Source of the DNA: Takakia lepidozioides
Taxonomy: Eukaryota; Plantae; Bryophyta
Length of the DNA: 64,000 bases
Direction: 5' to 3'
Assembly: GCA_030704615.1 (NCBI GenBank)
Contig: CM060731.1
Span: 86,552,001-86,616,000, forward strand
Part shown: positions 1 through 64,000 of the stretch, one piece after another
Layout of the letters: every line of letters begins with the position of its first letter
How positions within the stretch are numbered: the first letter of the stretch is position 1
Translations under genes and position numbers: made by a program
The notes under the pieces: model-generated
The model's database searches: none
The model's input: only the letters and a program-made list of their open reading frames with translations
What the model was told of the DNA's origin: nothing

Positions 1-1025
1 ATGATGGAATTGACACGTGCAGATGCGACCTTGTTTTTCACATTGGGGCTACAAACATGGGCAAACTCTTCAGGAATATCTTCCAAAGTCTCTCCCTCAA
101 GACGTACTGTCTCTGTGCTATCAGCCACAAAAACTCGATCAATCAAGAGCTCCAACACAAATAACCTTAACATGATCTGGAACACCGGACATATTGTAGG
201 TATTGGTCTTGCACCAAGGATGACCATCAAACTTGCGGTTCCATGCCTTGGAGGGACTGTGAACCACGGTCCGTACGTAGTTTGACCACGGGGGGGAGTT
301 CGTGGATCACTTTTCCATCAAAAGCTCAAGGAATACACCGAACACGATGCACTGGAATGTGACTATAGTCCAAGGTAGAAAACTCTCATTTTGATCCATT
401 TCTCCGAGCAGTGGCCAAGATACTCAAAATGGACAACACACCAGAAAGAAATACAGATGTAGCCTCCCCTGCTAGTCGTGGAGATGAAGATAAACCCTTC
501 GCATATTCGCAACAATCAGACGTGGCGTTGTCCAATGGAGTTTTCCGAGGCTTCATGTCGTGAAGCAAGACCGTATGAGTAGATGAGGAAGGTTGAGATC
601 CACAAAATACACTTTAGAAACCTCAACACAATCCAAATTATGAGACCCCAAGCTCGCCGAATCTGCAACCTCCTCCTTCAATTTACAACTCCCATTTGTT
701 GCAGCTTGTTCATTCTTCCTTGCAATAAAAGGGTGTCTTTCATCATGTGACTGTGTATAGCTCGTACCTGTGACACGGTACTTGGAGAAGGAAGGTGTCT
801 GGAAACAACTCCATTGCTTTTGGCCATCATTAAAAACTGGAAGCAACACTGTGGAGGCATCATCATCTCCATCATCCTCCAAAAAAAATGAACCCGGAAC
901 AAGTTTGAATCTATTGCATAACCAAGGTTCTGGGATGGGATAATGCACTTGTTTCCATTGCAAGGATAACGAACCACTTTTGCATCAGGTGGACATGAAA
1001 GCAATGCATATTTTGGTGGAGACAT
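1..1025 (-). pseudogene. 5' part of Mutator-like (GCM-domain) transposase, element copy A, degenerate; runs off the window
   Basis: Minus-strand peptides WLCNRFKLVPGSFFLE, LDYSHIPVHRVRCIP*AFDGKVIHELPP and RKFDGHPWCKTNT align with ATRFQLQNGSIFLE, IDWESLKQVPVKFLPETFDGDILFELP and KKHDGHPWCRTKT of the transposase at 19259-22757. Stops and frameshifts present. Confidence 0.75.
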
Positions 1026-2173
1026 TTGGCAATGTCCTCAAAGTTTGAGATGAGATGCAAACTGAACGAAAGCGCACATCTTGCAAGACCTTACGCAAAT
1101 ACATTAAATGGCTTACATTACTTATGTGTATCATCAATCCAGAAGGTCCAGATTTTTTGAGACATGTGCTCCATCCATATTACTCTTTGACAGAAACAAC
1201 TAAATGGACTATCCCCTATTTTAAGACGACGGCGCCGTGTTGAGATCTTAGAATCCAATGTACTGCTTCTTCTTATGAGCATATGAAACATAAATGCTCT
1301 GCATGTTTCCATTTATTATACAGCCAATCGTTGATTAATCGTCCAACTATGAACTGACACACTAGACGGCACAATTTATTTACAATCAAATCCCATGACA
1401 TGTATGTTGATTTGTTCTTTGATAACTCATATATGAGTAATGAGTACAAGTATTTGTGGCGACAATTGACTCTAAAACCAAATAATAAATAAGTGATTTA
1501 AGACACCCATAACAAAATGTTCAGTTACTTTATCACTTACTTTATATTGTATTATGAAGGCGCCGCCACAAAGTAACATGTCAATCGTACAACCATCTTC
1601 TGAGGATCCACGTGTAAACCCATGTAGTCCCATAGTGTAATTGACAAAAATGTCTTGTTTTAAAACGTGTTTGAAAAAAACCTAGACAAATTGGATTAAA
1701 ATTTTCAGGCTTGAGTCAAAAAGCAAAAAGCACTAACGCCAGAGTGTATTAAAAAGGTTCACATTTCAGATTTGGCCAATTTGGCCTTTTTAAGGCCTTA
1801 GCCCCCCCTGCTCTCTTTGGCGGGCACAGGTTTGAACCCGCAACCTAGTGGAAAATACACCACAACCTTACCACCAAGCCATGCTATATTCAATGAAATA
1901 ACCTCTATTTTTTTGTTAATAAAGTGTTTCAATTCAGCTAAACTGTTTGCCATTACTACATGACTAACCCGGTATCATTACTACACTAACGTAGTCTAGT
2001 ATACTTGCACATTATCTTGCCTTTCCACTCCCCAAACAAACACACACAAACTACACAAGCACTTAACACGTCTCTAGTCTCTACACCCTGGAGACTCTCG
2101 TTGCGAAGAGGAGACAGAGGCGCCGCATCTCGGCCTTATACTATACCACCCCGAGGCACGAGCTGTTGCGGCG

Positions 2174-4049
2174 ATGGGGATGAAGAAGGACACTCGAGGG
2201 GGAGGCGTTGCTGGTGGTGGTGGTGGTAGAGGCAAGTTGTGGACGGAGAAGGTAAGCTGCAGTTTTGTTTCTATTTCATGACCTGCACTTAGGCATATGT
2301 GCCATCGCATAAGCCCCACCAAGCTGTTCCTAATCTAGCACCTCCGCCGGCGCAGATGCCTAAGTCACTTCAACTCTCACAGGTTTGTGAATCTCCACAC
2401 ATACACACAACCGTCTCCGCCGGCAGAGACAGCTCTTCCCCTTGGTTTTTTCTGATGCTTGGAAGGGCTGGGCTTGCCCCTCCGCCGGCGCATACCGTTG
2501 GAGCTGGGATGCTCACATGTTTCAGGAAGTGCTCCAACCCGCTCGGAGCATCAACAACGTATGAGCATGCGAAAAAATAAACGGGATGGGCGTATCCGCC
2601 GGTGCATACCCGTGCAGCAGGGCTGCTCAAATGTTTCAGGAAGTTCTCCCATTTTCCCTCTCCTTTGTTTTTCCGCTTACTCAAAAGTTGTTGATGCTCC
2701 GAGCGGGCTGGGATGGCATATTCGCCGGCGCATACCCATTGAGTACATTTTTTTTTGCTCAGCTCATAGGTTTCAGGAACCTCCTGCAAGCGTCTCCGCC
2801 GGCGGGAGACACTGGAGCTTGGTTTTTTGCATATTCCTTGTGTTACGGAAGCTCCAAAGCGCCAAGGCTGCCACCTCTGTCAACGCAGACCCGTGGAGCA
2901 GGGCTGCTCACATATTTCAGGAAGTTCTCCCCCCCTTTTATCTCCTTTGTTTCTTTGCATTCTCATAAGTTGTTGATGCTCCGAGCGGGCTGGGCTGCCA
3001 TATCCGACGGCGCATACCCATTGAGCACAATTTTTTTTTGCTCAGCTCCTAGGTTTTAGGAACCTCCTGCAAGCATCTCCGCCGGCGGAGATGCTTGGAG
3101 CTTGGTTTTTTGTTGTAATTCCTTGTGTTACGTAAGCTCCAAAGTGTCGAGGCTGCCACCTCCATCGGCGCAGGCGCTTGGGGAACCTTCCCTATTTGGT
3201 TGATCACAGTATTCAAGTATCTCAAAGCTTTTACGTTGCCACCTCCACAACTCCACATGCTTCCATAGGCTGGTTTGATCTTTCAAGGGTGCTCATGTAT
3301 GTTTGGCTACAACCTCCTTCCATGGTATGCGCCGGCGCATATGCTTGGAGCTCCTTGAGCAAAAAATTTCTTCAAGGGCCTCAAAGTTGTCAAATTCTGA
3401 GTGGTGCACATACATGTCATATGCGCCGGCGTAGGTGGTCGGAGGTCCTCTGTCGGGATGCTTGGGCCTGTATTCTGCTCCAAGTTGTAAGTTTTGAAAG
3501 ACAAGGATATTCATGGAATTAGTTGACTATCCAAATGCATTTGTTTTCTCATGCAACCATGACACTGAATTGCTCTTTTTACATATATACATTCAACATT
3601 TGCTCTTCTCATACACTGACATCTTGAATGTTTTGGTCTATGGAATTAGGAAATTACTACTACAACTGAAGCTGTGGAGGCCGGGACGCTTGCGACCATT
3701 ATTGACGACATTGATGCAGGGAATTGGGGGGCAGATGAGTATGAAGAGGATACAACATCTAGTGATCCTCTTTCTCTAGATGCCAAACAGACAATTATTT
3801 TGGAAAAGAAACAAGATCTGAATGTAACTTTCAGGTCCCTCCTCATTGAGGATGGAGTTATGGACATTCCATTGTGTCGCATGATTTCTATGCAGGTTGT
3901 TAGGCCTGCCCTTGCCAACGACATCCTAAAGCTTAGATGAGACTTCTACTCTGGATACCATCCAGGAGCAGCCGTGTTCTATGTTTCTGTTGAGGGGATT
4001 GATGGATCTACTATAGATGTGGGTCCTAATATCATCTCTACATGGGATA
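2174..4049 (+). pseudogene. ParB-like cargo gene copy A, 5' half (short exon 2174-2251, long intron, exon about 3650-4049)
   Basis: Donor AG|GTAAGC at 2252. Exon 2 reads DIPLCRMISMQVVRPALANDILKLR*DFYSGYHPGAAVFYVS..STWD, matching DIPLCRMISMPVVRPPLSHDITKLESDFVHGYRLGAQVF(Y)VS..DNWD of copy B. Cut at 4049 by a CACTA terminus. Confidence 0.75.
2341..3435. repeat. Intronic array of about 12 CGCCGGCG-core palindromes inside a ~282-bp higher-order tandem repeat
   Basis: Cores start at 2345, 2418, 2483, 2597, 2723, 2797, 2878, 3005, 3080, 3163, 3330, 3424. Perfect 28-bp palindrome CAAGCATCTCCGCCGGCGGAGATGCTTG at 3070-3097. Confidence 0.9.
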
Positions 4050-4400
4050 CACTACAACAGATTGCGGCTTTTATGACTCCCATGGGTGCGCAGTCATGAC
4101 AGATTTGTGGCAGAAATGCCATTTGCAGTCGTAAAATGCTTTTGAAGTCATAATGCAGGTCTGGAGAAGGCGTATATGTGACTGCATGGCTTCGGACTCT
4201 GCGCAACACAGGTTAAACATGTCTGACCACGAATATTGGCATGGCAGATATGACTACCAGTCACAGTCATGGCTACACTGGAATGACGTGTGCATATTGC
4301 AAGACAGACATATGACTTCATGACTCTCACTCTAATGCATTATGCCAGATCATCACATGGATGAATCATTACATGACTACACGTGTCGACACATGCTTTT
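4050..4400 (+). mobile_element. CACTA (En/Spm) transposon end with subterminal GTCATG/TGACT repeats; inner boundary approximate
   Basis: CACTACAACAGATTGCGGCTTTTA at 4050, preceded by ATA. It matches the terminus at 12304 at 23/24 positions. Confidence 0.75.
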
Positions 4401-5028
4401 CTGGTTATATATATAATATATGAGTATTTATATCTTAAAAAAACGGAGACTCTTACCACTAGAATGAATTAAAAAAAACCCAAAAAAACAAAGATTTAAA
4501 AAAAATCACATCGGCTGGTAAGTGCACAGTGTGTCGCCCTTGTGGTTTGGGGTTCAAACCCGCTGCCCTTATCCCGTGTGTTGGATTGTTTGAGACGGTA
4601 TGTCTTGACGTTGATCGTCATGTAGGTCTTATGGCCCATAAATGAAGGCGGGTGAATTTTTCCCCTCCTCAAGGGCTTGTGGTTTCCTTTAAGAAAATAA
4701 AAAAAATAAAAAAATGGCTTTTAGGGTTTACAAAAAGGTTAAAAAACTTAAAAAGTTGCCCATCACGGTAGCGTGAACAGACTTAGAGCGAGCGGGAGGG
4801 AGAGAGAGAGCGGGCTGGGACTTAGAGCGAGCGAGCGGGAGAGAGGGCAAACATGCATGGAGGCCCGCAGTTGGAGCAACCTTCGCATCTGAAGCAAGCA
4901 GCCCTAGAAACGTAGGATATGTGTGCGAGGAGGTTTCGGTTGGGAGCTCGCCGTTCTTGGGAGAGTCAGCTTCGTCTTAGCAGGCCGTGTTTCAATCTCT
5001 ACCCGCTCGGCCCTGATTTTACAGCACG

Positions 5029-5840
5029 GAGCAGAGCTGGCATGAGTTTCTTAAAGATCCTTCACGATGGTGGGACAACCGCAATCGGAAGGTGTGGCTT
5101 TTTCTTAATGTACGATGTGAAGAAGTTTGTCCATCCTGCAAATGTGGGTTGTTGGCTCCTGTTAATACCATGATTGGTATTCATCCTGATGTTTACAAGG
5201 TTCTTGGGAGAGTTAGCTTGGTCTTAGCATGCCGTGTTTCAATCTCTGCCCACTCAGCTGCACCGTGGTGGTTCTCACTAACCAATCCGACATTACCTAA
5301 CTACAGACACAAGCAGCACACACAAGAGGTCCTCTTGGGTTCATGGTCAGTCAAATCCTTCATGATGGGCATGAACAGGTCGACAATGTGGTGAGGGCAC
5401 CTTCTTCTTCGACCTATTTCAGCCTACTTTGCCCTCTCATCAGACTCGGCCTGAATTTGAATCATGGAGCAGCTGGCATGAGTTTTTTTTAAGATCTTCA
5501 CGAGGGTGCGACCGCAATCGCAAGGTGTGGTTTTTTTTAATGTACGATGTGCAGAATTTTTGTCCATCCTGCAAATGTGGGTTGTTGGCCCATGATTTGA
5601 TATTCTTCCTGATGTTTACAAGGTTTTGGGAGAGTCAGCTTGGTCTTAGCAGACCGTGTTTCAAAGTCCTGCTCAGCTGCAACACTCACTGACCAATGAC
5701 CTACCTGACTACAGACACAAGCATCACACACCAAGGTCAAATCCTCCATGGATCATGACACAAGGTCAAGGACAGTGTGGTGAGGGCACCTTCTTCTTCG
5801 ACCTATTTCAGCATGTTTTGCCCTCTCATCAGACGCCCTG
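5029..5840 (+). pseudogene. Degenerate OSB-like (organellar ssDNA-binding, PDF-motif) gene fragment, two tandem copies
   Basis: EQSWHEFLKDPSRWWDNRNRK|gt at 5029-5091, then TNPTLPNYRHK. This resembles the PDF motif (WxxFFxxPxxWWDNR..K.NP..PDFKHK). A second degenerate copy lies at about 5465-5750. Confidence 0.6.
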
Positions 5841-6589
5841 AGATGCATATTGAATTTTGTAAGTTAGCTCATTACTCGTTGAAGTAGGGTTGGGGGTGTT
5901 TGCTGGAACAATTCTAGGCTGTCATTGTCAGCTGCTAGCAGGAAGGCAAGGATGTATGCATAGATAGCTGAAGGATTTTGTGCAGAGGCATAGATAGCTG
6001 AAGGAGCAGGATGAGTGTGGGCCCAACTTCGTCCAAGAGAGAGATTTTCAAGCTCCATATTTCAAGTGTGTCCAGCCAGGATTTCCTGTGACATTGCCAA
6101 GGCTTTACTCGCAGCACGATGCTTGTAAAGCTTCCTTAGCTGATTGCTGCTGATTATGCTTGAATTATTAGTTTGTAAAGCCAGTTTTGTTTTCATGGTA
6201 ATCAGCTCTCTTGAAAATCTGTAGGTTGCAAGCCATTTACAGCGGGCCGTGGTGTGGTGAAAGACAGCCATTGAAAGTCCTGTGCAAGTTAATACCAGTG
6301 GAGAGCAGAATAAGCTTCATACTTTTGGTGCTAGTTAATGTAGTTGGTGTTTTGGTGAGATTCTGTCTTGGTGTACATGTCTGATAAAGAAAGACGGTAA
6401 TGTTTGTTCTGAAACCTGAAGGCGTGAAATGATTCAAACAACAAGAGCATTACGCGTGTCACAAGTACAAGCTGTAAGAAAGCAAGAGATACATAGTTAT
6501 ACAGTCAGACAAAGTCATCAGTTTGGTGGAATCTCTTGCAATGGCAGAGGGTTGGGAATAGCCAAGTCAGGAGGTGAATGCCTGTCAAA

Positions 6590-7060
6590 TTACCACATGT
6601 CCTTTTGAACACTGCCCCTGCCCTGGTGGACATGTACGCCAATTGTGGGTGCATTGAGGATGCAAGGGAGTGTTCAACACTGTGGCTGAACGAGATGTGT
6701 GGTGTCGTGGAGTGCGATGCTTGCTGGGTATGCACAGCTAGGGTGCGGGATGGAGGCTCCAACCTTTGAGAAATGATGGGGAAGGGGTGAAGGCCGCCGA
6801 CATAACGTTTGTGTGCGTTTGCAGTGCGTCTGCAGCCCTGGAAAAGGGCAAAGAGATCCCAGGTGACATTATCAAATCTACAATTGTACCAGATGTCATC
6901 CTGAACATGGCTCTGGTGGCCATGTATGCTAAATTGGGAGCATTGAGGATGCCAAGGGAGTGTTCACACTATGGCTGAACTAGATGTGTCGTGGAATGCG
7001 ATGCTTGAAGGGTGTGCAGCAGCAGGAGCGCGGGGGATGGGGCTTTGGACACCTGAAAAA
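6590..7060 (+). pseudogene. Degenerate PLS-class pentatricopeptide repeat (PPR) fragment
   Basis: ALVDMYANCGCIEDARE, ADITFVCVCSASAALEKGKEI, ALVAMYAKLG and DVSWNAMLEG lie in shifting frames. Confidence 0.8.
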
Positions 7061-8439
7061 ATGATGGAGAAAAGGAGGGGTACCTTCTTCAACATATTTC
7101 CCTGTTTCCCTGCTAGTGTTTGCTTTGACAATTGTCATTGTCAGTCTCAGCAAGGCGAGGAATGCATGATTTGTGCATGATAGCTGAAGGAGCAGGGATT
7201 TCGTGTGGCATTCATCCCAGATTTCAAAGCACAAGATCAATAGCTGAACCCCCTGGAGGGAGTAGCGGTCAATAGCGGCACAAGTGATAAAATTAGGCAG
7301 TGCTAATGAAGGCATCTTCTTCAACACATTTCACCCTGTTTTTCCCTCTTATCAGAATCGGCCCTAAATTTACATGTTCAATTCTGCAAGTTAGCTGGTT
7401 GAGTGAATCTAGTTTGGAGTGACTTTGACATGATACTGCCAATGTGACAACAGGAAAGTGTCAAAAAAAAGGTAACAGAGATGAGGAGAAGAAATTCGAA
7501 ATGATGACGATCCCGAAGATAAGCAGGTCGACAACGACTTTTCATGTGAGTAAGTGCTAAACCCTCTTTGGGAGTCATACTCAATTTCTCGATAACATCA
7601 AAGTTACAGTAATAACTTTTTCAGGCTGTCTTTCAGGAAAGGCAGCGGTGGATCTTCAGGAGATACAGTCATTTCTGGCGAGTCTGTTTTCGACAGCCCC
7701 CTTTCCAATTTCTTCTTCCTGTTTATGCCGAGGCAATGGCACTTCACGCGGCCGAGTCCCTATCCCCTGACTTTTTAGTGGCCAGCCGTAGGTGTATCCA
7801 GCGTGGATCCGGTGTTCTAAAATACTTAGACTTAGATGCAGAGGAAGCGGGGATACATTGTACTGACTCTGAGTCAGACTGAACTGTATTCTTTTAATAT
7901 TCATTTTCGTATTATTTGGAAAACGTTGAATCCCCTTCCTCCACCGTAGTTGTTCCTTTAGAACAAATAATAATCACAGAATCACCTTTCGTTTAAATTG
8001 CAATATGTATGAATCCATCTCACAAACCTCCCTGACTCTTCTCATATCCATTGTGCATTCATCTACACTGTATTCATGCGTGCTCCATTCATGAATTTTT
8101 TCCTTTATACAACATCCATTGTACATTCATCCTCTGTACTCTTTAATCCACCCCACAAACCTTCCACACTCATTTCATATACGAGGTGCATTCGTCAAAA
8201 GATTTGGTCATGCATCTTCCTGTCATGAATTTTGTCATTGCTCAACATCCATTATACATCATCCATTTTACCTTATCCATCCCTCATTCATCCATCTACA
8301 TTCATTTTTCACACTCATCCATCTGTTTATCATCCAACTGTACATTCATCCATCCTTTATTCAATGCCTTTTTTATGTCGTCCAGCTTGTTTCCGCGGTA
8401 AAGGGTGCCAATCCGCGGGAATACACTCCACTTCTTTCT

Positions 8440-8566
8440 GGGCGCGTGGTGACGCGGCCTTCACGTGTGATGACGTGGCAGTGTAACCCCGTGACGTGGC
8501 ATTTGCGCAAGGTGACGTGGCGTGAGCGCAGTTGCGCTCACGCGCTCACGTGACCAGGCTCACGCC
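8440..8566 (+). repeat. DNA-transposon terminus ending GCTCACGCC, with TGACGTGGC subterminal repeats
   Basis: Three TGACGTGGC plus GCTCACG repeats. Same terminal structure as 23190-23369. Confidence 0.55.
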
Positions 8567-8569
8567 GAG

Positions 8570-11540
8570 GCATCCCTGAGCTGCCACCACTGGGCCCTCA
8601 TTCACAGGAGCTCTCATCTCATTCTGGTGTCTGATCCAGAATGAATAGGCTGCCTTGCAATGTCCTGTCTGATTACAATAGTAACACAGTTCTTCACCAT
8701 TGGGTCCTCGCCCTTGGTCTGCTCTGGGATTATTTTCTATAATCCTGATTCCCTGCTGGTAATTCCCCCTTGGATTACCCTGATAGTTGCCTCTGGGATT
8801 GCCTTGGTAATTCCCTCTGGATTACCTCTCCCTGCCATACATTGTTATATCCACCAGGCCTACCATAGTGGTCCTGATCATTGTTTCTTCTTGGCTGGGG
8901 CTGCACTGGATGCACCCTCACTTGCCTAGGTTCTCTTGCAGCTGTCCTTCTATTGTAGTAACAATTCTCAGTAGAATGGTTATCCATTTTACAGATAGTA
9001 CAGTGTTTCTCCTTCATGTGGCATTCAGCTGTGGTATGGCCTTCATTCTGGCATTTTGCACACCAAACACCCTTCCTCCAATGTGTTGCAGCCTCTGTGG
9101 CATACTTCTTCAAGATCTCCTCCAGTCTTTTCTCATAGTTTTCCCTCTTCAACTTTTCCTTTTCCTTCCTTTTGTGCTCTTACTCTTCTTCCTCATCTGA
9201 CTCATCTTCAGAGTCCTCATCATCCATTTTCTCTCTTCTGAGCATTCCCAATTGCTCAATTTTGTTGGCTGTTTCAAATGCCTCCTCCACTGTATTATGG
9301 GGTAACATATCCACTTTCTTTTGTAATTCAGGTCTTAATCCACTCACAAACCAGGTCTTCTGTAACCCTGGTGCTGGTACAACAGCCAACTTTTTCATCA
9401 TCAACTCCATCTTTTCCATGTACTCTTCAACAGTTTCATGCTTCTTTTGCCTTAACTGTTATAAACTTCCATACACGTCATCCTCAGTTTTGCTTGTCCT
9501 GAACCTATTTCGGAATGCCGTACTAAGGCCATTCTAGGTTAGGAAATGATTATCAGGAAATCTTGCATACCATTCACTTGCTTTCTTTATAAGTGAACAA
9601 GGAAATAATCTCATCTTGGCATCATCGCCATTCTCATTGTTCACAATACACATGTGCTCAAATTGGCTAATGTGTACATCAGGATCCCCTTTTCCTGTAT
9701 ATATTGGAAAAGGTGGTTTTGCCCGTGTTGGAGGTACCGCCATCTGTGGCCCTACACAGGTGCAGGTCCTCTTTTTGGTGCTGGTCCTTGAGGACCTGTT
9801 GTTGTAGTGGTGGAACTCCCACCAGGTGCTGGCCCCTGAGCACTCCCTGCTACTGGCCCCACTATATTCACAGTATCCCCAGCTCCAGTTGCACTACTTC
9901 CCACACTCCCTGTCCCCCCAGAGCCAGATCCAAGCTTCTCGCCTGATCCCCCTGAGCCGACACCTTCGTTGGTTCGTGATCCAAGTGCTCCACTTGATCC
10001 AGGTCCAACGGGTTGGGATGTCCTGGTTGTAGTCTCAACCTCAACTGTTGGGTCTACTTCTTCATACCCCTCATCTTCCAAATTCTTCTTTCTGTTTTCA
10101 TCCTCCAAGTTCTTCTCTTGGATTTCTTCTTCTTCACTCATGTAACTCAATTGCAATGGTGTTGGAGAGTCTGAACTCTCCGTTGGCTCTGCCACATCTT
10201 CCTCTCCCTCTTTATCTTGTGATTCAGAAACTGGAGTTCCTGCCTTTGGTGTCCCATGCCAACTCTTATCAAAGATTTCTGTCAATCTTTTATCAGGGAT
10301 GTACCTCAGATCTCTCCCCTCATGGCTGATCTTCTTCCTATACCAAATCCCTTAATCTTTCTTATAAGGAATAAGAAGGAGTGGCATCCAACTCTGGTTC
10401 CTCCGGTATGGGTGATGTACTCTTCGATCTTAATGGTGTGAGAGGTCCAGATGATTCTCCTATGACTATTCAGATAATTAGCTTTCAAATAACTTTATCT
10501 TTTTGCTGAATATCTGTGAAGTCTAGCTTCTCTTTCATCACTCATGTCCCATGTCTTTCATATCTTCAATGAGGCAATAACCAAAACTCTCTTCTGTAGT
10601 ATCTCTCGTATATGCCTGGGTTTCTTTCAAGTTTCAATGCATCCTTGGCTATACTAGAAGTTTCTGTTACCATATAACCATATGGCAAGCACATCTGAAA
10701 AGCTGTTCTTGGTGTCAGTTTGATCCACAGGATATCCTTAGGAATCCAATTCTTTACCAATACCAACTCTTCATGCATATGAGTGTAAGCATTCACTTTC
10801 CGTTCCTCCCAGCCTTCAAACTCCACTCGTTTAATGGATAGCAATGCTATCACATAAACCAGCGTTGGTAACCAACTTGCTCTCCCTCTACAGGCCACTT
10901 GATAAATCTTTATCACTCCTTTCTCCAAACCCCACTCAGGATCCGCATCATGTACTCTCTTAAGAATGTTTTCTTTGCAACCGTCTGGCAATTCCAAGAA
11001 TCTCTGAAAGAATTGCTTGGACGACCTTTCTTTCTCAGTTCCACAGGGAATTTGATTCACATCAAATTCTTTAATTTCTCAACCACCATGATCCCACCAG
11101 ATGCCTGTCACATCTGGTTGTTCTTGACCCCGTTCCCCAGTACGGTCGCCAAATGTCGAGCGGCTTCTACTCACCCATCCTTTTGCTATCCGAGTGGGAA
11201 CTCCAAGATAGAAGAGTTGGATATCTCTAAGCACTCAGCCCGCTCAAAACAATCAGTCATGACCTACAGCTAGTGAATCATGGTTGTACTTCCTGTTTGT
11301 ATTTCTTCTTGCCTTCATGTTAGCAAATTACCTTGCTGTGTATACTGAAGCATCAGATTGCTTCAGTATCTATCAGGTTCCATTCACTCATCCATTCATT
11401 CCACAACTTCACTCAAGTCTATCTACACAGTGTGTTTTGTATCGATAAGTATCAGATTTAAGATTTATCAGGTATCAGGCCGAAGCCATGGTGTCTCTAA
11501 TCTGCTCTACAGTATCACTACAGCTTTGCATGTAACAAGC
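8570..11540 (-). mobile_element. Ogre/Tat-like Ty3/gypsy LTR retrotransposon remnant: partial 5' LTR, PBS, upstream ORF, degenerate gag, no pol
   Basis: gag pieces PPFPIYTGKGDPDVHISQFEHMC (9534-9743) and WFVSGLRPELQKKV (9180-9419). Zn knuckles CAKCQNEGHTTAEC, CTICKMDNHSTENC and CYYCNQTGHC. LTR ends ...CA at 11154, next to the PBS. Confidence 0.8.
11134..11151 (-). promoter_or_regulatory. Primer binding site TGGCGACCGTACTGGGGA (tRNA-Arg-like)
   Basis: Follows CA-TT at the LTR end. Same core as 42975-42990. Resembles the Ogre/Tat tRNA-Arg PBS TGGCGACTCCACTGGGGA. Confidence 0.75.
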
Positions 11541-11789
11541 ATCTACTGATCATTCCTCCTCATTTACCGTGCTCTCCATCCTTGCTCCCGTTCTTGCTCT
11601 CCGCCTGATCTCCTTCCATGAATGACCAAGAAGTACTCCCCGTGAAGTGTCCTCTATGATGCTTGCTTTGCCTACGTATGAGCATACGAAAAAATAAACG
11701 GGATGGGAGTGGAGGAGCACTTCCTGAAACATGTGAGCATCCCAACTCCAAAGGTATGCGCCGGCGGAGGTGGCAGCCCAACCCTTATA

Positions 11790-12303
11790 CCAAGTTATAC
11801 CAAGTCTTTTCTGCTTTCTTGATGCATTCGTCGTATTGCTCTTTCCTCAATACATTCTTCCATTCAGAGACAGGTAAGGCCAATCATATTGACCTTGCAA
11901 ACCAAATGCACAAATTTGGATGTAACATTTGCCCTCTTTGTTGCCTTGCACATATAAAATGTGATCATTAGAAAGAAGATGTGTATATGTACATCCATTG
12001 AGCAAGAACATGACAACATTGAACATGAAAGTAAATGAAGAATAGAAAGGAAACTCACACATTCACTCCATCCATGATGGACTTGAGGGAACCACGATTT
12101 TCAATGTCCGCATTGAACACCCAACTTGTCACATAGACATGTCTTGACAAGTTGGCCCCATGAACTTCATTGATATAGGGATACCATGCTTGAAGCCTAT
12201 GATTCCCATCCCGACATGAAACATCTTCCCCCGAAGATGATGCAACTTTGCTTGGACTCAAGATACTTCTCAAACTCATCATTGACTGTTTTCCAATGAC
12301 TAT
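11790..12303 (-). pseudogene. ParB-like cargo gene copy A, displaced and inverted 3' continuation
   Basis: DSHWKTVNDEFE../DGNHRLQAWYPYINEVH..IMDGVN|gtgagt has the same intron position and phase as MHDVNK|gtaagt in copy B. The next exon ATKRANVTSKFVH..KTWYNL matches STEKSHVTTSLVH..GTWYSL. Confidence 0.75.
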
Positions 12304-12700
12304 CACTACAACAAATTGCGGCTTTTACGTCTCTGTGTTATGACTGCAAATGCAGTCATGGAAGCCATTTACCTGACTTCCTGACTCTGGACTAGTCAGT
12401 TGTGACATGGGCAGATATGACTCTCCAGGCTGGCTGTCACGTGGCGCCAGAGCAGCTGTGGGGGTAGTCATACACGCTGGCTTTACTGAATGACTGAACA
12501 GACAGTGTAGTGTCATGTCTTGTGTGCAAGAGTGGCACGTGCTCGATGCAGGAAATGACACGTGGTAGAGTTTAGCTCTCCATGACTGCGAACTATGACT
12601 ACGGTGTGCTAATCCGGTTTGCAACACGTGGCGTTGCAGTTTTTACACACGTGGTCCATCAGCAGATTGACATGTGTCATGATGGGTGTTTTTTTGGGTG
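12304..12700 (+). mobile_element. Second CACTA terminus, partner of 4050, now in inverted orientation; inner boundary approximate
   Basis: CACTACAACAAATTGCGGCTTTTA at 12304, preceded by TAT (ATA on the minus strand, i.e. a 3-bp TSD). Confidence 0.75.
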
Positions 12701-15001
12701 TATTGCTATTTTTTTACATATTTGTATTTCTGCCACGTGGTGTAGCACTATTGGAGAGTGAAAATAGATGTAGTCATTATTATGACTATGATAGTAGTCA
12801 TGTATATGTCTATTACAACAATGGAATATAATATATAATACAAAGAGAACAAGGCAGCAAGACATAACTGCAACAAGCTGAGCAAAACCAAGAGATTGCA
12901 CACCATCTCTATTTACCAATCTATTTATCATTATCATTTTTGTTGCGATCTAAAATACATTAAAATAGTCGCATGTTCTCATGTGAATTATTTTGTCTAA
13001 CTAAAACACTTTGAAAAGTGTTCACCCAGAATCTTCTAACTACTCATGTATTCCATCAATCTGCAACCCATAAAAAATGGCTTGCATGGCTTTAAGAATT
13101 ACTACTAGCAAAGACATTTGTTGTTTTTTCCAAGTTCTTGCATAAGATGCACCAACCAATATTGCATTGTGAGACACTCACTCGCTATACTCCAAAGCAT
13201 CCAGGGAAGGTCACTGAGCAACCTGCCAAGGCGGAAACAATTAAGAGAATTATCTAATACCATATATGAAAAACCAAAAAAAGGTTGGTGTGTATTGGCG
13301 AAGTCGTCAGATACTTCACAAAGAAACCCAGGATGATAGGAAGGTCACTCACGTTTATACAAAGACATCTTGCCCATTGCCAGCACCCTGCGTCACCCAC
13401 ACTCTATCTCTATTCCTTCAGCTATCCATGCCTCTGCACAAATCAAGCATTCATCCTTGCCTTGCTGCTAGCAGCTGACAATGACAGCCTACATTTGTTC
13501 TAGGAAACACCCAAACTCAGCGTAGCACACTAGTTCCTATGCTGAATTGTGCTGCTACTCTTCTGAAATGTAGCAGCATTCACCTTCTGCCCCGGTTGAC
13601 CCATCAGTGACTGGGCTCAGATAAGTTTCATTCCAAAAAAATCATGAATCGGTGATGATCGGTGTCGATCATAACACATTCTACTAGAGTGGAGCTGCAG
13701 AGAAAATTGAAACTCATGATCAAAGCACAAGCAGAAGGGAGACGGCATACCAGCTGACCAGGGAAACCCCCTTTCACAAGATAGAGGCTGTTCACACAAT
13801 TCCATGTGCGCAAAACTTCAAACCCTGAAGACTTGAGGTATGATGCCAATGCCCGATGACTATCATTGTCACATGACTGAAAAAGCAGAAGTGTCCCTGC
13901 ATCAGAGAGGAAGTTTGTTGCAAACCCCCGAACACCCAACTCCAGTAGTGTCCTCGAATTTGTTCCAGCCTGGCGTCTTGCCCTTTGGAAGAACTTCTGG
14001 CACAGCCTGGCCATCCGGGATGTCGAGAATGACAATGTCGGCCGCATAAGTTTCTGCACACCGCACACGAAGGTGGGACCTGTGCTCACCTGCAACAGAC
14101 ATTTTTTTTTATAAGAACGATGGCAAGATTGTTTTCAAAGAACGAGACTGAAATACTGCCAACGAAACTTTCAGAGAAAAAGGAAAGAACTGGAATTCTC
14201 ACCAGATTGAGGAATGAGATATATTGTCCCAGGTAGGGGATGGCACCCCAGTGTATCCTCTCTTTCGACTCTGCATCATCATCGAAAGCCAACCCTCATT
14301 AACAATTTTCATCTCTCCTCGCGAATCAGAACGGGAAGGGTGTGGCTTGGCATCGAACACGCACTGAAGAGTGCGGGTATATCTTCCAGCAGTAAAGTCC
14401 TGCCCACTCTCCATCTCCTTTTCATTCTCCTTTCCCTTGTCCTTTTCCTTCTCTTTGGACTTGTCTTTGTCCTTTGGCTTTGCTGGTGAGATGGCTATGA
14501 CATCAACAGCCTTGTCTTTTGGTTTGCGGCCCGCCTTCTTTTCCCTTCTGCGGCGTTCCTGAGCATCAGGCTCCTTGGCAGCCAACGTTGCTATGTTTCG
14601 TTGATACTCTTCGTCAGTCAAAGGCGCCAGCATCTCAGCGTTATTGTTCAAGTATTTCATATGCTTTTCTTGAAAGGTCGTGTGCTCAGGTGGGAAGTCA
14701 AGGTACCAGCCACAGTCTCTGAAGTGGAGAAGGACTCCAGTCCTTCATATCCCTGCAGTATACATGGTTGGATCGTTTTGCAGGGTCCGACCACATGTCA
14801 AGATAGTCGGGAATTCCGCTCAGGTGATTTCCTTCCATAAGCACATATTTCGTGTACCTGAAAAAAAGGAGATAAATCCCAACCCACAAAAGCGCTCAGT
14901 GAGTAAGATGCAAGTAGAACAGAATGAAAAAAACATAGATTGAAATGGCTCTGAGAACTGCTCCAAGGACCTTTCAGGACCACACACTACTGCTCCAGAT
15001 A

Positions 15002-15720
15002 TGAATGTCGTCAACGCCATTCAGAACATTCCATTCAATGATAATGTAATACACACCCCAATCCAGGTGAATGCAAATTATCGTTAGGAAGACACAGACA
15101 TAGAAAGTGAATGTCGTCAACGACATTCACTAATGAAGCCAAATTAATACTTAATGAAGCAAAATCACAGGATGGAAATCAAAAATCGAGTAGGAACCCA
15201 CCAGGAAAACTCAATGCACATTCATAACGACATATCACTGAGGACCTCACAACATCACTGTATGTGAATGGCGTCAACGCCATTCACAAAAATACCAAAA
15301 GAAAACCAATTACTTAGCTCCCAATCTATGTAAATTCAATTTGTCGCTGTTGAATAATACAGACACAGCAGGGAATGTCGTCAACGACATTCACTTTGGA
15401 TTTCTCATAACAGAGCTTATCAAGCCTCCAGATTCCTCGCAAGAGGCAAAAACAATGCAGAACAACTGAATGTCTGCATTGACATTCAGCAAAATGAAGT
15501 GAGGAACCCTCACTGTAACCTCTATGGACATTACAAAATTTAACATAACTCCTGAGGACCTCTCAACAATCTCCGTAGGTGAATGTCGTCAACGCCATTC
15601 AAGGACATTATCATTCTAATCAGGGACCAATATAATTGCACCTTAGATCCTAACCAGGTGAATTCATATACTCGCTTAAGAATGACTCAGACAAAGAAGT
15701 GAATGTCGTCAACGACATAC
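15002..15720. repeat. Intronic array of 7 palindromes, consensus TGAATG(T/G)CGTCAACG(A/C)CATTCA
   Basis: Copies start at 15002, 15108, 15265, 15372, 15467 (variant core), 15580, 15700. Spacing 95-157 bp. Confidence 0.92.
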
Positions 15721-17595
15721 AATCTGGATCTAAGATTGCAATCCATATGAAGCCACATTTTTTCCCAAAAAAAACAGTAGAGTTTCAAGTATGACATTGC
15801 ACTGTACACAACACTCGCATCATGGCCCACTCTCCCTCCAACCTGACTGTCAAAGTCGTTGTAAAACCGTAAAATGTTACCTATCTTTTGGAGAACTCCC
15901 GGAAAAAAAACAGTATCTCCAGGGTGAGACCTCTCCACTTCCTTATGTATGCCTCCAATGACATTTGGGGAGGGGAAACAATCGAAATGTTCAGGTCCTT
16001 CAAAGTCTGATCCAGCACAATGACGGCGCGCTTTTCGAGCTGCAAATAGTATATTTGTCAGAATTGCAAAAAGATACTCATCACATACTTGAAGAGAAGA
16101 AAACAGCATGTTCGAATACACACCTGACTCCAAAATGTAGCCTTGTGGAGCCAGTTATCAAACACCAAATCACTGATTCCTTCCACCTTTGTGCCAGGCT
16201 GTATGGTGCTCTTTGGGAACTGATTCAAGTCCTTTACTGTTTGATCTGAGTTCCATATCTCCAGCCACCTTATTTTTGTGGGTCGACCATCGATATGGCC
16301 AGCCGGTGCAATTTCTCCTGCTGCATCTCCGGATGCACATGCTTGTCATAGTGTGTTTTGATCTGCTGAAGGAACTCAGGACCAAGTCCAGGATCTACTA
16401 TTCTAAGCTGCTTTCCGAAGGCTGACATCAATTTGGTTCTTCGCATTTCAAACTCCTTCTTTATTGCAGCTTCCACACCCTTTGATGTCCTTAGTTCTTC
16501 TGGTGTAGTGCGGTAATATTCGGATTTTCCCTTCTCAGCTGCCTCTGCCAGTTCTTGCTGCATTCATTCAAGTAGTGATTAGCTCCGAAGGGACTACAAC
16601 ATGTATTCGAAAAGTAAACAGAGTACAGACTCGGGCTTACCGCATACATGTACTCCAGAAACGCCTCTCGTGTCAAAGAATACCAAGTGCCTGCAGCTCT
16701 TCCTGTTTCGCACTTCTTGATGATATTGGGTGGTAGTACTGTCCGAAAATCATCCAGCTTCATCAGACCAATCCTCTGAATTCGGAATAGTGTGTGAACC
16801 AAGCTTGTTGTCACATGCGATTTCTCTGTCGATCTGCAAAAACATTGGAAACATTGCATTCCTTAACACTGTTTTTTGAGGATTAATAAGACACTACAGA
16901 GGGAATGAATCTCCTGGATGACTTACTTGTTCACGTCGTGCATAGCTGTAAGAAGCCTAGCGATGTCGTTTCCAGGATCCAAAACCATTGCCTCCACAGC
17001 AACATGCTTGTCTTTGTCTTTCGAATGGTGTTTCTGAATGTATCCCATCCATGCCAGCAATCGGTGGTTGCCGTCCCAGACGTAGAACATGTGGTTGCAG
17101 AATTGCTGGGTGTTCTTTCCCATCATGAGGCCCAGCTCGAACTCCTCATTGGCATCTTTCCAGCACTCATCCCAGTTATCACTGATCTCTGGAGACACTA
17201 ATGTGCTTTTCCCATTTATATCCGTCAGTGACACATAAAAACTTGTGCACCAAGTCTATATCCATGCACAAAATCACTCTCCAATTTTGTTATGTCATGG
17301 GAAAGAGGTGGACGCACAACAGGCATTGATATCATCCGGCACAGAGGTATGTCCAGACGCCCTCCAGATACGAGCATGTCCCTTATAACCTCTGAGAGTT
17401 TACCTTCTGGAATGACATGAGTTCTTTCACCTTGTCAAGGTAGTGCACTTCGGATTCATCTGCTTCATCTGTATTCTCTGAGCTTTTTGCGGACTCGTCC
17501 CCATCTCCAGATCCTTTCCCCTCTGATCCTGTAGGCTTCGACCTCACAGTTTTCTGCACGATGCCATTCAGTTCTGACTGAGTGATTTGCAAATA

Positions 17596-17911
17596 GTGAA
17601 TGGCGGTAACGACCATCACTCTGTCTCAAGAAACTCACCATGAATGGTGTGAAAAATTCAGCACAATCTACACAAGCAAAGCTGAGACTGCCGTATTCAA
17701 AACAAAAGCGAGAGCGATAGCGAACGGCGTTAACGACAATCACAAAAGATAACGACCTGCCGGATCGGTGTTGTGTAATGACATACATGTGCAACTGATT
17801 GGCGGCAACGACATTCAGTGTAGTTTAGGGCGGATAGTAAGTGCAGACTCTCTCTTCAAACATAGGTACATAAATCTCATGAGGAGAATCGAATGGCGTT
17901 AACGACGCTCG
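17596..17911. repeat. Second, more degenerate array of the same palindrome in intron 1 of copy B
   Basis: GTGAATGGCGGTAACGACCATCAC (17596), CGAACGGCGTTAACGACAATCAC (17721), CTGATTGGCGGCAACGACATTCAG (17795), CGAATGGCGTTAACGACGCTCG (17890). Confidence 0.75.
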
Positions 17912-19258
17912 CATTCAGTAGTTCCTGCTAAAGAAGGGAAGAGGAAGGACTCCTTGAAAGGCAATCAGACAGACTGTATGATCTGATGAATGACTGTACC
18001 ACTCATTGTGCAAAGAGGAGTAGAAAGCAAATCACCGGTAGCGACAATCCCTGTCTGGGACATTCCACTCAATCTCTACGCATATCTTCAACAATGAAAT
18101 GTAAGTTAGATAAACTTACTGGCACCTTCTTAGGTTTTGAAATTTGATCCCCTTCTGCAGCTTTCCTCTTCCCTCTCACATCTGCTGGAATTTCTGTCTG
18201 CGCTAAGGGTTTCTTGACCTTCTCCCGGTTCGGCGTTCCGCGTGCTTCCACCTTCTTCAGTGTCCCTGCGAATCATCTCTGCTCCACAGGCTGGCGCACT
18301 CTTATCGCCGACTGTGTCACAGCCGCTGCCTCAGTCTCCGTCTGCTCTTGTGAATCAGTCTCCGCGTTCACCTGCTGCCTTGGCCCTGTGTTCTCCAACA
18401 AACGACGCCTCGTCATTTTCTCTCTTGCTCTGCGTCTCTCTCTAAGGGAAGTAAAATAAAGAGACTTTCTTCTCTTTCGTATTCTAGAAGGAACCCTCTC
18501 CAGCTTGACTACCACTCTCCCTCTAAGCGCGAAAAGTAGAAAAACGCAGTGACTCCCGATTTCTTGCGGGATTGCCTGCGTTCTTGCGTGTCTCTAGAAG
18601 CATCGGATTCCCTCCCGTGACCGTTACACATAGTCGTTCCTTATTAGTGCACATGCCAGCAATTGGTGTACAGCTGTTCGTATTCAGTTATGGATGTCTG
18701 ACGTGTGTCGCCCAAAAAAAACGGCGTGTTCTTTATTAGGTTTCAATATTTAAAAATAACAGCGAATCCCAGAAATTTGGCGCAGTCTTAAAAATAAATG
18801 TAAATGAACGAGAGTTTGATGACAAATTTTGGAATATCATACACGGTCATCCTTGTTAGCCAAACCCCACATTCGTTTCACATTTGAACTTTCCAGGTGC
18901 GCATGATCATTGGTAGTAGTATAAAGATACATTTACTTAATCTGCAATCCCATTCTCAGATCCTGTGGCATGCTTCCAGGAAGTCGGCTTTGTTTTGGGT
19001 TTATTGATGAGGTTCTGGTTAACGGTTTTACAGCTGCCGACACTGCACCTAGGGATACTCTGACCACTGGGCCCACAAGAAAAGTAATTAAAATGGACGG
19101 CTGCATATCTGGAAAGAATAACATAATATGCACAGTCGTTATCTGAGCTTCCTCCGCCATATTCTCTCATCATTCTTCAACTGTGTTCTGGAGACAGCAG
19201 TAAACCGATTTACACTAGATCTGCGATAGCAAGGTACAAACGTACGCGAGGAAGGAAG

Positions 19259-22200
19259 ATGGCTTCCTCTGAAGCGGAGTTCTTCTCTGACGACAAACCA
19301 GTGCCGTTCTCCAGGAAGTCCTTGACAATGGATTTGCAATTGTTCTGGAACATGTCTTGGCTACCCGTTTTCAGCTGCAGAATGGCTCCATCTTTTTGGA
19401 GAAAGAGGTGTACGATCTTAAAGGGAAGTTGGTGAAATATTCTTTCCAAAACCGTGATGAGACGGCTCATATCAGCCAGTGGAGAGTGCGTCCTGGTCGA
19501 TACAGAGTACTTGGAGAGCCTCGGCGAAAGTCCCTTGGGTCATATGTGACGCCCGGGACTGCTGCTTCGGTCGTTGAAGACAAGAGGGAGGTGGTGGTGA
19601 AAAAAGAACAGACGTCCTCCACTCCAATCGTTGAGCTTTCGGATTCTTCCGATGATGACATAAGTGAAATTCCAAATCCAGTCCTTCCTACTGTGGTTGG
19701 AGAAGCTGATGAAGAAGAGATTTGTAGTGTCATTCCAAAATTGCGGGCGATGGGAGGAATGGCTGGATTCAAAAGTGAGTTGCGGGGAATTGATTGGGAA
19801 TCTTTGAAGCAGGTGCCTGTGAAGTTCTTGCCGGAGACTTTTGATGGCGATATCCTATTCGAGCTGCCTCTCCTCCGCGAGTTGGAGGTGTAACAATCAT
19901 GATGCATGGAATGGACAAGAAACACGACGGGCACCCGTGGTGCAGAACAAAAACATCCAATATTCAGAATGATGACAAGCTTGTTTTCAGGAGGACAGTT
20001 TGCAATGGACACCTTAGGTGTGATAATTTGAATTGCAGACACTTTCTTCAGTCTGGGGTTCATAATCAAAGCGAATGGGAGGGTCTGGCGGAAAATCCAT
20101 TTCAGCCTGGGACTGCCCCTCCACCGGCAAACACTTTCGTCTGCAAATTCTGCAAACTTGTGCCATCCTGCTTGGCGCTCTGCGGAGCAAGAATGTACTA
20201 TGTTGTCCACCGTTTGAAACAATGACGAGAGCTTGTGTGCATTTTGGATTCCATAACCATCCTGTCTCGAAGGGGGATTACAGGGAGAGTGTTGAGACAG
20301 TATCGAGGTTGATCAAACAGGAGTTCGGGAGAAACCCATCCGCAACAACATCTGCAATTGCTCTTGGCGCAAGCAAGTCCTTCTTGGAAAGCCATATTTT
20401 GAGTGAAGGAGATTCTGTGGGGACTAAACTTGACGGTGCAGCATTGGACCTGGTCATGGATCATTTCTCCACTTTAAGTTCACCTAACATTCGGCATCAG
20501 ATCAATGCATTGAGAATGGGCTCTGGGATCAGAGGCTACATAGACAATATTTTGGAATTGAAACGAGTGAGCAAGTACGATTACATCCAGGACAATGTAT
20601 TCCCAGGTCAAGGTGCCATCAAAGTTTTTCTTTTCAAAATGTCGACTGTTGGGGAGGGCAGTGGGGTTAGCCTCGTGAAGCGGATGCAGAAGACTGGGGA
20701 CTTGCAGAACTGTTTTCTTATGTTTGATCATGTGAAACGAGTGAAGGATTGGACGACAATGGCTTGTCATGTCTACGATCCAGTGTACCAACGAGTTATG
20801 ACAATTGCAGTTTGTGACATGCAATCCGAGGATACGGAATCCCAGAAGCTCATGTGGAATTCCCTGATACGTGTCATGGGCTGCCATCTCCAAATTTCGC
20901 AGGTTTCATGGCGGATAGTGCTCAAGCAAATTTCAATGCTGTTCGTATTGTCTTCGGATCGGGCGACCCAAAAGTGCCTATGCCAGGAAGAGAGCGTACA
21001 TGTCTATTCCATTGGACACAATCTCTGGAAAACATACAAAGTCGGACATCAAACCAGAGATGCAGACTCAGCACCGTAAATTGTGCAAAGAGTACAAAGA
21101 TGCTAGAACAATGAAGGAGGCGGACACTTTGTTCCAGACAATTCGTGCCTGGTGGTTCTCTTCTGGAGCTGCATCACTTGAGAGTATGAGAGCATTGGAA
21201 GATTGGCTGGCGTTTTGGCACTTCCGGTATAGACAGTGGGGAGCAGCCATGACAATGGTACGAGGCTTCTATTTCATGCTTTATTCATACATTTGCTTTC
21301 CATATTTTTGACTCATTGCTTTCTTTATGTTGTTTCCTGTGCACTGTTCTGAAGTGTGGTTATCCTCTTTGCAGAACATGTCCATTGAGGAAATGGCGGA
21401 CATGCCATCTTGCAATTTGGCAGAAACTGTGCACAACGCATGGTTGCAGCAGTCTGGGAAACGAGGTCGGGATTTGTATGTGGCAACAACAGATGATTTG
21501 ATACGTGCCTTGCAACAACAAACCCGATACCGTGATTTCTTACGAGGTGGGGTTGGTGGCAAGGGTCCGGACAAATGGGAGTTGATGTTGCGTGCTGCAA
21601 ACAGATCTGGGGATCCAATCAAGATAGCACGGGCGGTGAGCATGTATGCCCAGGGAACGCCACTTGTTTCTAGAGTTCCACATCTTGAAGGGGAGGAGAG
21701 ATTCGGCTCCTGTAAGAGGAAATTGAACACTCCACCTGGTTCGGATTCAGATTCCCACAGGGCAGACCGTGATAACTTCTCGAAGCCTCGTGTTCCCTGC
21801 ATGACAGCTCCATGTCCGGAACCTCCATTGTGGAGGAACCTCCAACACGACGGCAAGCTCCAGCATCAAACCGTGCCACTGAAATGGTGCAGGAGAGAAA
21901 CAACCCCCTTGATGTGCTTGAGTCCGCATGCCCCGACCACGTTTGGCACATAGAACGCACAAGTGTAGGGTCTCGTGTGAAATGTACAGCGATCAGGGCA
22001 ACTAATTTCGAGAAGTGCACTTCATCTATATCCAGAGGTGGTGCCCGAACTCCTGCTCCGACTTTCACGGGCTTGATGCGTCCATACGGTCAACCAGAAG
22101 CCAAGAACCACAAGTTCTGGTTCTGCGCAGATGATTGTGCCAGATGTGTGCATGGAACTGTGCGTCCTTCCGTAGTGATGAAGCCATCTCCTCCAACCGT

Positions 22201-22757
22201 TTGGCCCGTGAAGGTGGGAACACATCTCAGCTTTCAGGAGATTGAAATGCTGGAGGAGGCAGGTTTTTCCCTTGCGAGACAACCCCAACTCCATGCATGT
22301 GCTACTACTTCTGCGTCCTCCCGGGTCCCCCGGCAAATCCTGACTTGTGGCCAACCAAACGAGATGGAAAGCTCGTTCGGCGTTTCCCTCCAACCGCTGA
22401 ACACTTTGGCAAAGTGGAGTCCGCAAGAATGCTCCAAGCTCGTGTTGGAAGCACCACGGAAGTACCCGATCCAGATATGGTCGGGTATTCACAATCATCA
22501 CTTCCACATCTGCTGTTCATGACAGGACCTACGACATCACGGTTTCCAATTTCCCCAATTGCACATGTCCTGATTTTGTGAATATGCTATCAACCAGTTT
22601 GGGCAAGAGAGGTAAATTCATACCCTGCAAACATTTGTATTTCATATTTTTGAGGAGGATGGTTTGCGATCCCAAACGTGACAACTTCATTCACCAGGCC
22701 ACTATGAGTTTCAACGAGGTCGATACTCTTTTGCAGCGGGATACAACACATGGGTAG
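19259..22757 (+). pseudogene. Mutator/MULE-type transposase with GCM/WRKY-like DNA-binding domain and C-terminal SWIM finger, frameshifted
   Basis: GCM-like DGHPWCRTKTSN..CNGHLRCDN..C..C..HFGFHNHP. DDE core FLMFDH / FMADS / NLAETVH with CxxH (CLFHW). SWIM CTCPDF..PCKH. One intron at about 21257-21374. TAG at 22755-22757. Confidence 0.85.
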
Positions 22758-23159
22758 CATGAACTATGTAATGTGGTATGTGGATGACCATGATTTGAAA
22801 TGTGTAATTCACATCAATTCGTCGGCTGTGCAATGATATGGCCTCCAACTATACGGAGTGAGCTCTGAGTGACAACTTTTAGGTAGTGCACATTTGTCAT
22901 TGCACCGTTCGAAGTCTACATGTCTTGCTGTCGCTATGCACTACAATCATCTTTTGAAGATGATCCTAACTCTCATTGTTATTTGAGGAGGGAGGAAGGT
23001 CTTCCCGTGGCAGCCTTTATGGCGCACACTTTGTGAGGATATTTTGTCGTCCTCGTAATTGTAAAAGTGAAACAAGCATTTGTAATTGCACAATGTTGGA
23101 TGCTGCAATTGTAGGCCTCAACGCTCGTCTTGATTCTATTTAGGCAAGATTCCCTGCAT

Positions 23160-23369
23160 TAATTCCACGGTCATAGGACCATCCACGGTTATAGGCGGCG
23201 CATGTTAATGGTGACGTGGCAGTGACGGACAGTGCCATGTCATCATTTACCGCCACATCAGCATGCTGACATGACGCTCACGCCACGTCAGCTGGCGTGA
23301 GGTACGCTCACGCCACGTCACTCCTGCGTGAGCGTACGCTCGCGCGCGCTCACGCGCAACGCTCACGCC
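23160..23369 (+). repeat. Right terminus of element B: CCACGGT(C/T)ATAGG x2, TGACGTGGC/GCCACGTCA and GCTCACG repeats, ending GCTCACGCC
   Basis: Read directly. Similar to 8440-8566 and to the MITE ends at 35851 and 36292. Confidence 0.6.
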
Positions 23370-23527
23370 ATTGCGTCGTTGGTGGCAGCTCATATGGTTA
23401 GGCCATGTTTTGTACCAGAAGTGAGTACAATGATAGTAACCAAAAGCAAAGCTAAACTAGTACCTCCAGTGGATGAGGAAGAAGATGGTAATGAGGATGG
23501 CAGTGATGTGCCTGAAGATGATGAGGC

Positions 23528-25466
23528 TTGGATGTCAAACGCATCAAGGATTGGACAACTCTTGCGTGTCATGTCTATGAACCATATGTCAAGCAAATGA
23601 TGACCATTGCCATTTGCGATATGAAAACAGATGATGCAGATGCTCAGGTGTTATTCTGGGAGATGATCAATGAACAAGCAAAACTTGCTGGCTTGAACAA
23701 ACTAAATTTTGTTGGCTTCATGGCGGATGCAGCAGGAGCGAATTGGGCTGCTGTTCGAAGAGTTTATGGATCTGATCCCAATGTCCCAATGGAAGGTAAA
23801 GAAAGAACATGTTTATATCATTGGGCTAAAAGCCTCCGAAGACACACCAACGACTACATCTTGGAGGACTTCCGTGAAATGCACACTCAGCTCTGTTATG
23901 AATGGAAAGATAGTGCTACCTTGGAGGATGCTACTACCACATACATTGCAATTCGGGCTTGGTGGCTCTCTTCAGGAGCATGCACAGAAAAGAGTCTGCC
24001 AAAACTGGATTCATGGCTTGCATGGTGGCACTACAGATATCGACTGTGGGGCCAATGGATGAGAGAGGACATGGATGTGGAGGCAGATGCAGATATGCCT
24101 ACCACTAATTTGCTTGAGGCGGTCTATTCTGCTTGGTGGAAGACAGCAGGCAATGGGAAAAAAATGAAGGTGGATCTATATGAGGCCACCATGCATGACA
24201 TGTCACGAGCTCTTTTGCAGCAGACAACATTTTATAGGCACACCACAGGAAAGACATGGGGGACGGGGCCCGATAAAGAGGAGCTCATGTTGCGTCAAGC
24301 AGCTAGATCTAATAGCCCAACAAAAATGGGTAAGGTTGTACGTGGCATAGTAGTTGGAACACCACAAGGGGGGTTCAATTGGAGGGAGACAATCGCACTG
24401 TTCCAGTCAAACGCAAGTTAGGCGATGAGCATGGTGGGCCAAACGAATCTTGGAGGTGTGATATGAATGTAAAGACGGTTCCAGTGCGCGCCCCACCGGG
24501 ATGCCCAGTCCACACCAGCCATCTAGGTTTGTCAGCTCCAAATCAAATCATGACATTCCTGGTTCTTCAACTTTCTGTGAGACAAATCCACATGTTGCTA
24601 TCCCTCCTCAGCCAATGCAATGGGGAAATCTAGTGAGAGAGACACAAGACTTTTCCGATGCATTGTTCAGGATTCAGCGGACAGGTCCTGCTTCCATGGT
24701 TCGTTGTTCTGCCTTGGTTGGAGTCTCCAAGGATAAATGCAAAGCGATCATCAGGAAAGGTAAAGGAAGTCCTGCACCTTGCCTCACTGGCAAGTTACTA
24801 GCACCGAACATGAAAGAACCAAAACTGCAAGTTTTTTGGTTTTGCTCCACAGATGTTTTGTCGTGTGTTGGAGGGACCGTGCCATCCTATTGCTTGGGAA
24901 AACCGGGTATACCTAACGTGTGGCATGTAAAGGTTGGAACCAACCTTACACAAGTTGAGGTGGACAACTTGACCCTTGCAGGTTTTCGACTAGTCCATCC
25001 TCCCAACGTTCCTGATCCGAACTTTCCTGTGGGACCACTTCCAGTGGAACAACATATTCATCAAGGTGTGGTCCTTCCTGTGGGTAAGTATCCCACTACA
25101 CGCTATGGGGTGCGCATTCGGCGTCGGGATCCGACTCCTCGACACTTGAGTCGCCAAGAGTCAGCGGAGACTCTTATTGTTGAGGTTCGTCAGAAACGTG
25201 CCTCAGCCAGGTTATGGGAGAATTTACCAGCTACAAACAGAGGGATCTACCAGAGCAGGATTGGTTTACAATGTATACATTGGTCAGTTTCCATCTTGTG
25301 AATGTCCCGACTTTGATGAGTTATCTGTCAAGAAGAAAAAACAAACATATCTACCGTGCATCTAGGATGCGTCGGGGCTTATGAGATCCACCAACCTTCC
25401 CTTAGCCAGTTAGAGGTTAGGGCTATGCTAAAGAAGGACCCTAGTTCAACTTTTAGTGACACATGA
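23528..25466 (+). pseudogene. 5'-truncated Mutator-like transposase, paralogue of 19259-22757
   Basis: DVKRIKDWTTLACHVYE, FMADAAGANW, CLYHW, TTNLLEAVY and SWIM CECPDF..PC. Frameshifts near 24380, 24500 and 25190. Confidence 0.85.
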
Positions 25467-26144
25467 AATGCACAAAAAAAGAACCTTTAACTTGTGCCGT
25501 TCATTTTCATGCATGTGACATGTAATTATCTTGTTACTACTTTATTCCAAACATGACACATATGCATTTGTTAGTACAGAAGTTCCTATTTTGGTTAAAA
25601 TGGAACTTGTGTACCTGTCATACAAGTTTTCAAATTAATTTTTTCTCAAACATGACACATATGCATTTGTTAGTACAAAAGTCCATATTTTGGTTACTAT
25701 GAAACTGTTTTCCTTGAATACAAGTTTGCAAACTATTACTTTGGCCAGGGATCTTGTATTCTCTTCAGTTTAAGGTGGTGCATTAGTTGGAGTTAAGGGT
25801 CACATGCATCTTTGACCATTGACTACTGATTTTGTTAACTAAGAAAAATATATTTTTCTATATACATATGATGTAACATTTGCATATGCAATAAATACGT
25901 CGTATTCTATGTTATATAACTCCACTGCATACAATCTACAATGTGTGGATACAAATTTGTCACATGCATATATAATAACGGATTTTGTGCATGCATGCAC
26001 TCAACTTGTGCATATGGAATAGCAACCCCCCTAAGGGGACCCACCGCCTAGCCATGAGTGAAAAATGATTGATACAAAGAATATGGGATGGGCACATGGG
26101 CCTGGATTTAGTGATAGAATGATGCAGGTGGGGACCACCCTTAT

Positions 26145-26918
26145 TGGGCTAATAGTCCTGGACAACTGTTTAGACATTTTTGCACCTAATAATTATTTCA
26201 ATCGGTCGCTTAGACACGTTTCTCAAACCATTTCTCACATTAGGCATCTTCATGCTATAAGTTTTTAAAATTAGGCACACGAGAAGAGAAAACATTTATT
26301 GTACGGACATGATTGTCTCTGGGTGGGAACAATGTGGGATTTTACGGGCTTTTGAGGACACTTTCTAGGGAGAAGCTATGCGAGCAAATTTTGTAACCAA
26401 TTTGTTTGTAGTGAATGATGATTTAGTGGACGGGAATGCTCAAGTCACTGAGGATATCCCTCATATCTACCTTGACCTTAGTGTAGAGGAAACTATGTGT
26501 AGATGTCTTGCAAATCTGCATATTGAAAATGAGGATATCCGTGATCTCAATGTGGTGGACGAGGTAGATGGAGAGATCATGATGATTAGCGAGGAGGATG
26601 AATATGATGACATTGTCGAGTCCATGCAGGGGCCTTTCAAAGTTACATGGAGCTCTCGCATATAGATTGCAATTTGTAGGAAGTTATTTCCGCACGCATA
26701 TATTTGTATTGATTTTGTTCAATGGAATTTTCATCTTATTACAAACAACATGAGAAGAGGCTTGCAAGTTTTTTTCTGGAATTTTTAGGCATTAGGCACT
26801 TTGGTCCCATAGTTTCCGAACAATTAGGCCAAAATCTAGAAAATTCCCAGAATTGGTTAGGCACTTTCATTTTTGAATTAATTATCGCCTAATCGGTTGT
26901 CCAACTAAGCCCAGCCCT
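26145..26918. mobile_element. Possible non-autonomous hAT-like element remnant
   Basis: Imperfect inverted ends TGGGCTAATAGTCCTGGACAACTGTTTAG and CTAATCGGTTGTCCAACTAAGCCCAGCCCTG. Short acidic ORF 26378-26665 inside. Confidence 0.3.
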
Positions 26919-28075
26919 GACCAAGGCAGCCCGGTTATTCCACGGGTTCCTGCATCCCGACCCGGCCTTGTGACACAGTTTTGGAGTTCTGAGCACGAGG
27001 GGATTAGGCCGATGATCGCGGCCCGGGTGGCCGGGTTCTCTTATCGGCACCCGGCAATATAACGCTGATTCTGGAGAGATAAAAAAATCAGGCGGGAGGT
27101 AACGTTCTTCTTCAAGATTGTTGGCTTCTCCATCAAAGAATCAGATCACGGGATGGCAACAACAACTGCAGGATGTGGTGGTTCAATGAAGTCTGTTCAG
27201 ACTCAAAGCATCTTGCAAAGTGCGCATAGCTTATATAAGAATCAGACGATGGTCGCAGCTTGGGGAATGCGTCGGTCATGATGAAGCGTCACCTGTAAAG
27301 CTTGGAAGGGCTCCAGTGAGCTTGAGAGCCATCACTTTGAGTTGAGGGAAAAAGGAACTTGAGTATCATGGTTGTGCACTGATTGATCAGAACATTCACG
27401 AAAACAAAGCAAAGGAAGAGCTGCTTAGCAGCATCCGGGTCTAGATATATATAACTGAAGCAACTTCACATGTCAAGCTGGACCAAAATAACGGACAGTT
27501 GCCCGATGTGACCATGATCCAACCATGCCCGAACTGCTGACTCCCTATTGACCGTTACATTCTGAGATAACTGGTTCCTAGCGGTCGGATGTTTAGATGT
27601 TGGTGGCGCCTCTTATGGACGACACCGACACAAGACACAACCTTGTCTGTTGCTTGTGGGCCTCTTGTGGGCACATGGGCCCACTCTAGATACAAGCCTT
27701 GGACGACCCGTGGGTATGAAAGCTTGCGCCTCCCTGCTTGCTGTCTCTCCAGTTCCCTTTCTTCTCCAAAGCTCAGGAGTTTGGGGAGTCTAATTCAGCC
27801 TCAGAAACTGTGCAGCATTCCGCTTTATCTCACGAACCCCGGGCCATTACCTGTACGTCGTTATTAGAAGTTCGCAACAGTGAGTCTGTTGTGTGACCAG
27901 TCTCCCCATACAGGCGCAGACGTAGGCTGGAGATTACCCCGCCCTAGCTCAACTGACTAGATCAAGGTGTGAACTGTACACAGTTTCAACAAGGTCTACA
28001 CGCGGAGATATAATGTTTTGACAACCACATAAATATATAGGACCACCTTCGAGATCATCTAAAGTGGCCTTGAGG

Positions 28076-31000
28076 ATGCAGAGATCATTCATGGCATTTG
28101 AAAACCGATTTCTGATTTTCTATGTAGTGGTAGCATTGAGCTGGTTGGAGGGCAGTGCGGGCCAGCAGACGAACACATTCGTACCCTTTCAAAACTCAGT
28201 ATTCCACGAAAACTTTTATGTGACGTGGTCGACCGACAATGTGTGGGCTATCGACGAAGGGCGCATACTCCAGCTCAGCCTCAATGAAAATTCGGGTAAT
28301 CCTCTATGAGCAAGCCGTGGGATGTTCTTCATTTGGACTCTTGGGACCGCATCATGGGTGATCTGTAAAACCGAAACGCTGATAATTGGCAATGTCCGGC
28401 ATTGTCTTACAGTACAAGCGTTTTTGGTGTAGTAGCATTGAATGTCAATCAGCTAGAAATTAACTAGAACTCAGAGGTAATTTCTCCACAGTCCGTGAAC
28501 ATTTCTAGCTTTTGAATTGTATGGATCCATGATTGATCATCAAGTATGTCGGTGCCCTATGCACCTGCAGGCTGCGTGAGGCCTTTTGGATATCCTTCAC
28601 TTGATGCATTATTCATCAATTTATGAGGAAACCTAGCTGAGATTCACAAGCACATGGCGCGGTGCAGTAGGCCTGTACTGCATACATGTATGGATTACGA
28701 CTCTTAGAAGTTTTCCTAAGTGGGCTCACCAGGAGGCACTTTATGATGGTGTTTGGGGGGCTTCCAAGAGCATTTCCATAAGTTATGACGGACTTGTGGA
28801 GTCGGCACACGATTTTTCAGCTGAACTGCTGGAGATCCTGGTCGAGTGGGTGTACATAGCTCAAGGGTCGTTTCTCGCAAAGAAAGATGACGCCGGCGCA
28901 GAATCCGTCTTTCCCACGAGCGTGGGGACCGATCCTCTCTGTCCGCAGTGGTGGACCGTTTCCTGCATTCATAATTTAGGACTTCCCATTGACAGACCTC
29001 GGTGTTTTCGGGCACCCCCTGGGACAAGCAGCTCTAGACTGGGGACAGTCTGTTAAAATTTTGATCTCATGTACGTAACTTATTACTGTGTTTATCTCAA
29101 CACATGCAGGCACTGGGGTGTCATCTGTGAGTAAGTACTTATATGGCTACATTCGCGCAACCATAAAGCTCATACCCGACAACTCCGCTGGTACAGTTAC
29201 CGCTTTCTATGTAAGACTTCCGCCACCATTTGAAGTTGAGGTTCTCTTTGGTCGCTTGATTGGTCATTGACTTTGCTAGCCCACAATAGTCCTTGATCTT
29301 GAGAGCGTCACTTGTCTCAAGTGCAAGAAATGAACTTTTACTTGTATAGATCCGGCATCCATCACATCCCTCTCGGTTTCTCAAGATCTCGATCTGTTTC
29401 TCTCCAGCAGCGCCTATTGAGCATCCAGATGTCGGGGATGGGGTTGGTAGTAACATTCCTCCCAAAGCCAGGGAATGGAGCAAAGTCCCCATTGGTGACA
29501 TCTGATGTGGGTGTAGTTCCCTCCCTGGCTTAGGCAAAGAGAGAAAGAACATGGAGACAAAGCATTTGAAATGACCTCAAGAAAACCCAAGAAACCAACC
29601 AACGGCTAGGTCATCCATTCTGTTTGCTGCTAATCAACTGCAAAAACATAACCGCTCGTTACGAAATATGGGCGTTGGCGACTCTCTAGGTGGTTGAGGG
29701 TCCTGTGGGCCGCCGTAGGACTTCCTTGATACCTGTCCTTTAGATCGAGCACAGGGAAAAGCCTAACCAGTGACTTTGAATTTGGTACACTTGGCTGCTG
29801 CTTCTTGTGGCTAATGCCTGCTGCATACGTGGCCAAGTTCATGGCAGGTATCATCACAGTCGGATTATCACGACGAGCTGGACTTCGAGTTTCTGGGCAA
29901 CGTCTCGGGGGAGCCGTATGTGTTGCAGACCAACGTTTTCGCAAATGGTGTCGGAAGCCGCGAGCAACGCATCAACCTTTGGTTCGACCCCCGGGAGGAT
30001 TTCCACGACTACAGTATCATCTGGAACCAGAAGCAAATCATGTAAGTTGCGTTCTTCAATCATGAGAGCTTAATCTACTCTACATTTGTGAATCAAGCGT
30101 TAAATTCTCATGACATCGGCCAGATTCACAATCCAGAAATTGAATGTAAGTTCAATCGTTGTTTACTGGGCAGCCTCAGCAGAGGTTCGTGATATTCCAG
30201 GCCAGATCCTACCTGAATCATGTAATATCAGCCTCGTAAGAGCTTCATCCAGGCCACCTCATACCCGAATCAGGCAGGTTCAATGCTTCTTCCAATTGGC
30301 AGCCTCACGGGAACTTACTCCCGACTTACCAAAATCGAAAAATGCATCTCGAAATTGGGCAGGCTCGAAAAGAGCTTCAATCTGGAATATAAGCGCGGTA
30401 GGAATGTGACACAGTAGGCGACATTCTCTGCGCTGGCTTCTATTCTTCCAAGCACTTGGGGATTCTTTTGGTGATGATGCTAAGAGACCTAGCTAATAGC
30501 ACCTCCCGGTGTGAAACTGGTTGACATTTGCTTAGAGATCTTCACCTGGAAAGAAACATCCCCTGATGGTTGGTACTTACAGTGAAGTCTCGCACCCATC
30601 ATTGGACCATAGTTATACAATGCTTTGAAAAGGCAACCATGGCCCAGCACTTCAATTTTATTGCGGTATTGTGTTCCATACCACACCCACCAAACCAAAT
30701 AATGTATAACAGTTCTTTTGTTGACTGCCTGGTCCACTTCACATTGTTAGCTGATTTGTGGCTCTGATCATCCTCAGAAAATTCTCTTAATGGTGGGTCA
30801 ATTTTGAGTACCCCTCCTACACCAAAACTTGTCATTGTCATCTTCACTTCTGTTTTGCTCAACATTGCACAAAAAGTGCGCCAAAGCAACTCGTCAATTG
30901 GGAATGTGGAATGACTTCAAATGTGCAGATTCTTTGTGGACAATACAGCCATTCGAGTGTTCCAGAACCGCCAGTCTTCGGGCCAGGCTTATCCATCCAA

Positions 31001-31577
31001 CCAGGCCATGGGTGTCTACTCCAGCATCTTTGATGCTTCCCAATGGGCCACCAGGGGTGGGCTTGTGAAAATCGACTGGAGTGCAGCTCCCTTTCTGGTA
31101 TCCTACACAAACTATGTTATGGATGCTTGTGTATGGGACACTACATACCCCACGGACTGTGCATCTGCCAATTCAGGTATTGCCAACTCTTCACCTGTGG
31201 CTTCAATTTCCTAGACGTATGATGAACATACGTAGGTAAGCAAATCCTTGATCACAAATCAGTCACATTTGTTTGGCTATCCAAACCTCTGTGAGGAGTA
31301 ACATGTTGAAGTTGTTACTCTAGAAAATACTTCTTTCCATGTGTGATCCTTTTTGCACAGTTTCTTGTACTGTTAAAGTAAGTTCCATCCTTGATCTGGA
31401 GTGTTCATTCTTGATGTGAGTGCAGGAAAGTGGTGGGCTGCTGAACAGTACCAAACACTGGGGGAGGATCACAAGAGCCAACTAAACTGGGTCAAGAATA
31501 ACTATGGGATATATGACTACTGCACTGACACTACACGCTACCCAACCCCACCTTTTGAATGCACAGCCCCTCTCTAA
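28076..31577 (+). CDS. XTH: Xyloglucan endotransglucosylase/hydrolase (GH16), 5 exons, 304 aa
   Basis: Exons 28076-28295, 29110-29210, 29848-30041, 30929-31176 and 31426-31577 join in frame (915 nt) with GT-AG introns. Signal peptide, SAGTVTAFY, catalytic [11 protein letters not shown] plus NVS glycosite, WATRGG, YDYCTD..RYP..P.EC. Alternative ATG at 28091. TATA-like element at about 28031-28040. Confidence 0.96.
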
Positions 31578-32788
31578 AGAGTACACATTGACTTTTACTG
31601 GCTTACATTGCTGGCAGGCATGTGATCTGGAATAGGTCTGCATGCAAGGCATCTACAGTGCACCTTCTTTTCTAGCCCCTTATATTAATCCAACACAAAA
31701 CATTCAGAGAGCTCCTTAATAACAGGTGTTGGAAAGTGTCTTATCTGGTTTGTGGAGTTCCTATGTATATACAGAGAGGACTACATGAGGAACTCTTGGA
31801 GAGAAGTGGATGTTCACATATTTTAATAGTTAGACCTGGCTTTAAGCTGGAGATTGTACATAAAATTGTCGATTGCTGAAGGCAAGAAAAAGAAATAAGG
31901 AGCTGTATGATACCAGAGTACAAACATCTGGCATCTGTTACCATTTACCAGGTGCCTGGGCTGGTTGGAGTTTCCTGGCTCCTTCACTTGTTGGTTTCCG
32001 TACACAACTTCCCTCTTGACACATTTTTCCTCCACTTCGCATTGTATTTCATAATGATGGTAATGTTGTGGATTCAATAACCACTTTCCAGAGGAGTCTT
32101 TATTGCAGTTCAATCTCACAAATTCTGCAGAAGCCTGCTCATTCTTTCCATGGGAATGGAGAATGCAGGTGACTCCATCCAAATCTCTCCAACCATCATC
32201 ACTGGGCTATCATTGGACTTTCAACGTCAGACAAACATATTGGGAAAGCAAGCTACAGGGAAAAAACAGAACAATTTTCCTGCTACTCTTTGCTTGCTCT
32301 CTTCAATTCAACTAGCATTTTAGAACACCATGACGAGTGAGTGTATCCAGTTTCTGGGCTTGGCAGATCCTGCAGCAAAGTGGGTTTTCTTCACGGCTAC
32401 TCTCCAGGGGTCTGCGCAAATCCTCTGTTTGCTCCATAATCACACTTGAACTGTAATCATCACCATGGGCAGCTCACAGAAAGTGTAGCACTGTCCGCTG
32501 CACTCCATGAGAAACAGTGTTATCATCTTTACTCCTTGCTAACATCAACTGAGGACATTTTTTAGAAGAACTCTTGAAGGCAGAGCTCGGTGAGCTGGGT
32601 GCCCGACACTGTCGTAGTTTCAGGTAGCAGCTTACACAACCTTTGTAAATGAGCACTAAATTGCAGGGTTAGGGTTCTGAAACCCTAAATTTAAACCAGC
32701 ACGTGGGCAATAAATCCCACAAGGCCCTAGGCCAGGGAATGAATTTTCCAGCAAGTGTCTACTTGTCAATTTCAGGACATCAATACAT

Positions 32789-34620
32789 GAATGGAGACGA
32801 TTTGTTTGTTTGTTTTGTTTTGTTTTGATTTGATTTGTAGCGTTGAGATGTCCCGAACCACGAGGGCCCGGCGCTGGTGCTTGGTACCGTTGGAAAGCCC
32901 TCGACAAGGAGGGGTGCACCGGCTTGGTCTCATGATTTCTGGACATGCGGTGTGGGAGATACGGAATTCCAAGTACTTTTGGTCGCTGGAAATTCACAAA
33001 AAATAGCAAAAATGGCAAAGTGGGCATTCCTGGGACAATGGTTGGAGCCTCGAAGGGAGAGATATCAAGGGAAAGGTCTCCGGTTCAAATCTGGTCGTAG
33101 GCTCTCTAAAAAAAATAAAAAATGATCAGATATGGGATTGCACTTGATAGAGGATTGCACTTGGGCCTGGACATAGGAGACCCACTTTGGATACATAAGA
33201 AATTGCACTTGGTTTAGATTTCAATTCTTCACACATGGGCCTTCATAGGAGACGCTACTTGAATACATAGGGGATCGCACTTGGACTTAGATTTCATTCT
33301 TAACCCATGGGCCAATGGCGCAGGCTACCCTAGGCCTAGATCTCCCAAACAGGAGGGTCCCTAGATACATAGGGGATTGCACTTGGACTTAGATGACACT
33401 GGACACTTGGGCCAATGGCACAGGCTACCCTAGAGGTTGCATTTGGGCCTCGACATAGGAGACGCACTTTGATACATAGGGGATTACACTTGGACTTAGA
33501 TGACATCGGACACTTGGGCCAAGGCACAGGCTACCCTAGTCAATCTATGAATCGAGACATTTGTTTTGTTCTGTTTTTGTTGTTTGTAGCGTCGTTGAGA
33601 TCTCCCAAACTGCGGGGCCCAGCCCGGGTGCTTGGTACCGTTGGAAAGCCCTCGACGAGGAGGTCTCATGATTTTTGGACCCGCGGTGTGGGAGATGTGG
33701 ACTTTCAAGTGTTTTTGGTCGCTGAAAATTCAGGAAAAATAGCAAAGTGGGCTTTCCTGGAGCAATGATTGGTTCATGTGGGAGATTTGGAATTTCAAGT
33801 ATTTTTAGTCGCTGGAAATTCGTGAAAAACAGAAAAATGGCTTTCCTGGGACAATGATTGGAGCCTCGACAGGGGAGATATCAAGGGAAATGTCTCCGGT
33901 TCAAATCTGGTCGTAGGTTCTCTGGAAAAAAAAAAATGGTTAAATAGGGGATTGCACTTGGACTTAGATGACATTGGACACTTGGGCCAACGGCACAGGC
34001 TACCCTAGAGGTCGCACCTGGGCCTCCACATAGGAGACGCACTAGGATACATAGGAGATCTTGCATTTGGGCTTAGATGACATTGGACATTTGGGCGGCG
34101 ACACACTTGGATATATAGGGGATTGCACTTGGACTTAGATGACACTGGACACTTGGGCCAACGGCACACAGGCTATAGAAGTATTAATATAAACTTCTAA
34201 CTATTTCACCAAATTTCAATCTCTGAATCACATTACATTGTTGCTCATTTTGTTGTTCATTCATGTACCACAGATTTCTTTGTAACTAAACAAACATCCA
34301 CCTTCATTTTAGTATATCGATTTCAATTCTTCACTCACACATGGGCATCGACATAGGGGACACACTTGGATACATAAGGGATCGGACTTGGGACTGGACA
34401 CTTGGGCCAACGGCACAGGCTACCCTTTTCATTATATGACACGAGACGTTTGTTTTGTTTGTTTTGTTTTGTTTTGTCACGTTGAGATGTCTCGAACCGC
34501 AAGGCCCCAGCCCCGGTGCTTGGTACCGTTGGAAAGCCCTCGACGAGAGGGGTGCACGGGCTTGGTCTCGCGATTTTTGGACATGCAGTGTGGGAGATGT
34601 CGAATTCCAAGTACTTTTGG
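32789..34620. repeat. Three copies of a TE-derived repeat (starts about 32789, 33553, 34443) with internal GGATACATAGGGGATTGCACTTGGACTTAGAT subrepeats
   Basis: Shared GGTGCTTGGTACCGTTGGAAAGCCCTCGAC at about 32876, 33627 and 34515, each after a TTTG microsatellite. Confidence 0.8.
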
Positions 34621-34639
34621 TTCTCTGTATGTAGTCATG

Positions 34640-35052
34640 TGAGCTGGTGAAGGAATCCATCCATTACTTTCATGTGTCAAAGTACTTTCATGCCTAGGCA
34701 CGGAGCAACTGGATGGGGTGGAAGATTTTATTCAGAACAGCCGATCAAACCAGTTTCTGGTATGGAAGCCTTACTTGATGCCTGCTGGATTCATGGCAAC
34801 GTAAAGGTGGGAGTACATACAACAAAATGCCTTGTTAAGGGATCCAAAGCTCACTGCAACTTGCGTTCTGTTATTGCATATGGCACTGCAGCTGGCAGGT
34901 GGCCGAGTCATAGTACAGCTAAGGTGAGCAAAATGATGCAGGTCATAAATAAGCGAGGGCACTGCTGCATTGCGGGTGAGAACCACGTGCATCAGTGCAT
35001 TGCCATTGTCGAAATCCAGGGTGAGCTGAACAATTTGTTTTGGGACGGATGA
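34640..35052 (+). pseudogene. Degenerate PPR E/E+ domain fragment (PLS-E/DYW class)
   Basis: ALLDACWIHGNVKVG...AYGTAAGRW...VSKMM...GHCCIAGENHVHQ resembles the consensus ALLGACRIHGN..YA.AG.W..G.S.I....VH.F. Confidence 0.7.
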
Positions 35053-35850
35053 AGGAGGCTGCATATGAACTTTGTATATGAACTCTGAATCACATTGCAT
35101 TCTTGCTTACGTCGTGCAGGTTTATTACAGACATTTAAAAATTATTTCTTCCATGTACCACTTACTCTTCGTAACTAAACAAAGGGCTCTAAGGCCTCCA
35201 TGCCAAGAAAACACATTGCTTGCGTGTATCGTGAGCCACCCATACACAGCCCAATGGACATACAAGGCCCTGAACTCCATGCATATTGATCGACATGAGT
35301 ATCCGCTTCTTGGCATACAGGACGTAGCAATACATACACCTATGCAGCGATTTTTTGAGTCTATGTATGTCATATGCACTACACTGCTTCATCACACATT
35401 CCTGCAAAATGCATGCCCGGCAGTGTACCCTAAACAATTAGAAATAAGCATGGGACACACCATACGGTCTGCAAAATCATCACAGAAAGTTTCAGAAATC
35501 AAGCTCGGCTTTATTTCATGACCATTTCAAAACACAATGCACGACACGTCTAAGGCCCGTTGTATCCTACAAGACATGAAGCACACCTACCCATCCATCA
35601 AACCTCTGCGAGCCAGTCGGTTTCCTTGAAGTCCCATTCGTAATTTGGGACTGTCTTCGTCTTCATTCCCAACCCCTTCTTCCAGGACTTGCTTTTGTCA
35701 TTCCACATGCGAACGTCTTGCGTAAAAAGGTTCTCCGTCCACCTGGGAGTCACACGAAAAAACACACTGGATTTGTTGTGTTCCAGATGCATGGTGTACG
35801 GGAATGTAACGACGAGTTCACCACCTGCAATGGTGCAGCAGAGTCACGCA

Positions 35851-36292
35851 GGCGTGAGCATGCTCACATGAGCACAAGTGAATATAAAGGATATTCCCTA
35901 GATGCCTTTCGAATATTCTCCGGCGAAACTAAAATTGAGAAACTAAAATCTTTGCGAAACTTTTTTTAACTGCTCACATAGGCCCTCACATCATCCCTTA
36001 AGAAACAAGTAACACCTATACACGATAAACATGTTACCATAGGCGTGGGATTTCCTCACGTTATGCGAACCAGATACCAGAAAACCCCATAAAAACAAAA
36101 ATCGTGGTTTTCAGTCTGGGTATTAGCAGTTTAAGCCCTAGAAAAGTTATTTTCACACTGAGAAAATAAATCTGAAGGTACTGATATGCACCGTGCCTGT
36201 TAACATGTAATTCCTATGACCGCGGTTTGAAAACATTTAACCCCTATGACCGTGGGTTGTGCTCACGCCGTGCTCACGTGAGCATGCTCACA
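35851..36292. mobile_element. MITE-like element (~440 bp) with GTGAGCATGCTCAC-based terminal inverted repeats
   Basis: 35853-35875 CGTGAGCATGCTCACATGAGCAC versus 36270-36292 GTGCTCACGTGAGCATGCTCACA (21/23 inverted match). No clear TSD. Confidence 0.6.
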
Positions 36293-36294
36293 GG

Positions 36295-39225
36295 ACTCAG
36301 GCGCCGTTGATGGGAGTCTTAGAAAAAAAGTTCACCTCATCCATTTCCTAGTACATGTATCTCTGTTGTTAACAAGGCAAACCAGTTTGCTGCTTGTGCC
36401 TCCATAAAGCCACAACACTTTTCACAAAGGCCTGAAAATGGTGTACCAGGCTTTGCCAAACAATTCTACCATGATCAATCTTGTAACCAGATATCTTATC
36501 ACTGAAACCACGGGGCATTCACTGGAATGTTTGTAATCTAGGAAACATTGCATAAGACCTTCTTCATAAGCTAAACCATAACCAAAAGATGAGGTCAAAG
36601 TTTAAAGCGTATCCCCATTGAAGCGATTTCTGAAGCGGCGGTGTGCAGCGACAGTAGATCGTAGCCCACTCATCCATTCTGCTCAGTCCAGATCACCTGC
36701 AAGCTCTGTAAATCACATCAAGTGAAGTCCCTCACCTGCGCCCGTCCCAAAAACAAACACAAAACATGTTTTGTGCGTTGGTGAGGATGCGCGAGGTGAG
36801 TCGCAGGACTTCACACTTGCTATCCATGTCAGAGGTGAGCTACAAAGCAGGCAAAGAGATCAATTGGACAAGCATAAGTAGAAACAACCAAAAACTTTCA
36901 AAGTTAGTGGAACTAGTGGATCTGGCAGTATGACATCCAAGATCTGACATATGACAAAGCAAAACGCAGTAGCTTTGCTGCAGGGGAGAGAAAACAAGCC
37001 TCCACAGATTAGTTATGGCGCCGCTGCAGCATAAGTGCACAATGAAAGATATCTCCGAAAAGCATAGCAGCGGCTCGGCTGCCAGCATGTGGAGTGAAGA
37101 CACCAGCAGGGGGTCTTCTCATGCAGCCACACCTACGCCTCCCAAGGAGATCAACAATGCGGGATTGTGCGGCGATTCAAGCCGCCATCGCGCAGCTCCA
37201 GGAAAATCACAAGCCCAGGTGTCGGGTTGTTTAGGTTTAGAGAGGTGAACCAAAATCGTTTCCCCGCGATTTTTCATCCGGTCTGGATGAAAAATCGGCT
37301 CAGCTGATAGGTCATTTTGCAGGTTTTCAGCCAAAAGGGATGACTTCCGTCGGTTTCCAAAATATCATCCGTCGTGGATGACATCCGTCATGGATGAATA
37401 ATCGAGCCAGTCATCAGGTTTTACGTAGTTATACGAATAATACTCGGTTGTCCATTAGTCATCCATCCAAAAAAAATTCTTAAGGTTTCCATCCATTATG
37501 GATGAAACCCTACTAGATCCATTAGGGGTTATAAAAATTCCACACTAGGTATAGTACTGGAAAAAATGTTAAAATCCCAAACATGTATCTGGAGAGAGGG
37601 AGAGAGAGGGAGAGAGAGGGCTCCCGCCATCCAACCCCTGGTATGGCAGTCCTTTACGGAGTGAGTGTGGTATGCACTCACCCCGTAAGGGAGCGCATAC
37701 CAGACCCTTTCACGTAAAGCTCTCCCTCTACATTGTATTTTTATCCTTGGTCTTGGAATACCATAAGGATAAAATGCCTCCAATCTCTCCTCCCATACCA
37801 AGAATGAACAATGGCTTAGCAATGCTGTGCAAAACAGAGTACAGCGTTTCTAGGTTACCTTTTATCTTGTCAACACAGCCTTCACAAAGACAGGCTTGTG
37901 TATAGGGATTATGAGCGTTCCTCAACCAAGGGTAGCAAACAGCTTGTAACATGCCAACATCGCCTTCACAAGTCAGGACAGGCATGAGTATAGGAATTAT
38001 CAGTGTACTTCAGCCAATGGCAGCACACTACTGCACATAATTTCACCCAGTTAGCCAATTTTCTGGTTACAGAAGCAAATTTCCTAATAGATAAAATCAT
38101 ACCATATTAGGGATTTAGTGCTCCATATTACTGACATGGAGGTAAGGTGGGCTCATGGTCAAGTGATCAATGACATAACAAGAATACAGTTGGACAGGTA
38201 GAGTCATGACTTTTCCATGTTACCTCTTAGCCGTTGAACAAGTTGTTGTTTCCAGGTTACCTTTTATGTTGTCAACATAACCTTCACAAAGTTGGACAGA
38301 CATGAGCATAGGAATTATAAGTGTTCTCCAGCCAAAGGCAGCAAATTGCTGCACATCGTTTCACCCTATCAGTCACATTTAACCAGGGAAGGATCCTTGT
38401 TCGCGAGGAACCTTATACTGATGTGAGTCAGCTTATTGGTTTCAGAATTAATTTTCCAAAGGTATGAATTGGTACATAACATTTTTTCCAAGCCGTATCA
38501 ACGTTGCTGGAAAAATACAGAATGGGAGAAGCCAGTGAGATCACCATATTAATATTGATTCACCGGCCTATTCCATCCACATACTACTCTGGGCATTTTT
38601 AGTGGTGCTGCAAGGAGCGAGGCCACATACAAGAGAAACATAAAAGCTTAAGAGCCGGAAGGTATCTAAGAGTGACACGAGGCATCGGCTACAAGAGACA
38701 AGCTAAACAGAGTAATGTACATTGACCGGATCATGTAGAAGGTGTATGTACACATATATTCGATTATGCTGTCTGACAACGGCCTAGCTCACAATATCAG
38801 CTCTCAGGTCTACCTTAGAAACACACTGCTTATGATGCCTTTCTCACCAAGCTCAAATCACCAACAAATTCTTGCTGGACAGGATTATACCTTACTGGTA
38901 TCCCATGGCTTTGAGCCCATAACTCCAATCTGGAGTGCACTTGCTGGAACTCCCTTGGCTTTGAGTTCATCACTCCAAATCGGAGTGGATTTGCTACCCT
39001 TTTGTCAAAGCCAAAGAAATGTAAGTACATCAATATGAGAAAGACGGAACAAGAAAGGAGAGGGGTAGATGGTGTACAAACACCACGTAAGTACACTGGT
39101 CAAAGGAAGAGAGGGAAGATATTAATGTCATGTCAAGACACAGACAAGACCAGTAGGGTCGGTGTTAATTAAAGACATCATCCGCCCTTTACAAGGCACC
39201 ATCTAACACCTCCTTCCATGCACAT
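36295..39225. repeat. Segmental duplication, copy 1
   Basis: 36295-37072 matches 40100-40877. 38328-39225 matches 41225-42123. 38022-38323 is inverted at 40880-41224. Confidence 0.92.
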
Positions 39226-40099
39226 CTCCTCAAATGATTGAACTGTAGATTTCAAAGTACATGAAATCTCAGGGTGGGGAGGGTGGGGTTTTTTTTTTAA
39301 AAGGCCATTCATCATTCAAAGAGACCATCAACCCCCTTGCTTTATACCATTTGCAGCAGCTCAGTTGGATCTGAGAGGGCTGCCCGAGAAAGTCTTCATT
39401 CCAAAGTCTTCATTTCATAAGAAAACAGTCTTATGCCATGAGCAGTTATGAATAAACACTTCACAGGTATGGATATAGTGTTCTAGAACCCTAGCATGTC
39501 GTTTTCAGTGCATCACAAGAACTTTCAAAGCATTGCCAAGGTAAAAAATAAAGCCAAAGGGTCATGAAAACATATGACAGATCTGACATAGCATAACCAG
39601 ACCTGCATACCCTTTATTGCAGTCTCATTGTAAGCCAGCCTCTAGATCATTCATGCCCCTTAATAAAACTGAGTCTCAAACTGAGCTTTCAGGTCATTCA
39701 TCATTGAAGGAGACAATCAACACCCTTGATTTATGTCCTCATAGAAAGAAATGAGCCATAAACACTAGTTGCAGGTGCATTGCTGCATTTTACTCACACG
39801 GATACACCTGTGTCAAGCGGTTTCCAGCATAGATACCTTCAGGTACAAATCTGGAAATGGTATTCCAGCACCCCATAAGAAACATTCAGAGCATATAGGT
39901 CACAATAAGGATATCCGGAATCAATTAACCTTTACCATGTCATAACCCCAAGGGCTTGGGGGAATGTAATCTGGTTTGACTCTCCATAATGCCAAGAAAT
40001 ACAATAAAACCAAGCATTTTAATAAAGGCCTGGAGATGGCTGATCCTACATTAAAGCCAGAGCCATTTAATAGAGGTCCGATCTGCAATCAGGTTATGA

Positions 40100-42123
40100 A
40101 CTCAGGCGCCGTTGATGGGGGTCTTAGAAAAAGGTTCACCTCATCCATTTCCTAGTACATGTATCTCTGTTGTTAACAAGGCAAACCAGTTTGCTGCTTG
40201 TGCCTCCATAAAGCCACAACACTTTTCATAAAGGCCTGAAAATGGTGTACCAAGCTTTGTCAAAAAATTCTACCATGATCAATCTTGTAACCAGATATCT
40301 TTATCACTGAAACCACGGGGCATTCACTGGAATGTTTGTAATCTAGGAAACATTGCATAAGACCTTCTTCATAAGCTAAACCATAACCAAAAGATGAGGT
40401 CAAAGTTTAAAGCGTATCCCCATTGAAGCGATTTCTGAAGCGGCGGTGTGCAGCGACAGTAGATCGCAAGCCACTCATCCATTCTGCTCAGTCCAGATCA
40501 CCTGCAAGCTCTGTAAATCACATCAAGTGAAGTCCCTCACCTGCGCCCGTCCCAAAAACAAACACAAAACATGTTTTGTGCGTTGGTGAGGATGCGTGAG
40601 GTGAGTCGCAGGACTTCACACTTGCTATCCATGTCAGAGGTGAGCTACAAAGCAGGCAAAGAGATCAATTGGACAAGCATAAGCAGAAACAACCAAAAAC
40701 TCTCAAAGTTAGTGGAACTAGTGGATTTTGCAGTATAACATCCAAGATCTGGCATATGACAAAGCAAAACGCAGTAGCTTTGCTGCAGGGGAGAGAAAAC
40801 AAGCCTCCACAGATCAGTTATGGCGCCGCTGCAGCATAAGTGCACAATGAAAGATATCTCCGAAAAGCATAGCAGCGTCACTTATAATTCCTATGCTCAT
40901 GCCTGTCCACTTATGTGAAGGCGATGTTGACAAACTGAAAGCCATGCCTGTCCAACTTTGTGAAGGTTATGTTGACAACATAAAAGGTAACCTGGAAACA
41001 ACAACTTGTTCAACGGCTAAGAGGTAACATGGAAAAGTCATGACTCTACCTGTCCAGCTGTATTCTTGTTATGTCATTGATCACTTGACCATGAGCCCAC
41101 CTTACCTCCATGTCAGTAATATGGAGCACTAAATCCCTAATATGGTATGATTTTATCTATTAGGAAATTTGCTTATGTAACCAGAAAATTGGCTAACTGG
41201 GTGAAATTATGTGCAGTAGTGTGCCAGCCAAAGGCAGCAAATTGCTGCACATCGTTTCACCCTATCAGTCACATTTAACCAGGGAAAGATCATTGTTCGC
41301 GAGGAACCTTATACTGATGTGAGTCAGCTTGCTGGTTTCAGAATTAATTTTCCAAGGGTATGAATCAGTACATAACATTTTTCCAAGCCGTATCAACGTT
41401 GCTGGAAAAATACAGAATGGGAGAAGCCAGTGAGATCACCATATTAATATTGATTCACCGGCCTATTCCATCCACATACTACCCTCTGGGCAATTTTTAG
41501 TGGTGCTGCAAGGAGCGAGGCCACATACAAGAGAAACATAAAAGCTTAAGAGCCGGAAGGTATCTAAGAGTGACACGAGGCATCGGCTACAAGAGACAAG
41601 CTAAACAGAGTAATGTACATTGACCGGATCATGTAGAAGGTGTATGTACACATATATTCGATTATGCTGTCTGACAACGGCCTAGCTCACAATATCAGCT
41701 CTCAGGTCTACCTTAGAAACACACTGCTTATGATGCCTTTCTCACCAAGCTCAAATCACCAACAAATTCTTGCTGGACAGGATTATACCTTACTGGTATC
41801 CCATGGCTTTGAGCCCATAACTCCAATCTGGAGTGCACTTGCTGGAACTCCCTTGGCTTTGAGTTCATCACTCCAAATCGGAGTGGATTTGCTACCCTTT
41901 TGTCAAAGCCAAAGAAATGTAAGTACATCAACATGAGAAAGACGGAACAAGAAAAGAGAGGGGTAGATGGTGTACAAACACCACGTAAGTACACTGGTCA
42001 AAGGAAGAGAGGGAAGATATTAATGTCATGTCAAGACACAGACAAGACCAGTAGGGTCGTTGTTAATTAAAGACATCATCCGCCCTTTACAGGGCAACAT
42101 CTAACACCTACTTCCATGCACAT
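40100..42123. repeat. Segmental duplication, copy 2 (internal deletion and inversion), cut by an LTR element at 42124
   Basis: Near-identical sequence; duplicated ORFs 38742-39038 and 41640-41936. Confidence 0.92.
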
Positions 42124-45100
42124 TGATAACGGCTATGCTACGAGGGACAGACAACGAGGGTCGCAACGGGACATACTGGGTAGTGATGGACGTACACTAC
42201 CTGAGCCACAGGCAGAGACGGCTAAGTACGCGGTACTTAGCCAATGGCGGGACAAGGGTACATTACCACGAGAGCAGTAAGGGGTAGTGTAGTAACCATG
42301 AGCCGTGAACCACGATATCACACGGTCACGATAGCATCGGCTTTAACCAATAGAGGGAGTAGTGGACCGTTTACCACTATGGCTCGCGACCACTACAACG
42401 AGCCACTTTTTAGCAAACCTTTTAGGTTGCGTAGGCAGTTAGGCAAACGGTCATTAACGACCGCAGGCTGTAACGGCTCTTTCGAGCATAGTATAAAAAG
42501 ACTGCACGCAACTCAGAAGGGGGCGGTAGGAGTATCAGTGATCAATGTGTATTTAGAGGGACTCAGAGTGATTCTGTGTACTTCTGTGATGATGTGACGA
42601 GCTCTGAAGTAAAGCTATGCTATTCGAAGTATCTCTGTGTAGAGTGAACGTGAGATGGTGAGAATGTGTATAATCTCAGAATAGTTCTTGTTTTCTCTTG
42701 ACTACCATCTGCTTGTATGAACCAAGAGGTTTCAGTCCTTTCAACTAAGATCTTTTATACTTAAGAGACTGTAGATTGGTCTTAATCAATAGGATTAAGC
42801 AGTCTGCAATGATATGGCTTCATCCGACGTTCATGGTTTAGCTATCCTTAAAACGATTACTTCGTAATCGTTTCTGAAAGCATACCGTCAGACAACCTCT
42901 GTTGCATATCTTAGGAAATGGGCAGTAGTGTTAATAGCCTGTTTTGTCTAAGTCATAAACCAGCGGTTAACATTTGGCGACCGTACTGGGCACTAACGGT
43001 ATATTGAGTTCAAAAGTACTCAAAGAAGGATGGTTACTCAGTGATTTCTTGAAATCACGACAGAACGAGTCAACAGAAGCAAAGGAATAAAAAACATTCC
43101 TGGAAATTTTTCATGGTTTACCAAGAGCAATACAACATAAAACCTTTCTGTCAGTCGTGAAAGAAGATGACAAATGGGGATTGAAGGGAGGAGTGATCAG
43201 TATTACACGAGCACCTTGGGAATGTAGGATTAGAAGTGAAGAGTGGTTGTCTCGTCTAGCTCTATTGATTACTCTAATCTCAATTAGAAAAGTTTGTTAC
43301 ACTAGTTATATTTTCAGAGAAGGATGTTCAAATTATAAATATTGACACACGATCATAGAAGCGTTGGAGTACTGGATACCCAAAGACTTATTGCAAGTCA
43401 GATACACTGAAAAAGACAGATGGTATTATTGTGCCCATTAAAAAGTTTGGTGATCAATTAGTAAAAAGGAAAATTAAGTTGTAATACAGATTCTTGCAAG
43501 ATAGGATGAGTCTTGAAGAAAGGGTAGAGACACTATAAATTTTATTTATTGACATACCAAGACTGTTTTAAAGGGTACTGAAAAGGAATTCTACATATAA
43601 TGTGGGAATGAATGAGGAAATTAAAGAAAAAGCTAAACAAGACAGAGCTGAACGAATAGAGAAATATGCTGCAAAAAGGGAGGCTCGATTAAGAGAAGAG
43701 TTCTCAGAATTACAGAACTTGAAAATTATTCAAGGTGAGACATCAAATAGTGATAAACTAGAAGATCAGGAAATCGGATCGGTGGGAAGTGGGAACAATA
43801 CACCAGAAAAAGTTGCCAGTAATGTACTTGGTGAATGGTTACCACAAGAAAGATCTGAAGGACCTTCTACAGTAACAAGCCCAAATAGAGGTTTTGCTGA
43901 AATATTAGAAGAAAGATTTGAGAACATTTTGAGTGAAGAAGGTGAAAGAAGTGAAAGCACTTCTCCAGAAAAGATAACCAGAACTGCACTCAAAGCTTTT
44001 AAAGATTCATTAAGCTTAGTAGAGACAGCAGCTGGAAGACGACTATCATTGGGACAAGGACCTCCTAGCTTTGAATCACTGTTTGGAAGACAAACACCAA
44101 CACCACCACAGCCAGCAGCAGCGGGACCATCCCAGTTTGGACAACCAGTTGCACCAACAGCACCAGTTGCACCAGCCACACCGATGGCTTTAGCAGCAAG
44201 CAAAACCAGACCACCATTTCCTTTATATGATGGGAAATCTGATCCAGATATCCATCTTAATCAATTTGAAAACATGTGCACCATTTACAATGAAGCAACA
44301 GACCAAGAGAAGATCCAACTATTTCCTTGTTCAATGGCCTGAAAAGGCATTGAATGGTTGGCAACTTTCCCAGCCAATCACTTTGCGAATTGGGCGGATA
44401 TGAGAGCCGCGTTTCAAAAAAGATATAGATCCAACAAATCCACGTCTGAAATCTTCACAGGATTACAGAACCTAAGACAGAAAAAGAAAGAATTGGTAGT
44501 CGATTACCTGGAGAGAATGAAGACTCTGATCAGGAAACTACCTCAAGCACCAGGGGATGATTTGCAAAAATCATGGTTCATCAATGGACTTCGTCCTGAA
44601 TACGTAACCATGGTTACAGTCATGCCTAACAACACTTTGGCTGAAGCAGTAGGGACTGCAAAGAAGTTGGAATTGGGATTCCATCAGAGCAGAAGCAAGG
44701 ATTCCAAGGATCTCTTGGAAGAAGAAGACTATGATGATGAAGAAAAGCTCGAGCAAAAGAAGAAAGAAGTGATTGACAAAACCACTTTGGATCAGAAGAT
44801 AGCAGAGGCTATCAAGAATTTTAAAGATGAAGGGCCACGAAAGGCCACATGGTGTCACAAATGCGGGACTGCAGGACACCTGGCAACGGAATGCCATATG
44901 AAAGACAAATACTGTGATATTTGTCATATGAACAATCATAATACCAGCCATTGTATTTACAACCAACGGGCCAAGAAGACTGGGTACACACGAGAGGTGG
45001 GGGTACACCAAGTCCAAATCCGACGGGGAGGATCGGACGAACCAAGACGATACAACATGGGTAATCGTTATCAGAGGCCACGAAACTGATGACCAAGGGC
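42124..45100 (+). mobile_element. Ogre/Tat-like LTR retrotransposon, 5' part: LTR 42124-42972, PBS 42975-42990, upstream ORF remnant, gag; 3' part lost
   Basis: LTR TGATAAC...GTTAACA begins exactly where the duplication homology ends. PBS TGGCGACCGTACTGGG. TATA-like GTATAAAAAG at about 42491. Confidence 0.85.
43602..45089 (+). pseudogene. gag: gag with in-frame stop at 44340-44342
   Basis: PPFPLYDGKSDPDIHLNQFENMC, WFINGLRPE, and Zn knuckles CHKCGTAGHLATEC and CDICHMNNHNTSHC. Homologous to 8775-9743. Confidence 0.85.
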
Positions 45101-45108
45101 ATCCGCCG

Positions 45109-47150
45109 CTATGAGAAGAGGTACGAGGCCAACGGGCAACCCTGCCTCACTGATTTGTGAAGAGAGAAGGGTCTAGAGATAACTCCATTTACAGATACTT
45201 TGCTGGATGCAGAGTTAAGCAGCAAGTGAACCCATCTAGAGAAGGACTCGGGGATCCCCATCTTAGCTAGGATTTTTTGGAGAAAGTCCCAATCAATATT
45301 ATCAAATGCTTTTTCAAAATCTAGCATTAGGATTGCCAATGGCTGCTCTGAGTACTTGGCCTTGTGCATTGCTTCGTTGATGAGCAGAATATTATCCAGT
45401 ATCATTCTGCCTTTGAGAAATCCAGATTGCTCAGGCCGAATGATACGGGAGAGAATTGGTTGCAATCGCAGAGCCAGTGCTTTAGCAATGATTTTGTAAG
45501 TAGAGTTTAAGAGCGTGATTGGACGATAATTGGAGATGAGGTTTCTGTCCCCTTTTTTGAAGATTAAGGTGATAAGTCTCTCAGATATCTGAGACGACAT
45601 GATGCCCTTCTGCAAGACATCTTGGGCCATAGCAACAAAATCATCAACAATAGTGGACCAGAGAGCCGCAAACAATTCAATTGGCAAGCCGTCAAGACCT
45701 GGCATTTTCCCAGAATGTAGAGACTGCATAGCTTTGGCAAGCTCTAGGTCTGAGAGAGGGGAGGACAGAGCCACCTTATCCTGATCCGAGAGAAGAGAAG
45801 GGATGTGATTGAGAACAGCCTCCGAAGCCATTACAGCCTCAGCGGAGGGAGCCCTCTTGGAGAAAAGAGAGGCAAAAGCCTCAGCGGAGGGAGCCCTCTT
45901 GGAGAAAAGAGAGGCAAACCCATCTCGGCCAATCAAAGACGCAATTGAAGAGGCCATTCTTCTTTGCCTTGCTTTGATAAAAAAAGTATTTGGACATTTT
46001 CTCACCTTTAAGGGACCAGTTAACACCAGCCTTGAGACGAAGAGCATTCTCCTTGTCCTTCCTGAATTTCCACAGATTGGCCTTGGCTGTGTTGTAATTC
46101 ATCAGAGTGGAAGGACCTTCATCTTTGTTTTCCAGCAGCTGCTGGCAAAGATGAAGGCATTTGAGGAGACATTTTTCTTTGTGAGATCTAGCCATGGCAA
46201 AGTCTTTAGAGAGCTCTTGAGACCTAGTTCGAACTGCCTGCAGCTTTGAAAGGAATCTAAGAGTGTGAGACTCATACTGATTACCAGTGGAGGACCAGAC
46301 TTTAGAGAGGACTTCCAACTAACACTGGTGACTTGAGCAAGGATGGATTTAACTTGAAAAACCCCCTCCCTTTAGATCTATATCCTGGAACAGTGAAGCA
46401 AGTCCTAATCTCCGCATGATCGAAGTCAGGCAGCACAAGTCCCAGGGGAGAAGGGTGTGCCCATGATGTGATACCCGATGTACAGTACACTCTATCTAGC
46501 CTGGCCATGACCAGATCCGGAGGTGTCCTGCAGTTGGTCCAGGAGAAACGCATCTCGTTATCCCTAGGTATGGAGACATCAATGAGACCAATAGAAAAAC
46601 ACAGAGCTTCCCAAGCACTCAACTCGTCAGGGGACAGTCTGGCTGATGCAGGATCAAACCTGTCATCTGTCCTATCTGTCATATTGAAATCCCCAGCCAG
46701 AATCCACTGGTCAATGTCAGGAAAAGATAAGATCTTAGAATGAAGCATTTGCCAAAAGGAGATTCTATCAGCAATGTTGTTAGGAGCATAAATATTTATG
46801 AAACCAATGTTGCTGCCTGACCCAGGCATTGAGAGCTTGCCAAACTGCGCACGACCAATCATCCAGGTGTCCATATCAGAGATGTGGCTGGCTAGACTTG
46901 GGGAGATCAGGACTGCTGTTCCACCTCTCGAATCTAGCATCGTTCTATTCCACCATGCAAGATTAGAAGGCCAAATCAGCTGACCTAATGAAGCAATCTT
47001 TGAATCATTCAATTTATGTTCTTGCAAGAAGATTATGGAGTTGTCTGAAAGCAAAGAAGACGCCCATCTTTTAACCCTAGATCTCTTAGGGGCAGTGGCA
47101 TCTGACCCAATGCCCCTAATGTTCCAAGATCTTATGTTAAAGAACATCAA
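45109..47150 (-). pseudogene. LINE ORF2: AP endonuclease and partial reverse transcriptase
   Basis: SWNIRG, LQEHK, NIYAPN, AGDFN, RLDRVY, DH; then PGLDG, NYRPITLLNSTYKI, LDFEKAFD, VRQGCPL. Frameshifts; 42-bp tandem duplication 45835-45918; ends before YADD. Confidence 0.92.
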
Positions 47151-48330
47151 ATGAGGAGGAAGGGCTCGAGAGGACTTCCCGAAATGATGGCCCTGAGAAA
47201 AGAAATGGAGGTACAGTTCTTCTGCCGTGAGGAGGTAGGTATGAAGCCCAAAAGAAGCCAGAAGGGGGAGGAGGAAGACAGGCTAGGGTAACACTTCCAG
47301 CCCAAATTCTTCCCCGAGAGCCTTTTCTAGATCTTCTCAAGGATTCTCGGAACGAAGAGGCAAAAAAAGACTGATTATTAGGGATGAAAGCAAAGGTAAG
47401 CGCAATGTCTGGAAAATCCCCATCCTTGAAAGTGAGGAGGAGGCAATTTCTGGACAAGGGTTTTAACCTTCTTTCATAGAGGAAGTGCAATAGAATAGTA
47501 TCCAGAAGGTGCCTATGAACTAACAGTAGACAATTGGGTAGCAAGAGAGCAGAGAAAAAGCAAGAGAACAGGGGGGAAGGCGGAGTGAGCTATGCTCACC
47601 TGAGTGGCAGGGCAGATGGTGAGGCCACGTCCATGGGGCTGAGCATGGCTATTTTTGTTTTCGCAATGAAAAGCACGAAGCCTACAACATCCTCCTTGTG
47701 GGGGGTGGGTGATGGGGCCCTTGCAAATCCCAGGATAGCATGAGCCAGGATGAACCCTGCCTTTAAAACTTTAACACTTGCAGCAAAACCTCCAGAGGAA
47801 GGAAAGCTGTCAGTCACAGGGAGAAACCCAGAGGAGCCATCCGAGAGCGATTTCTTAGAGATCCAAGAAAAGGAGCTTGCCGAGGTTTCATCGCTAACAA
47901 TATCCTCCCATTTGAAAGCAAGGAGCGTGTGCACCGTGGAGGCTGAGTCGAACTCCGAGGTGTTATCCCAGAAGGCTCCAAAGTGGACTGTCGTGTTATT
48001 TGAGAGCTGGAACTGAAAGGGCTACTCAGCAAAAATATTTCCCACGAGCTTGAGGGAGAGCTCCATTTCTTTGGCAGCCGAGTAGTAAGTTGCATGATGG
48101 GTGGTAATCCATGAACCTGCAAGCCCTTCCGAGCCCATAGTGAGAAGGATGGAGGGCGGCTGACCAAGGCCGTTGAGGAGCCCGTAGATGATAGGGGTGA
48201 CCTTAACTACCACTAGGTTGCGCCTGACTGCATTCTCAGGCGTCCAGTCACACAGCCTGAGATTCACAAAGGACCTAAGCTCCAGGCACCTTGTAGCAAG
48301 GTTGATGAGCGGGTCTTCCAGGGTGTTGGA

Positions 48331-49057
48331 TGTCGCGCACCTCCCTTCGGTAAGCTCCCCTTCACGTCATAGTTACTCGCTTTGATGCGCGCGCCTGACT
48401 CCCAACCTGGCCGCCGGGCCAACTTGGAGCTTCGGCTGCTCACCGGGACATAACGGTCCCCCCCTTCGCTTCCCACTAAACCCTCCACCTATTTGGGACT
48501 AGTGGAATTCCCTTTGGTAGATGGCAGTCCGGAACAGCTCCCCACTCTTTGGTCGCTTTCCGGCTCGCTCGCTTACTCACTAGTTTTTGGTCACCAACGG
48601 GCTTGCACCGTTCTCGGGGTTACTACTCCCTATATATACTTCTGTAGCTGTCCGCGGGGGTTTCATAACCAGCCATGCCATTTTATGGCAAACCACCACG
48701 AAAACCCTCGACTCCCGGTGATGAGTCGCGGTGAGTCTTGGCCCACTCACCACGGCCCCTATGGACCGTGCTGAGTCCCAAGACTCCCCACGACTCCCAC
48801 CACGAGGTCTCCGCCCCCATGGTGAGTCCTATGCCACCCCCACTAAGTCCCGCTAAGCTACCACCACCCCTTGTGGAGCCACCCCCACCGCAACCCGGTG
48901 TGCGGGGCTCCACCTAGTGAGCGCCTCCGCCTCCTTCAGTGCCTTGGGCACTCAAGGGTGCTTCAGCCCCCCATACCTATCGCTGCCGATGCCCCCACCA
49001 CAGGGGCAGCCCCTCATGTGTCCCGACCCCCTGCCCTCAAGGCAAAGGGCCGCGACA
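48331..49057 (-). repeat. 3' LTR (727 bp)
   Basis: Near-identical to 54579-55380 except for a ~75-bp deletion near 48643. Confidence 0.97.
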
Positions 49058-49961
49058 CACACCCCTACCAACAGGGAGTCAATGTCCTCATCGACTTGTC
49101 CATTTTGTAGAAACGAACATCCAAGTTGTGGCGTCCCACATCAAGGAGTTTGTTTCCGCACCATGGCGTCCCATGGTAAAGAACCAAACCCCACACTTGA
49201 CTCTACTCTCCACTAGCTAGTTCGGCCGACTTCCTCCAAGTCCCGGCCAAGGGTGGAGCCTCTCCAGCTCCTCCCAGTGCACTCTTCTTGGCCTACTTCA
49301 AGGCCAAGGAACGATCCTCCCCGAGGATCGAATCGCCTTACTGCAACAACATTGCTTGCGATCGCTCATGATGCCGCTTTTGGCATCACCTTGAGCAAGG
49401 GTTCCCTGGAACCCTCTTTGACTAGGAAGATAACCTTGAACCAACCGTGCGCCCCAATCACTACAATTGGGTCCGCCTTGGAATGTTGGCCTGAGGTACG
49501 GGAACACGCCAAAGCCGCACTACGACTTCGTCCCGAGGCTACACGATTATAGTACGTGAACGGAAGCACGTAGCTTTCGCGTTAGCCCGCACTACAAGGC
49601 AACCCCCTCGGTAGCGCAGTTATAGTACGCGCACGCGCCAGGTGCGCACTAGCACGTGAACTCCCAAAGAAGTCGCAAGTTTCCTTGCCCCTTGGATGGG
49701 GATCACCCGATTTCGGCACTACGCAAACACATGATTAACCCAATTTACCTCTCCCACTTTTATAAGCTAGCATGCATTCTACACACTAGCCAACCATACC
49801 ATGCATCACCATTCCAAACAAAATAGGACGCACAACATTTGGAATCTGTTTCATTTATAGCACGTTTTGTACAATACAAGTTTTTGTAATCGGATTCCTA
49901 AGCTAGCTAAGCCGGGCTAAGCATGCATTTCCTCCCCCACGCTCCAAGGTTGATGTCCCCA

Positions 49962-52900
49962 TCAACGCTTCTTCTGCTTTTGAGGTCGCCCTTCGAAAGC
50001 TGCGACCGCCTCGGATGCGTTTCCCATTTCTGAGGCACGCACCCAAGATGCCTCTACATGATGATAGCCCTTCCATTTGACGAGATACTTCGTTTCTCGG
50101 TTCTTGAACCTCCTTGACTTAAGTATTGCCTCCACCTCGTACTCAGGTTCATTTTCATGATCCAACAGCATAGGTGGCGGACGCAACACTTGATGCCGAT
50201 TCGGACGCGCTTCATCTTTGAAGTAAGGCTTCAAAAAGGAGACATGGAATACTGGGTGCACCTTGCTGTTTGCCGGCAGCTCCAATTCATACACATCCTC
50301 ATTCATAACCTTCCGAATGCGAAAGGGTCCCGCATACGGAGGTACGAACTTCGGACTCACTTCCGGAGGTAGTTGGAAATTCTTGATGTTCAACCAGACC
50401 TCCGTGCCTGCCTCAAACTTCACTTCCCTCCGCTTCCGATTCGCCTGCCTTTCATACCGTTTCCTAGCTTTGGCAATGTTGTATTTTGTGAGCTTCAACA
50501 AACGCTCACGTTCTTCCAGTACTGCCGCTACTGCCGGTTCCTCAACGTCCTGGGCGGCCCAACTTGTCGGCACCAGAGGTGCTTTTCCATAGACCAATAC
50601 GAAAGGGGAAACTCCCGTTGCGGAGTGTTCTGTGTTATTATAACAGAACTCTGCCGCGTCTAAGTGTTCCACCCAGTCTGTTTGGTCTGCCGACACATAA
50701 TTCCGCAAGATCTGCTTCACTACGGAATTCACCCTTTCTGTTTGGCCGTCGGTCGTAGGTCGGAAGGCGGTGCTCATCTTCAGCCTCGTCCCCATCTTCT
50801 TCCAAAGTGCTCTCCAGAATTTACTCGTAAACTTTGGATCGCGGTCCGAGACAATATCCTTTGGGACTCCATGATGCTTTAAGACGTGGGCGAAGTAAAG
50901 TCGCCCTGTCTCCTGCGCCGTTGCCGTCTCCTTGGTGGGGATGAAATGGCCCATTTTACTGAACATATCTACCACCACCATGATTGCATCGAATCCTTTT
51001 GACAGCGGCATAGCAGTCATGAAATCCATCGAGACGCTTTCCCAAGTCCCCTCTGGAATCGGCAAGGGTTGTAACAGCCCCGCTTGCTTTTTGTACTCGC
51101 TCCGGTTTTGTTGGCATGTGGTGCATGTCTTGACATACTCCTCTGCCTCCTCCCTCAGTTTGGGCCAGAAATACTCTTTCTTCAAGAGTGCCGCAGTGCG
51201 CTTGGCTCCGCCATGGCCCGCAAGCGGGCTATCATGGCATTCTCTCAAGAGGCTATCTCTGATCCCTCCCTTCGGCACGTAGAGACGTTTTTGCTTATAC
51301 CGGAGCAGTCCATTTTGCAAGTGGAACTGCGATTTAACCCCCATCCTCAAGTCCTGCATCACGGACTTCGCCAGCTCATCCTTCCGGCAAGCCTTCCAGA
51401 TCTTCCTTTGGAGCGTCGTCTCGCCCTTGTACACCAACAAGAGCTGCTGCTTTCTACTTAAAGCATCGGCCACCACGTTGTCTTGTCCCGGTTTGTACTG
51501 GATATCCACGTCGAACACCGCCAAAGTATCTTGCCACCTAAGTTGTTTTGGGGACAACTTGGGCTGCGTGGCAAAATACTTCACCGTGACATTGTCCGTG
51601 AACACCTTCACTGGGTTGGAACCAACATAGTGGCGCCAGAGCTTGAGACAGTGCACCACCGCCTTCATCTCTTTCTCGTGCGTCGGCCACCGTCGCTCCA
51701 CTTCATTCAGTTTCTTACTTTCGTAAGCCACTGGACGTCCATCTTGCATCAGCACACCACCAATCGCGAAGTCCGACGCATCTGTATGTATCTCAAACGG
51801 ACGATCGAACTCCGGGATTTTCAAGACTGGAGCTTCTGCCATCCGCTGCTTCAATTCGGCAAAAGCTTGGCCACAAAAGGTGTTCCATGCCCAGACTTTA
51901 GATTTACACAGAAGGTCTGACAGCGGCCCCGCAATCTTGGCGAAATTTCTCACATACTTCCGGTAATAGGAGGCGAGTCCTAGGAAGGATCGCACTCCCG
52001 AGACCGAAGTCGGAGGCTCCCAGTCCAAGATCGCCCTCACCTTTCTGTCATCCATTTTGATCCCATCCTGTGTAATCACATGCCCCAAGAACTCCACTTT
52101 CGTGACCCCGAATTCGCACTTTGAAGCTTTGGCGTACAGCTTCCCTTCCCGCAACTTTTGGAACACCCTTTTGAGGTGCTCCAGGTGCTCCTCCTTTGTT
52201 TTCGAGTACACCAAGATGTCGTCGATGTACACGATCACAAAGTCATCCAACCACTCCTGGAAAAGGCTGTTCATCAGCGTGCTAAAGATCGCAGGTGCAT
52301 TGGTGAGCCCAAAAGGCATCACCAAGAACTCATATGAACCATACCTTGTCCTGCACGCGGTCTTCTCCTCATCTCCTTCCGCCACCCGAATTTGGTGATA
52401 GCCGGAGCGCAAGTCGATCCGGCTGAAATACTTTGCTCCTGCCAACCGATCGAAGAGGTCGTCAATCCTTGGCAAAGGGTACCGGTTTTTGATAGTCACC
52501 TTATTCAGAGCCCTGTAATCGACACACATCCGCAGCGTCCCATCCTTCTTGTCTGCAAATAGCACCGGGGCTCCGTAAGGTGACTTACTCAGCCGGATGT
52601 ACCCCTTTGACATTAGATCCTTGAGCTGAGTCTTCAGCTCGACCAACTCTCTATGGCTCAACCGGTAGGGCGCCTTGGTAGGCGGTTCCGATCCCGGTAT
52701 CACCTCAATCTTGTGGTCAACTCCTCTTCACGGTGGCAAGCCGCTTGGTAAATCCTCCGGCATCACATCCTGGTATTTCTCCAAAATCCCCTTGATCCAA
52801 TCTGGGCTCGGCTCCCCATCGCCTTCTCCTTTCACTTCTCTAATGTAAAGCAAAAACTGGGGCTCGTGTGCCTCCTCTACGGCCCACTCCCTTGCTGACA

Positions 52901-54524
52901 GAAGGTTTATTCGCCCTCCCACGGATTTGGGCGTTTCCGACACTCGTAAAACCTTGCCACCATTCCCACATGGCAGCGTGACCACTCTCTTGCGGCCATC
53001 TATGACCGCTCCGGATTTGCTCAAAAAGGTCATCCCCAAAATGAGATCCACTCCATCAATCTCGCAGATGGTGAAGTTCTCACGTCCCTCCCAACTCCCC
53101 AGTTGAAGAGGAACATCAAACGCCAACCTTGTCGCCAACTGTGGTTCTCCTTTGGCAGAACGCACCTCAATAGAGGCCCCCACGTCACTTGTCGGGAGTC
53201 CCAACTTTCGCGCCGTCGCCGGCGTCATGAAGGAGTGTGACGCTCCTGTGTCCACCAACAACGACACGTTAGTTCCGGATATTATCCCATCCACGAACAA
53301 TAACTGACTCCCTTTACGCAGGGCGCCAGTTTCCTGATACAACTCACAAGAATAGTTGCCTACCTTGCAAGTCCTGGCAACCACCGCTTCTACCAAGCGA
53401 CTGATGGTATCTTCCGACAGCTCCGTGGTTGCCCGAGTCATGTTCAATTGACGAGGTTTTGTGCACTTCTTGGCCATGTGCCCGGGCTCCCCGCAATTGA
53501 AACACACTCCATCAAAGGTTGCCTTCTGTCCGCCATAAGCCTCTCCACCCGCTTTTCCTTTCGAAGCACCGGGTGCCGCCTTGACGTGTGAAGGCCCTCC
53601 CTTCGATTTCCACGTGCCATTGTCGCCGCGTGGCCTATCCCACTTCTTTTCCGGTCGGAAGGAGTCACCTTCCCGCCGGGTCTTCTTGTGGTTCAGCTCC
53701 GTACGGCCTTGTCTCTCACCTCTAGGGACATCCGGGAAACATTCAGCCCTCTCAATTGCCTCGTTCAAAGTCTTGGGTGGCTTCTCCTCCAACTTCCGCC
53801 TGGCCCATGGGGCCAGTCCCGCCACAAAGTTGAAGACCATTTATGGTTCTGCCATGTCCGCGACTTCGAGCAACAGCACATTGAAAGCCTGGACATACCC
53901 CCGAATGTCATATGTTTGCTTCAAATTCCTCATCTTGTCCCGGGCAAGCCAGGACGCGTTGAGGGGCACAAACTGTCTCTTCATCAATTCCTTGAACCCA
54001 CTCCAGTTCAAGGTTTCCGGGCTTGGGCCTCGGTCGTGAAGGCGTTTCTGCCACCATTGTTGAGCATAGCCCCTCAAATAGGTGGGAGCCACTTCCACCC
54101 GATCCTCGTCACTCAACTTGGCCGCCCGGAAGTACTGCTCCAGCTCCAGGAGCCAGGTGTTGAGTGCCTTCCGATTTCGGATGCCCTTGAAGGTGCCGGG
54201 TTCCTTAGGCTTCACCTTAAACTTTGCCTTAGTGGAAGTGGCATTAGCCGCCTTCAACACGTCTTTCAACGTCCCGCCAAACTGCGCCAACAACCCTTCC
54301 CAAAAGGCTGCCGGCATGGGAGGCATCTCTTGGTTTGTCGGAGCTCTCAAGGATTCCTCGGGCTCCGACTCCTCGGATTCCTCCCGCTCTTGAGCGGCCT
54401 CGTTTTCGGAAACATTCATCGCTTCCTCAAACGGCCGCCTCGGTGACACGTCACCCCCATCGGGCTCACCAGGATCATCATCTTTTGGGCCGTTCCGCTT
54501 TCGCTTCGGCTTGCCCGACCCCAT
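49962..54524 (-). pseudogene. gag-pol polyprotein (gag, Zn knuckle, protease, RT, RNase H, integrase, chromodomain) with two in-frame stops
   Basis: Single frame. CFNCGEPGHMAKKC, LVDTGAS, YIDD, TDAS, H..H..C..C integrase Zn finger, SDRD, GQTER, and chromodomain [18 protein letters not shown]. Stops at 53841-53843 and 52728-52730. Confidence 0.95.
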
Positions 54525-54564
54525 TCTAGGCCAATCCCAAGGACGATCGCGTACTGAACTCTAA

Positions 54565-54576
54565 GCTCTGATACCA
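54565..54576 (-). promoter_or_regulatory. PBS complementary to tRNA-iMet (TGGTATCAGAGC)
   Basis: GCTCTGATACCA on the + strand, 2 nt from the LTR. Confidence 0.95.
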
Positions 54577-54578
54577 AG

Positions 54579-55380
54579 TGTCGCGCACCTCCCTTCGGTA
54601 AGCTCCCCTTCACGTCATAGTTACTCGCTTTGATGCGCGCGCCTGACTCCCAACCTGGCCGCCGGGCCAACTTGGAGCTTCGGCTGCTCACCGGGACATA
54701 ACGGTCCCCCCCCTTCGCTTCCCACTAAACCCTCCACCTATTTGGGACTAGTGGAATTCCCTTTGGTAGATGGCAGTCCGGAACAACTCCTCACTCTTTG
54801 GTCGCTTTCCGGCTCGCTCGCTTACTCACTAGTTTTTGGTCACCAACGGGCTTGCACCGTTCTCGGGGTTACTACTCCCTATATATACTTCTCGCCCCTT
54901 ACCTTCTCTTCTAGCTCTCCAAAGCTTAAAGATGGAGGCCTAACTAGGCTGAATGCATGCTCCACACATGCTGTTCGCGGGGGTTTCATAACCAGCTATG
55001 CCATTTTATGGCAAACCACCACGAAAACCCTCGACTCCCGGTGATGAGTCGCGGTGAGTCTTGGCTCACTCACCACGGCCCCTATGGACCGTGCTGAGTC
55101 CCAAGACTCCCCACGACTCCCACCACGAGGTCTCCGCCCCCATGGTGAGTCCTATGCCACCCCCACTAAGTCCCGCTAAGCTACCACCACCCCTTGTGGA
55201 GCCACCCCCACCGCAACCCGGTGTGCGGGGCTCCACCTAGTGAGCGCCTCCGCCTCCTTCAGTGCCTTGGGCACTCAAGGGTGCTTCAGCCCCCCATACC
55301 TGTCGCTGCCGATGCCCCCACCACAGGGGCAGCCCCTCATGTGTCCCGACCCCCTGCCCTCAAGGCAAAGGGCCGCGACA
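54579..55380 (-). repeat. 5' LTR (802 bp)
   Basis: TGTCGCGC...CCGCGACA, adjacent to the PBS. Confidence 0.97.
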
Positions 55381-56528
55381 TTGGAGAAAGGGCAAAAATC
55401 AAAAGTAGCAGGAGGGTGATGGGGGGGTGGGCTTCCCTGATCCCGGGGCAGCAGAATGAGCCTAGGCCTTGGCAGAGGAGATGAGACAGAGGGTGAGCCA
55501 GTCCTCTTTCTTTTAGCCTGGCGACCAGCCGAGAGAGTCGGGAGCGAGGCAGCTGCAGCACTGGCGTTCAGGGAACGTGAAGGAGAAACAGATTTGACTG
55601 GAGCATTGAGAGCTTCTGGAAGAGTGGCACCATTTGATTGGATTCCACCATGCAGTCTAACGCCGGATTTGTCCTTGTGGGGGCAATCTGCTTTGACGTG
55701 CCCCTCTCCGTTACATCCATAGCAGGTAATGCTGAGCATCTCTTCTCTTATCTGCACAGAGATGAAAGATCCGTCCAATGTCAAGAGCTTGATTGCGTTT
55801 CCAATTCTTGCCATTTCCGGCATCATAACCACAATCTTCGGCACCCCACTATCCTTGCTAGAGTCAAGCAGGGCTGGGTCCTGGTCCACACTTAAAACAA
55901 TATCATTAATTGGGTAAAAAATGTTGAGGCTCCCAATGTATGAGCCAAAATGAGCTCCAATCTCCGGGAGCGAGGCGAGATAGTTATCTGGCAGGAACGG
56001 CAGCGCAATAATTCTCGGCTTGCAGGTGGCTCCATCCTTGTGGCCCCAGTCAGGCGACCAAGGAAATATGTTCACTTTGAAGCGAGATTTTCTTGTGTTG
56101 AAGGCGAGCGCTCGGTCGACTTCCTCCTTAGAGCCAAATTTGACAATGTAAAATCCATGGCCCATGGAATGACAGAAATGGTGATTCAATCCTCCCTGCG
56201 CTCCCAGATGCTCAACTACCCATTTTCTGGCCTCATCTTTATCATGAGGGCGGCCAGGGAAATGGACTAAGATGTCGTGCTGCATCATTTTGGAAGAATG
56301 AGCGCGCAGGCATTCCAGGTCTAGGGAGATAATATCCTGGGAGTCAGTGCTGGGAGCGACTGGTTCGACATCCAAGCATGGCGCGGCATTTCCGATATTA
56401 GGACCTTTCCCAAGAATAGACGCCGCAGGAGCAGATGAGGAGTTGCGCGGGGTCCAGGTACCTTTACCTCTGGAGCTGCCTCCTGTACCTAATCTTTTCT
56501 TACGCAAGGCCACACCTCTAGAGGCCAT
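55381..56528 (-). pseudogene. LINE ORF1, 5' part (RRM/DUF4283-like region plus zinc knuckle)
   Basis: GHGFYIVKFGSKEEVDRAL..IFPWSP and CYGCNGEGHVKADC. The frame continues at 48325-48022 once the LTR element and one TSD copy are removed. Confidence 0.85.
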
Positions 56529-58500
56529 GGTGCAGGAAGATAGCGCTCACGCAGGGGCAAACGAAGCACGATGAGGAGGGGAGCTGAGAAGATGAGAGGG
56601 GAGTGGGGAGATGTCACCTTTAATGGGAAATCAAGTAGGCCTCGTTCACTGAAGTAGAATCAGAGCAGCAGCTAATACTATCGGCGCGAACTGAGGCCTG
56701 ACCAAGAGCAATTAATCAGAGCCGCCAAGTCGCCAGGAGGGAGAGGAGGATGGATGAGGAATCAAAGCTTCCAGTAAAGCACACATTTAAAGAGAGGGAG
56801 AAAGGTGGTGGCCGGGTATAACAACGCAGGGCTGACACGCCGCTCGGGGGACAGCAGCAGGGTGCCCAAAACAGAAGGAGATAAAGTATGCCAGATAGAA
56901 GGAGAAGAGTGGGGGAGGAGCGTAGAGGAGGGGCTGCACACAGCGGGAGACCCAAGGAGTTGAGGTAAATGAGAAGCTGGGCGGCGAAGCTAAAAACAGA
57001 CCGCACCAATTGTCGCTTGGCAGAACCTTAAGCAGCCGCAGGATAGGAGAATCTCTAGCAATATCAGAGAGGGGACAAAGGGGAGCTGGAGGAGCTCTGA
57101 GAGATTAGAGAGCGAGGTTGCAGTGGAGAAGAGGTGGGACAGGAGTAATGAGCCGTCCAGTGAGAGAGACGGCGTTGTCTGCATGCGAACAAATAAACAT
57201 TCATCATGCATGCATGTACCCAAGAGCGCGGAGGCGATCTAACCCAAGATCTGCAAGTTTGTGCACGCGCGAGATTGGGACATGTCACACGAAGAGGAGA
57301 GGAGGGAATGAGGGAGGGGCTGTGTGAGGGGTGGGCTTCGAAAAAATTCTAAGTCCCAGCGATCACTCATCGCAGAACGCGGAGCTCTTGGGAGCCCCAT
57401 CCTTGTATGTTTTCAAAATCCTATCTTTCATTTAAAAAAAAATTGAAGATGAAGCCTTAGTTCCCACCGAAATGAGGAGGCATGACGGACTGGAATGTAC
57501 TTGATGGGGGATAGGGGATGGATAGGGTGCTAATTCCAAAAGGCGCGGGCGCAGTAAAACGGAAAAGTGACAGACGGCCTTGCCCGTCCCACAAGCTTGG
57601 GCATCTTACCACGTGGCGCCTCGGCAGTGGCTGTTTTCGTGGGAACCAGGATTGGCGCGTGAGGTCAGAAGCGATGGCAATAATGCAGTATGTATATCGG
57701 GTGGGGCGGCCGATGGATATTAGTTTCCGTGTGAGTGATGGGTTGGGCTGTCCGGCCAGCTATTCTGGCGGTCCGAATAGATGGTGACCTGTTGCGCATT
57801 CTGCGAGACCAGAGTGGCAATGCAATGGCTGGACGGAACGGCGACGGGAAGAGAGGGATAAGAGGGGCTACGGCGAGAAGCCGTCCACGTCCACAGAAAT
57901 CCAGTGGTCCCGAGTGGCGTGGGCAGGCAAGAGATATTTTGACAGGAGGTTCCATGCATGTGTCGAAAGGAGCCATGCCAGTCCATGCCAAACCATTGCC
58001 ATAGCTGCTACCCTTCTCTCCGGGCTCTTGTGCGCTCAATCCATGCACTTTTCCGCTGGCCATCGCAGCACACCGAGCCTTTCTCCCACTGCTCCCTCGA
58101 GTTCTGTGTACCTGTCTGAGAATTTGAGATTTCGCTGTTAGGCTTTACACTCTCTGTCTCTATCAGTCATCTTGTTTGTGGGATTCTGCCATTTTCAACA
58201 TATTTCTTCGCTATATGTACCATTTTACTCCGTGGGGCTATGGTTGGCGCTTGCAGCGCACTTTTCTCGCTCAGTGAGTATCTTGCGCCCTTCTTGGGTG
58301 CCTGAGTATTCGCGTCTCCCTCTTCTCTCTATCTCTATTTTGTGTTTCTTCCTCTTGCAAGTGCGAGTTTGTTTGTTCCTGTCTCATTGTATTGGGTGTT
58401 TCGTCTCCTACTGCATTCACATCCTTGGCGTGTAACTGGAGCTGCGTCCTAGAGTTATGAAGGAGGAAGTACTGAGATAGTACCTATTTGGGCCTTAGTC

Positions 58501-59646
58501 ATGTATTTGCCAGTCACCCAAGAATCGAACCTTGGAGATTTGGAAGACGATAATGAGGACCTCCCTCCGAGGTCGGGGGGTTCCCCTGCCTCACCAGCGG
58601 AGGGATCTCCTGGGAGCAGGGGCGATGGTGGGTGCATTCGTGAGCGACCGGTGAAAGTTATCCCATGCCCTCGATGCCAATCCATGAATACCAAGTTTTG
58701 TTACTACAACAATTACAGTGTCAATCAGCCGAGACACTTCTGCAGAAATTGTCAACGGTACTGGACAGTTGGGGGTACTCTTCGCAACGTACCCGTCGGT
58801 GGGGGATCCAGGAAGAAGAATCGCTCTCGCCATCGCAACGAACCTTACCTCAAAACAGGAGGAACTGTGACAAATCCAGTGGGTGCCAGCCCTTTGCACC
58901 AACAGGTTATGCAGACGGTGAACAGCATGCACCAGCTTTCAATGCTTCCCCACACTGCGGCAGGGGTGAGTTTTGGCAACCAGCTACCCGGATTTCCTCC
59001 TTCCGGTGGCCCGCAAGTCCCCTTTTTGCAGTTCCATAGCATGGACCAAGGCCAGGTGCTGTATACTCCGCCGATTAAGACATTGAGCCAACATGACTCT
59101 GCTGATCTGCATGCAATGTACGAGACGCAGGCTAGCAATTCGGGCCTGCAAAGCAATTCGCCCTTGATGAACAATGGAGGGTATTACTGTCCGGAGATGG
59201 AGGGAAACCACATAGAAGCTCTCGGCCAAGTAGGATTGCACAGAGCTGGTTATTGGGGAAGTCAGGTGCCGCAACATCCGGGTCTCTGCAGCAGGCTCGC
59301 CACAGGTTTGTGGGAGGAGAGCCGATCTGGGCAGACTATCATGTCATCGTCACTCCATAGTGTAGTCGAGGAGGAGAGCAACATTTCTGTAAATCGTCAG
59401 GTGCACAAGGCTGGATACTGGGAAGCTCCGATGGTACAACATCGGGGCAGTAACTCCAGGCCGGGGCTGAGCAAAAGGCCGGGAGCAGGTACCTGGGAGG
59501 AGAAGCAATCTGGGCAGGCTAATACTTCGCCACATGCCAGCAGCACCATAGAAGAGGAAGGCAGCACGCCTTCTAATGGCTACTCTAATAACGGGTACGA
59601 GGACGCCTCTTCATGGGGTATAAACAGTGACATCTATTTTCAGTGA
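58501..59646 (+). CDS. DOF: Dof zinc-finger transcription factor (381 aa)
   Basis: Canonical Dof domain [50 protein letters not shown] in an uninterrupted ORF. An upstream exon cannot be excluded. Confidence 0.95.
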
Positions 59647-61054
59647 GCAAAGAGATTTCCCTTCTCCTTCATATTTTCTCAGGCCTAGTTCAGCCAGTGT
59701 AGCAAGCATGAGGACCCTTATGTGATTAATTGTTCCGAGCATATTGCTTGTATATACACGTGTATAGTCTCTTTGGTCAATAGACCCAAAGGTTTGGGTT
59801 TCCTCTTTGGCTTTTGGAGTTGTATGTGTTAAGGGTTGTGAAATAGCAGGTGTGTATGGACCGATTATTTTATGGCCAGGGGAAAGACTTGTCTGGACGG
59901 GCTGGGAAGTGTCGAGCGTCTTCGCCCACTCGGTTTCCCATTATCTAATTTTGAAAAAAGTCAGTTCTGGAATCTCTGTTGTTGGGAAATCTTTGGGTGT
60001 TTATTAGTGAGGTTGGCACCGGAGAAGATGGACATGGTTGTCTGTCATGTAACTTTGAAAGAGAATTTCTGTTGGTGGGAATTTTTTTGGTGTTTATTAA
60101 TTAGTTAGGTTGGCAACGTCCAGGCTCCAGGCTCACAAGTGTAAGAGTAGCTACATCGGCTTCCAGACTTTGACTTCAATTACTCTCAAAAGTTCGATGA
60201 CCATCTCGAGAACAACATGAAACAGCTAGGTCTTCAAGGTTTTTCATTAGTAACCTATGTTGATCCGCAGGGAATGGCTTGGAGGGGTAAAATATACCCA
60301 CTAAGAACTTTTGCTCGACTGTGTGAAATCCATTGAAAAGGAGCTTGGTGGACTCTTCATTAGAGATCACTCTGTTTTTGGACAAAATGTCTCTGTGATT
60401 TAGTTTGGCCCTAAGTCACGTTTCTCTTCATCTGTGAATCGGGTTATATTTGTGTTGGCTCATTTCTGATCCTTGCAAAGTTGAATTGACGTCAGCGAAG
60501 TGGTCATCCAGAGCTAGGGACCACACAGAGTAATGGTACCTTCGAAGGGACTCCCCAACCACAAACTTAGCCGTGCTTGAAAAGGAGGGGGGAAATGCAA
60601 CACTTTTCTTTGGAGAGCCAGCCCCTCCTTCCATGGTGCATTGCTCTCTAGCAACATGGACCCCAACTCATAGCCACGTTTCCTACACAAACAGACAAAA
60701 CACACTGAGGCATAGAATCAATTTGACATTAGTGAAAACCAACATTGTTTGAAACTGTGTATTTGAGAAAATTGAGTGGGCTTCTTAGGCATGACTGAGA
60801 ATGAAGTTTGCTTGATGTAGTGTCCATACACTCTGAAGTATGTATGGTCTCCGATTTCTTTCTAATTATGGAGGTAAGACTAAAGCTGGGCAGTAAGTGC
60901 GCTCACCCTGGCTAGGGGAGTGGTTTTCCCACCTGCAGCCTTTGTGGAAGCAAGGAGCCTATGTGGAGTGGCGTAGTGCAAGTGCTCATTGGCTGGTTTT
61001 TAAGCACCGTCATTAATGAGACTGTGCTAAATCTTCACATCGTACATTAAGAAA

Positions 61055-61160
61055 AAGCCACACCTTGCGATTGCGGTTGTCGCACCATCGTGAAGGAAAC
61101 TCATGCCAGCTCTGCTCCATGATTCAAATTCAGGGCCGAGTCTGATGAGAGGGAAAAGGT
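61055..61160 (-). repeat. Dispersed copy of the OSB/PDF-motif fragment
   Basis: Reverse complement matches about 5432-5531 (CCCTCTCATCAGACTCGGC..GAATCATGGAGCAG..CCGCAATCGCAAGGTGTGG). Confidence 0.75.
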
Positions 61161-61187
61161 ATCTGCTTCAGACATTCAAACGAGGTG

Positions 61188-61250
61188 CAAATCTTTATCA
61201 CTCCTTTCTCCAGACCCCACTTTGGATCAGCATCATGCACTCTCCTGATT
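61188..61250 (-). repeat. Fragment of the Ogre-like upstream ORF
   Basis: AAATCTTTATCACTCCTTTCTCCAGACCCCAC matches 10904-10935. Confidence 0.65.
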
Positions 61251-61714
61251 TTGAATTCATCGCTTCGGGAGCTTAAGGGAGGAATGCCAAACCAGGTATT
61301 AAATACAAATTAATACTCAATTGCTTTTTAGGCAGCACAGCTGTCCATAAAACTTGAATCTGCAGTTATCCTTTGCACAGTGACAACATGTCACACTACT
61401 GGCGTTTCTGAATGGGAAATTATCGAGGAACTCGGATAGAACTTGGACTGTTCATGGACAGCTCACACCAAACCTACACTTTCTTTGTTGACATTCCAAT
61501 TGCATTATCTAGTCTAGTGTCACTTTACTGGCTTGTCCCTCATCACGGCCTGCCCATCTCCCATCTCCTGCTGATTTGATTGTGACACTTCTTCACTACC
61601 ATCACTTCAATATCTGATTACCTTTCAAATGCCAAATATTCTTCCATTTGCGATCCTGCTTTGGGAACTGGCTTTCTTTTTTAGATAACCATGCATTGCA
61701 AGTCACTTGCCGTG

Positions 61715-63200
61715 AATCAGAAGCCCGAAATGACTCTGGGGAAGTTGCAGATGCTGGCCACGAGCGAGGTCAGCCTGAAGGAGAAGTGCTTATGGTTGAA
61801 GCTATGGAATTCTGACTCTACAACCCGGAAAAATGCTAAGTTTCCCCATGCTCCCACAGATGTGGTGTTCGGCTTGTGGTGTGACACAATGACAAGGTGG
61901 TTCTAGGTGAGAACCATCCAATACTCCTGGTGACTTCATGTTTGAATTATTGTTGCAATCTATCATCTCTAACAATTGACGTGGACTCGCAGCAAAAAGA
62001 GGAAGCAGAGCGGCAGTTGGCCATGCTGGTTCAGAATGGGTTCCAACCGCGGAAGAGGCACCCACGCTGAAGAGTCTTTCTGTCTGGGTGGACAGTTTCC
62101 GCATCAAGTACTGGAAGGATTTGTTCTGGTATGAGATGAAGGATGGGCCTGCCCAAAGTTGGCTGATTACCGAGCAGCCAGGTGGATCTTTACCAGCTCG
62201 CAGGCTGGTATACAGGTACATTATTATCATTGCAATTCCTTGGCTGGCTTCGCATATGTCACACAGCAAATGGCGCATAGGCACTAGCGGGCGAACTAAC
62301 ATGTGTAGCAAATGCACGTTATAGTCGGCAGACATTCCAATAGTCGGCAATCTTGTTCTTTAGACAAGTGGTCGGCGCCGACTACTGCCGTCTGGAAGGT
62401 GCCGATAGACATGGTAGTCATAGTTGGCAACGACTATAGGGTGCACGTTATAGTCGGCATACATTCCAGTAGTCGGCAGTCTTGTTCATTAGTCAAATGG
62501 TCGGCGCCGACTACAGGACTCGGACATGGTAGTCATAGTCGGCAACGACTATAGGGTGGGGCTGGGGTAGCCATGCGGTATAGTCGACAACGACTTTCGG
62601 AAAGGGCCCCGGACAGAGCCCGGCTAACCCACAGTTGGGAGTCGTAGTCGCCACCGACTATGACACAAACTTTGGCCTATTGGGTGTCATAGTCGCTGCC
62701 GACTATTCCATCTGGGAAGGGAGTACGGCCCAGACATTTGATAGTTTTCTCCATGTCATGGTAATCAGGGCCAATGTCCGTCCTCACGTCAAGTTTTGGT
62801 GCACTGGAACAGGTACATAAACTTTATTTGCTCGCCAGCAAACATATCAGGTGTATGCCAGCCAGTGACACACAGTGGGCCAGCCTCCGTTCAGACTGCA
62901 CAATGTACAACGGGAGGCGGTTAGGCGAGTATGTGAAATTCACGCATATGCCCTGCTACTGGTGGCTGGACTTGCCACCCGATGTCATTCCTGACAAAGA
63001 AGTGGATTTGTACAAGAAATACACCAAGAACGAGCTGCCCGCACCCACACACATGGAGCCATTGACGTAGGAAGGTGCCGAGGAGGCTGCAGTCGTCGCT
63101 GCCGTACACCTTAAGCAAGCCAATACAGCCCTGGAAGCAGCGGTGGCCAAGAAGAAACCCAGGAAAAAAAAACATAAACATAAACAGAAGAAGACAGCCA
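61715..63200 (+). pseudogene. Cargo gene copy C (middle exons only), divergent paralogue of copy B
   Basis: KPEMTLGKLQMLATSEV aligns with HPEMQQEKLHRLAISMV. CYWWLDLPP..MEPLT aligns with CGWYLDFPP..LAPLT, followed by a Lys-rich tract. Intron 62216-62812 splits AG|G-TAC, as does intron 15880-14858. Confidence 0.65.
62320..62706. repeat. Intronic array of (A)TAGTCG-N4-CGACTA(T) palindromes and half-sites
   Basis: Cores at 62373, 62425, 62502, 62540, 62585, 62649, 62694. Half-sites at about 62321, 62341, 62451, 62470. ~129-bp tandem duplication. Confidence 0.88.
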
Positions 63201-63420
63201 CCACAGGGCAGGAAACCCCCCCCCCCCCCCCCCGGTACAAGGCCTGTAGGCAACATAGGTGTGGAGGGTGTGGATGAGACAGATGGTGCTCACAGGGAAG
63301 ACAACCCACTGGCGTTTACTGAAGCCCTACAAACCTCCAGTTTGAGCGAAGGAATCGATCTGCTCGAAACCCATGGGCAAACACAAGTGACGGGAGGGGC
63401 ATGCAGCTGACAACCGTCCA

Positions 63421-63716
63421 ATGGACCGTGGTGAGTCCCAAGACTCCCCACGACTCCCACCACAAGGCCTCAGCCTCATGGTGAGTCCTATGCCACCCCC
63501 ACTATGACTCCTTATGCTACCACCACCCCTCGTGGAGCCCAGACCACCGCCACCCGGTTTGCGGGGCTCCACCTAGTGAGCGTCACCGCCTCCTTGAGTG
63601 CCTTCGGCACTCAAGGGTGCTTCAGCCCCCTTTCTGATTTGCTGCCGCTGCCCCCACCACAGGGGCAGCCCCTCTTGTGTCCCAACCCCCCGCCCTCAAG
63701 GCAAATGGCCGCGACA
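63421..63716 (-). repeat. Partial, diverged LTR of the chromovirus family
   Basis: Matches about 55084-55380 and ends in GGCCGCGACA. Confidence 0.88.
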
Positions 63717-64000
63717 AGTTGGCGGATCTCTGGTTAGTTGGAATCCTTATAGTCTGTGCCGACTACAAAATGGATGACCTTTTGGATGAACATAATAACT
63801 TTACCTGTGTGCTCACATGAGCTCATGGTTCAACTCACACTTATTGGCAATCCGTTTAATATGACTTCATTCAGTTTCAGTATACAGTGTCTTGCATTTT
63901 TATTGAGAATTCGGAAAACAATCCAGTCAGTTGACTCTGGAAGCACATGTCCATAGTTAACACCTGTGGACTCCCTATCCATCTCATTTCATTCAATTCT

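Follow-up and report, generated by a model that had tools for sequence, protein, structure and literature searches.

Arrays of CG-N4-CG palindromes in the cargo-gene introns of Takakia lepidozioides transposons: candidate self-recognition sites for a protein with a predicted ParB-like fold

Results and Discussion

In the 64,000-nucleotide stretch of Takakia lepidozioides DNA analysed here (the window), palindromes of the form arm-CG-N4-CG-arm are clustered in the introns of one homologous cargo gene, which is carried by three related elements, A, B and C, lying within 64 kb. These arrays are likely docking sites that let the element single out its own copies and control them. That they are bound by the element's own cargo protein, in a role like that of VANC although both protein and site are of an unrelated, ParB/parS-like design, is a reading that we consider, on balance, marginally probable. 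Only for a few systems (VANC, TnpA) is it established that an accessory protein regulates its own transposon by sequence-specific recognition. If the proposed reading is correct, these elements would represent an independent solution from bacterial-type parts, bringing into eukaryotic chromatin a ParB-fold protein together with palindromic sites of its own, and their arm sequences, at least ten on one core, would form a natural protein-site specificity series. The literature search, over main texts mostly from outside subscription journals, brought up no account of such an element.

Palindrome arrays in the window

The sites are palindromes of 16-26 bp with a common CG-N4-CG core (Table 1). 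The A array comprises ten sites at 2345-3424 and one more at 11759, the later intron of B contains seven (15009-15707) and C another seven (62373-62694). These three types were recovered where the original prediction had placed them; its motif text did not include five looser sites in the first intron of B (17604-18036). In regions picked with the array positions already known, CG-N4-CG was counted against 1000 dinucleotide shuffles and occurs 12 times in the A region (shuffle mean 2.2), seven times in the first intron of B (1.0) and six times in its later intron (0.4), with 0 of 1000 shuffles as high in each case, and seven times in the C region (2.2; 6 of 1000 shuffles as high). When arms were matched with the core left unconstrained, CG..CG was present at all but one of the 11 B sites and all but one of the 7 C sites, and at none of the chance arm matches in the rest of the window (11 for B, 20 for C). 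The expected better conservation of motifs than of spacers is seen in all window arrays, where identity is 0.70-0.88 over the motif, 0.50-0.53 over the flanks and 0.49 after shuffling. The centre, which had been described as variable, does vary in C, in the first intron of B and from family to family, but is nearly constant in A (CCGG in 9 of 10 sites) and in the later intron of B (TCAA in 6 of 7).

Table 1. Features of the window and the basis of their assignment
Feature	Positions	Strand	Basis
Element A transposase remnant, best-matching stretch	190..240	-	tblastx vs 19914-19964 (N-terminal part of B transposase); degenerate coding sequence around
A cargo predicted exon 1, ATG to GTAAG donor	2174..2251	+	sequence
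A array, 10 sites (TCTC/TATG-type arm)-CG CCGG CG-(arm), predicted intron 1	2341..3435	.	motif search, shuffles
A cargo exon 2, 5' half of ParB-like domain, CACTA-interrupted	3650..4049	+	tblastx to B, 57%
CACTA terminus inside A exon 2, target duplication ATA; other terminus at 12304	4050..4075	+	sequence
A-type repeat unit with one site (11759), downstream of inverted exon half	11674..11786	-	92% to 2463-2535
A cargo exon 2, 3' half (DGNHR motif), inverted now	12061..12303	-	tblastx; frame continuous over CACTA junction
B cargo exon, methyltransferase-like motif-IV region (DIVILDIPD)	13778..14100	-	sequence comparison
B cargo exon, WYLD motif	14199..14857	-	sequence
B intron, 7 sites TGAATG(T/G)-CG TCAA CG-(A/C)CATTCA	14858..15802	-	motif search; contig joint 14860-15813
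B cargo middle exons, no known family	15803..16862	-	Pfam scan, related loci
B cargo exon, ParB/sulfiredoxin-like domain (IPLCR, VVRP, WDGNHR, MHDVN)	16923..17590	-	sequence, fold of homologue
B first-intron array, 5 looser sites, same GAATG-type arm	17597..18050	.	motif search
B cargo predicted exon 1	18120..18593	-	sequence, donor
B transposase-like gene, head-to-head with cargo, putative C-terminal SWIM finger	19260..22757	+	Pfam SWIM E 0.001, just under cut-off; homologues in related loci
C cargo exon homologous to B middle exon, LVYR end at GT donor	61784..62215	+	tblastx
C intron, 7 full sites RTRGT-CG N4 CG-ACTAY and 4 half-sites	62216..62812	+	motif search
C cargo exon, WWLD motif, by-eye match to B WYLD exon	62813..63240	+	sequence

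Half-sites combine independently in the A and B arrays, which would be expected if two subunits read a site in double-stranded DNA. Alternatively, the palindromes might form hairpins in the cargo pre-mRNA, each with a loop of four bases, and serve, for instance, in splicing autoregulation, given that the centre has the size of a tetraloop and that the perfect sites are predicted to fold stably (4 of the 7 sites folded, -8.7 to -19.8 kcal/mol). Both B arrays are intronic, and the later intron is skipped in one contig of run X8 by a joint that is absent from the DNA runs X1 and X5 (runs X8 and X11 are RNA by guess only). However, in many sites the two half-sites, each of an allowed type, are not complementary to each other and folding is poor, the remaining three folded sites reaching only -4.4 to -6.3 kcal/mol. 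In addition, the arm sequence itself is kept, beyond pairing, and the centres are often self-complementary (7 of 11 example motifs), a property unnecessary in a loop. A role as hairpins is, in our view, most unlikely.

Core CpGs are largely retained in the window (53 of 58), as had been claimed, but the related loci do not support reading this as a mark of function: in decayed relatives CG survives at only 72 of 318 core dinucleotides, and in low-CpG relatives core decay is heavy and proceeds by C>T/G>A. The suggested C-to-T decay of the surrounding genes is not borne out for B, whose family shows no C>T excess in run X1 (C>T plus G>A at 37 and T>C plus A>G at 31 of 179 places). Several B frameshifts are not common to the family, so that C-to-T decay alone does not explain the state of B. 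CpG retention was rejected as evidence of selection on the grounds of the core decay in relatives and the lack of a C>T excess.

Arrays in related loci

In the intron zones of 47 distinct related loci, which were drawn after a first look at the motifs, there are 113 palindromes with a four-base centre in 128 kb (8.8 per 10 kb), as opposed to 14 in 122 kb outside these zones (1.15 per 10 kb). The zones are thus approximately 8-fold richer, whereas ten other centre lengths show no enrichment (0.7-1.7 inside versus 0.5-1.8 outside). Both the fixed CG spacing and the specificity to cargo introns are upheld beyond the window. The exact A, B and C motifs occur in none of the related loci compared. 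At the threshold used, arrays were detected in 20 of the 47 loci; the 27 others are mostly short, yet no array was detected in L021, L035, L041, L046 or L070, whose upstream flanks are long. At least ten unrelated arm sequences are found, with one centre length throughout, and L007 contains two motif types inside one intron.

The proposed family specificity of the arms is borne out: arms differ between elements and recur in both introns of one element. All eight two-array loci, which represent just two arm classes, carry one arm in both introns (identical in six, off by one base in two), and likewise B in the window has one arm type in both array introns. The flanks between an element's two arrays have an identity of 0.31-0.41 (random, 0.29-0.32), with BLAST matches of at most 52 bp. 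The downstream array precedes the WYLD exon in B and C (the C array intron being predicted to occupy the same position as the later array of B) but follows it in L012 and L023, which indicates that arrays arose in different introns.

Some array units are evident duplications. Units 2604-2896 and 2885-3181 of A are plain duplicates (85%), the spacers of B are approximately 70% alike, and the arrays of L012, L023 and L058 have a 51-bp repeat period. Such units, together with the free decay of cores in old copies and the several long loci devoid of arrays, are what would result if a chance palindrome had been duplicated locally and homogenised without selection and then passed on within each family. 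Nevertheless, that process accounts poorly for a motif that is kept while its flanks fall to near-shuffle identity, for a single centre length over so many unrelated arms, and for one arm in two introns with unlike spacers, and we regard it as decidedly unlikely.

In the tree of related loci (L079, covered over too short a stretch, was left out; 20 of the 48 rows carry no label), motif type groups with protein clades, as had been anticipated; the TACYTT and TTCTCT labels each do not form a single clade. As a sign of co-evolution this clustering is non-discriminating, since site and gene are physically linked and linkage alone predicts it, and tree tracking was set aside as evidence of that kind.

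The transposase partner

In A and B, the cargo gene lies head-to-head with a gene for a transposase, with a probable SWIM finger; of the 11 distinct loci whose upstream sequence reaches 8 kb or more, four show such a head-to-head transposase and seven show none. From its sequence, the transposase beside the cargo is likely of the MULE type. The SWIM finger of the B transposase scores 19.0 bits (Pfam cut-off, 19.6), and its FDHVK, ADSA, CLFHW and NLAE motifs, aligned by eye with MULE motifs, are presumably the D, D, CxxH and E positions. The same protein gave no MULE or GCM match in Pfam and no relevant match in the PDB. Neither a TIR nor an 8-11 bp target duplication was found among the 25 longest inverted pairs (window 12400-23600, L076, L058), where the ends may be truncated. 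Non-TIR MULEs exist.

The arrays might bind the DNA-binding domain of this transposase and so activate the element's own copies, with the cargo serving another role. MULE transposases have been reported to activate cognate copies in a sequence-specific manner (bioRxiv 10.64898/2026.08.24.746577) and, because of physical linkage, the motif tracks the transposase as well as it does the cargo. Against this, the arrays sit in cargo introns, at neither the element ends nor the transposase gene, and a cargo with a ParB-type fold is well matched to sites of two-fold symmetry; binding by the transposase thus appears rather unlikely.

The cargo protein

The N-terminal domain of the cargo is modelled as a ParB/sulfiredoxin fold with a GxxR-type phosphate-binding motif, and the superfamily of this predicted fold is known for dimers on palindromic sites. 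The structure model of homologue P0001 (53% to B) has a pLDDT of 77, and its top Foldseek rows are sulfiredoxin, ParB and Noc (probability at least 0.9, E 0.08-0.2). In a VIA-based structure comparison, all 12 rows with Z of at least 2 are ParB/Srx-type proteins, the best being KorB (Z 7.4, rmsd 2.7, 89 aligned). These fold scores are middling (Z below 8, Foldseek E above 0.001). Across 40 homologues, the G, H and R of the GNHR motif are kept in at least 90% and the N is invariant; conserved residues are G163, N164, H165, R166, R82 and N210, the last two mapped to ParB boxes by eye. Pfam and PHROGs scans of this domain returned no significant family, and neither did a PDB profile search. A homodimer prediction scored 0.00 on an uncertain fold and carries no weight for or against. 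The middle part matches nothing in Pfam scans, including any HTH or dimerisation domain in its exons, and the cargo yielded no recognisable DNA-binding domain.

The C-terminus weakly resembles, in sequence, the beta-class amino-methyltransferases, with altered catalytic motifs. It matches Pfam N6_N4_Mtase below the cut-off (E 0.0097), and 7 of 14 rows of a PDB search are DNA methyltransferases (best E 0.01). The motif order IV, X, I of this class (PF01555) is colinear in the cargo, by weak matches, and two exons that had played no part in selecting the bacterial hits line up with them where the motifs should lie (P 0.018 and 0.027). Both domains occur in a single predicted chain in P0092 and P0127. 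A plasmid tblastn search yielded nine matches at E 2-5, five of them annotated as DNA methyltransferases, while phage tblastn with P0010 and a search with the window's own methyltransferase-like exon gave no match; later exons of this domain were not found for B within the window. In hmmsearch with exon profiles, four bacterial methyltransferases did not rank above 584 decoy ORFs, and the structure model (pLDDT 37) was unusable, its fold search being uninformative. In place of the catalytic (D/N/S)PP(Y/F/W) the family has DIPD, DIPE, DVPS or DVPF (DIPY is found in L083, a bacterial record annotated as a methyltransferase), and the SAM-binding FxGxG position reads DWNASTG in P0010 and in L005, an apparently intact copy, and MYAGCG in P0127.

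Such degenerate motifs would suit a cargo that binds the sites as a repressor, or as a synapsis or bridging factor for transposition, with no part in anti-silencing or methylation, and ParB-fold proteins like KorB do regulate genes as clamps (PMC12704722, PMC13229309). The family-wide retention of the methyltransferase-like domain and a common core rich in methylatable cytosines argue otherwise, and we consider this function very improbable.

Proposed mechanism

Under self-recognition by the cargo, a cargo dimer would contact the common CG..CG core and read the family arm at either side, and the clustering of sites would enable each family to recognise its own copies selectively. The cargo would load at the sites, perhaps spreading in a nucleotide-dependent manner, and once loaded would keep the element expressible, either by anti-silencing as in VANC or by self-marking via the methyltransferase-like domain. 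After the death of an element, the methylatable core would be the first part to decay. We counted in favour of self-recognition the enrichment of the four-base centre, the identity gap between motif and flank, the one arm in two introns, the origin of arrays in different introns, the independent half-sites, the self-complementary centres, the fold, the methyltransferase-like end, the head-to-head pair and the VANC precedent, and against it the failure to identify a DNA-binding domain in the cargo, the middling fold scores, the weakness of the methyltransferase-like match, the array-free long loci, the motif labels that are spread over more than one clade, the two motif types of L007, the 7 of 11 loci that lack a head-to-head transposase and the failure to find a TIR. 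A eukaryotic ParB-parS-like system in the full sense is unlikely; there the cargo would be a nucleotide-gated DNA clamp with a prokaryotic ParB-methyltransferase fusion as its ancestor, and it would load at the family-specific palindromes of its own introns, spread over the element and write or read a non-5mC base mark, thereby escaping host silencing.

Comparison with known systems

As in VANC/VANDAL, a probable Mutator-like element is combined with an accessory gene, and dense, family-specific short motifs spread by tandem duplication through non-coding parts, including the introns of the element's own genes (PMC5735166). In contrast to the palindromic sites with a CG-N4-CG core described here, VANC motifs (YAGTATTAY, AGTTGTCC) are non-palindromic and arrayed in a single orientation, the word "palindrome" being absent from the main text of the VANC paper; for VANC, demethylation has been demonstrated (PMC5735166). 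The cargo is further set apart, by Pfam scans and the N-terminal model, through its predicted ParB/Srx-like fold and methyltransferase-like end, with no VANC-related Pfam family in cargo pieces or homologues. VANC carries DUF1985.

With ParB-parS, Noc-NBS and KorB (PMC12704722), the cargo shares the predicted fold, a conserved GxxR-type motif and clustered palindromic sites linked to the gene, but it is eukaryotic, intron-containing and transposon-borne. It also has a long insertion in the fold, and no ParA-like ORF was noticed by eye in the elements. Phage ParB-N6_N4 methyltransferase fusions have the same two domain types, likewise in one predicted chain (PMC12704722), whereas the cargo has DIP/DVP for DPPY, WNASTG or YAGCG for FxGxG, and a long middle region between the domains; PHROGs and phage tblastn searches with the cargo gave no significant match. 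The horizontally acquired N4-cytosine methyltransferases MpDN4MT1 and rotifer N4CMT are similar in placing a bacterial-type beta-class amino-methyltransferase fold in a eukaryote (bioRxiv 10.1101/2021.02.12.428880; PMC8885841). However, MpDN4MT1, compared by description, is a host gene with TSPPY intact, unlike the degenerate, transposon-borne cargo, and the available text on it does not mention ParB (bioRxiv 10.1101/2021.02.12.428880). Spm TnpA resembles the present case in its family-specific clustered motifs and an element-encoded regulator as their reader, but belongs to the CACTA superfamily and has terminal motifs and a transposase-derived regulator (bioRxiv 10.64898/2026.08.24.746577).

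The same fold may lie behind DUF3723 of fungal Starships; no literature linking DUF3723 with ParB was found. The cargo is represented by 1,097 protein clusters at E ≤0.001, and the element is multi-copy, with 44,123 run-X1 contigs on B at a depth (which is not copy number) of approximately 3,500-14,700 over both genes.

Palindrome arrays in the window

The original prediction placed three palindrome types, each with a CG-N4-CG core (N4, the four-base centre) between family-specific arms, in three related transposon-like elements (A, B and C), and all three were found where it had located them (see table). CG-N4-CG counts exceeded those of dinucleotide shuffles in all four array regions, picked post hoc (A, both of B, and C; the observed count was reached in 0, 0, 0 and 6 of 1000 shuffles). 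A search by the arms alone found CG..CG in 10 of 11 sites for B and 6 of 7 for C, and in none of the chance arm matches elsewhere in the window (0/11 for the B arm, 0/20 for the C arm). The motif is also, as predicted, better kept than the spacers: site-to-site identity is 70–88% versus 50–53% in the 25-base flanks (shuffled-sequence baseline, 49%), with the qualification that some array units are plain duplications. A rival explanation is that the arrays reflect neutral repeat turnover.

A fourth CG-N4-CG cluster, CG CTCA CG with the arm GTGACGTGG, occurs twice (8460–8590 and 23200–23395, the latter a short way beyond the B transposase and near-palindromic at 23275) and may represent terminal repeats or sites of another family.

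Coordinates of features in the window
Feature	Position	Remarks
A sites	2345-3424; 11759	10, plus one
A exon 2, 3' half	12303-12061	inverted
B cargo	about 18590-13780	minus strand
B sites	15009-15707; 17604-18036	7, plus 5 looser
B transposase-like gene	19260-22757	putative SWIM finger at its end; head-to-head with cargo
Tandem repeat region	32780-34620	complex; periods 62-107 bp
Local duplication	36295-42123	97-99% identity; one segment inverted
Ty3/gypsy-type retroelement	48331-55380	terminal repeats 99% identical
Dof zinc-finger transcription factor ORF	58453-59646	intact; Pfam
C sites	62373-62694	7
Partial repeat	63418-63716	related to the Ty3/gypsy-type retroelement

Anatomy of the elements

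Every array in A, B and C lies in predicted introns of a single homologous gene, the "cargo" beside the transposase-like gene. B is the most complete element and, judging from sequencing runs, a deep multi-copy family; its frame breaks look private to the window copy, or like assembly errors, because at most listed frameshift positions the reading frame is kept by all, or nearly all, of the contigs from one run (X5) that cover them. A contig of 465 bases, in what is guessed to be an RNA run, omits 14860–15813, the intron of B's later array, and this joint was absent from the two DNA runs in which it was sought. A has the same layout, with its transposase remnant at the window start and its second exon interrupted by a CACTA insertion (target duplication ATA). 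Both CACTA ends (4050 and 12304) point one way, which marks the inversion of the 3' half of that exon. C is a 3' fragment; its array and the later B array share a predicted intron position. A second transposase of the B kind (23525–25440; 5'-truncated, 33–71% identical to B's in tblastx segments) has no cargo alongside.

Arrays in related loci

Of 157 confirmed metagenome loci, the best 80 were used and yielded 47 distinct ones. In these, the density of CG/TG/CA-N4-CG/TG/CA palindromes is 8.8 per 10 kb within the two intron zones and 1.15 outside; other centre lengths gave 0.5–1.8 per 10 kb in the same comparison. An array with a consistent arm is present in 20 of the 47, and loci without one are mostly short contigs, except for five with long upstream flanks. 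The feature is real and widespread. The arms are diverse (TATTGG, AGGCCT, AGCATT, AACTTT, TACYTT, TTCTCT and others), yet in all eight loci with both arrays, representing just two arm classes, the arm is identical or one base off between the two introns, whereas the flanks of the upstream and downstream arrays compare at near-random levels. The intron hosting the downstream array differs from family to family, and the transposase is head-to-head with the cargo in 4 of 11 distinct loci having at least 8 kb upstream. Long imperfect hairpins of AAGCT/GAGCT words interleave with CG-N4-CG sites in the upstream intron of two loci (L058:8700–9220 and L076:8140–8850).

Retention of CpG in the cores had been read as a sign of function, which was not borne out: among 159 arm-defined sites, most from low-CpG loci, CG occupies 72 of 318 core dinucleotides and TG/CA 187. 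Since all core positions differ from CGGCGCCG chiefly by C>T or G>A, the core is probably methylated and decays once selection is absent. In the window 53 of 58 core CpGs are kept, consistent with the family being young and decay in the host weak. Motif types do cluster by protein clade, as expected (in a tree of 48 rows, one well-supported clade holds 8 of 9 AACTTT rows and another 4 of 6 TACYTT rows), but this has little discriminating value, as linkage alone predicts tracking. Contrary to a simple match, locus L007 carries two motif types: AGGCCT-CGGATCCG and AGGTTG-CGCAATCG share one upstream region (L007:164–730, also L008 and L009), possibly a specificity switch under way.

The cargo protein

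One search returned nine cargo homologues, and 1,097 clusters were found at E up to 0.001. The model of P0001, a homologue of 16923–17255 that is 53% identical to B's exon, has pLDDT 77. Its Foldseek matches were sulfiredoxin, ParB, Noc and PadC (probability 0.9 or more, E 0.08–0.2; none under E 0.001), and all 12 VIA rows with Z of 2 or more were of ParB/Srx type (best KorB, Z 7.4); these VIA scores are middling yet mutually consistent. A GNHR motif is kept across 40 homologues. ESM Atlas leads were DUF3723 clusters, the nearest to P0001 (0.93–0.94; 31–47% of members so annotated), and a ParB_N cluster (0.90; 11% of members). DUF3723, tied to fungal Starship papers in a literature search listing, may be a ParB-fold domain. 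No DNA-binding domain was identified in the cargo, because its middle region matches no known family. Locus L005 (26–3760) holds an apparently intact multi-exon cargo gene; no array was found in its downstream introns, and upstream coverage extends to 124 bases.

The last three exons resemble beta-class amino-methyltransferases, and a fold relationship appears likely from a Pfam N6_N4_Mtase match (E 0.0097), 7 of 14 PDB rows being DNA methyltransferases, hhalign alignments of two exons at the expected motifs (P 0.018 and 0.027) and low-scoring ESM Atlas matches that include methyltransferase families (0.81–0.84). Exon profiles in hmmsearch did not rank bacterial enzymes above 584 decoy ORFs, and structure prediction of this end gave no usable fold model. 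The catalytic motif is altered, and activity seems far less probable than the shared fold.

Proposed function and known systems

The conserved core with fixed spacer, the family-specific arms, the independent combination of half-sites and the recurrence in separate introns are best explained by a two-fold symmetric, element-encoded protein reading the palindromes; rival readings are that the transposase binds the arrays or that the palindromes act as RNA hairpins. The natural candidate for a symmetric reader would be the cargo, given its predicted fold and the precedent of VANC, the anti-silencing accessory gene of Arabidopsis VANDAL elements, whose motifs lie in its own introns (PMC5735166). 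Anti-silencing or self-marking of the element would be the favoured effect, as the core has many methylatable cytosines and the methyltransferase-like domain is retained; a non-epigenetic role for the cargo is a rival. Taken as a whole, the proposed mechanism, with the cargo as reader, stands at roughly even chances.

The proposed working resembles that of VANC/VANDAL, yet the element is not classed as a member; site design and predicted fold resemble bacterial ParB-parS. MULE transposases have a WRKY-GCM1/catalytic/SWIM layout (PMC1702500), and a cargo-type ORF is not among the accessory MULE ORFs in the consulted passages of PMC6446971. The cargo's predicted domain pair resembles that of phage ParB-N6_N4 methyltransferase fusions (PMC12704722, whose main text lacks the words plant and transposon), and ParB-like activators act on phage DNA-modifying enzymes (PMC13229309). 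Eukaryotic amino-methyltransferases fused to a ParB-type HTH occur in chlorophytes and chytrids, land plants having few such enzymes (PMC4738411). No prior description of this element was found in the literature searched; apparently new, it would represent a novel form of transposon self-recognition made of unexpected components.

Neighbouring features

The window is plant nuclear DNA, with a Dof gene (Pfam E 1e-32), retroelements and a CpG observed/expected ratio of 0.58; evidence beyond it was drawn from related loci and sequencing runs. Host gene fragments at 28022–31214 look, by eye, like parts of a xyloglucan endotransglucosylase/hydrolase gene.
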